Shown here: positions 1-64,000 of the stretch, in pieces
How the letters are laid out: each line of letters opens with the position of its first letter
How positions within the stretch are numbered: the first letter of the stretch is position 1
Assembly: GCA_964016885.1 (NCBI GenBank)
Contig: OZ024742.1
Coordinates: 276,582,001-276,646,000 of the forward strand
DNA: 64,000 nucleotides
Reading direction: 5' to 3'
From: Eledone cirrhosa
Lineage: Eukaryota
Translations under genes and position numbers: made by a program
The notes under the pieces: model-generated
What the model was told of the DNA's origin: nothing
Databases searched by the model: none
Seen by the model: only the letters and a program-made list of their open reading frames with translations

Positions 1-289
1 AAAGATCGACAATACTTTCCTTCAAAATGTGTGTCCTTGTGTCTATGTCATGAATTATTATTCTCAACCAGTGGGTGGTTACGTAGTTGCTTTAAAAAAT
101 TCCAAGTTTGGTGTGTCCATGTTTCCGTTGTATATTCAGCTGAAGCCATCGTTTCATCGCTCCAAATAGATAAAAATCAGTACCACTAAAATTCCTGACC
201 GATTAAAAGAATTTAACATTTTATACTAGTTTAAATACACACACCCACACACACATTATATATATATATATATAGGTTTCCACCTGTTT

Positions 290-505
290 GTGATGGAGGC
301 TCAGATCTGTGCTTATCTCAGTTTCCTTGGCATTAAGCGACTAAGAGTACAAACATATGCCAATTCATTGTGGGGTTAAACCCCAGCTACTGCTGGTACT
401 CATTTTCAGCTGAATATAGAGCAACGTGAAATGAAGTGTTTTACTCAAGATCCCAACACATAATCTGGTCCAGCAATTGAACCTATGACATTATGACTAT
501 GCGCC
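290..505 (-). mobile_element. tRNA-derived SINE, CORE-like, degenerate
   Basis: Plus-strand ggtactcattttcagctga...gagcaacgtgaaatgaagtgttttactcaagatcccaacaca...aattgaacc is the reverse complement of a B-box (ggttcaat) followed by a CORE-like tgtgttg..tcttgag.aa.acacttcatttcacgttgctc body. Family name is from memory. Confidence 0.55.
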
Positions 506-3209
506 GTTACTATATATACGTTTGTGTGTGTGTCTGTGTTACTGTGTGTATGATAGGAAATTGGCAGAGATGAGGGAGGGTGCTGGTAGCATAGCCTTCT
601 ACGATGCCTTGTGAGATTCTTTGATGGAGCAATATGCTTCTTCACCATTCCGCATTTGCGCCAATAAGTTTCAAAATATTCGGACAAAAACTATTCTATT
701 AAAGAACCGTAGCCTGTAAAAAGAAAACTACTAAGGACATGATTTGTGACCAACGAATTTATCACAGTAGCATTATGTTCTTTATTCTAAGAGTATAAAG
801 TAATATCATCTCATCTTTTGTCATAAACATGAGACACACCGACTGGTTCCAGAACAGCTGGAGTATTAGGTGAGACTTCATTACAATGTTGATTCTGAAT
901 ATCTTGAAAGCATAGTGGTGTTTAAATAGCAAGAAAGCCCATGTAATCCAAAGCAGTTGATAGACCTTCTGTAGAGACATTTATATGAAATACAATTATT
1001 GGTGCTTACTTTCAATGCCATTGCTATTTGTAATCCACTACCACTTAATAAATTGCCAATGTCTGCAAATGGCAGATCATTAATTTTTGCAGCCAAATCT
1101 TTTTCCCTGAGTAGTTAATATGAGCTTGTGTGAATTCATTTAGAAAATATCAAAACAGCATTCCGTACTTGCCTTATTTAAAGGATCCTCCTTGTTGGTA
1201 TTTGTGCACTTCGTTAATCACAACCATTTTCCTAAGAAAATTAGAATTCCCATTAATGAAGTAGAGGATGCAGTTTGCTTAAAGCAAAGAAACAAGGCAA
1301 AAGAGGTCTTTTCAGCTACAGAAACTCTATCTACCATTATGCAATGGAAAGAGGCTTATATTCAGACTAGTTTGAAAAAAAAAAAAAAAAAAAATGGTAT
1401 TATCATGAGCCACTATTCTATCATGGTCTGATTTTAATATCTTAGCAGTCTAATATCTGGTTTGAATTTCAAATTGCAACTGCTTGTCTTATCGTCATAT
1501 ATTCTTTGTTTCCTAAATAGAAAGGCATGGATGTCAACTCTCTTTTCATACTTTTCTACAAATATAGGACTCTTGATTATTTAGATTAATTTTATCAAGC
1601 ACTATAATTTATGTCATCTAAGATGTTTTCTTTACTTCTAATATACATTCAAACTGTCTGTTAGCACAAAGAGTTGTACTTTGTATGTCACAGAGAACAG
1701 AGGAGGGTGCCACTAAATTTATAACAGCTTTTTTAGACTGGAGTCATACTTTTTAATTATGAGTTTCTTTCTTTCTCCCATGTTGGTCAACTTTACATAC
1801 ATGTCAGCAGGCTGTTAACTGTCTGCCAGTAAATCTGTCCTGCCATTTAGCAAGTACACACCCAGTTATTATTTGTTTTGTGTTTCTTCTGCTGACATAT
1901 TAGATATATTTTTTAGTTTTAAATTGTACCCTCTATTTCATGATTTGTACAAAACTAATTATAATTATTGCTTTCTTAGACACAATGCCAATCTTGTAAA
2001 AAGAAAATTATTATTTAGCCATTGATCAAGTATATCACAGGCATTCCAATTGTGACTATCCTGCCTTTTGAGGTGTATGTAGTACTACATTGTCCAATGT
2101 GCTTTTTCAGGGACATGATTTAAGGGAGATTTGACTGTTTTTCTAGCAGGTCAAATGACTATGTAGAGAATCGCTTTGTTAGTTTGTAAGGGAATATTTT
2201 AAAGGAATACATCATCATTTAACATTTATTTTCCATGCTTGCAATGGGTTAGAAATCAGCACTGTTGGGGTAATGAAAGCAGATTTGACTCCAGTGTAAT
2301 TTGAACCCTGATGAGATACAAAACCTATTGACAGAAAGCAGTTTTTCCATTTGGATATTGTGTTCGTCTTTACAGAAATGACTTTCAGTTTGCAAATAGG
2401 AGAAATGCAATCATGTGAAATATTTAAGTACCAGTTGTATAGCATATGACTGGTACTTCTTTAGTTCATCTAGGACAGATGAAACTTTGATGAGATTCAA
2501 ACATAGAGAAATGTAATTAACTACTACAAGTCATTATAATTTTAGTTGTTCAGTTAACTGATTCTGCCACACCACTACCACCTTATGACTACAGATATTG
2601 ATATAGGTGTATAATGGATTTGATCCACTGTTTCATTGGTACTTATTTTATGGACGCCAGAGGAATGAAAGAATGCCCTGGCAACATTTGATTTCAGAAC
2701 AAAAATCTACATGCCCAACCTCAAGAGCAAGAAACCACTACTACGTACCCACCTGCATGTACAGCACCCATTGAAAACCACATGAATATACTCACAGGGC
2801 ACATTGATTTCATCTGTGCATGATGGTTAGTGCGGGGGGCACATGAAATGGTGTGGAATGTTTTTGTGTGTATCCATGTCTATGTGTGTTTGTGAGTTTG
2901 TATATGTATACACAACAATAGGCAGAACACATACCCCTTGAAACACCCACAACACTCCTCCTCCTTTAGGGTTTTACCCCTTTTTTTTTCTCACCCACAC
3001 CACAACTCCAATCAAGTCTCAACACTAAGCATCTGTATAAGACAACCGTCAGGATTTACAACCAGTCTACCACTCTACTATCCAACAGTTATGCAGCACA
3101 AAGTACCTGTGCACGGATATGCCCACACACATGTGCACAGGTACTCGGGTATGCACATGTATGCATGCACTTAGTTCATTTACACTTTGCCATTCATGTA
3201 CATTATTAT

Positions 3210-3340
3210 TATTATTACACATCCATCAGAGTAGGCATGCTTCATTTTTTTCCAGTCTTCGTATGTCCCCTGCACATAGTGCTCAGGTCTCATTACCATG
3301 CAACATTGTTGTTCGTATGCACACATCATACAGTCTGTCT
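3210..3340 (-). mobile_element. RTE-clade LINE fragment (RT C-terminal region)
   Basis: Nucleotide match to 58300-58420 (tcattaccatgcaacattgttgttcgtatgcacacatcatacagtctg); minus strand reads RLYDVCIRTTMLHGNE. Confidence 0.75.
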
Positions 3341-3650
3341 TTATATATATATGCTATGTTATGTGCTCTTAACTTTTGATCGAATCTTAGAGTTGCTATA
3401 GCAATATACGGTGTACCTTGAGCATTTAAACTTGGTGGAACTCATCCTTCTCCAGGTCTGAACACAGCTGAATTCTTCCAGAGAAAGAGGAAGAAAGAAA
3501 GATATAGAGAATGGACTGGTAACTTATTCATTGATCTTGAAATGATGAAAAGGAAAATTGACCGTAGCTGGATTTGAACTGAGAGCACAGTGAGCCAGGC
3601 AGTAGCACCAACATAGTAGGATTCATAATCGAGGCATATACGAATGCATT

Positions 3651-3688
3651 ACAATTGAAATCCACATTCCAAAGTGGATTTCAATTGT
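3651..3688. repeat. Perfect 15-bp inverted repeat with 8-nt loop
   Basis: acaattgaaatccac (3651-3665) / gtggatttcaattgt (3674-3688). Confidence 0.9.
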
Positions 3689-4746
3689 TTTATGATAAGT
3701 TCTGTTTGATGTCAGGTATGGCCACGTCATTATTATATAAATTCATTAGTTAATTTATAAAATAATGATCTTAGAAAGTTATTTAGTACCTATTTTAATC
3801 ATCAAACTCTTCAAAAACTTTAAATCCTGAAAATATTCAATCCCAGATTCCAGAAGTGCTCACTTAAGTGGATGTCCTGACACTTGGCATAGATAAGATT
3901 ATATATAATAAAAATACATGTCTTACTATGGGTGTTTTAAGCTGTGATCATGTCACATCTACCTCAGTAGCTGTTTGAGAACACTAAATACTAGTCTTTC
4001 AGGTTTTTCTTTTATCCAATTTTAGTTTAGTTTGCTTGCTTGTAACTGAGGCAAAATAAGCTATTGCTTATATATGGATTTTGCTTAAGAAACAACTGCG
4101 GTGATGCTCATTTACATATTGTGTGAGCTTGCAGGACTGGTAATAATTAGCAGTAGCACTATGACGTGATTCATAACAGAGGCGTATAGGCAAACAGGGA
4201 AAAACACGTCAAAAGGATAGACTGTAAAGCTTAATTTATTGTCATACTCATACCGCACTTATCTCCCTTGAATAGTTTTTATTATTTTTACATTTTATTA
4301 TTTTTGCTAAAGTTGAATGTCACCTGAAAGCTTTTTTACATTTAACTTTTAAATGATATTACTTTTTGAGTTGACGGTTTTTGTAACATTTATAGAATAA
4401 CTGAATTAATAGAACTGTGGGGATTGAACTGCAAAGCAAGTTTAGTTTGTGATGTTATTTCAATTTGTATTTGAAACCAATTCATTTACATCACTAATGC
4501 CATTAGAAAGTTATAAGTATCCCTGGTCATCTCTTCTGAAATATGAGGCCTGTAAAATAGAAAGACTTCTGCTGAGCTGAGACTATGATTTGGTTTCGAT
4601 TTAGGGTTACAACACTTTCAATTCATTATATATTTAATAATTCTTTTAAGAAATGCTTGGACAGCACACAATCTCGAATCTGTTCTACACTGAAATTGTG
4701 TGCTTATATAAGATATCAATCATAAATTTAAATTTTAAAAATTGCT

Positions 4747-4924
4747 CAACCCTCTCGTTACTGTATTTCTCATGTTTCAATTTATTTTGAAAATAACCAA
4801 AAATTTGAAGCAATTTAATACAATAACTTTTTTATTAGTAAGCTGTAAAATGGAAGGTTTTTTAATATAAGGATATATCATAAAAGCAGCCTGCTTTCAG
4901 GTGGTGTGATATCAAAAGGGTTAA
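4747..4924. mobile_element. piggyBac-type MITE family A (TTAA-CCCTTT...AAAGGG-TTAA)
   Basis: caaccctctcgttac...gatatcaaaagggttaa. Related copies at 12254-12512 and 33604-33839; partial copies near 8200-8300, 10490-10645, 42690-42890 and 43180-43450. Confidence 0.65.
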
Positions 4925-5388
4925 ATTAGTATTGCAAGGTTAAAATTTTAAAACTCGTTTTCAATCAGTGCAAAGTTCATTCATTACCCTGCTAGCTTTT
5001 ATCTGTTGAGCTAAAAAAAAAAAAGATTCTACCTCTACTTCATGGTTAAATGGCTAGTAGTAGTTAATATTCTAAAAGTACTACATTTTATTTGCAAATA
5101 TCCAAATTTGGTTTGCCCTCATTCATCTATTTTGCATGGAAGAACTGGATGTAAAACAGTTAATTATTAATGTTAAATTTTCAAGTTGTTTAAAATAGTC
5201 CTAAAATATTAATAAGAAAAAAAGTTTTTTACTATTTAATATTTTGTGTACACTCGGTAATAGAAATGAAATATTGTTACTACTAATAATAATTGTTTCT
5301 AACAATGGCACACATCTACTGACCTCAGTACATGACTAGGATGTTATTTTATTAACAATGCAAGGATTTGAAATCAGAACATAAAGAG

Positions 5389-5960
5389 ATAATAATAATA
5401 ATAATGAAATTATTGTGTAAAGTGCTCAGGTGCACTACAACTCGTCAATATAGTACATAGAATAATACACAAATGCCAGGGAAGTACATGTTTGTATGTG
5501 TTAGCTGTAGTGTTGGCGGATCTCGGGAAGCATGGAGGCCTTAAAGGATGCAGTGTCTCGACAGCTAACAACTGATGCAGGTAGTTTGTTCCATGCTTCA
5601 GCAACTCTGAGCGTGAAAAAATGTTTCCGAAAGTCATGGGAACTGTGCTGTTTTCTTACTTTGTGGGCATGTCCACGTGTGTTAGACACATGGAAATCGA
5701 AAAGGCACTCAGGGTTGTTGTTGGCAACATGGTTAACAATTTTGTGGGTGTTTACCAAGTCAGTTGCCAGGCGTCGGAGCTTCAATGAATCCATGCCCAG
5801 GGAAGCAAGGCGCTCAGAGTATGGTAGATGCCTGATGGAGGGTATTCGCTTGGTTGCACGTCTCTGAACAGTTTCCAGGCGGTCAATGTCCTGAGCAAGA
5901 TAGGGGTTCCAGACTGGTGATGCAAATTCTAAGAGTGGTCGCACCATAGCTGTATACAGA
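5389..5960 (-). mobile_element. CR1-clade LINE, 5'-truncated 3' end
   Basis: ORF 5501-5947: VRPLLEFASPVWNPY...LETVQRRATK...TRGH...RKHFFTLRVAEAWNKLP is a typical CR1/L2 RT C-terminus, followed by a short 3'UTR and an (ATT)n tail at 5389-5405. The frame is uninterrupted, suggesting a young copy. Confidence 0.92.
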
Positions 5961-6254
5961 TATACCTAAACACTACAAGGCATTTAATTTATCACTCTAC
6001 TGTTTTTGTCACAGTAACATTATTATAAGGTAGCAGATGGCAAGGCACCTAACACTTAGTATTTAGTTATGTTCCTTTTGTTCTTAGAACACATTTCACT
6101 GGAGTCAACTTTCACTCTTTATTCTTTCGAGGAAGAAAGAGGGTAATTTATTGTAAAATAATTACCAGTCATATATTAGGGTTGATCCATTTGATTAAAC
6201 CACTTCAATAGAAATTCTTGTCCCTCTGCCATAGCAGGGAAACGCATAAATGAT

Positions 6255-6480
6255 AGTAAATGCATTCAGTACATTCTGTAAAGTAGTTGCGCTGGTGCTA
6301 CAATAAAAAGCACCCAGTACCACTATAAAATAGTTGGCATTAGGAAGGGTATCCAGCCATAGAAGCCATACCAAAATGGAACGTATGAGCAAGATATGGT
6401 CCGCTGACTTTTCTAGCCTCAGACTGTAACAACCCATCCAACTCATGTCAGCACGGAAAATGGATGAAAAATGATTGATG
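6255..6480 (+). mobile_element. SINE with Meta-domain-like core and (TGA)n tail
   Basis: gttggcattaggaagggtatccagccatagaa core and aactcatgtcagcacggaaaa...tga tail. Many other copies: 11280-11390 -, 14497-14672 +, 20965-21110 -, 23090-23600 -, 24490-24672 +, 39560-39650 +, 49490-49785 +, 54495-54710 -, 55960-56190 -, 57460-57690 +, 57696-57950 -, 63636-63830 -. Domain name is from memory. Confidence 0.7.
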
Positions 6481-7492
6481 TTAGTAATATATTACAGCAT
6501 TCAATATGACTTTTGAAGCTTTCAATAAATGTTCAAAAGCTTGAGAGTCAGCTTATATAAAAGGTATAAAATTTGAATCTTTGATCTACAGTTATAGATT
6601 GTTGCAAATGTTAAAATTTTATTCTCAGTTTATAAAATGTCTCTATTAAATTTGTGATTCTATAAATGTCTGACTATATTGCTTCATTATTTGATCATTG
6701 ATTATATCTTTCAACTATCTATTTTCATTATCATATTCATTTAGTTACTTGTGTGTGTGTATTGACACTCTTTCCTTCACTTTCTACTCTTAAATACTTA
6801 GTCTAGATATATCCTCACACATTCCTCTTCACTATATAATTCTCATTCACTATATTCTTCTAACTGGGGTAGATATACTTTCTCTGGCTAAAAATAAGTT
6901 AACTACTGGTTACTTTTCACCAGCTACATGGAATCAAAATGGACACTTGCTTATCATTATTTTGTCAATAACCCGCCCACCTTTTCTTTTACTTGGCTTT
7001 CTTTTTCTTTCTTTCTTACTTCCTTTCTTCTTTTCGTTCATTCATTCATTCATTCACTCATTTCCCCTTATTATTAATTATCCTCTTTGTTATGTGTGAC
7101 TATTCTCTTTTTGGTTCATCTGTCTGTGACTGACTCTCTAAATTCAGTAGTTCCTTGACTGTCTAGTTATATATTTGCTATCTATTGTTTTACTCCACTC
7201 TCAAACTGTTTTATGTCACCATTTGTATCTTACTTCTTATTCTAGATTCACCCAGGTTGTTTATTTCATCTCAGCAGCAGTTTCAAAAGTTTTTATGTCA
7301 CTTTGATATGCTTGTTATATATTTTTTATTCATTCCTTTAATCCTTTCATTACCAAACTGTCTAAAACTGACCCTGGGTTTTATTTAAGAACTTTTGATA
7401 AATAAGCATAATGTATTGAACTTATATGGTGAAATAAATAAAGAGAAAGTGATGTCCAAACAAGTATCCTTCACCTCCAACTAACTTAGCCT

Positions 7493-7925
7493 TCACATAT
7501 GTGACTCGGCTGACAGTATGGAGAATACTTTGCCCTGGAGAATGGCTAGAGAGACATGCTGGAACAGCCGCTTCACCTCGCGTGGCTTGCACCTACAGGG
7601 GGCCAACTCTGCTCCGATAAGACTGAGTAGGGATGTGGTCTGGGATGGGCCAAGAACGCCAGAAATCTCCACTGCTACAAGCTCTATCACAAACCTATTA
7701 GAGAGCAGCCAATACTTGCCCTCTTCAGCTTGGCAGGCAGCAGAGCCAGGGCTGGTAATCAAACACATCAGATCGCCACTAGTGTAGGTGTCACAGCTTG
7801 TGGTATCCCAGATGAGGAGTCTACTCCCACAGAACGGGAAGATTGTCATGCTGTCTGGCCTTTTGCTATCCCTTTAGTCCAACTGAGAAGGGAAGCCTGC
7901 AGCATCCAGGCCATGCTTTATGATC
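7493..7925 (-). mobile_element. CRE-like non-LTR retrotransposon, C-terminal REL endonuclease remnant
   Basis: Minus strand reads DSKRPDSMTIFPF...LLIWDTTSCDT...AEEGKY...VAVEISGVLGP...LFQHVSLAILQGK, matching the RPD...WD.T..D...E..K...E..G REL motif order. Confidence 0.8.
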
Positions 7926-10900
7926 TTTTTTTAATTTCCAAACAGCTTAATAAGGAGAAACTTCTTCTTTTCCTCCTCCATATATATATATATATATATA
8001 TATATGGTGCTTTAAATGAAAACAAAATAAATACCAGTCAAGTAATTGGCTTTAGTCTCCCCTCTCTTTCTCCTCCTTCCAAGAAAGTATTGGGTGTAGA
8101 GTCTTCAAAAGAGCCTTATTGGAAGCATCCATCTCAAATGGGATTAACTAAGGTTATGAATGTTATCCAGCCACCTTGCTTATGATCTATCTCTGGGTCT
8201 CCTGCTGGTTAATTATATTACTAAATCCTTCCAAATTCTTGATTATTTGAAAACTATAGACAGTGTCTTTCATAAGAAGTATGGTAACAAAATGGTTGAC
8301 ATTCTGAGTTCAAATTTTGCCAGAGTCCTCTTTTTCTTTTAATTCTTCTGGGCCAATAAAATAAGTACCAGGTACTTACTGATGCCAATTCAATAGGTAT
8401 AAACCTCACTCTTACAAATGTGTAACCCAGTATCAATGTAAGAAAAATTATTGGTACAATTAAATTAACAAAGACTCAGTAATTGAATTTCTTGTGGCAT
8501 ATCATCCTCATCATCATCTTTATTTTTATATGAGTTTTTTCATGCTGTCATGGGTTAGATGACACTATTTTGAGGCAGTAGTCTATGGCCTGATGCAAAC
8601 CCTTAAGTAAGTTACTGATCTTTGCACATCAAATCACTGAGCTGCAGAACATAAACAAATGCTTCTGATTGTCCAAATGATGTTAGTGCTAAATAAAGAC
8701 ATATGCAGAGAGAAATACACTCACATATTTTATATACACCACTTGCTTCTGTACAGTTTTAGTTACCAATTTCACTCACAAGGCATTGGCCACAATTTTG
8801 AAAGAGATGACTGGAGCTAATTGAATCATCTCTGTGCATCTTTAGTATATATCTTAATAATTTTGGAAGGAGTAATAAAAAATTTGTTCTGAATAGAATT
8901 GAACCCAGAGCATAAGCAAAACTAAGTACTGTGAAACATTCAATTCAAATACAAGTATTTGAATTTGTAGGCAGAGGAAGTCTAAGCTTGCATGGAGCCT
9001 CAGGCTGAAAATTTATTCGGAGGTCCTTGTGTATTATTTTTGGTAGCCAAAAAATAATTTGAGGCCCTTTAAATACTGTGGAGCTCCTGACTACAGGACA
9101 CTCAGCCCCTACTCCACTCTTAATTTGTTAATGCTTGTCGAATTCTTTAATCCATAGTAGTAATCTTCTTGGGGTGTCAATCTTCTGGTTGAATGCTTAA
9201 CTCCACCAATGACATCAACCTTTTAAAGATAACCTATGATCTGTTGTGTGTTGTATAGTGCAAACCTGGAAGGCCATGTTTACAGGGTAGCTTGCAACTG
9301 GCAGACAGTTCAGTGGTTTATATTCTGTATTGTGCTCATGGTTATCTCTAAAACAGTCTGATCTAACTAGCTGTAAATATGCACTATGGGTAGAAATAAT
9401 AAACTGCTGTTTTGTTAGCTTTTGATATTGGAGTCAACTTTTCATGTGAGTATAGTTCTAGGCCCTCTACATGAAATGCAAGTCTCTGTGGTGCCTCTAT
9501 GATACAATGGTTTATGGGTTTATGAGGAAAAGTTACAAGCAGAACCACTTTTTATTGGAGTCTTGTTTGGTTTTTATGAGTTAATATGCTAACGTTAAAA
9601 TAGATTGAAAAACAACAAAAAACGAAATTGTTAAGGTTTGTTCTGAAAATAGCTGATTTGGAGAGAAAAATATGAAGAGAAAAACTGTAGAAAATTAAAC
9701 CAAAAAAGGACTTTGAAATATATTCCTGTTTGTTTTTTTTAATTTTCATTTTGTTACTTTCTCATTACAAATGATTTTGAAGTGAAAATGAAATATATAA
9801 ATTCTTTCAAAGAAAATAAATATTATCTCCAATACTATTTTGTTAAGAAATAGCAAACAATCATCTACCTCCTGCTAACATCCTAGATTCTATCATATTT
9901 CTTTCTATAAACATATGGATCCATAAACATATGGATGATAATATATGCATTTCTTTTGGAGTTATAATTAAAATAGACGAGTCTGCTGCTGAAATTTTCA
10001 TTTGATGTTAATTAATTATTTAATTAGCATTATAATGTTTGTTTGTGTGTGCTATTTTGATATTTAACCTTTATAGAATACCAAATAACCTAGTTATTTG
10101 ATTTATAAAGAACTGCATGCCAATTATCTATAGTGGATGAAGTTATACACAAGAGTCCACATAGAATATAATTATATGTGACTTCAGCTTTTAGTCAAGA
10201 TTATAAAGTCTTTGCTGTGATGGCTAAGGATCTATATATCTCATGGGATCGTGGAGCTTCACCTGGAAAGTTCTTCACGAAGATGCAGGCATAGGCAAGG
10301 TTTTTTTCTTGGGTGGGGGTGGAGACCAGCAGTTATTTGTGCAGCAAATCTCTCCTATCCATGCAACCTGTGTTCAAGGGAAAGGCTAAAGCTGAAACAC
10401 CTTGACACCAACATTGCAACAGGTAAAAAGTCAATTAAAAAATTCAAATTCCTTTGTGAACCAAATAATCTACCAGGAACAAAATAAGGGAAAAGTCTTA
10501 GTGTATCCTTACACATATCTCAAACTGACTAATATTTCATTTAATGTTTAAATAATAAAAACTTAATTTAAATATGCACACTTTAAAACGAATGTTTGTG
10601 CCCAAGAATATAGGTAGTCTCAGGTGGGTTAGTATCAAAAGGAATAACATATCTGAGGGACCAATCATTATTTTTCAGATCAGTTAATAAACTGATGCCT
10701 GGAGAATGAAATATTGGGTCTTGTACAAGAAAAATACTTGAAGTGCAATATGGACAATTGATCCAGCTGGTAAACGTTGTGGTCTAAACTTATATGCTTG
10801 TCTCTGTTACCATGGTAAATCTCTTTTCTTTTTTTTTTTTTAAATTATTTTACATGATTTATTCTCCAGTTTTAATCCTGTATGTTATAAATTGAAATAA

Positions 10901-12253
10901 TATAGATGCTGTTAACTTAAGCTTTAAAACAGCTTATTCAAATATCTTGATTGATCATCAGTGTGATATATATAATCTGAATTTCAATGCATGTATGTTG
11001 ATTAAGATGTTTAATTTCAGCTCTCCTTTGTGATAATCATTTTATATTTGTTTATGATATTACAAAAGGAAAACAACATTGAATGTTCCCCTGTAACCAA
11101 GGAGATAACAGCATTGAAATATGCATTTTGTTGCCAGTAGAGATTAAACTTGTCATTGATGTCTAGCTGAATTGTATATTGAAACAAAGAGTAGCAATAC
11201 ATGTTATATCAGTTACCTACCAGTTAGTTAATTCATGATTGTGGATTAGGTATACCCTGCTTGTTAGTTAACTCATCATCATCATCATCGTCGTTTTTAT
11301 GTCACTCTTCCATGCTGGCATAGGTTTGGATGGGATGGTTTGAAACAATGTTTTACAGCTGGATGCCCTTCCTCACACCAACCTTTTTAGTCACTCTTAT
11401 GACACAAGAATACAGTGTATCCCCCCACCCCCACCCGCCCCCTATTGGAATCCATCATTATGGATAAGTTAAGTATACCATAACTACATAAGTTTTTGCT
11501 ATGTCAGAATATTTTGTTTGAAAGTAGTTCTTTCCATTTTTTTACTTAGAAGGATAGAAACAATTTCATTAGCAATGATGCTCCAAGGTTTAGGGAAAGA
11601 CAATGTATCATAATCTTGATTATGATATATTGTTTTCATTCAAATCATTGTTCTGCTATTTTGTATTCTATCAGTAATTTGACATATACTGGAATGTTTT
11701 GTTATTGTCCTCATTGGTAGTGATAATAATGTCCCTAAGTGTGTGTATGAGGGATGTCAATGTCAAACTCTGGTTACTATTGTTTTATATCACTTATTTT
11801 TGTTTTTTAAATGGGTTAATCATACACTAAACCCGAGTTCAACTGTAAAATAAACCCCATATAATATGATATTCTAACAATGAAACTATTTCATAGAAAG
11901 TAAAGGAGTGTGCTTTGTTTGTAGCATCTGAATTTATATTGGCTTCAATCTCCTTATGAAAGGGTATAAAAAGGTGAAAACTTGATACATGCTGTTTTAA
12001 TAGTTTAAGATGTATTACCTGGTAAAGGTTTATTACTGTAACCTGTTTAATAACTACAATATTGACAGTTAATAGCTTTGTTGGATCATTTTTTTTGCAG
12101 ATATTTAACTGCTTTAGATGTAAATGAATCAGTAAATATTTGTCAAAACACATTTTCATATGTTTATTGCTGTATTCATTTGATCCTTTCGAATTCGGAG
12201 AATCTACTATCTCCATCCAAGTTTTCTCCAGCAAAATTATTTGTAAAAAAAGA

Positions 12254-12512
12254 TAACCCTTTTGATACTAAGTCACCTGAAACTTCCCCTGGCCCTATAA
12301 TATAAAATTATTTATTTTAAAGTGTTTATTAATCTAAAACCTTTCCAACATAATTTCATGTATGAACCTTTAAGTTATGTTCCAAACACCAGTTTAATAA
12401 TGAGGAAGTTAGTTATATTACTAAATCCTTCCAAATTCTTGATTGTTTTCCAAATGATTTGAAAATCATAATCATTGTCTTTCTTTAGAAATATGGGCAA
12501 CAAAAGGGTTAA
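12254..12512. mobile_element. piggyBac-type MITE family A
   Basis: taacccttttgatac ... caacaaaagggttaa termini; interior matches 33604-33839. Confidence 0.75.
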
Positions 12513-13339
12513 TTATCAGAATAAAACAGCCAGCTGTGGCCTGCATCAACATGAATTGAGCTAAGATGTATAACAATATAAGGTGGATATGTTGATGTAC
12601 TATGAGATGTTAAGATTTTAGACTACATCTTCAAAGAAGAAAGTAATAAAAATAATTCTATCTACATTCAAATATTTTTTTCTATAATATACTTTTTTGT
12701 ATTGGTCCTTTGACAATAGAGATTGGAAAAAGTTTTATATATATATAAGCCATTCATCTCTGTGGCTGCAAGCAGTCATGCACATGAATATGTAAATTAT
12801 TAATGGAATGGATTTCAATATTTGCTAGAAATGCTGCATTATTAATAACTTTAATTTCAAAAGATGGTGGATTGGCAGTATTTGTTTGGGCTCTTTACAT
12901 TCTGAGATGAAATCCTGCTGGGGTAAACTGCCTTTCCCCCCTCCTGGGTCGATAAAATAAAGTACCATTAAATAACTGGGTTATTACAATAGACTTTCTC
13001 TTCCTCATAAATTGCTGCCTTTGCTCCTAAATTAGAAATTATTATTGTAAAGTATGGAATTATTCGACAAGATTATCTTGTTCCTAGAAATTTACATAAG
13101 GTACAAGTATTAACTGACCATAATCCACTTCATACTAAAAGTTTTGATACTCTTTTTTTTTTCTTTTTGAGTTTGGTGCAGGTCCCTCACTGCAATTCTC
13201 TAAAGTATACTTATGTTTATTTATATAGAAATAATTCTTTTAAAAGCCAGGTGATTATATATGTCATAACTTTTCCAAATGATATAATAATTTCTAATTG
13301 AATTTGTTTGATAAAGCCCAGCTCTATTAAAAAAGATTG

Positions 13340-13580
13340 TGTATTAACTTTGGGTTGACCAATACCATACGAGTGAAATTTGGTGGGTAGTCTGTGTGGA
13401 AGCCGGTCTTATACATATATGTATATTTGTATTCATATCTGTTTGTTTACTAGTGTAAACCGATGTTACCTCCCTTTATATAAAAAAAAATAACTTAGCC
13501 TTTTGATGAAATAATCACTAAAATGCTTGAAGGCGGTGCTTCAGCATGGTCGCAGTCCAATTACTAAAACCAGTAAAATA
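13340..13580 (+). mobile_element. SINE 3' part (OR-like family with internal TA/TG repeat)
   Basis: gtgaaatttggt...tgtggaagcc...(TA/TG)...aaggcggtgcttcagcatggtcgcagtccaattactaaaaccagtaaaa. Related pieces at 8600-8790 -, 19070-19160 -, 19580-19710 + and 55262-55315 +. Confidence 0.5.
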
Positions 13581-14893
13581 TTGAGGAAAAACCACGGGTT
13601 TGTTCTATCAATAAAAGGCAAAGTTGTCAATAGGATTTTAAACAGTGAAGATCTGATTCAGCAACACTGTCCCACAAAATGGAAAACGAAAGAAAGGCAA
13701 ACAGAAACCAGGCTATGTGAAGTATATTCCTGGTTGCCTTAGGTATGACATCCAATTTGAAGAGTGAAATAGGTGAAGCTGCCAAGGCTGAGGCTGCTTC
13801 TCATTTCCCTACACCAGGATGAGATGGAGCCGACTTCTATATATTCTGTCTTGTCTAAGTAATCACCATGTTAAAATAATAGCATAGTAACCAAAGCTGG
13901 ACAAAACCTACGTACACTGACTTCATGGTTAATGTTATAAAGGAGAGTTGAAAAACGTCTATTCTCAGTAGAAGAACTTATTCCAACATTGAATAACAGA
14001 TGTTAAACCAATGACGATGATAACTGTGATCGCAATGACTGCATATGTTCCATTAATAGAGCAGCTTTTATACTTGAATCTTTCTAATCTTTTGTACTTG
14101 AATCAAAAGCTGTTTGCTTACTGGCTAGAAATACTGCACTATTGATAGCATTATTTGCAAAGTATTGAATTTTTGCTTTTTCCTTTCTTATTTGACAAAT
14201 TTTTCTTTCTTGTTTCTAAGTAACTGTATAGGTCACAACTATTAATTGGCTATAATCCACTTCATATTGGCAGTTTTAATATTCTGTTTTTATGCTTTAA
14301 GGTTCCTGCTATGAATATCCTAAAATGTACTTAATTATCATTACACAATGAGTTTTACTCTTGTATTTAATGAAATTATTGAAGGAGCCATATACTTATA
14401 TTAAATTGTTTACTATTTTAGCTCTTTGGCGATAATGTGCAGGAAAACAGGCTGGCTAGTATTGAATTCAAACTGTTTCCTTTGCAACAACCTGAGGTGT
14501 TAGGAAGGGCATCCAGCCATAGAAAGCTTGCCAAACAAGGGGTTTGGAGGATCCTTCAATTTGTGTCAAAAGATATCTTCTCTACACTTGATAATGACCA
14601 TACATAAGCGGGAGACAGACCTCCTTGACCTGTCTGGGATGTCAGTAGCCCCGTTTGATGATGATGATGATGAATCTGTTTGCCTCCCTTAAAATGACCA
14701 CTTGTATTTAACAGTTGAGTGGCTACAATATAAAATATAGAGCAAAACAAATAGTTATTCATGATAGAAATATATGTAGCAGTTGTTATAGTAAAAAGAA
14801 CATTATACTTAAAATAAGTTAAATTCAGCTAATGGGATGAATTTGATTCTTTGCCTTTGAAAAAGTTGAATTCTTTTTGTTTTGGTTGTGATC

Positions 14894-15030
14894 TCTGGTG
14901 TCTTCAGTCCCCAAGCAGCTATTTTTCTTTGCAAAATTGGGAGGAAATAGCCTCATGAGGTGGAGCAACTGATGCAGCAGGTGTTGTTAACTATTCTCCA
15001 TGGCAATGCCATCCTCATTTTGACCTTGGG
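14894..15030 (+). mobile_element. CRE-like REL C-terminal remnant (second copy)
   Basis: Translates SGVFSPQAAIFLCKIGRK*PHEVEQLMQQVLLTILHGNAILILT, which aligns with the end of the 7493-7849 ORF. Confidence 0.6.
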
Positions 15031-15168
15031 GCACAGCTGAGATATACAGCCAGGACTGAGGTGTAGTCTGCCACGCCCTACTTTCATTATTTAATTTTTT
15101 TTTTTATTGCGAACATTTGAGGAAATGTTTGTTTCATTCATTGAGTAATATGTTTGTTTTATAAGCAA

Positions 15169-15999
15169 CTAGCAGAATGGCCCGGCGTTGCTCGGGATTC
15201 TAAACATAGATTGGCATGTTTATCCCTCCTTTCTGAAACAGTTTCGTCGTATGTTTACCAATTGATGCAGAAATCCTAATAAAAAGTGAAGTCGCCTTGG
15301 GTGAATAGGCAAATAATTTTCCATTAAGATTTTTCAAAAGCATGTAATTGCGTTCCCTCTCTTTTTTGTTGTTGTTTTTGCTGCTGTCGAACCTTGTGAA
15401 ATAAATATGTTTGTTTATATTTTGTTATTGTGTATGCAAAAATATCTGTACACGAATATATAATTATATATATATATTAAATTAACAGATTAAAGTTTAA
15501 GCAAAGAATCGCTGCTTTCACCCTTAACGGGATCTTCTGAAACTAAAAAAAATCAATCTGTGAACGCAGAAGTAAATATTTCGAAAAGCGTTACACACTA
15601 TATATATATATATGTACACACACTATATATACATATATACACACACTATATATACATATATACACACACTATATATACATATATACACACACTATATATA
15701 CATATATACACACACACAGATAGTGTCATAATGTCGTAATGCAGACAGCCAGGCATACAGACAGGTATTATAAGAGCGTAACGTCATAGCTATGTATCTA
15801 TCTTAAAAGACAGACTAAGAAAAAGAGAGAGAGATCACTAGATCGCCTAATGCGGTCCCTAGGGCATTGAAAATTTTAAATAATTTTTGCTCACACGACC
15901 ATAACTATTACATGTGTAAAGTTTGAAAAAAATTGGTTGGGTGGTTCACGAGTTTTAGGGAGTCAGACAGACCGACATTCTCTGTTTTAGATATATAGA
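15169..15999 (-). mobile_element. Non-autonomous Helitron
   Basis: On the minus strand it begins A^TC (TCTATATATCTAAAAC) and ends CTAG^T, with a subterminal GC hairpin cccggcgttgctcggg (15181-15196) about 10 nt from the 3' end, an AT insertion site and an internal microsatellite. Confidence 0.88.
15615..15706. repeat. 23-bp minisatellite x4 inside the Helitron
   Basis: tacacacactatatatacatata repeated at 15615, 15638, 15661 and 15684. Confidence 0.9.
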
Positions 16000-16288
16000 T
16001 ATTCACTTACCTATTTATCAATGTCATATCTTATTAACGTTAATAAAGTACACGTAATAACAAATATTACTGTATTACATATAAACACACACATACACTG
16101 TCAATATAAATACATATGCATAAATTATCATCGTGGTTTTTACATGGTTTTCCTCATTGTCATTAACTGGATAGGATTTTTTGAGGCAGTCTTTACAGCC
16201 AAATGTCTTGTTACCAGTGCTTATCTTTTTGTATGTATCTCTCTTTTTATCTATCTATATATGTATGTACACACACACACATATATAT

Positions 16289-16778
16289 ATATAATTGAAT
16301 ATAAAAGAGAGATAAACACATATATGTGTTCAAATCGTAAGGGACTAGATTCGCTAGGGTGAAAAAAAATACTAACTATGAACAATAGGGTTTGAAAGAC
16401 TCAATTTAAAAGAATAAATTAAGAAATGAAATACAAACCAAAATTGCGACAACTGTCAGACACCCAGACAGCTTTTGGTAATGCTGTTTCATAAATTTAG
16501 TGATAGAGAATTACCAATTCTTTTGCTCATCAGTGCGCGTGAAATTAGTAAACCCTTCACTTCTAAGTATCTCAGAAGACTGAATAGTGGGCATATATAA
16601 AATAACGCACATGGCATCAGAACCTAGCGAATCTAGTCCATTACGATTTGAACACATATATGTATATATCTGTGTTTATCTCTTTTATATTCAATTATAT
16701 TACACAGCCCGGAAAAATTTCTTTCCGTGAGCTATTTAATTGTAAGAGACTATTTTGAGTTTCTAACTCAATATATAC
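16289..16778. mobile_element. Penelope-like (pLTR/retrozyme-type) insertion with ~70-bp inverted repeat
   Basis: Arm 16289-16358 is the reverse complement of 16623-16700 apart from small indels. The spacer carries a hammerhead, an ~80-nt unpaired extension follows the right arm, and the left end abuts (TA)n. Confidence 0.7.
16461..16539 (-). ncRNA. Type I hammerhead ribozyme
   Basis: Minus: cgcgca-CTGATGA-gca...tat-GAAA-cagc-attaccaaaa-gctg-TC-tgggtg. Complete core, perfect 4-bp stem III, GUC cleavage triplet, stem I 5/6 pairs, weakened stem II base. Confidence 0.8.
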
Positions 16779-17047
16779 CTTTTCATCATCATTATCATTT
16801 TACGTCCGCTTTTCCCTGCTTTTCCCTGATTTCTTTTTTTTCCCCCTCGGTCTTCTCTCATAACTTCGTTTTGTTTAAAAGGCTCTCGCTAGTCCCTCTG
16901 TTAGTATTCATTCCCCTTTTTCCTTCCCACACACCACTATAGCCATTTGGACCAATCAAAACTCAGCAGCACAAATACATTTCACTCTAAACTCAATTTC
17001 TATGGCAAAAGCTGCTTCTTCTGCTACTATTACTACTAAACATTATT

Positions 17048-17250
17048 AAGGGCTGGTTGGTGGATTGGCAGTATTGGTAGAGGCGTCGGACGCCATGCTT
17101 TGACGCATAGAGTTACAGCCCTTGCCATTCTGAGTTCAAATCCCGCTGAGGTTAACTTTGCCTTTCATCCTTACGGGGTCGATAAAATAAAGTACCAGTA
17201 ATGTACTGGGTAATTACTGGCCTGTGCCAAAAGTAGAAACAATTATTAAG
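17048..17250 (+). mobile_element. tRNA-derived SINE with Deu/Nin-like domain and (TTA)n tail
   Basis: tggattggcagtattggtagag A-box, gagttcaaatcccgc B-box, gcctttcatccttacggggtcgataaaataaagtaccag central domain, ccaaaagtagaaacaattatta tail. Dozens of copies in the window. Confidence 0.85.
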
Positions 17251-17439
17251 GGCTGGTTGTTTTATATAATACATGGACTTCTGAACTGGAGAATTCCTAA
17301 AGATGAATTTAAATCCACCTCCTGTCTCTGGATGACCATAAAAATGGTCCTATTTATTTCAGGCATCAAAAACTCAAACATCTCTCACTCACCTCCCCAA
17401 GCTTTCATCTTCCTCTCACCCTTCCAATGAACTCCATAA

Positions 17440-18445
17440 CTTCAGAGCTGGTATCATCAATGTAGGCATGATGAAAGGATGATCACATGAGATTGTAGAG
17501 ATGCTTGAACGAAAGAAAGCTGCTAAGTCAAAACCATTCTATGTGGGTGTCCAACCTCACCAAGAGTGCATTCTGTCACCTATCCTGTTCATAATTTTCA
17601 TGAACAGGATTGATATGCATAGCTAGGTTGGAGGTGGTATCAAAACTGGCAGGTGTGGGATCAGTAGACTGGAATTTGCAGATGACCTGATTCTACTTAA
17701 CTTGTCAGAAGGTAATCTCCGACATGTACTGGATAGGTTTGCTGCCTAACGCTACAGAGTAAGTATGAAAATCAGTGCTGCAAAGATTGAGACACTCGTC
17801 TTCTTAAGAAAGCCTGAGTAGTGCACTCTTCATGTGAGTGGATTTACATTGAAGCAAATGGAGAAGTTCAAGTATCTTAGGGCCTGTTTTCATGTGTGAT
17901 GGAAGGCATGGAGCTAAATTAAGTGTAAGAATTTCAGGAGCTGGTGCAATAATACACCAGCTTCAGCATTCGGTCATTAGTAGAAGAAAGGTAGGTGTAA
18001 AAGCCAAACTTGCTATCTTTAATTTGGTATTCATGCCAACCCTTACCTATGGTCATAGTTCTTAGGTAATGACTAAAAGAATATGATCACAAATACAAAC
18101 AGCTGAAATGAGGGTCGTCCGAAGGGTCTTTGGAGTAACGTTATTTGGTAGAGTACATAGATTGGAGATCCGGAGAGTCACTCTTGGTAATGCCATTACT
18201 TCTCCAAATTGTGAGATCACTGCTCTGATATTACAGACATATTGGTCAGAATGTCTAAAGAAAGAATAGCTGGACAGATTTTACTGGCAAGAGACCCAAG
18301 GGTTGACTCTAAGCAAGATGGTTGGATAACATCTATCAGCTTGGCTGGTCTCACTTAGGGATCCAGTCAGATCATTGGAGAGAGTTGCTTCTGACAGAAC
18401 TCACTGGAAGGTATGTCTGAGGATTCTGCCTCCATCACCCTCTCT
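17440..18445 (+). mobile_element. RTE-clade (Expander/Rex3-like) LINE remnant
   Basis: EN N-terminal RAGIINVGMMKG..EIVEMLER joined to RT SKPFYVGV...CILSPILFIIFMNRID...LEFADDLILL...EKFKYL and the 3' end; contains stops and frameshifts. Confidence 0.85.
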
Positions 18446-21400
18446 GTGGGCAAAGAAGAAGAGTTTTCTGGAGTAATATGCATTATTAAGAGAATTGTAG
18501 GGAGGCAAGGGATAATAGGTGGTATTCATGCTTCTTTAAAATTTTACTACGAAATGCAGTCCAGAGCAATGGACTGGCAAAATTGTTAGTGTTGGATGAG
18601 ATATCTTCTTTGTTTTGGCTCTTTGTATTCTGAGTTCTTGTGTAGTAGCAAACTTAATCCATTGCCTAGTTTAATATCAGAACCCTTAAACGATTTTTCA
18701 AAAATCTTGGAACCCATATCTATATTTTACAGACAATCCCAACTGTTCTAATTTTAATAAGATATTAGTTAAATTAAAAATTGTTTTAGAAAGAGATTTT
18801 TTTCATATTTAAAAAATATATCCATAAGAAATTTTTATTAAGTTTTATTAAAAGGTACTATTATCTATTCAAACCAACTTTGGGAAAGACTTATATACCA
18901 ACGGTTTACTGTGCTGTTGGTAAACAATACGGGAATGAAATAGACTTCTATTAGTTTCAATGACGAGTTGTTTGATCAATGAAGAACAGCCTTCTTGCGA
19001 AATTAACATTCCACAGGCATGTGTACTCTTAACGTAATTCTCAGGGAGATTCATTTGAATTTCAATTACAGTTCATCTGATAGGTTTCCCAACAATTTCT
19101 ATTTCACTCACAAGGCTTGGGTCAACTTGAGGCTATGGTAAATGACACTTGCCATAGAGAATACTATAGTTTTAATGGTACACTATTAATAATGCAGCAT
19201 ACTATGTGACTGTCAGTTTTACTTGGAATTTGGATAAATAATTATTCTTTTATTTGGCATTTTCATTCACACTGCTTACCAAATTGTGGTTGTTGTTATT
19301 GTAGTAGCTGTTATCTGTATTTGTTTTGGATGGGCCTTGTTCTTTATTTTTGTCACTTATTTATAAGGTTGTTTTTATCATCACCATCATCCTCATCACC
19401 ACCACCACCACCACCACCATTAATGTCATTGCACATCTTTCCCCATATTTCTGGCCCTGTGCTTATGTTAGAAATATTTTATAATTATTATTATTACATT
19501 TGGCAGAAATGGTAGACTATTGAGCAACATGCTGTATTTTATCTTTCATGACTGTGTTCAAATTCCACTAGGATTTTATGGGCACTGGCATGGCTATGGT
19601 TAAGAAATTTGATTTGCAATCACAAAATTTCCAGTTTGTCATCTGCTTGCTACCAACCCATGGGAGGAAAATTTAGTTGATGGAAACTGTACAGAATCCC
19701 ATCAGATATGTTCTTGGTGGGTGGTAGACCTAACTTTTTTAGTGGACTTCATGTGGACCAAGTGTGGGTTTGGTTTGAGGAAAACTAAACATCTTGGTGT
19801 GCTGTGCCTTATTGCAACAATGTATGCATGGTGAATTGGTAGAGTTATTAAAGCATCCTTTCACCTTACAGGGTCGATAAAATAAAGTACCAGTAATACA
19901 CTGGGATAATTGCTGGCCTTGTGCCAAAAGTAGAAACAATTATGGTATTTGTGTTCAAAATTCATATCCCATTGTGGCCTACATGGGTGGTAGATGTAAT
20001 CCATAGCTCAGTTTAACACCACCAGCATCTAGCCCTGGGTGCCTTTATCTGAGTCCTCTCTGTTGCAATCCCCCATTAGTCTTGGAGGCCCTGAAAAAGG
20101 CTATTGACACTACCCTTCTCTCCATGACTAAACAGTAAATAAATAATTTATAGCCCAAATGTGTGATCAAGTGAAACAGACTAAAACTTTGATTGTTTTG
20201 TCTGCTTTTTAAGAACTGAATTCACTAATCTACTCTTGTGTTGTAAGATGTCACACTATGACCTTAGGTAATGTATAATGCCAACAACAGCAATCTCAAG
20301 GTTGTTAACTAAATGTCTGGATAGTAAACTGAATGTCTGGCAATTTTTTTTTCTTTCGTATTATGAAATGTGAGTGTGAGAAAGAATGTTTTAATCTTCT
20401 GACTCCAAGAGGAAAAGATAGTAGAATGTAATTTTCCACATATTGGATGATATTTATTTTATCTACTATAGCTCATTGAAAGATTCAAGCTTCTTCCTAA
20501 CAAAACAGAGTTGGACATGCAGACACCATTGTGAAGCAAAACTCAACATTATACATTATTTGTTTATGGTTTAGTCAAAGGAAGAAGGTGCAATGGACCA
20601 GTTGGGGGTGTTGAATTGTTAGACCATGCAGTGTATGACCCCCCCCCCCCACACACACAAAAAAACAACAACAAAAATCTCTTTTCCTCACGACTATGAG
20701 AGAAGATATCTTCCCAAGGTGTTGCACACTAAGATTGAACACACCGCACATACACACACACAAATTTTGTTACCACTTGAAAGATTGCATTAAGCAATAA
20801 TATCAGAGTAGCCTTTGAACAAATAAATATACTCCAAACTCTTAAAAACCTGTGTGTGTGCGTACACGCGCACACCATCATCAGCATTGTGTAATGTCTA
20901 TTTCTTATACTTGCATGTATTAGATGAAGCTGACCAATCAAGTGACCACGTCTAACTCATATGTTTCATTTTTGGCATGGTTTCTATGGCTGGATGCCCT
21001 TCCTAATGCCAACCACTTTACAGTGTATATTGGGAGCATTTCACCATAGCACCAGCACTACTATTTTACAGAGTGGCCTAGGTACATTTTATCATGGCAC
21101 CAGCACTACCCTATTATAACATTAGGGTGCTAGTTGTAATTGTGTTAAAATAGATAGATATAGGAGTGTCTCAACAAATTTCTGGATTCAGCTGATCAAG
21201 ATCTCATCAACTGAAGTGGAGCTATACTGCTAGCATTTTCCAACATATCAGTGGAGTATGGAACAACAAACGCAGAGCCACTTCCTCTCAAGGGAAGCTC
21301 AATAATTTGGCAATGTATGGGCAGGCTGCCAGAAGATGCATGGAAAGATGGTTGAAGTGCATGTAAACTGAAGGTGGTTATGTTTGTATGGAGATTATCC

Positions 21401-21982
21401 AAGCTAGCTTGTATAATATACACACACACTCACACACACACACATTCATTCACACACACAAGTTTTCAACTAAATATATGTCTTATAACTAAATGTCATA
21501 TGTTTAAAAGATAGTCAGCTATGTAAATAGTGCTGTAAATATGATGAAGGATTTTAAATTAGATGGTTAAATGGTTGCACTAGAATCATGTAGTAAAGCA
21601 GCATGCTCTACATAGGCTAGGTGCTCTTGTTGTTTAACTGTGGTAGAAGTTTTAGCTTCAAGTCACCACTTTTTCAGTATTCTTTCTAATTGTACTAAAC
21701 TTGGATTTTTTTCTTTAACAAATTAGTTAGGATATGAAGGACTGTGCTCATGACCTTTTGCAGGTCTTCAGGGAGTTATCTTCAAATCAGAGACTCAACC
21801 TGAGGTTTCAATAGAGTGGACACCAATAAAGTCATCCAAGGGCCAGAAATTGGTTGAGGGATTATATCTGCCATATGCTGTTTTGTAACCATTTCAGTTC
21901 CGTGGGAAATGCTATTGGCACTCCAAAGTTAACAGTGATAGCTAAATTTAACATTTTTAAGTTTGTGTGTAATTTATTTGAG

Positions 21983-22028
<46 letters not shown>

Positions 22029-22030
22029 AC
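21983..22030. repeat. Poly(C) run followed by (CA)n
   Basis: About 32 consecutive C; similar runs at 23637-23661 and 61853-61868. Confidence 0.9.
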
Positions 22031-22804
22031 CCGTACTATACTTGTTTCCAGTCATGGCTTATATGAAGGCGTACCTGGAATTGTATTCTGGAGTGCTTTT
22101 CTGTGCATGATGTCTAACATTTTATTTGGGAATAAATGGGATTTATGTTGTTCGTGTGTTCTTGTAAATGAAGTGAAACTGGATTTAACTAAGAATTGAA
22201 CATCAATCACAAACTTAGCTGAAAACACAGCTATATTAACTTACTTAAAAAAATAAATGTATCAATATTTCATGGGTAAACAACATGCATGAACTTGTGA
22301 ATGAGAACTTGTGTACCATTGGAAGCATTACTGTGTATATTCGGTTTAAGTTTTATAGAGTAACTAACTAAATTGCTTATCTAAATAGAATAAAAGCAAA
22401 TACACACACACTAGCATAGTATCCTTCAAAAGTGACGGGGTTTCTAGTAAAAAAAAATCTAATTTAATAATTCCTTGATCACAGCATTCTATGTAAAGAT
22501 GTTTGAAGCCTCAATTTTCCTTGACATTTCTTGACACACTGGTCATCACCATATTTCATTTTACATTCATTTAAATCAATTACAATAATTTTCTTCCATA
22601 TTTTCTTTAAACCTGTGCACTAATTTATTTATTCTATCTATCTACCTATCTATCTTCTGACTGCTATTAGAATTTGTTTTTATTGTTGTTCTTGTCCAAA
22701 AATAGATACATCTATCAGGCAGACAGACAGAGCAGTAGGTATGTAGGTAGATAGATTGAAAGAAAGAGTGATAGATAGACAGATTGCTAAACAGACAGAT
22801 AGAT

Positions 22805-22890
22805 AGATTTCTTTATTAGCCACAAGGGCGCAACAAGAAAGGGGACAATACAAAGACATGCCGGGGATTTTACATACAGTCGTGTAAAAC
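22805..22890 (-). mobile_element. 3' end of a Tx1/L1-like LINE inserted in a (GATA/GACA)n microsatellite
   Basis: Minus: ...tctttgtattgtcccctttcttgttgcgcccttgtggctAATAAAgaaatctatctat, a polyA signal directly before the microsatellite. Clade assignment is from memory. Confidence 0.45.
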
Positions 22891-24841
22891 AGACAGATAG
22901 ATAGACAGTTAAGTAGATAGATGTTTTTTTTTATTGTCCTAAGATAGATAAATAGTAAAGGATAGCAGTAGTTGACACTGACCTGCTTGTCAACGCAGAG
23001 AGTGAAAGTTAGGTAAGGAGGAAGACCCGAAATTAACATATTCCTGTCAAAGTTAGTGTTTTCTTTTAATGATATATATATATATATATCATCTTCATCA
23101 TCTAATGCCTGTTTTCCATGCTGGCAAGAGCTAGACAGATCATAGACCAAGCTAGTACTTAATCAGAGTTACTGACTCCTCAGGCAGGCTGGGGTGACAT
23201 CTTGCTAATATACTTTCTTGTATACTACAGGGTGCATCGGGTGCATTTTATCACCGCACCAGCACTAGGAAAGTTGTCATATCTTTAACAGAAACAAAAG
23301 TCCTCGCAACTCTTTGTTGTGTAGGTTATCTAAGGCTGAATGCCTATCCTATCACGAACAACTTTACAAATTGCATTTTATCATGTCAACAACACTAAAG
23401 AGCTTGTGCTTTTGACACAACTGAAGGGTCTTTTTGGCATGGTTTTTATGGTTTAATGCCCTTCCTATCATCAACCACCTTCCAAATTGTACTGGGTGCC
23501 TTTTTGGTAACATCAACACTAGAGAGGTTATCGTGTTGTGACTGAAGGGCTCTCTCAACACCAACCGCTTTACAGAGTGTATTGGTGCATTTTATTGATG
23601 CTCTAACACTAGGATGGTTTGTTTGTCTTTTGTTGCCCCCCCCCCCCCCCCCCCCCCCCCCGGAAGGTGATACGTATGATGTCATGGCTATATGGTAAGA
23701 AGTGGAGGAGTGAGAAAGTATGTCATAAGTGTGTGACAGGTGTGGTTGGATTTGACAGGGTGACAGGTACACACACGCTCATATTCAGAATGACTGCAAT
23801 ATCTTTATATTGATCTTTATAGTGTCTCTTAGTAAACAACACAACTGTATATATTTGTTTCCATCAGTTTGCAGGTGGTAAAATAACAGGTTATGGTTAT
23901 TGCAGTTAAAAACAATGTCTTTACTACTGTTGATTAGACATTTTGCCAATCAGCAGCAGTAACTTATGATAACAAAGTAGGCTATATTGAAGACCAGGTA
24001 GTTAACCCTGCAATCTATATTATCAACTGTTGCCATCGCCACAGCTGCTACTGCTCTTTAACTATAAGTAGTCAGAACCGGATTTTAAACAAAGAACAAA
24101 GCTAAGTGCTCTATTAACTCGAACCTCTATTAGTATAGTATATTGTTCATTATTATTATTATTATTAAAAAGCATTTCCTTTTGACATAAAGGAGGGCTT
24201 TGTTAGTTGGTGGGGTGGCTTGCTAATATATAGTAAACCTTAAAGACATTTGTTATCTTAATCAAGAATCTCCTCAGTAATACAGTTTTAACTACTTTGG
24301 TGGTGTCATATGATTTACTTAACCTCCTGTTTCAGAATGACACATGTTGCTTACATCCTTTTTAAGCAACCATTTTTATTTTATATTTTTCAATAGTTAT
24401 TCTACAGTAAATCCACATAGAATAAGTTAAAAGAATTAAGTGTTAAAATTTCAAAAGACAAAGGTGTCTACCAAATTCTTCAAAGAATAACCCAGCACAC
24501 ACTGTAAATGTGGTTGGCGTTAGGAAGGGCATCCAGCCGTAGAAAAACAACCAGAAACAGTCCTATATGAGCGAGACACGGCCATCCGACCCAACTTGTC
24601 TCAAATGAGACAAACCCGTCTAACCCATGCTAGCATGAAAGATAAACGTTAAATGATGATGATGATGATGATACTGAACTAACTGTCAGAAAAAAAAATA
24701 AGAAAGCTGTCTACAGAAAGAAGATACTCTCATGAGAGAGAAGGCTTTTTTGCTTTGGTCATGTGCATGCATGAGAGGATGAATGACTAAAGAAAATGCT
24801 GTTTTCAACTGTTCAGAAACTATGGGTAAATAACATCAATA

Positions 24842-25540
24842 GTGTTGTTGTTGTTTGTTGGTTGTCCATCGTAAACGATGATGACATCTTCTTTATTTTA
24901 GTTCCCGTCCGCCGTGGGCATGAAGGTGGATGTGGAGGCCGATCGGTGGAACGCCTGATCTTCTCTGTCATCCCAGGGTCAGGAGGAGAACGACTTGCGC
25001 ATCCAGGCTGCCCACGTGTGGGTTTGAGACTGGCAACTCCCAGAGGTTACCTCCACCTGTTACCCCGCCTCTTGCCTATCGCCGCAGGGCTTTGGGAGTG
25101 CACGCTAAAGAAGAAACCTGTGTGGGAAAGGTTTATAGTGGGAGGGCCAGTGCACAGTGACGGTTCCACTCACTCGGCCGCAGAAGCCAGAATCCGGTGG
25201 TACAGAGGACCGTCATGACTAGGGACTTCCTTGGCTGCAGTGGATGGCCACGATGTTTGTAGTGCTTTGTCGTGCCCTAGCACTCCACACCGCTTGCTGT
25301 CACCGCCTTCGTGACCATTGGGACGACCTTGTCCTCCTCCACTTACTCCAGTCTTCGCATGCAGGGGCAGGCATCTCCTATCTAACTCACCGGGGAGTTT
25401 CAGACTCATCCGGCTACCCTCAACCTGGTTCGGCCCGCCAGCCAAGGCGGTTTACCAGGGTGTGGCCGCTGTCGCATGCTACAGCTTCTTGGGGCCACAG
25501 GTGAGAGCTGAGTGTCAGGTGGGACCCAATGCAGGACGAG
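24842..25540 (-). mobile_element. Non-autonomous bipartite RTE-derived element (RTE 5'UTR fused to RTE 3' end)
   Basis: Minus strand ends with PIGLHIHLHAH (RTE C-terminal IGLHSHLRAH-like), a 3' hairpin catcgtttacgatg and a (CAA)n tail. The GC-rich body resembles BovB/AviRTE-type 5'UTRs; there is no RT. Confidence 0.7.
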
Positions 25541-25735
25541 CTGTGTCAGGTCACTCTTGCGTGCTACTGGTAACATGTAAACCAGTACAACCTGTCGCAT
25601 AGTCATCGTCGGCAACTAAACTGGCAACCCCACCAAGTTTACTTGGTGAGGAGGGTGATTTTGGACACCCTGCAGGACAAAAAACAAAACCTGACAAGAA
25701 GAAGAACTGATAAGAGTCAACGGCCATCCAAAAAT
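25540..25735 (+). mobile_element. RTE 5'UTR-like fragment, head-to-head with the previous element
   Basis: caactaaactggcaacccc...ggtgaggagggtgattttggacacc motif recalled from RTE 5'UTRs; ends before a (TA/TG)n tract. Confidence 0.5.
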
Positions 25736-27552
25736 GTGTAAATATGTATAAACACATGTACATATGTATGTGTATGTATATACGTGTGTGTGTATAATAG
25801 TGTTAGACTAGTACATTAAAAAGTTGATTGCAGTGGCATATAACTTTACTACACAAAAATGATAACTGGTCAGCCATTGTAGTACAAGAAAAATGTTTAG
25901 AAATGTCTTTATAATTAAGGTTTTTTGAAAGTAAATAATGAAGAATCATGTTTACTATTTAAAACTTGTGGAAGAGGAATGACACAGTAACATTCTCATC
26001 ATTGCTATTCAATATTGGTTGTATGTAGACTAATACCCTGGAAAAAGTGTTATAAAGTAAATTTTAGCTATACATTTACTGTCACCCTGTCAAATCCAAC
26101 CATACCTATCATACATTATTTACTATCAAAAAACCTTAATTATAAACACATTTCTAAACTTTTGGCTATAAATGAAATCTCCAACCTTAGATATGACTCA
26201 CATCATCCTTATCATCATTTTCCACTTGGTTTTCCATGTCAGCCTACTTGAAATCCCACAGTAACTTTTGACTACCCATAGTTTGCATTGAGTATCAATA
26301 TAGTATTCCAATCTATTTCTTTCCTGCATATTTGGCATGAACATTTCCTCAACAGTTTTGTTTTCTTTCCTGCTAGCTAGAACCTACAAATGCTTATTAA
26401 TACTACTAGCTTTTATGTTGAAAGTTCCTTCAAAGCTGTTGGCATTTCATGTACAAAACACTGAACATCTAAAACACTTAAACTACTCAGGTACTACTTT
26501 TGTGAAAATGTTCATTTAGGCTAACCATACCTTAATTTGGTGGTGGGAAATGCACCCCAAATCACACACTAAGTCATGCTTTTCTCTAATTTAATGATCA
26601 TTATATGTGATTAAATCACAATATCCAACACCACAAGTATTATGAGTGTTGAAGAGTTAATTCTTATTGCCTCTGTTTAAGTAGCATTAGAATAACTATC
26701 AGACTTGCAAATATATTTGTAATAACTTCCTATCCTGGTGAGTGTGGTGAAATGTTTGTTTCTTATCCACACAATACAACAGAAACCTATATTTATATAC
26801 TAGCTCTATGAACACCTGTTGTTTATGAAAGAAATCTTTATTTTTTATACTGCTCAGTCCAGTGTAACCTGGCTGTCAGTACTTAAAAAGCTTTTTGAAA
26901 CCTTCACCCAATTTGGTACCATTTAGGCTTGACACTTCAGTAGTTTTAATGATCTGATAGAAACTGGTTTTTTATGGCCTAAATTACCACAATGTGCGCA
27001 CGCACACACACACACACACAAACACACACATGTTCAATATTCACAAAGTTTTTGAAAGTCAGCTTTTTATTTGTTACCTCGCACTCAAGTGGAATAAACA
27101 ATCTAGCCAAATGAGTTGAGAAGTCATCAGAGATATTAACAGATATGTTCAGGAAAGGTGATTAAGCTGGTATGAAAATGTAAATTTGAATGAATAATAA
27201 ATGGTGGGTGAAAAAAGTCATAATTTGATAAAGAGTTCCCTATGTAAAGGAAAACCTAAGAAGTGGTAATATCAGACCCGAGAGCATTGTATCTCACAGA
27301 AAAGGTGATATGACTGTTGAACATACTCATCAACAACAACAACCAGTACTTTAAGACTATTTTCCTGGTTAAAGTAGGGGTTAGCTTCTTCATTTTGCTT
27401 TATCATCTAATCTTCCCTCAACAACTTCCATTCCTCCTCTACCATCTTTAGCCATACACTCCATGTCAATAAGGGTGGTGGTGGTTAGGCAATCATTGAA
27501 AAGGGTTGAAAACTACTAAGTTTGGCCTGTGCCCATTGTAGGAATAGATTAA

Positions 27553-27749
27553 CCCTTTAGCATTTACATTACTCTATATAAACTATTATATTTTCATGGT
27601 AAAGGCTTTACCTCACATAATATCGAATCTATGAGATTTTGAAATTATTTATTTTGAGAACAATACCTTAGCATCAGTATGAGCAGCCAGTTTGAACAGA
27701 AAGAAGTGAAAGAATTCTGGCTGGATATGGCTGGTTAAATGCTAAAGGG
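27553..27749. mobile_element. piggyBac-type MITE family B
   Basis: TTAA|ccctttagcattt ... aaatgctaaaggg|TTAA with 13-bp TIRs and a TTAA TSD. Confidence 0.9.
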
Positions 27750-28624
27750 TTAAAATATGAGTCTATAAAATCAAATGTATTAAGTTTTTGTGATTGTGTT
27801 TATGGTATATTTTTTCCTCTCCTACTGTGAATATCAGGATGTCAAATAAGTAAAGCATGGAGACAGAATAGAAATTGTTGTCAAATTGAATTACAAAAAA
27901 AAAAAAAATAATAATAAATTATGAACCATGTATTTAGAATAGGTTCTCCATATCTCTTCATGTTGTAAGAAGCAACTAATAGAGCAACAAGAAGAGTATC
28001 TAGTTGTAAAACATCATCTCAAAGAATCCCATCCAACCTATGCTAGCATGGAAAAGTCGATGTAAAAACGAGGAGAATGGTGGTGATGAATGGACTTAGG
28101 TATTAGTTTTTCTAACTTATTTGAGGTGTGCAATCCTAACCTAATCAGCACTTCTTGAATATTCAAACTGCTTCTTGTTGTTACTGCTGTTGTTAGAACT
28201 GATCACTTTTCCACCAATGTTATGCAATTAGCAAGTCTGTACCTGTTTGCTTTTTGTCACCATTCACCTGTTGTCACTACTGTGGGCAATGTCGAGTGAA
28301 TAGTAATTCATCTAGGTTAATTTATATTACTTATCTAAGAGAACAAAATAACATCTGTAATACAATTTGAATATATATGTGTCAGGAATTCATTCATCTT
28401 GATATTTTAAATCTTAAAATCCAGTGGAAATTTTTTAAAGTCCAGTTCCACTGAAAATGCCTAAAAACATGTTTGTTTATTCAAATGTTTAGAGTGTCTT
28501 TACATGTGAACAGATCATGAAAATTGGCAGTATAGCAGGAAAAACTTGATTTTTTTTTTTAATGTAATGTTATCATTTCTGCTAGAAATTAAGTTGCACA
28601 TACATGATTGTTAATTAATTACAT

Positions 28625-30240
28625 AATAATAGTTGTTTTTACATTTGGCACAAAGCCAAGAATTTGAAGGAAAGGCAAAAGTCAATTAAATCAACCCCAG
28701 AGCATTACAGGTACTTTATTTTATTGACCCTATAAGGATGAAAGGCAAAGATGACCTCAGCGGGATTTGAACTCAGAAAGCCAAGGGACGTAACTATACA
28801 CCGCAAAGCATTTTGTCCAACGCTCTACCAATACTGCCAATCCACCACCCATAATATTAATGAAAAGAAAAACAGATGAACTAAAAAAGATGATGAAAAA
28901 AAAAGATGTTAGTAATAGATCAAATGCAATAAGTAATAGACATGGTCACGTGAGACATTTTCTGCAGTGCTCTACCCTTTGCCGCTCCACCTGATTATCT
29001 GCTGCCATCATAATGATGATGATTTCTAATTTACATTCAAAGGAAAGGGGAAAATTCATTAAATTGACTCCAGTAACAGACATGGTTGCACAAAACATTT
29101 TCTGCTGTGCTCTACCCTTTATAATAATTTAGGATAATAATTGTTTCTACTTTTGGCACAAGGCCAGCAATAACTCGGTACATTACTGGTACTTTATTTT
29201 ATCGACCTCGTAAGGATGAAAGGCAAAGTTAACCTCGGCGGGATTTGAACTCAAATCGTAAAGAGACGTAACTATGCTGGAAAGCATGTCCGACCCTCTA
29301 CCAATACTGCCAATTCACCGCCCTATTGATGATGAGGATAATAATAATAGTTGTTTCTACTTTTGGCACAAGACCAGCAATTACCCCAGTGAATTACATG
29401 CACTTTATTTTATCAACCTCGTAAGGTTGAAAAGCAAAGTTAACCTCGGTGGGATTTGAGCCCAGAATGTAAAGGGCTATAACTCTGTGTTGCAAAGTAT
29501 GGTGTCTGACGCTCTATTGATACTGCCAAATAATGATGAAGATTTTTAATTTATGTACAAAGGAGAGGGGAAAGTACATTAAATTGACTCCAGTACTTGA
29601 CTGGTATTTTATTTTATCGACCCTCTCAGAAGGATGAAAGGCAAAGTTGACTTTGAGATTTGAAGCCAGAGCATAAAAAGCCATAACTTAATGCATTTTG
29701 TCCAACGTTTTAATGATTCTTTCAATCCAATAATGATAATGATAAAAATTAATAACATAGGCATAAAGCCAAAAATTGTAGAGATAGTTTAGTCAATTAG
29801 ATCAATTCTAGTATTTGACTGGTACTTTATTTTATTGACCTTGGTATAAAGAAAAGCAATGTTAACCATGGCAGGATTTCAACTTGGGCATTTCAACCAA
29901 TGGTCTAACAATTCTACTATGGCACAAAGCCATTCATTTTATAGGAGAAGAATATAGTATTTGACCTAGCCTAATGATTCTAATCAAAGCATTTCATTTA
30001 ATCTGCTGCTGATTCTGGAATTTCGCTACTCTAATAATAGTAATCATTATTTTAATTAAAATAATTACCATTTATTTATTGATTATATAGGCAACGAACA
30101 TGATTTTTCTTAATCATATATGAAGTTTATATAAAGGGAAGCATAGTCAGTTAAATAAACCTCAGTATTTTATTGGTACTTATTTTATGATTCCTATTTG
30201 GAAGCCAAGCAAAGTCAGTTCTAGGCTAATTCAAATTTAG
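28625..30240 (-). mobile_element. Head-to-tail array of about 7 Deu/Nin-type SINE copies
   Basis: Repeated ggtactttattttatcgacc..aaggatgaaaggcaaagttaacctcggcgggatttgaactc...ctctaccaatactgccaa units separated by (TAA)/(TGA) tracts. Confidence 0.85.
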
Positions 30241-30519
30241 ACTAGTGGATCACTAAATTAGATATACCAACACTTCTACCTTAGATAATGATGATATTGA
30301 GGGAGATGGCAGTAGTGACATAACAATAACATTCAATAGCTGAAAGGTTAGGATATTGGATTCTGGTCACCAAACCCTGCTTTGTAAGCATTATGTTAAA
30401 ACCTTTAGCCAGACATGGCTTGCCGAAATTGACCTAGTTAACAAATGATAAAATAACATTGCCATTTCAAGATTGAGCACTCCACATTATGAAGGGCGTT
30501 TTATAAACTAAATTTTCAG

Positions 30520-30549
30520 AGCTATCCAATCAAAGCTAGCAGAGAAAAG
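30520..30549 (+). CDS. Candidate 30-nt internal exon (phase 2: AIQSKLAEK; phase 0: SYPIKASREK)
   Basis: ctaaattttcAG|...AAG|GTATGT: canonical acceptor and donor, length divisible by 3, lies in unique sequence. Confidence 0.55.
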
Positions 30550-31553
30550 GTATGTTTAAAATGTTAAATGAAATAATAATAATAATAATGTTAACATTGA
30601 AGTAACATTTAATTTTTGTAAGTTGTACATATTATTTTTGTCTTATTTCCAGGGTTATTTTCCTTGTTACTATAATATTTTATAATGGCTGTGTGTATCT
30701 GGTTTAGAATAGGTATACTGTATTCCTGCATATTGTAATATGCAACTAAAATAGTTGACACTAGTAAAAGGATCTTGTCATAAAACATTGCCTCAGAAAG
30801 GATGAATATGAACTTGGTTATGGTGCCTGTATGGCTAAGCCCTACTTCAACTGAATAAACAGTTTGAAAACACTGTATGGTGTATAATACTTAAATTTAC
30901 AGTTAGGCACATCATTAATGAGATGTCCTTAATGTTTTATTATGCCACACCATTTCCATTTAGAAAGCATTTGAAAGATCTGTGAAATTTTTCACTGGTC
31001 AAATTGATAGGTATCAGGCCAACTTTCCTTGGATAATTGCACTATGACAACATTCCCTTCAACTATTTACCCAGAGGACAATCTTCCCTCTCTTGAGTAA
31101 TTGCTCCACGATAGTTGCCTCAACAACATACAGCTCAGCTTTGACATGCACCACAGCTTCAACCTACACCACCAATACCACAACTTTAATCTATACAACT
31201 TTAACTTAGAATTGTTGGTGGTGAGGGAGGGGGGCAATAATCCAAGGACAGGTTGCAGATATCCTATTGGGGCAATTGTCCAAGAATCAGTTATCAGTGG
31301 TGGGTGCCATTGCTCTAAAAACATATTGGTAATTCACTTGTCACACACATGAACATATACATGTATGTACACCATAACATGCCTAAAGTTGCTTCTATTT
31401 AATATGCATGATTATTCAAACAGAAATCAATGTCTTGCTATTATAAAGCCCCCTTTTTTATATTTTATCATATGTATATGTGAAGTTCTTTATATTGTGA
31501 ACTTCAAACATTATTCATGAAGAAATTCTATTTGAGTATAAACTTTAGCTTAA

Positions 31554-31758
31554 CCCTTTAGCATTTAAACCGGCTGTATCCGGCCAGAATTCTCTGACCT
31601 CTTTCTGTTCAAACCAGCTGTAACCATCCACTCATACCAACGTTAAGGTATTGTTCTCAAAATAAATAATATCAAAATCTCATAGATTTGATATGTCAAG
31701 TAAAGCCTTTACCATAAAAATACAATAGTAAATATTCAGTAATGCAAATGCTAAAGGG
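31554..31758. mobile_element. piggyBac-type MITE family B (opposite orientation to the 27553 copy)
   Basis: TTAA|ccctttagcattt ... aaatgctaaaggg|TTAA; interior is the reverse complement of 27553-27749. Confidence 0.9.
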
Positions 31759-33603
31759 TTAAATGAATATTTTCTCTAATAAAGCTTCAAAATTATCCCA
31801 CTTTCTTACCACTAGTAGTATAATCATCAACAACAGTTAATTCTGCTTGTGAAATGAATTATTTTAGAGAGACTATACTACACCAGATGTTTGTTTGAAT
31901 GGTCAGGTATACAGTTTTACATTGGAAGGTTCTTGTTTAGAATTCCCGCCCACACATTATGTCTGTAGTATACAGTTACTACAGTAATTGAATGTTTCCT
32001 CTCTGAAACCTTCATTGATTCCATCTATTATGATGCTTAATACCAATATTAAGTTGCTAAAAATCACTATACTTAACTTTCCTCTCAGAGTTTTGCATTG
32101 AAGGTTAAACCTGAGAAAATGCCAGTTATAGCCTAGTAGATTAGACATTTAATTTAAAACGGAGACAGGGAATAGTTTAGGCTGAGGTTGGCAGCTGAAA
32201 TTTTATTCAGTTAGCCCATATGTGACCACATTTCTAATGAAATACACTAGATATCAATTATTTAATGAAGAATTTTGATGGATTTATTAAAATTATTTAT
32301 AATTTTGTTACTAAGATATCATCCTAACATATGGTTCTTATATAAAATTATGTTGGAAGACATTAATTTAAATTGGAAACTTTTTAAATGCTCTGTTTTG
32401 TTTCATAAAATCAGAGTCGGTTTTGGGCAGTTTGGTATTGAAAGGTTTAACCTATTTGGGGGATACAATACATAGCTGGTAACAGAATGAGAAAAGTTAA
32501 TTAACTAGAAGTTATCACTGTATAACTGCCATTTTAGTGTTGTCTCATTATTTGCATCAATCCCATACTCCCGCAGAACCTTCCACAAGTCCTGTGGAAT
32601 ACAGTCATAAGACATTTTTCATATTTTCCATAATTGGTATTTTGATTTTACAATCCTATGGCTCATTGTATACTCCAAATAGGATTTTTTAAACATTGAA
32701 TGGCTATGGGTGTCCTCCAGAGTGAAATAGGAAAAGTGATTCATAGGTAAAAAAAAGGTTGATAACTACTACTTTTTATGCTGAGTTTGAATCCCACTAG
32801 ACAACATCGCTTTTCATCTATCTAAAGTCAATAAAATGGAATACCAAGTATGTACTGGCACTTAATTCAAAACTACTTTGTCTCAATGTAAAAAATTATC
32901 ACCTTTACTGTTATTATTGCATCACCTGGTGACAGTGTTTTTGGATTTGCCTAAGCTGCATTTCTGGTTGTTATACCAATAGAATACTTCTAAGCCTTTT
33001 CTTTAACTATTTTTTCTGAGCTTCTCCTGATTTTTGTAAATTGATAAGATGAAGTCCTTTTGTATTAATTTGCCAGAATATAATGATAACATATGAGAGA
33101 TAGCAACTGTTATTTTGTTTGTCGAGAATTTAGCCCTCCACTTTAATAAAGGATTGCAATTGGAATAAGTTCACATCCTACCAATAATTATACATCTTTT
33201 TTTTTTTATTCACTCTAGAAGTGAAAATAAAGCCCAATACCACTGTCATTTTGCAATCGATCATTTAATGTCATAAAAGGTTTTCTACTATAAAATATGT
33301 TTTTAAAAGTCATATAAAGTGTCTTAATTTATTGAATTTCCTAATCAATATCATCCTACACACTGATGCGATTGTCAAATCATTGATCTTTTGTGGTCCA
33401 GCCTTATTGATTTTAGTAAGCAAGAAAAAGCATTTGCTCTACTCGTGCTTTTTCCAAGTATATTGGCAAAGTAAGTGAAATATCTATGATTATGAATCAC
33501 ATCTAGATTCAGTTTATTGAGTGTTAACAAGTAAATTATGCTTATATACTCACCCTTTTGAAAATAGTGGCACAAATTTATTCAGGATCACTTAAGCAGC
33601 TGA

Positions 33604-33839
33604 TTAGCCCTTTTGATACCAAACTGCTGTTGGTCCTACAATATTAAGCTGTTTATTTTTATCTAAAAACTTTCCATCATAATTTTTATGCAAGAACTTT
33701 AAGTTATGCTCCAAACACCAGCTTTATAATGAAAATGTATGTCATATTACTAATTCCTTCCAAATTCTTTACTATTTGAAAAATTATTTGTAAATCATAA
33801 GCAGTGTCTTCATTAGAAATACAGTAACAAACGGATTAA
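33604..33839. mobile_element. piggyBac-type MITE family A, degenerate
   Basis: ttagccccttttgatacc ... gtaacaaacggattaa; interior matches 12254-12512. Confidence 0.65.
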
Positions 33840-34569
33840 AGGATATAAAATCCAAATTAACATAGACAGAGCTTAAATTCAGAATCATATGATTTGGAAT
33901 CTGGCACTCTACATCTAAACCATTCATAAAATCAAAAAAGTATTTATATATTTTGTATTTGTCCTTTCAGAGGTAAATTAATTTCTATTATGATCTGACT
34001 TAATTATGGCTTTTATTTTGATTTTAAAATATAATTTATTTTACTATATAAATACAAGGAATGGGTTTACTTTAATAGTGAAGAGGCTAAGAATTAAGAA
34101 ATACTGTGTTTTGGGAGTTAGGTCTTTGTGTATGTGAAAGAGAGCAGTTTTGGAATGAGGAAGCTTGACAGTTTGTGGCTTTTTGGCACATGAACACAGT
34201 ATGGGTGGTGGTTAGTTGGCATGTATGTTAGATGTTAAAGCCAGCTGGTTAGTGCAACACACAAGGGAAATTCTTTCGTTTAGAATACTTGATAATGATG
34301 TTAGTATAAACATAGACCTGAAACACTGTGATGAACACTAAGTACACACTCTAAGAAATCTGACTTCAGATATATAAAAGGTGAAAATATACAGTGTTGA
34401 AATAGCATATGAGCCAAGAACCTAAGATATATGGTTTAGCCTTAATTGGATAGATATGTTCATTCTAAGTGTGATTTGTTATTATGCCAACAATTTAAGC
34501 TAAGAAAAGCTTGATTTGGTGTTCAACTGAATGAAAAGTAGCCTTTTTTTTTGTAGAATAAGCTTCACT

Positions 34570-36505
34570 TATTCCTGAGAGGGACGTGGGAGCAGAGTCC
34601 TCAAACACTCCTTCCAGTGGGTCATATCAGAAGCAACCATTTCCAATTGATCTGGCTGGATCCCCAAGCGAGACCAGCGAAGCTCATGGATATTATCCAG
34701 CCATCTTGGTTGGGGTCTACCCCTGGGTCTCCTGCCAGTTTATTTGCCTGTAAAATCTGTCAACTGAGACATTCTAGCCACATGCCCATAGTATCAGAGC
34801 TGTGATATCTCAATTTGGAGAAGTAGTGGCTCTACATGGAGCAACTCTCTGATCTCCAAGCTACGCACTCTAATGAGTAATGTTATTCCAACAACCCTTC
34901 GGAGGAACCCCATTTCGGCTGCTTGTATTTGTAATCATATTCTTTCGGTCATTACCAAAGATTTATGGTCATAAGTAAGAGTTGCATGAATACCGAATTG
35001 AAGATAGTGAGTTTGGCTTTTATGCCTACCTCCTTGTTCTGATTACTGAATGCTGGAGCTGGTACTGCTCCAGCTCCTGCAATTCTTGCACTTAATTCAG
35101 CCTCCTGCCTTCTATCACTCATGAACACGGCTCTGGGATACTCAAACTTCTTCACCTGCTTCCATTGAAATGTCGAGTGCACTGTGCAGACTTCCTTCAG
35201 AGGAAGTGTGTCTCAGTTTTAGCAGCACTGATTTTTATTCCAGCTATGCAGCACTTGGCATCAAACCTATCAAGTGCAAGTCGGAGATCACCTTCTGTCA
35301 AGTTCAGTAATACTATGTCATCTGCAAATTCCAGCAAACTGATTCTATACCTGCTAGAGTCGGCTGTGCTGCGTCTGGGGGGTGAAAACCACACTATTCA
35401 TCAGCTAGTGTAGACTTGACAATCTCCCTACATCTCTTTGCCAGCAGGGAGGCTTAACAAGGAGAGCCATCTATAATTGGAGCAATCTCTCTTGTCTCCT
35501 TTTTTGAAAATTGGGATTATCACACCTGATTGCCATTACTTTCCAGAGATCCAGGCCATGCAGCATGCATGAGTCAGCCAGAGAATACCTTCTCTATTTA
35601 AGGCTTTAAACATCTTGGACCAAATTTCAGCCTCCTTAGCAATCTTGCCACATTTGAGCTCTTTAATTGCTCCTGTGACTTCAGTCTCCCAGATGCACCT
35701 CGTGTACATCAGAAAATGCTGTTGTGATCAGGTTTAGGAGATCAGCAAAGTATTCTCTCCACCTCCTGAGGATGCACCTCTCTGAAGAGAGGAGAACCCC
35801 AGATGCATTCCTGATAGCAGGTGTGGAGGTGGACTTCTTTTTACGAAGTTGGCAGGTGGTTTTCCAAAACACTTTATTTGCTGATTTGAAGTCAGATTTC
35901 AGCTTAACCCCAAAGTGTTCTCATGTCTTAACTTTGGACGCATTTACTGTCTCTGCTGTGATTCTTCACGCTTGCTTGTATCACAAGTGCAAGATGGAGG
36001 ACATATTTCAAAGCCAAGCTTTGTAAGCCACCTTCTTTGCTTGGATGGCATTTTTGACCTCTTGATTGAACCAAGGGCTCCTCTTACCATCTAGCGTCAT
36101 GCCAAGCCTCTTTCCCCTGCAGCATTTAACAGCTGAAGCAGAAACTGCTAATTTGAATAATCTCCACTCCATTTCAACATCCTCAGTTTGCTCAGGGAAT
36201 TCTCTGAATTTGGATGCAATAGTATTTGCACACCTTGTCTTGACTTCCTTAACCACCAATGCTTCACACTTTATCCTGTAAGTCGTCCTGGACTTGCCAG
36301 TTTTGTGGGATCAGTGGTCAGCTTCTTGTTGACCTGTGTCACTATACAAATACCCGAGTATTTGTATTCAGATAAATGGTGCTAAATCTAAACCATTCAA
36401 TGTGGGAATCGGACTCCGCCAAGGATGCATACTGTCACCTCTCCTGCTCATTATTTTCATGAACATAATTGACATGCGCAGCCAGGTTGGAAGTGGTGTC
36501 ACATT
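34570..36505 (-). mobile_element. Rearranged RTE (Expander/Rex3-like) LINE
   Basis: Minus 34570-35356 is RT from ISLLEFADD to the 3' end; minus 35410-36330 is the EN-RT linker (PWFNQEVKNAIQAKK, RRWREYF, IPIFKKGD); plus 36335-36505 is RT SLYK...GLRQGCILSPLL. Confidence 0.88.
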
Positions 36506-36739
36506 TGATCTTGTTTTAGTTAAATGGAGTATGGTTAATACAATGTTATTTTTGAGTATTCAAAGGTCTGAATTCAAGAAGATGGCTGCACCATATTATT
36601 TTTGTTTTAGTTTTTGTTGTTCTTTTAGTTGTTACTGTTCTGTATTGTTTGAGTTGTTGGGTAGCATAAGAGAAGCTTAACTGAAAAATCATACGACACA
36701 TATGACACAGAAATACTTGATTTGTGAGTAAACAAGAGA

Positions 36740-36962
36740 AAGAGCCTCTCTCTATATGGTTATTTGACGTGCTAGAAAAAGCAGCCAAATCTCCTCCAAA
36801 TCACACCCTACCAACTAAAAAATGTAAAGACAGATATTAGAATTCATTAGTCAGAAATTCACTATAATTAATTGAAAAGTAGATAGGATGGTCACATCTG
36901 GAACACCTTTTGATCATAGGTCTGCTCAACCAAACTTCAGCTGGGGATAAACAACAGCAACA
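36740..36962 (-). mobile_element. Dispersed SINE-like repeat (gagcagacctatgatcaaaaggtgttccagatgtgaccatcc family)
   Basis: Related copies at ~2010-2185 +, 54010-54170 + and 60040-60290 -, sharing the motif atttggctgct..ttctagca.gtc. Confidence 0.6.
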
Positions 36963-36985
36963 TCTCTGTGTAAACCATAGATCCA

Positions 36986-37211
36986 ACAATCATCTCTGCC
37001 TATGCTCCCCAGGCAGGCCTAGGTAAAGAAGAGAAAGACTGCTTTTACAAGCAACTTTTACAGACAGCCTCAATGATAGAGGACAGAGACATTGTTCTGC
37101 TAGCAGGGGACTTCAATGGACGTGTTGGACAGCTCCAGGATAGATACACTGGGGTACATGGTGGGCATGGTTACGGCTCAAGAAATGAAGGAGTAAGGCT
37201 TCTTGAAATGT
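36986..37211 (+). mobile_element. RTE apurinic-like endonuclease fragment
   Basis: IISAYAPQAGLGKEEKDCFY...VLLAGDFNGRVG...VHGGHGYGSRNE. Confidence 0.9.
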
Positions 37212-37423
37212 AAAATTTATGTTTAGAATTAAAAGATATAATTTAAGATAAGATTAGAAAAGTAAGATTTAGGTTTAAAGTTGGGAGATTTAGTTAAAGA
37301 ATTTGCAGAAGGAAGCATTTATGAAAAGGTTAAATGTATTATTGTATTATTGATAGTCATAATAAAGTTTCAGGGTAGAATATAAAGTTAAGATTAAGAT
37401 TAAAAAGTAAGATTAAGCCCAAG

Positions 37424-37974
37424 TTTAAGAGTACTGTTTGGCGGTCAATAACCAGTGACGTGATGGACTCCCAGCCCACCCAGGGCCCAATGGCGTGTCA
37501 ACTGTTCCGAGTATTTTGGTCTACCGAAAGAAAGGGAAATTTATTTTTCCAAGCACTCCAGGAAAGTTAATTGTCTCAAGCGCGGGGGATGCTAGCGAGA
37601 AGCCCGCCACTGCCAGCTGATCATCGCGTATACCAAACGATTATTAGTTATTCACACTAGTGGGGGATTTAGTTAAAGAACTAGTAGAAGGAGGCATACA
37701 TTTTTAGAATAGGATTTAAAGTTAGGATTTAAGCTTAGAATTTAAGAGTACTGTTTGGCGGTCAATAACCTGTGGCGCGGCGGATTCCAAGCCCGCCCAG
37801 AGCCCAAGGGTGAAACAGCCATTCTGAGTATTTTCGTTTACCAAAAGAAGGAGAAATTTATTTTTCCAAGCACTCTAGGAAGGCTGATCGACTCGAGCAC
37901 TGGCCGTGCAAGCAGGAAGGCCGCCACATCCCTCGGATCATCGCGTGTACCAAACAATTATTAGTTATTCACAC
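37424..37974. repeat. Direct tandem duplicate, 2 x 234 bp (period 317), GC-rich core, unknown family
   Basis: 37424-37657 vs 37741-37974 align without gaps (about 46 substitutions by hand count). Both are preceded by a related ggg.gatttagttaaagaa...(TTAAGA/TTAGGA)n linker at 37282 and 37662. Confidence 0.9.
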
Positions 37975-38437
37975 CCATGGTGTGAAGTTTAAAAGTAGCA
38001 AAATCTGATGAAATGGGTAAGGAGACTATATTCAATCCCAAGTTAGCCAGGGTTATTTGAATTTATATGCAGTATGATTCCTGAGTGGTAGGAGGAGTAA
38101 TTAAAGATAAACAGATATAAAGGGTACAGAAAGTAATATTCTAGTGTTGTGCGCTTATTTTAGGTAACATTACCTATATATATATCTAGAGTGCTTAAAA
38201 TTATTTGTGACTAATCCCGGTCTTTTTTTTTTTAAAAACCGCGATAATATTGCTATTTTGCTGAACTCCTTACATTTTGTAGAGTTTTTTCGGAATGTTT
38301 TTTGACTGCTGTTTCTTGTAAATAGACATTCGTCCATGTGTGTTTATTTTCATAATTACGCACGAGGTGAGCTAAGCCTGCTTTTAAATTCCCTTTTTGG
38401 CATATTCTAACAGTGAGACTAGGGTTATCGTGTTTGA

Positions 38438-38516
38438 GCTCTACTGATGAACGACTCCAACCGTGACCATCCCCACTGAAAAGTTACGTGAAATAGTCTT
38501 TAAGACTATATAGAGC
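38438..38516 (+). ncRNA. Type I hammerhead ribozyme, intact
   Basis: gctcta-CTGATGA-acg...cgt-GAAA-tagtctt-t-aagacta-TA-tagagc: 6/6 Watson-Crick stem I, 3-bp stem II base, near-palindromic stem III, AUA triplet, predicted cut after 38510. Confidence 0.88.
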
Positions 38517-38781
38517 ATTTGTAGTTTTTCCAAATTGAAGGATGAGTATTTAAACTTTATTTTATTCAGAGTTAAGACTCTATTGGTTTTTCCCTGATTT
38601 CACAAAATCTTTGGATAAATCTATGTCTTGATTTTTTTTTAATTGAGTTTGAATTATTTTCCCACATCTTACGTTAATTATTTTTCCATTTTGACGTTAT
38701 AGTCACTTATATATTATGAAATACTGTTGGATTCATGCTCACATTAATTTCTATACTTTCATTTATATGTATATATATATA

Positions 38782-39150
38782 TATAGTTAAATAAGATAAC
38801 AAGGATGATTGGTTACTCCTTCATTACGTTTATTGGTTGGTGATGTGCGTTTCGCCACTGACCAGCTCCAGGTTTGATCTGTATCAATCTGATCTGACTC
38901 TGTAATCCACGGCTCATCAGACAATTACAGAGTCAGGTCAGATCCATTCAGATCGAACCTTGAGCTGGTCAGTGGCGAAACGCGCATTACCAACCAATAA
39001 ACGTAATGAAGGAGTAACCAATCATCCTTGTTATCTTATTTAACTATAATACACTCTGTGTAGCTCTACACCTTCACACTGAAGTGAACCTAAACATCGA
39101 GTGCTCACCCGGGTGAACCTACAGTAACTCCAAGTTACACTCCCTGGATA
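38782..39150. mobile_element. Penelope-like pLTR insertion: 125-bp inverted repeat plus ~100-nt extension, flanked by (TA)n
   Basis: 38782-38906 vs 38924-39048 are reverse complementary (8 mismatches, 17-nt loop), each arm carries AATAAA, and (TA)n lies at 38765-38785 and 39148-39170. Confidence 0.8.
38837..38924 (-). ncRNA. Type I hammerhead ribozyme, minimal stem III, partly decayed
   Basis: Minus: ttgt-CTGATGA-gcc...ggc-GAAA-cgcaca-TC-accaa, then AATAAA. The other arm reads ggcGAAAcgcgcatta, implying an ancestral palindromic stem III acgcgcgt. Confidence 0.72.
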
Positions 39151-39849
39151 TATATATATACATATATATAGGTAATACAGGCAGGTTAACCGAGAATATA
39201 AACTAAGAATGTAGTCTATTGCTCCTTATTAGCTATTCACACCATGACTGTGCACCCCACCCCTACTCTATTCAAGATCTAAATCCTTACATCGCCCCAC
39301 TCTATCCAGGATGACCCTTACCCTTGCCCTTCTTACACCCTCACAAACCAGTCAACTCTTTAGTAGCTGTTCTCATCATTACAGTACTCCTATGCTATCA
39401 GCGGTCACTTTTTCTCTTCCACTTGACATACTTTCTCACCTCTCCTACATATCATACACATACCAATGGCGCTATACTGATCGTCCTTCCTATCTTCCAC
39501 CTGTCCTATCAACCTCTCATAGTGTAGAGAGGGCTTTCAGTTGAATAAATGTTTAATACCCTCCCTGGTACTGGTAACACAAAAAAAATTCACCCAGTAC
39601 AGCTTGTAAGATGGTTGGTGATAGCAAGGGCATCCGGCTGTAAAAACCAAGCAAAAAGGCTTGAAAGGTCTTTTCAGTTGTGTCAGGATGAGGAGGTCAC
39701 TGTCATCTGTTTTTGAGGTTGCCTATGATTATTCTAAGCTTGACATCAAATATTGTAAGTACCTTAATTACATCTATCTACTAGGAAAATGTCTATTCCA
39801 CCTATTGCTTCATTGTTTCCTATCCAGAAGAGCTTATATCTGCAAGGAA

Positions 39850-41150
39850 TCTAACTGAGATTCCTCTCCACCTCACTTCCTGTACACAGCACACAAATAT
39901 ATGCCTCCATTCAAGCATCTCCACAATTTTCCCTGATCTCCCTTTCATTGTATCAACATTAAGGGTGGCAACCTAGTGCTTGGCACATTGTTATACAGCT
40001 GTCATTTTACTTACTCCTCATATGTCCATACCAGTGCAATCATCTTTTTTTGTACACTATTATCTGATTCCTCTTGTATTCAGATTTCCATTCAGCAGAG
40101 TATGCTTGCTTCAGTTCTTTCTAACCCATGTAAATCTTCTTCATTTTGGGCTCACATCTTGCTACCTTGCAGCATAGCAGTTCAAACATAGGCATCATAC
40201 AACCTGCCTTTCATTCTGAAAGTGGAGCTAGCAGAAGTAACAATTACACTTTTGGTACATCCATCTTCACTGCAAATGAGGTCACCAAGATAGCAGAAAC
40301 TGTCTACTTCTTCTAGTGAACCTTTTGAGCACATGTCACATGTGAAATCTACCTTTTCTGTCAGCATACTTGTCATTCCACTACATCTCTTGTGTGCCCA
40401 CTGTCCACACTGAGAACACTGTATAGAGTTTTCTACCTACTCTTTTTCTGCAATTTCAGCATGTTCGTTTCCTTAATAGTAGCAGAGTCCTATCCTTTTC
40501 CTACTTACAAAGATTTTAGACTTAGCTAAGTTTATATTGAGGTCCTTGCATTCCAGAATCTGCTTCTATGTGTAGAAATTCTTCACTAATTCATCTACGC
40601 TCGGGTCTTGAATAATTGTCTCCTACTCCCTTTTAATTTTTCAGATTTTTTTTATTCCAATATCGCTCATTAAATTTAGCTAATCTAGCTCCTCCAGCAA
40701 AATTTTATTTTAAGTGGTAGCATTAATCAATTTTCTTTAGACATTAAAAAACATTATACATGACAAAAAAAGAGACATTACAAGAAATCTCATACATTAT
40801 AAAATACATAGGATGGGTTGGGGTCTCTATATGTAAACTAAACAACTAATTCTGGTTTTTTTATTTTTTTATTGAGACAACCTAGAAAAATTATAAATTT
40901 TCTAACCCCACTGCTTATTCCTCCCCGTCTATTATTTGGGACCCGAGTTCTTTCTGCAATGAAGACCAGGCCATAAGCATACAAGAGTTCCTACAAGCAA
41001 CCAGTCTTGAATTCCTCTGCTTTGGCCTGGAGGGCTATAAAAATAAACATGAGGGAGCTAGGAAGTGAGCCCTGATGGACTTCGACCTGCATACTAAATT
41101 TGTTGCCAACTATCACCTTCCTGGCTCCTCTTCTGCATATAAGAATAAGG
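39850..41150 (-). mobile_element. RTE-clade LINE remnant with Cys-rich insert in the RT region
   Basis: FSMQVEVHQGS...EEFKTGC (41000-41110); SIQCSQCGQWAHKRC; FTCDMC..SLEEVDSFCYLGD..; MKGRLYDAYV. Interrupted by a MITE. Confidence 0.8.
40598..40948. mobile_element. TIR MITE (pogo/Tigger-like) nested in RTE
   Basis: ctcgggtcttgaataat vs the reverse complement of attatttgggacccgag; AT-rich interior. Confidence 0.6.
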
Positions 41151-41777
41151 CACAAGCTGGTTATCAAACACAAAGATATGTAGAAAAGTTAATGAATAAG
41201 GGTAGCAATTCACAAGTGAAACAATTCATAATTGGAAAAAATCAATCATTTTCCTTTTAATTAGAAACAATTCTACTTAATAGAGTAATTCACATTTTGG
41301 GCCAAGTTTTAGGTACAAAATTTAGACTTCAATTATTAGTATGGAATTCATCAATGCTTCAAGTTTCAATTGTAGATCTGACCAGTCTGTAATTCACCAT
41401 AGGCACTTGTATATTTTTACATGAAGTCAAGAAGAGGTTTCTTCTCTTATATTAAAGATTTTGCTGAGCAGGGTCAGGATAATGAGCTTCATGTCTGTGC
41501 ATAAACGACAGAAGCTACTGTAGCATTTGCATTCTTTTACTTCTACTACAATATATTTTTTATTGTAAGATTGCTTTCTCCCTTTCATTTAAAATCCAAA
41601 TGTTTTAAAGGTGATGCAGCATTGTTTTTACTCATGAGTCTAAATAAATGAGTGTGCTGTATGTATCTAATTATAAAAGTGTTTTTAGTTAACCCAATAA
41701 CTAACTCACTCGATATGCAAATTAGGCATAAGGAAAGTATATACTTTCAAACGTTCAATCGATTGACAGGAAGGTAT

Positions 41778-41820
41778 ACGGTGCTGATGACAGCTAAGAA
41801 GCTAGAAACTAGTTCATCGT
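41778..41820 (+). ncRNA. Minimal type I hammerhead ribozyme
   Basis: acggtg-CTGATGA-cagc-taagaa-gcta-GAAA-ctag-TT-catcgt: 6-bp stem I, palindromic aactagtt stem III, GUU triplet, C-A mismatch at the stem II base. Followed by hairpins, AATAAA (~41914) and (TA)n at 41943. Confidence 0.82.
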
Positions 41821-42577
41821 TCCTTTGTCAGTGTTGAACAAAAGGGCAACGATGGTTGCCGAACACTGTATGGCTTAATTTGGGCTGTTTGTTTACAAAC
41901 AAACCGAGCATTATAATAAATGTTCGGTAAACCCATACGAACATATATATATGTGTGCATGTATGTATGTATATACATACTACTGTACGTCTGTATACAT
42001 ATATGTATGTACGTATACATACTTATATTTCAATATCTTTTCTTTGCCATCAACTAATTCTACATCTGCTCTGTATATTATTTCTTTCAACAGGCATTTT
42101 CTATCCAATATAAAGAAAACAATTCTTGTTAGGATTCTATCATAGTATGAGGCAGCTTTATTAATAGGTGTACATGCACACACACATGGGAAGAAAAAGC
42201 GAAGGATTCTTGGATGGCTAGAATCAATAGTTTGATCATTTGCAATACCAAAAAGACTAGGAATAATGAACAACTAGTGTTCAAAATTGTTATTTGTTTT
42301 GTATTATATCAGCTATGGTTTTTGATGTGATAACGTGATTGTGATGATCTTCAGCATGTACATACAGCTGTGCTATCTGTATTGTGTACTAGTGTAACCT
42401 CATATTTTTCTATGAAGCTCTTTTTGTCATTGTTTAGCCACTGGTTGAGCAAACCTATTTTCAAATGCATTCTAGCAGTGGCCAATTCATCTTTACTGGC
42501 ATTGTTATCTAATATGTCCTTTTTTTTGTTTAACCTTTTCATTACCATATTTCTAATAAAAGACACTTCTTTGACTA

Positions 42578-42690
42578 TTTATTCCTGAGAGGGTCGTGGG
42601 GACAAAGTCCTCAAACACTCCTTCCAGTGAGTCCTGTCAGAAGCAACCGTCTCCAACCGATCTGGCTGGATCTCCAAGTGAGACCAGCCA
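42578..42690 (-). mobile_element. Short 3'-end copy of the Expander-like RTE
   Basis: Matches 34570-34680 (ttattcctgagaggg.cgtggg...cctcaaacactccttccagtg). Confidence 0.8.
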
Positions 42691-44009
42691 AGAATTTTGA
42701 AAATAATCAAGAATTTGGAACGACTTAGTAATAACATTTTCTCATTAAACTGGTGTTTGGAGTATAAATTAACAAAGGTACTTACAATAAATTATGATAT
42801 AAGGTTTTTTAATAAATATAAACTTTAAAACAAACAGCTTTGCATCATAGTACCAGGGTCAGTTCAGGTGTGTATCGAAAGTGTTAAAGATGGTAATGTG
42901 ATTTTACAGAGATTTTGATACAATTTCTAGCAGGTCAAATGACCATATAGAGGCTTCATATCAACTTGGTAGTTTCATGTAATTGTATATCACTGTAATA
43001 GAAACAAATTTCAGTGTTTGTATCTTGGTTATTGTTCTTATTTATTATTTTTGGTGCTTTCTGAGTTGGCCTATTAACAGTAGGTTTGGAAATCAATCTA
43101 TAGGTCAGGTCTACCACCTTGAATATTCCATGTGTCAATTGATCTTGGGCCACAATCTGTCAGCAATGACATGTTGTCCCTAACACATTTAACTATTTTG
43201 TTACTGTATTTCTAAATAAATACTTTATTTTTTAAATAATTATTGAAGAATTAGGGAAGTACTAAAATTATTATTTCATTAAGATAGAATTTGTAACATA
43301 AAAAGTTTATATATGCAATTTTAGATGAGTTGGTATCAAACAGGTAAAAAAATCTATGTTGGAAGGTTTTATTCCTTTAAAATGGGGGCTTTTGTTTCAT
43401 AGAAACAGAAGCAATTTTAGATGAGTTGGTGTCAAAAAGGTAAAAAATAAGACTAAAACCATGCACGAAGTTAAATTTTTCAAACATTGCAATCAATATA
43501 AGAACAAAATAATAAAGCATATACTATCACACATACTGTGGAAAACAAGAAAACCTTAATGAAGATTTAACCTGTACTGAGGAGAGGTCAACACAAGCCC
43601 AATGCTTCAATTCTCCCAAGACATGCTGAGGCTATGGTTTTAATTTAAAAAATTGAAGTGGATTGACAACATTGAAATATCAATAATACAAAATTGAAAG
43701 TATGTAGAAAGGGGGAAAAAATAATGTGATCTTTGGCAGACAGTGAAAACTGGTATAACTTTGGCTTAAATGACCAAATCACATATTTTGACCAACCTTA
43801 ACAAACTACATGGCGTCTTAGATTTTGATTTCAGCAGTGCCTTGCTTGACTGTCACTTTGATTATGCCATGTTTTGTGTCTTCTCAAGTGTACTGACTTG
43901 GTTTGTGTTTTGTTTGTCACTTGTATGCTGTATCTATTGTTACTTCATTTCACTGTGTCTCAGTTATATACTTAGACATGTTTAATTTGGTTTTGTTTCA
44001 AAGAGAGGA

Positions 44010-45805
44010 CTATTATTATTATAAGGATTGGCAGTATCGGTAGAGGGTCTGATGCCATGCTTTGCAGCAAAGGTTAACTTTGCCTTTCACCCTTATGGAG
44101 TCTATAAAATAAAGTACCAGTAATACACTGGGATAATTGCTGGCCTTGTTCCAAAAGTAGAAACAATTATTATTATTGCCTTTCATCCTTACGGGTCGAT
44201 AAAATAAAGTACCAGTAATGCACAGGGGTTAATTTCATCAACTTTCCCAATCCCCTAACATTGCTGGCCTTGTGCCTAATCAGAAACCATTATTGTTATT
44301 GTTGAGAGTGGTGGATTGGCAGAATCAGTAGAGCATCAGACAACATACTTTGCGGCATATAGTTACAGCCCTTTACATTCTGAGGTTACATCCTTATGGG
44401 GGTCAATAAAATAAAGATCCAGTAATGCACTGGGGTCGATTTCATCGACTTTCCCCTTCCCCAAAATTGTTTGCCTTATGCCTAAATCAGAAACCATTAT
44501 TATTATTATTAAGGAATAAGGGCGGTGGATTGGCAGTATCGGTAGAGGATCGGACGCCATGCTTTCCAGTATAGTTATGTCCCTTTACGATCTGAGTTCA
44601 AATCCCGCCGAGGTTGACTTTGCCTTTCATCCTTACGGGGTCGATAAAATAAAGTACCAGTCATGCACTGGATAATTGCTGGCCATGTGCCTAAAGTAGA
44701 AACAATTATTATTATTAAGGAATGATATAAGGGTAATAGAATGGCACAAACTGTAGTGAAGAAAGCAAAATTCCTTGTACTATTTCTGTCATTTTTATAT
44801 TCTGAGTTTTCTTTTGTTTTTCAACCTTCCAGGGTTGATAAAATAAACACCAGTCAAGTACTAGAATCACTAAATCATTTATATTGTCTTAAAGTTTGAA
44901 GTTTTGTGTCTAAATTAGAATAATTATCATTACTATTATTAGGGCAGTGGGTGGCAGTATCGGTAAAGTGTCAGACACCATGCTTTGCACCATAGTTATG
45001 GACCTTTACGTTCTGAGTTCAAATCCCACCGAGGTTAACTTTGCCTTTCGGGGATAAAATAAAGTACCAGTAGAGTACTGGGATAATTGCTGGCCTTGTG
45101 CCAAAAGTAGAAACAATTATCATTACTATTATTATGAAGTGGTAGAATTGGTAGAATATCAGACTAAAATCTCTGGAAGTATTTTGTTATGTCTCTTTAT
45201 GTTTTGAGTTAAATCTCACCTTTCATCTTTCTGTGATTTTTAAAATAAAATACCAACCAAATATTGAGACCTATACTGTGTCCTTCCCCAGATTTGTGGC
45301 CTTGTGCTTATGTCAGAAATCACTATTGTAATTATTATTGTTATTATTAGTCTTATTTTTATTGGGTATGTGCAGTGTTGATTTTGGTGTTATTTTTAAT
45401 GTATTCAGTGTAGTACTCTTCATAATATGTGTGTAGTGCCTAGTAGTGCTATTGTTTGTATGCTGTATATATTTGTAAGTCCTGGGGTTTGGGTTATGTA
45501 TCTGCCTATGTGCTTTTTATCCCCACGGCACCTATTATTGTTATAGTTCCCGCCAAGGTTAGCTTTGCCTTTCATCCTTATGAGGTTGACAAAATAAAAG
45601 CACCAGTAATGTACTGGGATCAATTTAATCGACTTTCTCCTCCTCTCAAATTATTGGCCTTGTGCATAAAGCCCTTGCCATTCTGAGTTCAAATCCCGCC
45701 GAGGTTAACTTTGCCTTTCATCCTTACGAGGTCGATAAAATAAAGTACCAGTAATGCAATGGGTAATTGCTGGCCTTGTGCCAAAAGTAGAAACAATTAT
45801 TATAG
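44010..45805 (+). mobile_element. Head-to-tail array of about 9 Deu/Nin-type SINE copies
   Basis: Repeated ggattggcagtatcggtagag...gagttcaaatcccgccgagg...gtcgataaaataaagtaccag...agtagaaacaa(tta)n units. Confidence 0.9.
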
Positions 45806-45839
45806 TTATTGTTTCTATTTTCATCATTTTCATTCAGTT

Positions 45840-46110
45840 TATTTTTATCTTTAGATTCTTATATTTGGATAATTTCTCTATTTCCTTGATAGATATATTG
45901 TTGTCTATGGAGATTGATATATCAATTAGAAGACACTTTTTCTCTTTGTGGTCTTTGACTATAATATCCGTGTGTATTGATATATCCCAGAGTGTGGTTG
46001 TTTTGTCATTCTTTCACATCTTTCATGGTGTATGCCTGTACCATCTTTTTTCTGTTGGTATTTCATAGTGTTAGCATAACTTCCAGTATATATAAATCCC
46101 AACACTGTCA
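45840..46110 (-). mobile_element. R4/Dong-like REL endonuclease fragment
   Basis: YIYWKLC..YEIPTEKRWYRHTP...TLWD...DIIVKDHREKKCLLIDISISID.NI..KEIEKLSKYK.L. Confidence 0.75.
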
Positions 46111-46189
46111 TCATCTGTGAATATATTATTATTATGAACTTGATATCTCAATCACTGATGATATTCAACTGGAATATTTGCCCTAATGA

Positions 46190-46770
46190 ACATTAAGCCG
46201 TTACCTGCAGCCTCAGATATCCAGGATGTATCTGAGGGTCCTTGCTATTTCCAGAAGGCATGCCTTTTGGAGTGTTCTAAAAAAGGATACTGAACTAATG
46301 TTCTTTAACCAGCCTTAGGAGCTCTTCGAGATAACACCTAGTGCTTCTATGATGATGGGGACAACCTTGATCTCATGACAGTCCCAAATCATTTTCAGTT
46401 CCCACTTAAGATCCCGGTACCAGTTAATTTTCTCCTTCTCCTTTTCTTTCACTCTTGTGTCAAAGCAGCAAGCTACATCTATAATCAAGCAAGATCTTTT
46501 TTTCCTTGTCAAAAACCACCAGGTCAGGTCTATTTGTTCGAATTTCTTGTTGGTTTGTATCCTGAAATCCTATATCACCTTCAGCTGATTGTTTTCTATC
46601 ACCAACTCTAGCATATGTTCATACCACTTCTCTGAGTGAGGTAAATCATTCAGTTTGCATAAATGCCAGTGAATCACTTTTCCTATGATATGATGTGAGC
46701 CACAGTTTCCTCTCTCTCTCCACAGATCCTACAGAGTGGGCTAGCCTCCTCTTTGTCAATATGATGTTAT
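46190..46770 (-). mobile_element. R4/Dong-like retrotransposon 3' fragment
   Basis: CRIC..EETVAH, VIHWHLCK, KWYEH, CLIIDVACCFD..KEKEKINWYRDLKWEL..VVPIIIEALG, LQKACLLEIARTLR; (TAA)n downstream. Confidence 0.85.
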
Positions 46771-46879
46771 TTGTTATTATTATTATTATCATCCTTCATT
46801 TGGACAATGATAATCTTATTAACACTGGATCATTTAATTGAGTCTCTATCAAGTTATGTAATGTCAGATAGACAGTACT

Positions 46880-49380
46880 CTCCTCTAGATATTTGCTGTT
46901 CCTAAAAGTGTTGTTTTCTGCAATGTTGTAATGCTGGAACTGATTCCAATTCTATCAAGGTTTTTCTGGAGGTTTTCTTTCACTGACCCAGGTGCTCTTG
47001 TCATAATTGCTTTCATATTCCACATTTTCTTGACATCTATTCTCTAGTCTGCATACTTTACAATTTTCTCATGTTCTTTACCATTAATGTAATGGTCTCC
47101 TTGCCAAGCTACATTGATCATCAAACATCTATCATTACCTTTCTCCACCAAAGTTATGTCTATTTTCAAGAATTCTATATGTCTGGATTGTGAAATCCCA
47201 CAAGAGTTTCACAGTCTGATTTTTTAGGACCTTCTCTGGTTTGTGCTGATACCATTTCTCAGTGGTTGCAAACCCATATTTCTTACATAAAGCCCATTGG
47301 AGGTGTTAGTACACTTTATCATGATGCCTTTTATATTCCTTCTTTGCAAGCATGTCACAGACACTCACATTGTATGTTACACTTTCCACCTTCTTCCTAC
47401 ATAAGCTACATTTATTTATATCATCTGGGTTATACATATTCCTTATAATGTTTGTTTTGTGCTTGATTTTGAGCAGCTGTTAAACTTTCTGTCTTTCTCT
47501 TAAGATCACCTTTTGTCAACCAAACCAATTCCATGAATATCCTACTTCTACTTCCTTTGTTTCTCTTTCAAATTGACCATGTAATTCCATATGCTCCCTT
47601 GTAGTCAATTTATGAGCCAGCAACCTCTGTTTGTAATTTTTAAAAAATTCCAATAGTTTCAATGTATAGGCTGATGTTATTTATTTTGAGAACAATACCT
47701 TAACATCAATATAAGTGGTCAATTACAACCAGTTTGAACAGAAAGAGGTGAGAGAATTCTGGCCAGATATAGCTGGTTTAAATGCTAAAAGGTTAAAAGT
47801 ATTTTTACTACTGGTCAAATACTAGTCTAAGAACTTACATTCATTAGCCACGCAATCTTTCACAATTACAAGTCCTAAGCCTCTTACATTCCTCAGTCTA
47901 CATAGCCTCATGACATTTGCCCTTGGGTGCAATGCACCATTGTTAACCATTTTCTTACACATTAGCCTATCCAACTTCTCTATCACTTCTTTGGTCCAAT
48001 TCAGAACAGCTGCACTATATCTAATAACTGGCACAGTTGTTTTCAGTAGCAGTTCTAACCTATTTAAATAGACTTTGTTCACATTTCCTTTCATTTTCTC
48101 ATTTAGAAATTTGTTAAGCTCCAAAATGCCCAGATATTTGTACCCACTATCCTCTTGGTGGCCAATCGACTCTGCATCAGATGACTCAATCCCACCATTA
48201 TGTACATGCCTACCTCTCTTTATATTTATAGTGGCACACTTTGCAATACCAAACTCCCAATGTCCCCACCAGTGGACAGTTTTGTCCAGTGAGTCAACCT
48301 AAGATTCCTTCTTGCATAAGACCATTGATAATGGAATCGTGGCAATCACAAAGAGCAACAACAAGAAGGAATCTTCTTGAAATATTCCTTTTCTTATATT
48401 GACCACACCTATGTATTTATTTCCTGCATACAGGTTTGTCTTCCACAAAGGCATGCTAGACTCTATTACATTAATAACAGTCTGCTATCCTAAACATTCT
48501 CAAACATTTCAGTACCCATGAATGTGGGACCATGTCAAAAGCTTTCTTAAAGTCTATCCAAGCCATGCATACATTTTTTAGACATCTTTTGCAGTTATTC
48601 TTGATCACCTTGTCAACAGCAAAATCCTCTTTGTTTCCTTGAGAGTTTTCCTACAATTGACATGTAGCATCTCATTCTGAAGCAAGTGATCTTACACTTT
48701 TGCAGCAAAACAAATTCAAGCAAACAATTGGCCTGTAATTTCCAACTAACAGACCTATCCTTTTACCCTTCATTATCAAAGTTGTCTTTCAACCATCTAA
48801 CTTGGAACTTCTTGTATTACACAATCATTTAGGCGCTTCCCTAGCTTTGAAAGAACACCTTTAAATCTTTTCAACCACAATCTTTGAGTCCCATCTAATC
48901 CAGGAGATTTCCAGTTTGGCATTTTCCTAACTTGCTCTTAACGTCTTCTTTTGAAATTCTTTCTCATCTGTTTTGGTTCATTAGATAATTTAAGCTCAAC
49001 TTCATTTATCCATCCATCTTTGTTATGCTCTTTTGCCATCTCCGATAGATTTGGCCATAATTGTGTGGATTCTTCAGCATTAGGTGCAACTTCTGCCCCC
49101 TTTTTTCCTGGGTATTGTAAAGAACATTTTCTGATTTGCAGAGAACATTCTGTTCTGTTTATATTGTTTTTTTCTATTTGTGTAGCACCTACACCTAACT
49201 TGATTAGATTTTGTCTTAATTCACTGCTTCACTTTTTCCATCACTACATTAAAACCTTTCAACTTCATTTTATACCTTATGGCCATGCATCATTTCTCCC
49301 TTACTTTGGCCTTTTTCCATTTTCCTCTATGCTGTGCATCCATTTTACCTAGATCTTTCCTAAACTTAGTTGTATCACCT
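46880..49380 (-). mobile_element. Longer R4/Dong-like retrotransposon remnant (RT + REL)
   Basis: NWKSPG.DG, AWIDF.KAFDMVPH, KGIFQEDS, YKYLGILE, VPVIRYSA...KLDR...GALHPRANV.RL..GLGL, LQKTTLLGTA. Interrupted by a partial MITE-B at ~47680-47795. Confidence 0.85.
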
Positions 49381-50869
49381 TCTAATGTACTAATCTAAGT
49401 GCATCATGATTAAGATATTTCCAGTTCAAACCCTACCAGTTACTATTTAACATTTTGTTCCGCCAGTGGAAAAGGAAAACACAAGAATATAAGTATACCA
49501 CTTTAAAGTGATTGTGTAGGTGTCGCAATAAAAATCACCCAGCCCACACTGTAAAGTGGTCATGTAGGTGTCACGACAAAAAGCATCCAATCCACACTGT
49601 AAAGTGGTCATGTAGGAGTCATGACCAAAAGCACCCAGCACACTGTAAATGTGGTTGGTGTTAGTAAGGGAATCCAGTTGTAGAAATCTATCCTGACCCA
49701 ACCTGCCTCAAATGGGACAACCAATCTAACCCATGCTAGTATGGAAGGTGGACATTAAATGGCAATGATGATGATCATCATCATGATATATATATATATA
49801 CACATACATAGAACAAGTAAAGCGCTGTCTGAGGTTTATGATCACCTCAGACTGCACAGTGTCGCTTGCTGATGACAGAAGTCACTGTTCCGATTGCTCC
49901 TCCTCGCATTTTGCACCACCATGTACAGTCTGTGGATGTGGTCATAACTGGACCTTGAAACCCAAAGTAGCATTTCAGTTGTTCTGTGTATGATCATAAA
50001 TAAATAATATATCTGCTCCCTTACACTAGATCAAGTACTTTTTTACTGGGTATTGATTTAATCAACTATAACCCCTGCGCTACAAATATCACCTATGTGC
50101 AATTATTTTTAAAAAAAATTATTATTAAATTATATTTGATGTACTGTTGCTTGGTTTTAGATGGTCATGTTACAGAAGATAAACTTACCAGACCTGTGTT
50201 ATCTCACACACTCACACAGAAATGTTCCCTCACCCCGCTCTCTCTTATATATATAAATATATATATATATGTTTATTTATTAAACTACTTAAGTAAGTAC
50301 TACTGTAATACACCTAATTGTTGGTACATTGTACTAACAGCAGTAGTGGTGGTAATAGTACCTGTAGTAGTAGTTACTGAACTTTCTCTCCCCCACTCTC
50401 CACATACATATGTATATGTTAGTATTGGTGAACGTGAGAATGGGTGCTCAATACCACAGTAGAGTTTATTAGAGCTGATCCAGTAACCTGGATCAACAAC
50501 AATTATTTATATACAAACACACACACACATACACACACACACACACATATATATATATACTGATTTCCAAATTCATTTATGGGTACAGACCAGTGAAGTA
50601 GTAGCATGTTCATCAGTTGTAATATTCTAGTGGGCAGGCTCCCCACCCCTCGCTTACATTAATATTGTAAAGATGTTGTATTTGACCTACTTCAGAAACT
50701 CTTAGTAGTTAGTACCTAGTTGTTGTTATTGTTGGGAGTGGGGGTGGGTGGCTTGGGTAGGGGAATGTTTGCATAAAACTTTTTTTTATTTTATTTTTGT
50801 TTTACTACTGCACTATCTATCTCTGTCTATATAATTAGGTAGTTGTGGTGATAGGGAATAAAGATAGAG

Positions 50870-51274
50870 AAAGTGAGTGAGAGTGTGAATAAATGAGAGA
50901 CCACATGACAGCAACTCACTCACTATGCTACAGTAGTGGTAGTAACAGTAGCACTAGTGGTAGTAGTAGTAGTGAGATAGCAGCAGTTTAAAGCTCATTG
51001 GGCCAAGAACCGGAAAAGCAGCAGTACTACTTGAAGTTTCTTCAGTCTCAGACAGGGTCATCTGGTTACCATAGCTCGGTGGACTGCTAAACAACAGTTA
51101 CTGTTGGATCAATCCACTAAAAGAAAAACAAAAGAAGTGGAGGAAGCTTAGTAAACACTTAATTATTTGACCAGCCTGAAAGAAATAAAATGAATAATAA
51201 TACAGAACTTTAGTATTTAAAAAATTAAGTGAAAAAGAAAAAAAAACATACATATAAATAAATAAACACATACG

Positions 51275-51311
<37 letters not shown>

Positions 51312-51327
51312 ATCTGGGACAAATAAG
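50870..51327 (+). other. Candidate non-coding first/alternative exon
   Basis: Unique, microsatellite-rich UTR-like sequence ending in a consensus donor AAG|GTAAGT at 51328; the 5' boundary is unknown. Confidence 0.35.
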
Positions 51328-52071
51328 GTAAGTGTTAATTTGATACAGCTAGAGCTAGGTTGTGCAACTTATTTTGAATGTAAGAACAGAAAAATATAAA
51401 ATAATGCTGTGGTTATTGAAAATGTTAGGTGCATTGAAAGTTGTGTTGCAAGAAATCCACTAATTCAACTCAATGTGTTGTTGTTTCTTTGTGTGTGTGT
51501 CTATGCATGTATATATATATAAGTATGTATACACACACCTCCAACCTGTTGCTGTCAGGTGACTTAACTTTCAAGAAAACTTTGCTTATTCCTCTCTAAT
51601 GTTTCTCATTCACTCACTCACTCTTTTATTTTCATACTTCTTATCTTCTGTTCTCTTGTCATATCTTTTTTAGTTTGCCTACCACCTGTCCACATTCACT
51701 TTAGTTGGTTAAGCACAGGTGTATCTGTAACATTGTGTATAGGGTAGGAGGAAACTTCATTAAACCTAATTTTATTTCAATTTTTCTAATTGAAAACACT
51801 ATTTATTTGGTTGAGTTATATATATATATATATATATATATTTCAGGTGGGCTACCTATTATTTCTACTTCGTTATATCTATCCCACTTCTCCATTTATC
51901 TGTCTAGTCTGTCTATCGCTCTGTTTATTATTTCATATTTGTAGTATGTTTACCTATCTTGTTTGTTTGTCTTTCAGAAGTTTTAATTTAGTTTATCATT
52001 TATAAAAGTTAACCTTTTGTTTTGATACAGCTGTGTGTATATAGACCATATGTTTATGTCTAGGTTGAATC

Positions 52072-52074
<3 letters not shown>

Positions 52075-52122
<48 letters not shown>
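52075..52122. repeat. (CT)n microsatellite
   Basis: Pure CT repeat; another at 63581-63635. Confidence 0.95.
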
Positions 52123-52126
<4 letters not shown>

Positions 52127-53837
52127 CATGAAATTGGCTTTCATATTTTAAGGTCTGCCATAAAAACTGAAAATCTTTCACAATTTTATTAGTGTAAAAT
52201 ATTCTTATAAATCTAATATTTAGATCAATAACTTATGTATACATTCACACCCATAACCATGTGCAATATAAATACATAAACTTATATCTAGCTGTTACAC
52301 ACTTTTTGTAAGCTACGACTTTCATATCACGCAATTATTCAAGTAATATATATTTCATGACAATAAACTTAAGTGCTTGTATTGCTATTGCTATAGATGT
52401 AAATGTTTGGATTTGCATAACATTTTAAGCCTTGTCTGCATAAAATATGTGACTGTAAAGAGAGAAAGAGGGGAAAAGCCACCATTTTACAAAATATAGT
52501 GATTTTTTTATGTTTATGTTGTGTTTTTTCCAGTAACATTTGTTGCTGAGTAACCCTGGCTAACACTTCTTAAACAGATCTAATGGCTTAGATGTAACCA
52601 ATAGATCCTGATAGGAAGATAAGGTATCAGACATATCAGTTTGGATCAGCCTATTATAAATGTTTACAGTTGTGGCTATCTCTGCTTCATTGTGCAGTCT
52701 GTACTCAAATTTAGAGTTTATTAAAACATGACACTATTTTCAAATGATTGTGCAGTGTTGCTACACTAAGCATGTGCATTAACTGACTACAACAGAGCTC
52801 CCTTTCTGGTTCAGGTTAGAACTGGTATCATAATGTTCAATAAATATTGATTAGATTATGTATTTGAGTATAAATACAGAACGTTACAATTGATAAGTAA
52901 TTTAGAAATCTAATTGTTATTCATTTAAATTGTCTCCAATTTATTTACTGAAACTAAACAACTAGTTTAAATTAAGCACAAACACAATTTGTAGATCAAT
53001 GTATTTGTTGACCTCACACACACAAACAAACATGCACACGCCTATAGTTAAAGTAAAGTGACTGAGTAGATAGGTCATTTGACTACTAGTTCATGAGTCA
53101 TGGACTCATATCTGCTGCAAAACACTTAGTTATAAGACACTTCATCTAGCTTTCAGGGAGTAAGATACCAGTGGTGTCCTATCCGGTAATATTTGTACCT
53201 TTCTATCTGTATTTCTTAAGAAGACATTGTTTGTGTGTACAAAGGAGAAAGATAAAAGTTAAGGAGGGTTTAATAGTTAGGGTTGTTTATCAATACCCCC
53301 AGTTCATTGATTGGCAGCAGGTAGGTCAGCTGTGTTAAACAGTCAGACTTATATTCAGACTTGCTTTTTTATTTTCTTCTGCTTACATATGAGCCCTACT
53401 ATCTGTTAGTCAGTTGTTACCTTACTGAAAATGTCATTCTGTTTTGATATGAATTTTCTTTTTTTTCTTTTTCTTTTTTTTTTCGATCTATGATGATTAG
53501 TCACAGTAATAGAAAGTAACCAAGTTAAGACCTGCTTCTGTGGTAGGTTGGAGTTGGTGGAGCCTTCATTTTGTTACTATTTATTATTCAGTGTAGTGTC
53601 CTCACTATTATGTCTAAATATCAGTTAATCAAGTGAAAGACAATTATAAAAGGAGTTAAGAATGTTAAAAAAATAGAAGTAATTTGAAAGTTTTATTTTT
53701 TAAATTAATTTAGTATTTAGATCTTTTTATCTGCCAATTATGACATAAGAATAAATGTGCCTACAAATTTGCATGAATCAATAGCTAGGACATTAAATTT
53801 GTTATTGTCTTTAATATTTGTTCAAATTTCTTCACAG

Positions 53838-53900
53838 ATTCCTGGGTAAGTCCATATACCGATACTCAGGAAAATGGCCATAGACACCTCCCATCTACAG
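53838..53900 (+). CDS. Candidate 63-nt symmetric phase-1 exon (xSWVSPYTDTQENGHRHLPST)
   Basis: tttcttcacAG| ... ACAG|GTAACT, open frame, 63 nt, GC-richer than its flanks, in unique sequence. An internal GG|GTAAGT at 53847 could be an alternative donor. Confidence 0.65.
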
Positions 53901-56900
53901 GTAACTAAATTGATTTTTATATTTTCAAGTATAGATTCAGTTCCTAAAGCTGTTTTTTTTTTCAACTGAAGTTTTGAGGTAATGAAGAAATTCTTTAATG
54001 CATTTTATGTTGTTGCTGTTTAACCTCATATTAGCCTTAATGAAGCAAGCCTATGAACAAAGGCACTCCAGCAATGACCATCCTAACTTATGGACCATGG
54101 TATGATTTGAGGGGAGTTGGCTGTTATTTTTAGCAACACAAGTAATCACAGAAGTTCCTCATTGGCCTGTTAACATTTATTATAATACTAACAGTGAGGG
54201 TGGTGGATTGGCAGAATTGTTAGTGTATTGGATGAAATGCATTGCAGTATTTCATTATGGCTCTCTACATTCTAAGTTCAAATCCTGCCAAGGTCAACTT
54301 TGCTGTTCATCTTTCTGGGATTGCTAAAACAAAGTATTAGTAAAATACAGCGGTTGATATAATCGACTTTTTCCTCTCCACAAATTGTTGGCCTTGCACC
54401 TGAATTAGAAATCATAATAGTAATGGAATTAGGTATATATGAAGGTACTAGTGTTATATCAGAAATACGAAACATATCAATAAACTCCTCTTCATCATCA
54501 TCATCGTTTGACATCCATTTTCCACACTAGCATGGTAGGACAGGCTGTCCCTTTCTGAGAGATCAAGTCGGAGGACTGTATTTCGCTCACACAGAACTGA
54601 TTTTGACTTAGTTTCTACGGTTGGATGCCATTTCTAAAGCCAACCACATCCACAATGTGTTCTGGATGCTTTTTGTCATGACACCTACACGACTGCTTTA
54701 CAGTGTGGATCATCAATGATGTTTCTATGTTTTCTCTCATTATTATATCTATATTCTTGTCTTTGTGATTTACCTCATACCAATTGGCATTGTCAATAGA
54801 ATCAAAAAAGGACATTGCTGTGAAAGCTTGGTTGCTATGAATCAGTTACCTTTATGGTCACATTTCTGACAGCTCTGTTGATGCACAGTTTGCCGCTATT
54901 CAGGCCTTGTCTTCACAGTCTGTATTTGTTCTAAAAAATCAAGTGACCTTTTGCTCAACTGACACTGTTCTCAATTAAGGGTGATGCATAGGTTTCATCA
55001 ATGTTTCTCAAGGAGTACAACTTACACAGCAAATTTGGCACTAGACAATGAACTCCCACTCGGTGACTCTCTTCATTGTGTCAGTACGGTACACCTTGGC
55101 TTACATCATTTCAAGTTTCATCATTTTCAAAGTTACAGCAGTTTTTCTTAATATTATATGGCAAAAATAAACCTCATGTTATGTCAATTGACTCAACTTT
55201 ATGTCGGTCTGCCAAAAATATTAAACCATAAAAAAAAAAGAAAAACATAAAATCACATATATGGCGGTACCCCAGCATGGCCTCAGCTTGCTGGCTGGAA
55301 CACATAATAGAGTAAATAAATGCATAAAGTAAGTAGGGAGTGCCTGTTAGCAGTTTATAGGGAGGTTAATTCGACATTCATCATTTTTCAATTTAAGTCT
55401 TGACTTCTTGAACCAATTAAGAATGTAGGGTTAGGTATAATTGTATTATATCGGAATGTAAATTATGTACTTCATAACTGTATGTTTTCTATATTGATGT
55501 ATTATATAAAAATGATGAAATTAAGAAAACATTTCTTATTCCACAAGGTAGTAAATTTTATGCTACCAAATGTAATGTGTTAACAATGCTGGGTATAGTC
55601 CTAACTAAATCTTTATATCACAGTTCCGTCTGAGCAAGGTACGCCACAGCCAGCGTGCCAGACTTGTCTCATGACGTGGGCGACCTGTCTAACCCATGCA
55701 GGCATGGAAAAATAGACATTAAACGGTGATGATGATAGTTAATTTAGCTAATCTTTCTGCAAATTAAACTTTTTTCTGTTTTACATGAAATAAACAAAAA
55801 CACAAGAAGGAAAACTTATATTTTATCAAATCATATTTTATCAAAAACATGAAAAAAAGTAGCTGGTATGCTCATTGATACAATGAAAATAGAAATAAAT
55901 TACAATATAGAAATAAAATATTATGTGAGCCTTGGAATAATTAATAATTTTTGCATTGGTTAGATGGCTTGTCACATTTTGAAGCTAGACTAATCAGGTG
56001 ACTATGTCTTGCTTGTATGTTACATTTTTTGCTGGATGCACCTCCTAATGCCAACCATTTTACAGCATATACTGGGAACATTTTATTGTGACTCTGGTAC
56101 TACCACCTTACAATGTGGATTGGGTGCTTTTGTCGTGGCATTAATGCTACCACTTTGCAGAGTGTGCTAGGTATATTTTTCATCATGACACCATCATTGT
56201 GTGTGGTAGGGTGCATATCACCACAGGATAGGAAGCGTCAAGTCATGGGGATGGCTTTGGGGAGAGTGAGTTGTTTGGCAGCATATTGGGAAGCATGCCT
56301 AGCTTTCCATGCTGACATGGGTTGGACAAAGGAGTGAATCAGGTAATTGGGTGGGAATGGATGGAGGGCACATCTTCCATGCTGGCATAGGTTGTGCAGG
56401 GAAGTGATTTGGGGATAGGTTAAGGTGGAAAGAGGAGCACCATATGGGTGGGTGTGGGAACACTTTTTTTCCTTTCTGTGCTGACATGGGTTAAATGTGG
56501 GAAGTGGATGGAGGTGGTATTTGGGGATTGTGTGGGGAAAGATAAGCTTAGGAAAGTGGACAGGAGGGTTGGGCCTATCTACTTCTCTCTTTCTTGCATT
56601 TCACCCCATTCTTGAGGAAAGGCACAGTACAACCTATTGTCAATTGACTTGGTCTTGAGTCATTTCCTTCGTGAGGTTCAGTGTTGGGAGGTCACTCTTA
56701 ACTACATCATCCCAAGTTTTCCTAGGCTTCCTCCTTCCACAATTTCTATTAATCTTGAGCACCCTACACTTTTTTATGCAGCTGTAATTCTTGATATGCC
56801 TCATATGTCCAAACCATCATAGTCTTCTCTCTTGTATACAGCATCTAATCCTATGTTCAGCTTTTCTCTCAGTTAATTTATGCTTCACCTCTCATTCCAT

Positions 56901-58092
56901 CAGAGCACTGACAAGCTTCTGCAATTTCTGTTTCCCAAATTCCACTCACAAAGTTTTGATCAACCCACAGCTAAAAAGAAAATTACTTGCAGCAGGATTG
57001 AACTTATATTTTACAGATCAGTAGTTCAATACCTAATCTGCTCAGCCATGTTTTCCATGTCAGCATGCATCAGCTGACCTAGAACATTTTGTATAAGTCC
57101 TTGAATTATCAGAGTGTGTTTTGTATAACTATGTTATCTTCTTTATGTCAAAGATACCATTGCAAAATTGAATTGATTCTTACATCTCAGTTAGTAAGTC
57201 TAGGCTGAGTAACAGATGCTTGCAGTAAGTCACTTTTTGTATCCATTATGTATCTTTGAGCACTCAGTTACTAGTAACAAAAAAATCCCATACATTAAAA
57301 AACTAACCTCAACAGAAATGACTAAAAATCATGAGGGCTGGCGCTATGCGGAGCTGGAGAAGACCTGACCTGCAACATACAATGTGGCCTGACCCCTGTC
57401 TCCACCACAATTATCCTCAATACCATTATGTTCGCTTGCCGCACATGCCCCATGCACCCTTGTGAAGTGATTGGTGATAGGAAGGGCATCCAGCCGTAGA
57501 AAGCTTGCCAAACAAAGGGTTCGGAGGACGCTTAGTTGTGTCAAAGACAAGACAACCTCCCCTGTGCATTCGGTAAAACATGAGACCATACATAAGCAAG
57601 ACGGGAGATCACTGGCTTGTTTCGGAGGTCAGTAGCCACTGCTTCAGTACTGACTTGATCTATGTAGACCTATCCAACCATTGTTCGCAGGAAAATCATC
57701 ATCACCGTTTTACGTCCGTTCTTCCACGCTAGCATGGGTTAGATGGGTCGTCCTGTGTTGGCTGACCTTGTCTTGCTCATACAGAAACTGATTCTGGCTT
57801 GATTTCTACAGCTGGATTCCCTTCCTAACATCAACCTCATTTACAGTGAGTGCTGGATGCTTTTTTTCCATAGCGCCTACACATCTATTTTACAGTGTGA
57901 GCTGGGTGTTTTTTTGCCGTGGCACCTCCACGACCACTTTGCAGTGGGAGGGGGCATATTGTCTATATGCTTCAGCTTCGGCTTGTACCCGTGGGAAGTC
58001 GGGTCTTCTGTATTACTGTGTGACACCAGAGGTCACGGTCGTGTGTCATCACCTTTGAGAGGTGCAATTGGGTAAGGTCGGCTTTTATCACC

Positions 58093-58500
58093 TCATCCCA
58101 GGTTTTCTTGGGTCTCCCCCACTCCGCGGCTTCCATCAACTTCTAGTGCTCTGCACCTTTTTATGCAGCTGTCATCCTTCATACGCATCACATGTCCATA
58201 CCAACGCAACCTCCTCTCCTGCACACACCATTTGATTCCTCTTATGCTCAGTCTTTCTCTCAATTCGTTTATGCTTTTCCGTTTGTGTATATTACTATTA
58301 CTCATCCATCGGAGCATGCAGGCTTCGTTTCTTTCTAATCTACACAAGTCTTCTATAGACAGCGCCCAGATCTCACTACCATGTAACATTGCTGTTCGTA
58401 TGCACACATCATACAGTCTGCCTTTCATTTTGAGGGAAAAGCCTTTTGCAGCTAGCAGTGGCAGTAGCTCCCTGAACTTCTTCCATCCCGTTCTTACCCT
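58093..58500 (-). mobile_element. RTE-clade LINE RT C-terminal fragment
   Basis: RVRTGWKKFRELLPLL...KGRLYDVCIRTAMLHGSEIW...RRLRWYGHVMRM. Confidence 0.9.
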
Positions 58501-60340
58501 AAAAGCAGACATTAAAACAATGATGGTGATAATAATGATGTAAATTTCACATTGATAAAACTAAAACATTCTGAGAATATTGTGATATTAGATTAAAAAC
58601 ATAAAATGTCTGAGACACATTATGCTCTAACAATGTTTCCATTATTGGTAAGAGTTTTGCTGCCTCTATGATCTATATAAAAGGAGAAACAAAAGGTTCC
58701 ATACACTCATCATACACAGAGGAGAAAAGATATGATTTGACAATGACCTTAGTCAATATTTTTACCATAATAAATGCTTGTAAAAATTAAAGTGAAATAA
58801 TCATTTTGCAACAGGTGGTATTTTCTGCCATGGAAAGTTAGTTTATAATTTATGATAATGATAATATTACAACAGGAACAACAAAAAAGAGGACACTAAT
58901 ACAATTCTAGACAATAGCACACAACATGACATCCACCAATATAATTGTATAAAAAATATTAAATTTTGTTGTTGATCCAAATGGTTGACTCCTCTTTATA
59001 TTCTAATATATTTTACCTTAATAAGGTGTTACAAGAGTAAATTGACAGATGCTAATGTTAGGAATGTAACTTAAAGAAATCTATTTGGTTTAGTCTTCTA
59101 TGATGTGATAGTATTAAAAATAATATTTTCACTCAGAGAACCAGAGCATACTGCAAATTGGGACCATCCTTTTTGGTAACCAGATGACTCCTCTATGCTT
59201 CAGCTTCCAGATATAACCAAGACATTCACCTACATCAAGCTTTCCACCCTTGCCTACACATTTTAATCTTTGTTTTTCCATATAAGTTGAATGTGTCTGC
59301 ATATCCCAAACTCACTTCATGTGTCTTCCTCTTTGGGTGTATTCCAATATCAGAATAAAGCTCTTGTAATTTTAAAATGACATGGATATTTCCAGTCCCA
59401 GTTTCTAGTTTGAATAATACTTTGTGTATCCATGATTTTTATGGTTTCCTCCACTTGTGGGAATTGTATTGTTTCAGGACAAAGTCTATGATTATTTTTT
59501 TTATTCCCTGTTTCTATAATGCCTTTTCCTGTTTTCTCCATTCACAAATCATTTTTATTTTTTTAGTTGCTTGATTGCCATATTAGTTGGCATATTCAAC
59601 ATCTTGCAACTTTTAACTAATTCTATATGTTTGTCTTCTCTGCTTAATGTGTAGAGTTGCAGCATGGTGTTGTCAGCTACAGATGGTGTCAATTTCAGTG
59701 CTATTCTGCCTGTCTGCAAATGGTGTGTAAGGCATCATTGTTATCAATTCACCATATGCTAAACAAAGCAAATATCATTCAGTTACTAGTAGTACCCACT
59801 AAATCATAGTAAACATTTTAGTAGTTACTATCGATGCATTACAAAATAGTAATCATAGTACTCTCAAACGTCACTCAATAACTTGACCTTTTATTGGTCT
59901 GGGGTGGTTTTATTTTAACGTATTGTTTTTGATCTTCAATAATTAAGGTTGTTTAAAGAATAACACTAAAACACCTATCTTGACAAGTAGTTTAATATTA
60001 TAGATAATTAAATAATGTAATACAAGAGATTATTCTTGAAACACATGGGGTGGTCATGATTGGAAGGTACTTAATTTTAGGATTGACCTAGGATAGGTCA
60101 TAATAAGCATAATATATCCAGAGCACTCTGGTTTGCATTAAATTATCAAGTTGGCCATTTATATGTCATATGTCTGCTCGATGTGAGTTGATCTTGAGCT
60201 AGACAACTTGCTAACGTTGCTTGCTATGTGATTGCTCAACCTACTTGAAGTAGCAATCTGTTCTCCCTCAAATCATGCCCCTTTATCTTAAAAAGTAAAA
60301 AAAAAAAAACATATCTTATCATGTAGCCTTAAATACACTA

Positions 60341-61572
60341 CAAGGGACATTTAAAAAGTTTATGGAAAAATAGAATGAAAGAAAAATATTTTATGTAAAA
60401 GCTTTATTACTCCACATAAGCATCATCAACTACAAGGCAATTTTGAAAGCGATGATACCAGATATTTATACTGTCTTGATAGAACTAAGGATCCTGAGAA
60501 TTTAATTATGACAAACTAGCTGTTTTTACATCATTAATGGTCTCAAATTGGGTATCTTTTAAAAAATGTTAAGTTTAGAAAATAAGAAAAATTTTCAAGT
60601 TTAGGGAATAAGAAGGTGCTTACTCAGGACTAGCGTGGAAGTCTAATAATTTCCCATCGAAATTCCTGGGCAGGGGTGTTGTCAAGATGGAAAAAAAACT
60701 CTTTTAGAAAGCTTTCCATGGAGCTTTTCTGCTAAATTTCTGGCTAATTTTCTTAAACCTTTTTCATAATAAGCAGATGTTACTGTTTTCTTTTCATTCT
60801 AAATTCTCTCAGCATCCCCAAAGACTATTTCCATAACCTTTCCTCCTGAATAATTCACTCTTGTTTTGACCAGTCTTTTCCACCTTTGGGTAACCATTGC
60901 TTTCACTGAGCTTAGTTTTCAGAGTCTTGCTGGTAAAGCCAGATTTCATTTCCAGTTACAATTTGCCTCAGAAAGCCTTTGGATTTTTTATCCCATTTGT
61001 TTAAAATTTCTAAAGAATGCTCTGCTCTTGTTTGTTGTTGATCTTGGTGCAACTGTCTTGGCACTCAATGAGCAGAAAGTTTGCTTAGCTTTAATTTATC
61101 TCTTAAAATTATGTGAACTGAACCAACAGAGATGTCAAGGTGTGAACTACTTTTTCTGCTATTACTCATCAGTCTATATCAATTAGATCTTGAGAGCATC
61201 GATTTTTTTCTTCACAAACTGAGGTCCTTTCATCATCTTCAACACCATCTCGTCCTTCTTTGAAACAAGTTCTCCATTTGTAAATTACTGATTTTTTTTT
61301 TAGGGAAGTATCTCCATAAACAATTCTCAAAGTCCTTTTTCTTCCAACCAAGTTTTACCATAAATTTTATGAATTTTGACAGAACACATGTTGCTTTAAG
61401 GATGATTGTATTTTAAATGGTGTAAATTTCAGTCTATTGCTTCAAATTACTTCTGAATTACACAGGTTAGAACAAATATGTATGCATTTAAGTTGGATGC
61501 AAGCAAATAGTAAAACATTTGCATAAAGTTCCTATAAAATACATTTTCCACAAACTTTTTGAATGCACTTTG
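60341..61572 (-). mobile_element. Decayed mariner (Hsmar2/irritans-like) DNA transposon
   Basis: TA|caagggacatttaaaaagtttatggaaaa and ttttccacaaactttttgaatgcactttg TIRs. Transposase remnant KFMVKLGW...VYGD...VIYKW...FKEGRDGVEDD; about 1.23 kb. Confidence 0.85.
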
Positions 61573-63576
61573 TCTGAATAAAAAAATATAATGGTTGCAC
61601 TTAAATGCCTTTGATGCACATTCTAATATATTATCTATAGGGTTGTGTAGCTCTGGAAATGCAGACCTAGTGGATTAATCAAGATTTGCAGGAATTGCAC
61701 AGAGAGCATAATTCTGTATTTTGACAGTTATCACCCCTGCTACAACTGTAGAATCTTGACTCAACATATTATTTTTATTTTTATAAGTTTTTACTTGAAT
61801 TACTTGAGTAAAGGATTTTACATAGAGGCTTGTTGGTTCGATATAATCTATACCCCCCCCCCCCCCCCATGATTTTGAAATGGATGACTTTTATGATACT
61901 GGATACTTGCTCTTAAATATTACTAACGAGTAGACTGTATATTCATTTTTCATGTAATAAGGATTTGGGATGGATTTAGTTAAATATCTGTAACCATATA
62001 TTACTATATTATGTTGGTGGTGATCAATTGATATATCAGAATGTCATTCACAAAGATATTATTTTAAATCTAAACACTTTAGTACAGGTGAGTTTGTATA
62101 AAAAGGATGAAATTTTATATGGAATTTTTTCATCTGAAATTGCTCCATATTACCAACTATCATTATGGATGAGAGTAATTTATTCCTGTAGTCCTCTATT
62201 ATAATGCATCAAATTGGCAGTCATTTAAGCTTTGTATAGGATGTCTTGTGATATTTATTCCAGCTCTTTGCATTCTAAGTTCAAATCTTGCTAGTTCACT
62301 TGTTGCCTTTCATCCTTCTGTGGTCAGTTGATTTTTCTTTGTCTCTCTCAGAATTGGCTATATTGGGCCATGAGAGATCACTCACAACATCCTTTTCTTC
62401 AGAAATGGTGGAAGGTTGAGTGAGAGGCTAGCAATCTTTTCTCATACATAAACTGTTATGCTACTAGAACTGTTCAAGGATAACCTAATCATCATCATCT
62501 TCGTTTAACATCCATTTTCCACGCTAGCATGGGTTAGACGTAATGTAATGTGCAATACAACACAATGTAATGTAATGTGCAATACAACACAGAACAGAAA
62601 TCCAGATTTCCCATATTGTCATTAGAACATATAGAGATGAAACTAATACTAAAAATGAGCTTCCAAAGATAGCTACATACAATATATATCTTCAAACTAT
62701 CCTAACAGTTGCTGCATTTTTAGTTATGGCGGATTTGGTTTTAGATTTTTATGACCTTCTGTCACATAATAAAATCAGTGGATGGACATTTCAGAATAGT
62801 CTTCTGTTGAATGGTCTGCTTTTACAGAGGCTGAGAGACAGACCTATTCTTTAAAATATAAACATCTTCTTTGTTGCTAAAAGAAATATCAATAATATAC
62901 TTGAACTGATACATTTAACTTGACAGTTTTCCTGTCAAAATTTGGACTTTTGCCTATTCAAATTATTATTTGTAGCTATGCTATTCTTTCATATTTGAGT
63001 TGCTTTGAATTATCTACTCATACATATATGAGATCATTCATTAACATTGTGTAACCTGAGATGTCCCAAGTAGCTGGCTTAATCACTGTCTTAGTTCACT
63101 GACTCACAGCTAGTTGTTTTTCTTTGTGTTCATTTGAACTATAAACTACTAAAAATATATTTTGGAAAGGCATCATTGTTACTGTTAACCTTGAAATATT
63201 GACCTAATATCTGTGTCATAGATTTAGCTATTTTTCAGTGTCTATTGTAGTATAAACTTGGCGTTTGAGAACAGTAAATGCATGTTAAGATTCAAGTTTA
63301 TTCAAATCAAATGCACACTTGAAATAATTTATAAATGATTTGATATAATATGCAGTGGTCATTCTAGTAGTGGTAAATTCCCAATTAGTTTGCATAGGTT
63401 TAATTCCTGGTCACTTGATTTATTCCTCATATTTGTTTTTCAGTTTTAATCAATAACCTGGACTAAGGGAAATAGGCCGCCACCATTCCTATTTGGTATT
63501 AATTAACTAAAATATAATGAAGGTGGCTTAATAGTACTCTGACACCCCAATAATTGTTTATAGGAAATAAATTTTC

Positions 63577-63639
<63 letters not shown>

Positions 63640-64000
63640 CTAACCACTTTACAGAGTGTACTGGGTTTGTTTATTATGTCACTAACACTAGAGAGATTGC
63701 CATGCATTTGACACAGCTGAAGGGTACTCTTGACTGTTTTTTTCATGGTTTCTGCAGCTGGACACCCTTCTTATTAACAACTACCTTATACAGTGTACTG
63801 GGTGCATTTTCTGAGGCACCAGCACTAGAGGGGTTGACAGTCAATGGTAGGGATGATATATATGTCATCGGTGTATGACAGATGTGGTGGGGTGATGTGG
63901 GGGAAAGAATGGTTAAATGGCTATATGAGGGTGGGGTGACAAAGTGATGAAATGGAGTGGAGGGGTGGAAGTGACCCTTTGTAGAATGAGAGAGTGGTGG

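Follow-up and report, generated by a model that had tools for sequence, protein, structure and literature searches.

Four hammerhead-bearing repeat segments beside (TA)n microsatellites in Eledone cirrhosa: probable truncated ends of Penelope-like elements with a candidate tail signal

A 64,000-nucleotide stretch of Eledone cirrhosa DNA (contig OZ024742.1; hereafter the window) had been described in a sequence-only reading as holding four hammerhead ribozymes, each within a non-coding segment adjoining a (TA)n microsatellite. Four type I cores (CUGAUGA..GAAA..UH) are present as claimed, at 16533 (-) in element A, 38444 (+) in B, 38920 (-) in C and 41784 (+) in D, and a descriptor scan of the window placed CUGAnGA, GAAA and NUH in type I order in all four (Table 1). 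No similarity was detected among the segments (BLASTN, word 7, E<0.01), no stop-free frame of at least 50 aa overlapping them has a Pfam match at E<=0.01, and a (TA)5+ run lies 135-326 nt downstream of each core, which places every hammerhead near the 3' end of its segment. The same proximity is found at 8.7% of all strand positions across the window, and of the 25 further CTGANGA sites 3 share it; the 330-nt cut-off behind these figures was chosen post hoc, and B and C, having both entered a single microsatellite, have one run in common.

Table 1. Positions of the four elements, their hammerheads and their tail helices within the window
Feature	Position	Strand	Remarks
A short arm	16289..16622	-	5'-truncated copy holding the hammerhead, ends at (TA)n; from alignment, depth and joints
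Hammerhead A	16461..16539	-	type I; predicted cut after C16467
A inverted long arm and tail	16623..16782	+	arm 16623-16700; tail of ~82 nt, 16701-16782
Tail helix A	16706..16733	+	5 outer and 5 inner bp, separated by a 2-nt bulge
(TA)n, left remnant	38175..38184	.	microsatellite that received B and C
B probable inverted tail-only arm	38185..38295	-	inner boundary approximate
Tail helix B	38264..38286	-	5 outer and 4 inner bp, separated by a 2-nt bulge; Watson-Crick throughout
B direct arm	38296..38763	+	ends at (TA)n; depth climbs towards 38750
Hammerhead B	38438..38516	+	type I; predicted cut after A38510
(TA)n separating B and C	38764..38785	.	
C short arm	38786..38923	-	truncation point 3 nt upstream of the core
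Hammerhead C	38837..38924	-	type I; long stem II, near-palindromic stem III
C inverted long arm and tail	38924..39147	+	arm 38924-39048, holds hammerhead 3' half; tail of ~99 nt, then (TA)n
Tail helix C	39052..39103	+	5 outer and 3 inner bp, separated by a 2-nt bulge; the inner pairs enclose a further hairpin
D single arm with tail	41680..41942	+	5'-truncated, then (TA)n; left end approximate
Hammerhead D	41778..41820	+	type I; predicted cut after U41814
Tail helix D	41883..41910	+	imperfect: 3/5 outer pairs, 6-bp inner hairpin

The stems had been called complete and correctly placed, and this holds for B and, with read-majority letters, for A, but not for A and C as they stand at this locus. 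Hammerhead B is the best preserved of the four, with a stem I of 6 bp, a stem II of 3 bp (4 in the read majority) and a stem III of 7 bp. Hammerhead A has a 6-bp stem I and a 4-bp stem II in the read majority and a 5-bp stem III with a 10-nt loop; two mismatches, G.G and C.A, are found in this copy. In C, the 5' strand of stem I is cut off at the arm junction so that 2 bp are kept in this copy, and a C.A adjoins the core in stem III. The stems of D (a 6-bp stem I, a 4-bp stem II with a tetraloop and a palindromic stem III) are placed correctly, but C.A stands at 10.1/11.1. Three of the four copies are thus damaged or shortened, self-cleavage is a prediction, and the copies here are likely inert relics; of the four, B has the best chance of still cutting.

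Motif counts were compared with those in shuffled sequence, and the answer depended on the stringency of the descriptor. The loosest relaxed descriptor gave 4 matches in the window against a shuffle mean of 2.41, a count reached by 30 of 150 shuffles; with at least 4 of 5 pairs in stem I there were 4 matches against a mean of 0.83 (1 of 150 shuffles reached 4), and the strictest descriptor gave 2 against 0.11 (1/150 shuffles). A separate strict descriptor gave two matches, namely B and C in another register, and passed over A and D. Rfam returned no hammerhead at E<=1 over the whole window or at E<=10 over 37200-42100, just microRNA-model noise on (TA)n, and minimum-energy folding of A, C and D did not yield a hammerhead. 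A degenerate-core scan of the window added six rows at five places, none of them convincing (the best at 8972, +), and a scrambled-order hammerhead noted by eye in a 317-nt dimer was rejected because the core differs between the two units. By themselves, motif counts are modest evidence for hammerheads, so the case is carried by copy number and by stem repair in other copies.

None of the four segments is single-copy; read depth over all of them is far above that of the single-copy flanks. Contig depth was 13 (X1) and 8 (X2) in single-copy bins, compared with 8,800-118,000 for B, 35,000-104,000 for C, 222,000-935,000 for D, 15,000-240,000 for the arms and tail of A and 700-1,600 for the A core, although summed contig depth does not equal copy number. 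A rough estimate from RAD read depth, under an assumed genome of 2-5 Gb, puts the ends of A, B and C at ~10^3 copies and D at ~10^4. Most A copies differ from this one at ~16406-16543, the part that holds the hammerhead, and the hammerhead statistics of A therefore come from ~30 contigs and few reads. The tally of stem repair by majority letters covers A, B and the tabulated stem II of C. Among the majority differences listed for stems I and II of A, four of five give Watson-Crick pairs, including G10.1-C11.1, and the remaining one disrupts pair five of stem II; the single difference in B restores a pair, as does the single one tabulated for stem II of C. The breaks in the stems of A and B are repaired by the majority letters of other copies, and re-pairing of this kind was counted in favour of the ribozyme fold having probably been selected within families.

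Inverted arms plus an extension had been reported for two segments, and both were recovered (A, 16289-16358/16623-16700; C, 38782-38906/38924-39048). An inverted 5'-truncated copy with a one-sided tail is seen directly in A and C and is probable in B, and the arm-and-tail layout recurs, with different junctions, among further A, C and D copies. At least nine different joints connect the short arm of A with the long arm, five of the nine listed landing within the tail, and opposite-strand joints at 16363/16623 show both arms to be truncated versions of a single sequence. Other copies of the A tail stop at 16782 and continue into (TA)n (loose ends in 50-64 contigs, 558-843 reads); at this locus, another abundant repeat follows that position. 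The left segment of B has its own depth peak and a tail helix on the predicted strand, and at another locus a joint at 38185 runs through (TA)n; the segment is probably an inverted tail, though no joint shows the arm directly. Other D copies have opposite-strand joints at 41702/41799, 41702/41818 and 41728/41886, and their reads often end at 41880, which gives a tail of ~62 nt. Every visible copy breaks off within ~150 nt on the upstream side of its hammerhead. The arms of C were also compared for A-to-G editing, which was rejected, as the three A/G differences fit G>A in the left arm better, with two of the three at CpG and a read majority of G at 38893. Separately, both arms have G as a minority allele at the shared site 38862/38968; this is a single site, and no editing claim is made from it.

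The four segments had also been placed inside an intron-rich gene, a view for which no support was found: neither the 367 stop-free frames of at least 50 aa nor a crude splice scan revealed a host exon, and a very long intron is possible. Pfam searches of these frames found weak RVT_1 matches at 35200-35397, 36333-36677 and 48474-48650 and a PHD match at 40185-40436, which are read as probable LINE relics; the remaining matches fall under their own cut-offs at about the chance rate, and a RICTOR_M match had no counterpart among PDB sequences. No remnant of a Penelope-like element (PLE) protein (RT/GIY-YIG) was found among the same frames.

The word 'unrelated' holds for the sequences of the segments, but their tails have a structure in common. 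Plain alignment of the four tails gave no sequence family, yet the tails of B, C and read-majority A contain a common, covarying bulged helix (CTC/GAG with a 2-nt bulge). The helix of this A copy has one mismatch, which the read-majority letter at 16709 repairs, and the inner hairpin in B carries a 4-nt deletion in 232/520 reads of X4. A descriptor built from these same sequences matched the window four times, twice in B and C, 94-100 nt ahead of (TA)n, against a shuffle rate of 0.0012 per 100 nt. By eye, the bulged helix can also be seen in four of the six novel Hydra-clade consensus sequences of PMC8557442, namely Hydra-2_Amil, Hydra-2_Ajap, Hydra-1_Ajap and, with one mismatch, Hydra-1_Crog; the Hydra-1_Obim consensus has no clear copy. 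The helix is undescribed in the available text of that paper, and a literature search, with most subscription papers outside its reach, returned no paper on a conserved PLE tail helix. The bulged helix is a candidate signal for the start of reverse transcription.

Taken together, the segments are decayed multi-copy insertions with type I hammerhead cores. They probably represent four families copied by PLE machinery, likely of the (TA)n-targeting Hydra type, of which 3' ends truncated on the 5' side are left. The motifs, copy number, layout, (TA)n ends and tail helix are observed; the PLE enzyme, its clade and the roles of helix and ribozyme are inferred. A PLE protein, which combines a reverse transcriptase with a GIY-YIG endonuclease, would cut both strands within a (TA)n tract, and cDNA would begin from each DNA end at either of two fixed internal RNA sites, 60-105 nt apart depending on the family. 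Both cDNAs would stop early and join head to head, leaving two inverted arms, one of them with the tail. The hammerhead, which precedes the first start site by 55-250 nt, would thereby be carried along in short copies, and the bulged helix, a few nt downstream of that site, is the candidate recognition signal. Copy number, the recurrent layout and the (TA)n that follows the tail end in other A copies all support the earlier proposal of TA-targeting, Penelope-type retroelements that bear hammerheads.

The proposal that these elements might be undescribed in this lineage does not hold at the level of the class, since Hydra-1_Obim, a hammerhead-bearing element that prefers (TA)n, is listed for Octopus bimaculoides by Craig et al. 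2021 (PMC8557442). According to the same source, the Hydra clade combines canonical type I hammerheads near the 3' end with (TA)n insertion, as found here, while (TA)n is also targeted by Naiads and others and is not diagnostic alone. Naiad PLEs were rejected because they are defined by the lack of a canonical hammerhead, and canonical-order cores are present here. EN+ PLEs, Penelope-13_HM among them, leave inverted 5'-truncated copies with a one-sided tail, and Hydra-clade rows resemble D in a mismatch at the base of stem II (10.1/11.1) and an ACU/AGU stem III (PMC8557442). EN+ PLEs carry a single ORF for a PLE-type RT and a GIY-YIG endonuclease, and Hydra-clade proteins have RWK, DKT and CxCX5C motifs and no CCHH. 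In contrast, the segments here have no ORF, their tails (62-105 nt) exceed the published 30-40 bp, and the hammerhead of Hydra-1_Obim is unlike all four; six motifs of 11-15 nt from A-D were not found in the supplement text, where line breaks may hide a match (PMC8557442). The dispersed single motifs of truncated PLEs and the opposite-strand pairs 100-700 bp apart described by Cervera and de la Pena (2014, PMC4209133) are similar to those seen here; C and D share the long stem II and palindromic stem III of those pseudo-LTR hammerheads, which are predicted to need dimers, whereas in A and B stem III is a stable hairpin and loop 2 is long. In vitro, the PLE protein Poseidon of Anolis carolinensis cuts and extends both strands at AT-rich DNA, with a start in a stem-loop and two internal start sites that delimit the tail (Frangieh et al. 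2024, PMC11167929). Poseidon differs in belonging to another clade and in having its start sites within the ORF, and the available text reports no cross-family helix. The literature search, again with most subscription papers outside it, gave no octopus hammerhead paper beyond PMC8557442, and 'hammerhead' and 'ribozyme' occur 0 times in PMC13282606. The hammerheads in themselves are ordinary for a PLE-rich genome and add four families to a class published for Octopus; these families may be catalogued already as Penelope or unknown repeats.

A possible variant, to which we give somewhat less than an even chance, is that ORF-less non-LTR retrozymes, and not autonomous PLEs, left some of the four segments, with A and B as the first candidates; the hammerhead would cut their short tandem transcripts, and after circularisation a PLE protein would copy these in trans. 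Metazoan non-LTR retrozymes are likewise non-coding, carry a canonical type I hammerhead, reach thousands of copies and have been proposed to be mobilised by PLEs (PMC7229834; bioRxiv 10.64898/2026.07.22.740005). The helix sizes of A and B (6-bp stem I, 4-bp read-majority stem II, stable stem III) are of the canonical type tied to retrozymes in PMC7229834, the segment upstream of hammerhead A is about as read-deep as the short arm, and dispersed monomeric copies have been described (bioRxiv 10.64898/2026.07.22.740005). However, retrozymes are defined by tandem units of 150-450 bp and circular RNA, and within the window none of the four loci has a tandem unit or hammerhead array; among the joints listed, none runs from the tail end back to the upstream part. 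Because no copy extends more than ~150 nt upstream of the hammerhead, an ORF further up is possible. The retrozyme reading refines the PLE explanation and does not replace it.

The inverted arms of A and C adjoin TA, and mariner-like relics are present in the window, as might be expected of MITEs with terminal inverted repeats and a TA target duplication whose hammerheads are passengers or chance. This is very improbable and largely refuted, since high-copy sequence continues 82-99 nt beyond one arm, inner arm ends differ between copies, fixed terminal inverted repeats on both sides are lacking, and reads run one arm on into sequence found inside the other. Chance matches in AT-rich DNA would account for the yield of the loosest descriptor in shuffled windows, the Rfam result and the folds of A, C and D, but are hardly compatible with four motifs that all belong to high-copy repeats and precede (TA)n at comparable positions, with stems repaired by majority letters. 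Least probable of all is that the host kept the hammerheads as intronic regulators of a gene: the + strand is T-rich over most of the window, which could reflect transcription, but the copies differ from their own families by stem-breaking changes and no exon was recognised in the window.

Returning to the PLE explanation, it is plausible, at a little under even chances, that unrelated PLE families and non-coding parasites share one RNA signal, which a Hydra-clade protein would bind and which would set internal priming. The signal, lying downstream of the first reverse-transcription start by a few nt, would be a helix of 5 bp in which CUC/GAG is invariant, together with a 2-nt 3' bulge and a hairpin on the inner side, and would have been kept by covariation from the Hydra elements of coral, sea cucumber and copepod to these cephalopod-type repeats. 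Binding of the helix by such a protein would explain the one-sided tail, and any RNA with the helix, retrozyme circles included, could be mobilised into (TA)n. The tail helix common to the families gives the locus its value, for what is at stake is the choice of internal start sites by the reverse transcriptases of PLEs, the closest retroelement relatives of telomerase. The helix covaries across unrelated families and is directly testable, since an in vitro PLE system exists (PMC11167929). If the helix is the signal, it would allow non-coding parasites of PLEs to be found independently of sequence and would put the proposed mobilisation of retrozymes by PLEs to the test.

The four hammerhead cores proposed by the sequence-only reading are all present at the positions in the table; their stems, however, which had been described as correctly placed, are unequally complete, and those of A, C and D are defective. 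Hammerhead B has stems I, II and III of 6, 3 and 7 bp, and its minimum-energy fold regains stems I and III (z -2.4). In the window copy of A, stem I is interrupted by a G.G mismatch and stem II by a C.A; C has a near-palindromic stem III and a stem I of just 2 bp, because the junction between its arms (5'-truncated element copies) lies 3 nt upstream of the core; and in D, whose stem III is palindromic, stem I has 6 bp and stem II 4 bp, with a C.A at 10.1/11.1. When the window was scanned, a strict descriptor matched only B and C, and relaxed descriptors, tuned with the four motifs in view, matched 4/4, with shuffle means of 2.41 (30/150 shuffles reach four) and 0.83 (1/150). An Rfam search of the whole window or of the B-D region gave no hammerhead match. 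Pairwise comparison bore out that the segments have no sequence in common, and adjacency to (TA)n microsatellites was likewise upheld: a run of (TA)5 or more lies within 330 nt downstream of each core, as it does for 8.7% of strand positions and for 3/25 other CTGANGA sites in the window. Since B and C use one run, the independent (TA)n sites number three. The four-hammerhead observation is real.

Hammerhead-bearing segments (strand given is that of the hammerhead) and other features of the window
Feature	Position	Strand	Observation
Hammerhead-like arrangement	8966-9032		One mismatch in the core; stems I and III weak; likely chance
Tandem array	15593-16010		23-nt unit, 5.3 copies, then a 300-nt segment whose end we take to resemble Helentron/HINE-type elements
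Segment A	16289-16782	-	Hammerhead at 16461-16539
Abundant repeat	16783-16825		Contig depth ~10^6; starts exactly at the A tail end, where other A copies have (TA)n
Inverted repeat	25891-26163		50 nt, 94% complementary, spaced by 170 nt and close to a TA/CA-rich run; a possible MITE
LINE fragment	36950-37210		APE-endonuclease-like
Tandem dimer	37282-37986		Two ~317-nt units, 79% alike, GC-rich, present in many copies (contig depth reaching 10,600 vs 13), inserted beside the LINE fragment; no Rfam match, no hammerhead core
Segment B	38185-38763	+	Hammerhead at 38438-38516
Segment C	38786-39147	-	Hammerhead at 38837-38924
High-copy segment	40700-40880		Contig depth ~55,000; reads break off sharply at 40725 and 40851
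Segment D	41680-41942	+	Hammerhead at 41778-41820
Transposase relic	60850-61300	-	Frame-shifted; presumably mariner-like, judged from translation; Pfam search without match

The window holds animal DNA, AT-rich and dense in repeats, whose SINEs suggest an octopus-type cephalopod; evidence on other copies came from public runs of the same organism (Logan contigs from one sample, RAD-seq reads from three others). Contig depth was 13 and 8 in single-copy bins, up to 10^4-10^6 in bins of B, C and D, and in A 10^4-10^5 over arms and tail (the extension beyond one arm) and ~10^3 over the core, summed depth not being equivalent to copy number. With a 2-5 Gb genome assumed, RAD depth translates into some 10^3 copies of the A, B and C ends, some 10^4 of D, and only 7-16 of the A core at 80% likeness. 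The A-core count is low because most A copies diverge over the hammerhead part, between about 16406 and 16543, and match on both sides, which suggests A subfamilies with different ribozymes. Among the rows listed, 4/5 majority-letter differences in stems I and II of A give Watson-Crick pairs, so that majority letters bring stem I of A to 6 bp and stem II to 4 bp, the latter with G10.1-C11.1; stem II of B gains a fourth pair and stem II of C one pair. This repair, a reading of majority letters rather than a formal covariation test, sets conservation of the families against decay of the window copies, which are relics.

The sequence-only reading correctly noted the absence of ORFs, coding region being reached by 0/4 segments. 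A Pfam search of 367/367 stop-free frames of at least 50 aa in the window found no GIY-YIG domain, its sole finds being a PHD finger and weak fragments of LINE-type RT; together with a splice scan it yielded no host exon, and the intron-rich gene thought to surround the segments is not borne out. Each A-D family may be an ORF-less retrozyme or the end of an autonomous Penelope-like element (PLE); A and B have canonical helix sizes, which the available text of PMC7229834 links to retrozymes, but a tandem unit is absent at the A-D loci.

The PLE reading draws on published insertions, 5'-truncated and in many cases bearing an inverted copy together with a one-sided tail, and on the Hydra clade of PLEs, which inserts in (TA)n and carries canonical hammerheads (PMC8557442, in part). 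On AT-rich DNA, a purified PLE protein cleaves both strands, extends each of them and starts at two internal RNA sites, the spacing between them being the tail; in vitro, insertion proceeds without hammerhead cleavage (PMC11167929, in part). Segments A, B, C and D would each stem from one PLE-type event within a (TA)n tract, the two start sites lying 62-105 nt apart on the element RNA, and the helix right after the first would be what the protein reads. In intact copies, the likely task of the hammerhead is to process precursor or tandem transcripts.

The inverted-arm-plus-extension layout ascribed to two segments was found in A and C. In order, A comprises (TA)n, a hammerhead-bearing short arm, an inverted long arm joined to it head to head at 16622/16623, and an 82-nt tail; C follows the same plan, with a 99-nt tail. 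Both A arms derive from a single sequence by truncation, as shown by opposite-strand joints at 16363/16623 (39 reads with 8 starts from X4, one public run of the same organism), and one 293-nt contig spans the core, an arm and then part of the tail. In other copies, the arms are joined at other points (at least nine joints, five inside the tail), and beyond 16782 the tail continues as (TA)n (50-64 contigs, 558-843 reads); A is therefore very unlikely to be a MITE. D is a single arm, with opposite-strand joints in other copies; 872/1464 reads in one direction stop at 41880, which marks a second D end, 62 nt before (TA)n. B is flanked by (TA)n on both sides, and its left 110 nt, a separate depth peak, is read as an inverted tail-only arm; one microsatellite received both B and C.

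The C arms (38782-39048) differ unevenly, with 9/9 differences confined to the innermost 66 nt of the 125 (p ~0.002-0.01) and the outer 59 nt identical, which could reflect two different RNA templates or gene conversion. Inside stem II, at 38862 and 38968, both C arms share a minority allele, A>G when read on the sense strand, pointing to one subfamily or one edited RNA as source. Upstream of hammerhead D, at 41714-41745, lie ATGCAAAT and a further stretch, which we take to resemble an octamer and a TATA motif, respectively, a possible internal promoter; other D copies have extra letters at 41726 that are absent from the window copy.

The tails were compared with one another and with published Hydra consensus ends. 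In the C tail, a 5-bp helix closes with CUC/GAG and is followed by a 2-nt 3'-side bulge and an inner helix. B has the CUC/GAG bulged helix on the strand predicted for its inverted tail, A has it when position 16709 is given its majority letter (96%), and in D 3/5 outer pairs fit; between families, outer pairs and inner helices change in sequence yet remain paired. A tail-helix descriptor gave four matches in the window, compared with an average of 1.5 across 200 shuffles; of the four, those in B and C lie 100 and 94 nt, respectively, ahead of (TA)n (chance rate 0.0012 per 100 nt). Since these same sequences supplied the descriptor, B alone serves as a semi-independent test. Inspection by eye placed the helix at the 3' end in Hydra-2_Amil, Hydra-2_Ajap and, allowing one mismatch, Hydra-1_Crog, and at the start (5') of Hydra-1_Ajap; none was clear in Hydra-1_Obim, and none was seen in the shown 3' end of Hydra-1_Amil. 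Against the helix stands a 4-nt deletion in the inner hairpin of B (232/520 X4 reads).

The suggestion that such elements are undescribed in this lineage fails at the class level: Hydra-1_Obim of Octopus bimaculoides (2507 bp) has (TA)n and a hammerhead at 2403 (PMC8557442 supplement, in part), and Penelope-like families have been counted in Octopus vulgaris (PMC13282606; PMC8967140; both in part), so the class is known in the lineage. None of families A-D is among the sequences searched in the available part of the PMC8557442 supplement. A-D are thus probably new families within a known class, and the tail helix is a testable addition beyond that class.

Follow-up and report, generated by a model that had tools for sequence, protein, structure and literature searches.

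The stretch of DNA analysed here (the window, 64 kb) is AT-rich, eukaryotic-looking, and full of microsatellites and retroelement debris; its dispersed repeats are reminiscent of those of octopuses. It contains a 367-nt segment dominated by an inverted repeat whose two 125-nt arms, 17 nt apart and 94% complementary, match each other far beyond chance (E 6e-86 in self-BLAST). The arms differ at eight positions, all within the inner 65 nt; their outer 60 nt pair without a mismatch. A preliminary description of this DNA had given the same arm positions, mismatches, and loop, and both the repeat search and self-BLAST bear it out. The inner clustering of the mismatches has a P of 0.004 (about 0.05 with CpG sites set aside) for a 65-nt boundary that was picked post hoc. 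For either strand of the whole element a very stable hairpin is predicted (−232 and −228 kcal/mol).

The two arms belong to units of unequal extent (Table 1). The extension at the right end is family sequence to at least 39139, as indicated by high read depth; positions 39140–39176 were masked as repeat in read mapping, which limits how closely the family end can be placed, and beyond 39180 the depth is that of unique sequence (13.8 in run X1). The outer edges of the element adjoin (TA)n runs on both sides, a feature that, like a second hammerhead at 38438–38516 (+), was absent from the preliminary description. The left run and the end of the left arm share about 4 nt (38782–38785), a possible priming microhomology. 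The left arm terminates in an AU-rich linker at the letter equivalent to family position 39048; another locus also stops at 39048 and continues with TATATA (126 reads in run X6). Any target-site duplication would be hidden by the (TA)n in both flanks; there is no microhomology at the inversion joint of this copy, and BLAST found no second copy of the hairpin element within the window. The flanks 38761–38782 and 39148–39169 are inverted copies of each other that include a single interrupting base (95% over 22 nt), possibly by chance.

Table 1. Features of the hairpin element and of the neighbouring hammerhead
Feature	Position	Strand	Contents or remarks	Basis
Second type I hammerhead	38438–38516	+	Not part of the hairpin	Strict descriptor
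Left (TA)n run, putative target	38764–38781			Sequence, repeat search
Left arm, inverted "short" unit	38782–38906	−	3′ part of helix II, GAAA (38853–38850), mutated helix III, AUC (38844–38842), AATAAA (38834–38829)	Repeat search, family letters
Degenerate type I hammerhead	38839–38922	−		Sequence versus family majority letters
Loop, 5′ end of inverted unit	38907–38923	−	One non-family nt, 2 nt of helix I 5′ strand, core CUGAUGA (38920–38914), start of helix II	Sequence and family upstream letters
Right arm, direct "long" unit	38924–39048	+	5′-truncated inside helix II	
Extension of ~100 nt, one end only	39049–39148	+	Equivalent of the "tail" of Penelope-like elements (PLEs)	Family read depth
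Right (TA)n run, putative target	39149–39170			Sequence, repeat search

Hammerhead Sequences at the Locus

The loop carries the 5′ half of a hammerhead core on the minus strand, and the plus strand of the right arm carries the GAAA half only (38977–38980), followed by AATAAA (38996–39001) and the extension; in both respects the preliminary description was accurate. Its claim that the minus strand encodes one full hammerhead did not hold. The family's helix I 5′ strand is cut at the inversion joint, leaving 2 nt, and A stands in the left arm at the letters (38846 and 38844) equivalent to family positions 38984 and 38986, so that the G of pair 15.2–16.2 and the palindrome of helix III are lost. 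Such a palindrome is a requirement for cleavage as a dimer. Helices I, II, and III of an active hammerhead cannot all be formed by this copy, and the strict hammerhead descriptor does not match it. A search of the whole window against Rfam gave no hits at gathering level, and in 38100–39400 at E ≤ 10 it gave 10 hits, none of them a hammerhead and all under the gathering score. The free fold of 38830–38930 (−) differs from the hammerhead fold (z −1.48). With its short helix I strand and mutated helix III, this copy probably no longer has a working ribozyme.

The helix II region spans 60 nt in this copy (38913–38854; 3 bp plus 54 nt) and is predicted to fold alone at −14.6 kcal/mol. The stem II insert of about 55 nt described previously was correct in length, but not as an insert in this copy: on the evidence of the reads, the long helix II (a region of about 60 nt) is a family trait. 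It had also been proposed that the hairpin would compete with ribozyme folding. In a minus-strand transcript of the whole element, a fold with the core forced reaches −163.9 kcal/mol against −228.2 kcal/mol for the hairpin; the predicted cost of about 64 kcal/mol upholds the proposal in energy, although it is probably moot for a ribozyme that is truncated and mutated.

A Very High-Copy Repeat Family

Four public read runs were mapped on 38895–39344 (loop, right arm, extension, and right flank). In run X1 the summed depth over 38955–39029 is 1.9–2.8e5, compared with 13.8 in the unique flank; the ratio of 14,000–20,000 is no copy number and was taken only as "many thousands". Matching contigs number 4,440 in X1, 148 in X5, and 22 in X4, which is another organism, and X6 yielded 1,717 raw reads. 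Loose ends before 38924 (93 contigs in X1 and 274 reads in X6, median 50–65 nt) lead upstream, on the same strand as the right arm and without a break, into the start of helix II, CUGACGA, and a G-rich strand of helix I. The family 5′ half thus reads GGGGU-CUGACGA-GCU and the 3′ half, in majority letters, GAAA-CGCGCG-UC-ACC; the consensus predicted beforehand was right in its 3′ half and wrong in its 5′ half (ttggt-CTGATGAgcc). G at 38986 accounts for 95% of X1 depth and 537/562 reads in X6, and C at 38988 for 99% and 558/562, respectively. Judged by these letters, the type I core of the family is complete and its helix III palindromic; the loose ends place that core on one strand. Over about 9 bp the variants in one helix II strand appear to complement those in the other, but being unphased they are no measure of covariation.

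Family letters were taken from the 40 listed of 95 differences. Three minority letters are common to both arms (38968, 38986, and 39024; the alternative letter makes up 98%, 95%, and 95% of X1 depth), which fits a single template and also arm-to-arm conversion. The tail end (39135–39148) could pair with the family's G-rich helix I 5′ strand, and five of its letters match the start of the X1 upstream consensus, which could reflect either long-range pairing or a circular monomer. Metagenome and viral contigs contained no match to a 26-letter family motif. A more permissive, gapped core pattern matched nine times in each of these contig sets; all 18 matches lie in DNA of 54–73% GC, none is BLAST-similar to the element at E ≤ 1e-3, and they were rejected as chance. 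The element contains no ORF in its three sense frames. The family is very probably a very high-copy, hammerhead-bearing pLTR repeat of PLE type.

Inversion Joints and 3′ Ends in Other Copies

Fifteen joints, listed of 23, comprise nine opposite-strand joints and six same-strand skips with unknown middle, which were left out, as was one opposite-strand joint (38980–39028) that cannot be oriented. Head-to-head order is fixed in six of the remaining eight, where the matched side exceeds the reference's 30 nt of inverted sequence; for the other two, both at 38949, it is the likelier order. An extra contig contains an inverted unit, 16 more upstream letters, and then a direct unit from 39038, and its joint (38920–39038) is built like that of this copy. 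In the nine usable joints the direct unit starts at 38963, 38987, 39038, 39061, 39077, 39079, 39084, 39097, and 39098; inversion points thus differ among copies, as the preliminary description had anticipated. Seven of these nine starts lie at or beyond 39031 (P 0.037 versus a uniform start; 7/10 with this copy added, P 0.078), a weak statistic in that short-read contigs under-recover hairpins and eight joints lie beyond the 15 listed. With most listed joints starting there, most such copies would be without arm duplication.

Short 3′ ends at 39031, 39035, 39039, and 39048 lead into TA-rich sequence; some loose ends at 39031 represent a variant linker that continues within the family. The reads and the sequence of this copy establish that the 3′ ends fall into two classes, that the units stand head to head at variable joints, and that (TA)n flanks them.

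Surrounding Sequence

The hammerhead at 38438–38516 is intact-looking in sequence, with a helix I of 6 bp, a helix II of 3 bp plus 33 nt, a stable helix III of 6–7 bp, and an AUA site. It is the only strict match in the window, and 300 resampled 64-kb windows gave none. It has no BLAST match to the hairpin element. Two (TA)n runs enclose the segment of about 580 nt that contains it; the same microsatellite may therefore have been hit twice. The outer flanks of that segment and of the hairpin element (38169–38186 and 39149–39176) form a palindrome around (TA)n (18/20 nt), and the empty site may have been a single (TA)n run with two insertions. An ATG in the core of this hammerhead may open a decayed frame; read with X at stops, the frame has no homologue, which is weak evidence, the comparison having been made with longer proteins only.

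Upstream, 37388–38003 is a tandem dimer of a GC-richer unit of 315–317 nt (77% identical) that ends in a 19-nt imperfect palindrome resembling 39226–39252; no hammerhead was found in it. Pfam searches of 150 of the 182 window frames gave two hits, a PHD finger at 40185–40436 (−) above the cut-off and another below it, and no reverse transcriptase (RT) or GIY-YIG domain. The PHD finger probably belongs to a decayed LINE frame, one related to 58093–58560 by a shared dispersed repeat. Frames 5501–5965, 47822–48298, and 58093–58560 (all −) resemble C-terminal fragments of non-LTR retrotransposon proteins; none has a Pfam hit. Clusters of a SINE-like dispersed repeat occur in both orientations at 17088–17255, 28634–29890, 44063–45820, and 54189–54437.

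Proposed Mechanism of Insertion

In our view the 367-nt segment likely arose by a single old insertion of a pLTR-type repeat, hammerhead-bearing and present in very many copies, that was moved by a PLE reverse transcriptase/endonuclease. An inverted, 5′-truncated pLTR integration product had been proposed from this copy, and the family core on one strand and the variable head-to-head joints bear that proposal out. Cleavage by the PLE endonuclease would break a (TA)n run in both strands. From one of the resulting ends cDNA would be primed at the far site (~39140–39148), and from the other at the AU-rich linker about 100 nt upstream (39031–39048); both cDNAs would extend toward the RNA 5′ end, halt at variable points, and be joined head to head. 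That both cut ends prime one RNA is a step toward which we lean slightly, and joint starts mostly beyond 39031 are expected if two primers share an RNA. Usually the first cDNA would halt near the second primer; in this copy it would have reached 38924 and the second 17 nt further, and the overlap of the two would have left 125 nt duplicated as a hairpin with the 5′ core half in the loop. The hairpin would then be a by-product of integration. The family ribozyme likely cleaves as a dimer via its palindromic helix III.

The accessible portions of several PLE papers describe comparable events. PLE insertions often occur with an inverted, 5′-truncated copy and a tail of 30–40 bp at one end (PMC8557442; PMC3846280; PMC8969392). 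The purified protein of the Anolis element Poseidon acts on both strands of AT-rich DNA, which it cleaves and extends; it begins at two internal sites on the RNA, and these define the tail. An active hammerhead is not required (PMC11167929). With no RT or GIY-YIG frame found nearby, the link of our element to a PLE enzyme rests on anatomy. That anatomy does not fix the clade, (TA)n being also a reported target of Naiads, which are described as having no canonical hammerheads in the part of the source available (PMC8557442).

The family could instead be a non-LTR retrozyme, a tandem or circular monomer of about 240 nt processed by its own hammerhead, a reading that is compatible with PLE mobilisation and that we regard as unlikely. 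The lack of an ORF in the sense frames suits it, as do the size class and the type I hammerhead (PMC7229834, in the sections available). The upstream loose-end consensus in X1 begins with five letters identical to 39135–39139, as in a circular permutation; that in X6 differs at one of the five. Against this, the upstream loose ends match nothing in the stretch, this copy is not tandem, and no head-to-tail ("go back") joint occurs among the 15 listed of 23, a set of tables from which one joint and 20 loose ends near 39140–39176 were left out.

Insertion from one RNA primed twice also has to be weighed against another route within the same family, in which an antisense template folds back and primes itself to give the inversion; rotifer Penelope elements have been proposed to follow it (PMC3846280). 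Fold-back would give the head-to-head order and a loop continuous with the inverted unit (PMC3846280), and the origin of both arms from one template fits it as well. We find it distinctly unlikely: no pairing is possible at the loop base in the present sequence, and the tail cannot come from a strand that begins at 39048. Fold-back must, moreover, duplicate the arm, yet seven of nine joints start the direct unit beyond the 3′ end of the inverted unit.

It is also improbable that the hairpin owes its origin or its homogeneity to DNA-level events later than the insertion, namely a replication template switch or conversion between arms. The confinement of mismatches to the inner 65 nt, with the P values given above, is what such a process might leave, and two of the minority letters shared by both arms are CpG-type changes. 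The perfect outer 60 nt could likewise be explained by arm-to-arm conversion. Conversion could account for this outer identity, but not for the origin of the hairpin; the loop occurs only in the inverted unit and the tail only in the direct unit, so that neither contains the other, and the same geometry is found in other copies.

A selected hairpin, whether regulatory (a miRNA or siRNA precursor or an ADAR substrate) or ribozyme-switching, is very improbable. The predicted hairpin energies and the cost of forcing the core on the minus strand would agree with it, but any inverted duplication gives such stability, and Rfam miRNA matches are far under their gathering scores (best, 39.6 of 94 bits). 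The preliminary description had named the hairpin as a candidate ADAR/Dicer substrate; no host exon was found in the 150 of 182 window frames scanned. At all three A/G differences between the arms the left arm seems to have lost a G to A, two of them at CpG (a direction shown for 38984 and presumed for 38937 and 38955, which are outside the 40 listed of 95 differences), and such losses are not A-to-G marks of editing. Editing of the template RNA was considered as a source of the mismatches and rejected on account of this apparent direction.

A foldback MITE with fixed termini, the case named earlier as decisive against an integration product, can be given almost no weight: a long inverted repeat does lie between TA dinucleotides, but it is not terminal, a 100-nt extension is present on one side, joints vary and most of those listed are without arm duplication, and the family carries a hammerhead core.

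Relation to Known Elements

The resemblance to EN+ PLEs with inverted pLTRs and a tail, such as Pen2a of Adineta vaga, extends to the head-to-head inverted, 5′-truncated unit, the extension at one end, variable truncation, and a microsatellite target, as far as the available text of these studies describes them (PMC3846280; PMC8557442). The inverted copy with variable joints is found both here and in the nine joints of other copies, and (TA)n occurs here and after short ends elsewhere. The type I hammerhead with a short palindromic helix III is present in the family and degenerate in this copy. The element differs in having no ORF between or beside the repeats, and no autonomous partner was found in the window frames scanned; without an RT plus GIY-YIG ORF, this copy is not an autonomous PLE. 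Its tail is about 100 nt, compared with the 30–40 published (PMC8557442; PMC3846280). Terminal inverted repeats and fixed termini, the marks of a MITE, are lacking.

Minimal or PLE-type type I hammerheads of metazoan pLTRs, in the part of the literature available, share a short helix I, an enlarged helix II, and a small palindromic helix III suited to dimer cleavage, and are mostly single dispersed motifs, as here; in Schistosoma, pairs occur on opposite strands 100–700 bp apart (PMC4209133). Helix II of metazoan PLE hammerheads is given as 6–8 bp in the accessible sections (PMC4209133; PMC6765202), in contrast with the 60-nt region of this element; hammerhead stem lengths are described as variable (PMC3088659, in part). 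Poseidon of Anolis (PAc) is similar in its two classes of 3′ end downstream of the hammerhead and in its AT-rich target. The PAc ORF starts at helix II and priming is non-homologous, according to the available portion (PMC11167929), whereas no ORF is seen here and the linker in which the short ends lie is AU-rich and could pair with (TA)n. Animal non-LTR retrozymes, as outlined in the accessible text, are likewise short, non-coding, high-copy, and equipped with a type I hammerhead, and are thought to be PLE-dependent (PMC7229834; bioRxiv 10.64898/2026.07.22.740005). This copy differs from them in being inverted and not head-to-tail.

A parallel to the preferred mechanism lies in another enzyme class. 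Ostertag and Kazazian are said to have described twin priming of L1 in 2001, in which the second target end primes internally and an inversion with a variable joint results. In L1 twin priming the first cDNA usually stops near the second primer. The present family differs in that the internal site is clustered, and this copy in that its cDNAs would overlap by 125 nt. Variants of PLE hammerheads have reportedly been described by Lunse et al.

Novelty and Significance

The architecture is known from PLEs, and save for its long ribozyme arm and tail the element is mostly ordinary. The family was not found in the literature searched; repeat libraries (Repbase and Dfam) and supplements were outside the scope of that search and may already record the family or its long helix II. 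Judged by titles and the beginnings of abstracts, the literature on hammerhead ribozymes in octopus contains nothing on this family, and (mainly by the same means) that joining Penelope with twin priming contains nothing on PLE inversions. The phrase "long stem II" is absent from the papers listed in the literature search. Repeat annotation of Octopus vulgaris includes active Penelope families, ribozymes being unmentioned in the part available (PMC13282606). It is possible, if somewhat doubtful, that we are dealing with an undescribed, non-autonomous, PLE-dependent family of the order of 10^4 copies, with a conserved, roughly 60-nt rod as helix II, a tail of some 100 nt, and joints that record twin priming on a single RNA, the second target end annealing to an AU-rich linker and the first cDNA usually stopping close to that linker.

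As a decayed repeat, this one copy is of little importance; the family could be of more, the points of interest being its long helix II, its ~100-nt tail, and a junction spectrum that can serve as a test of PLE priming. Helix II is far longer than in the PLE hammerheads of the papers cited and bears on the tolerance of the fold and on whether the PLE protein binds helix II. The PLE papers cited, in the portions available, leave the origin of inverted pLTRs and tails unsettled, and the family constitutes a large natural data set on PLE integration. If twin priming is true, thousands of natural junctions would test the origin of PLE tails and of head-to-head inversions.
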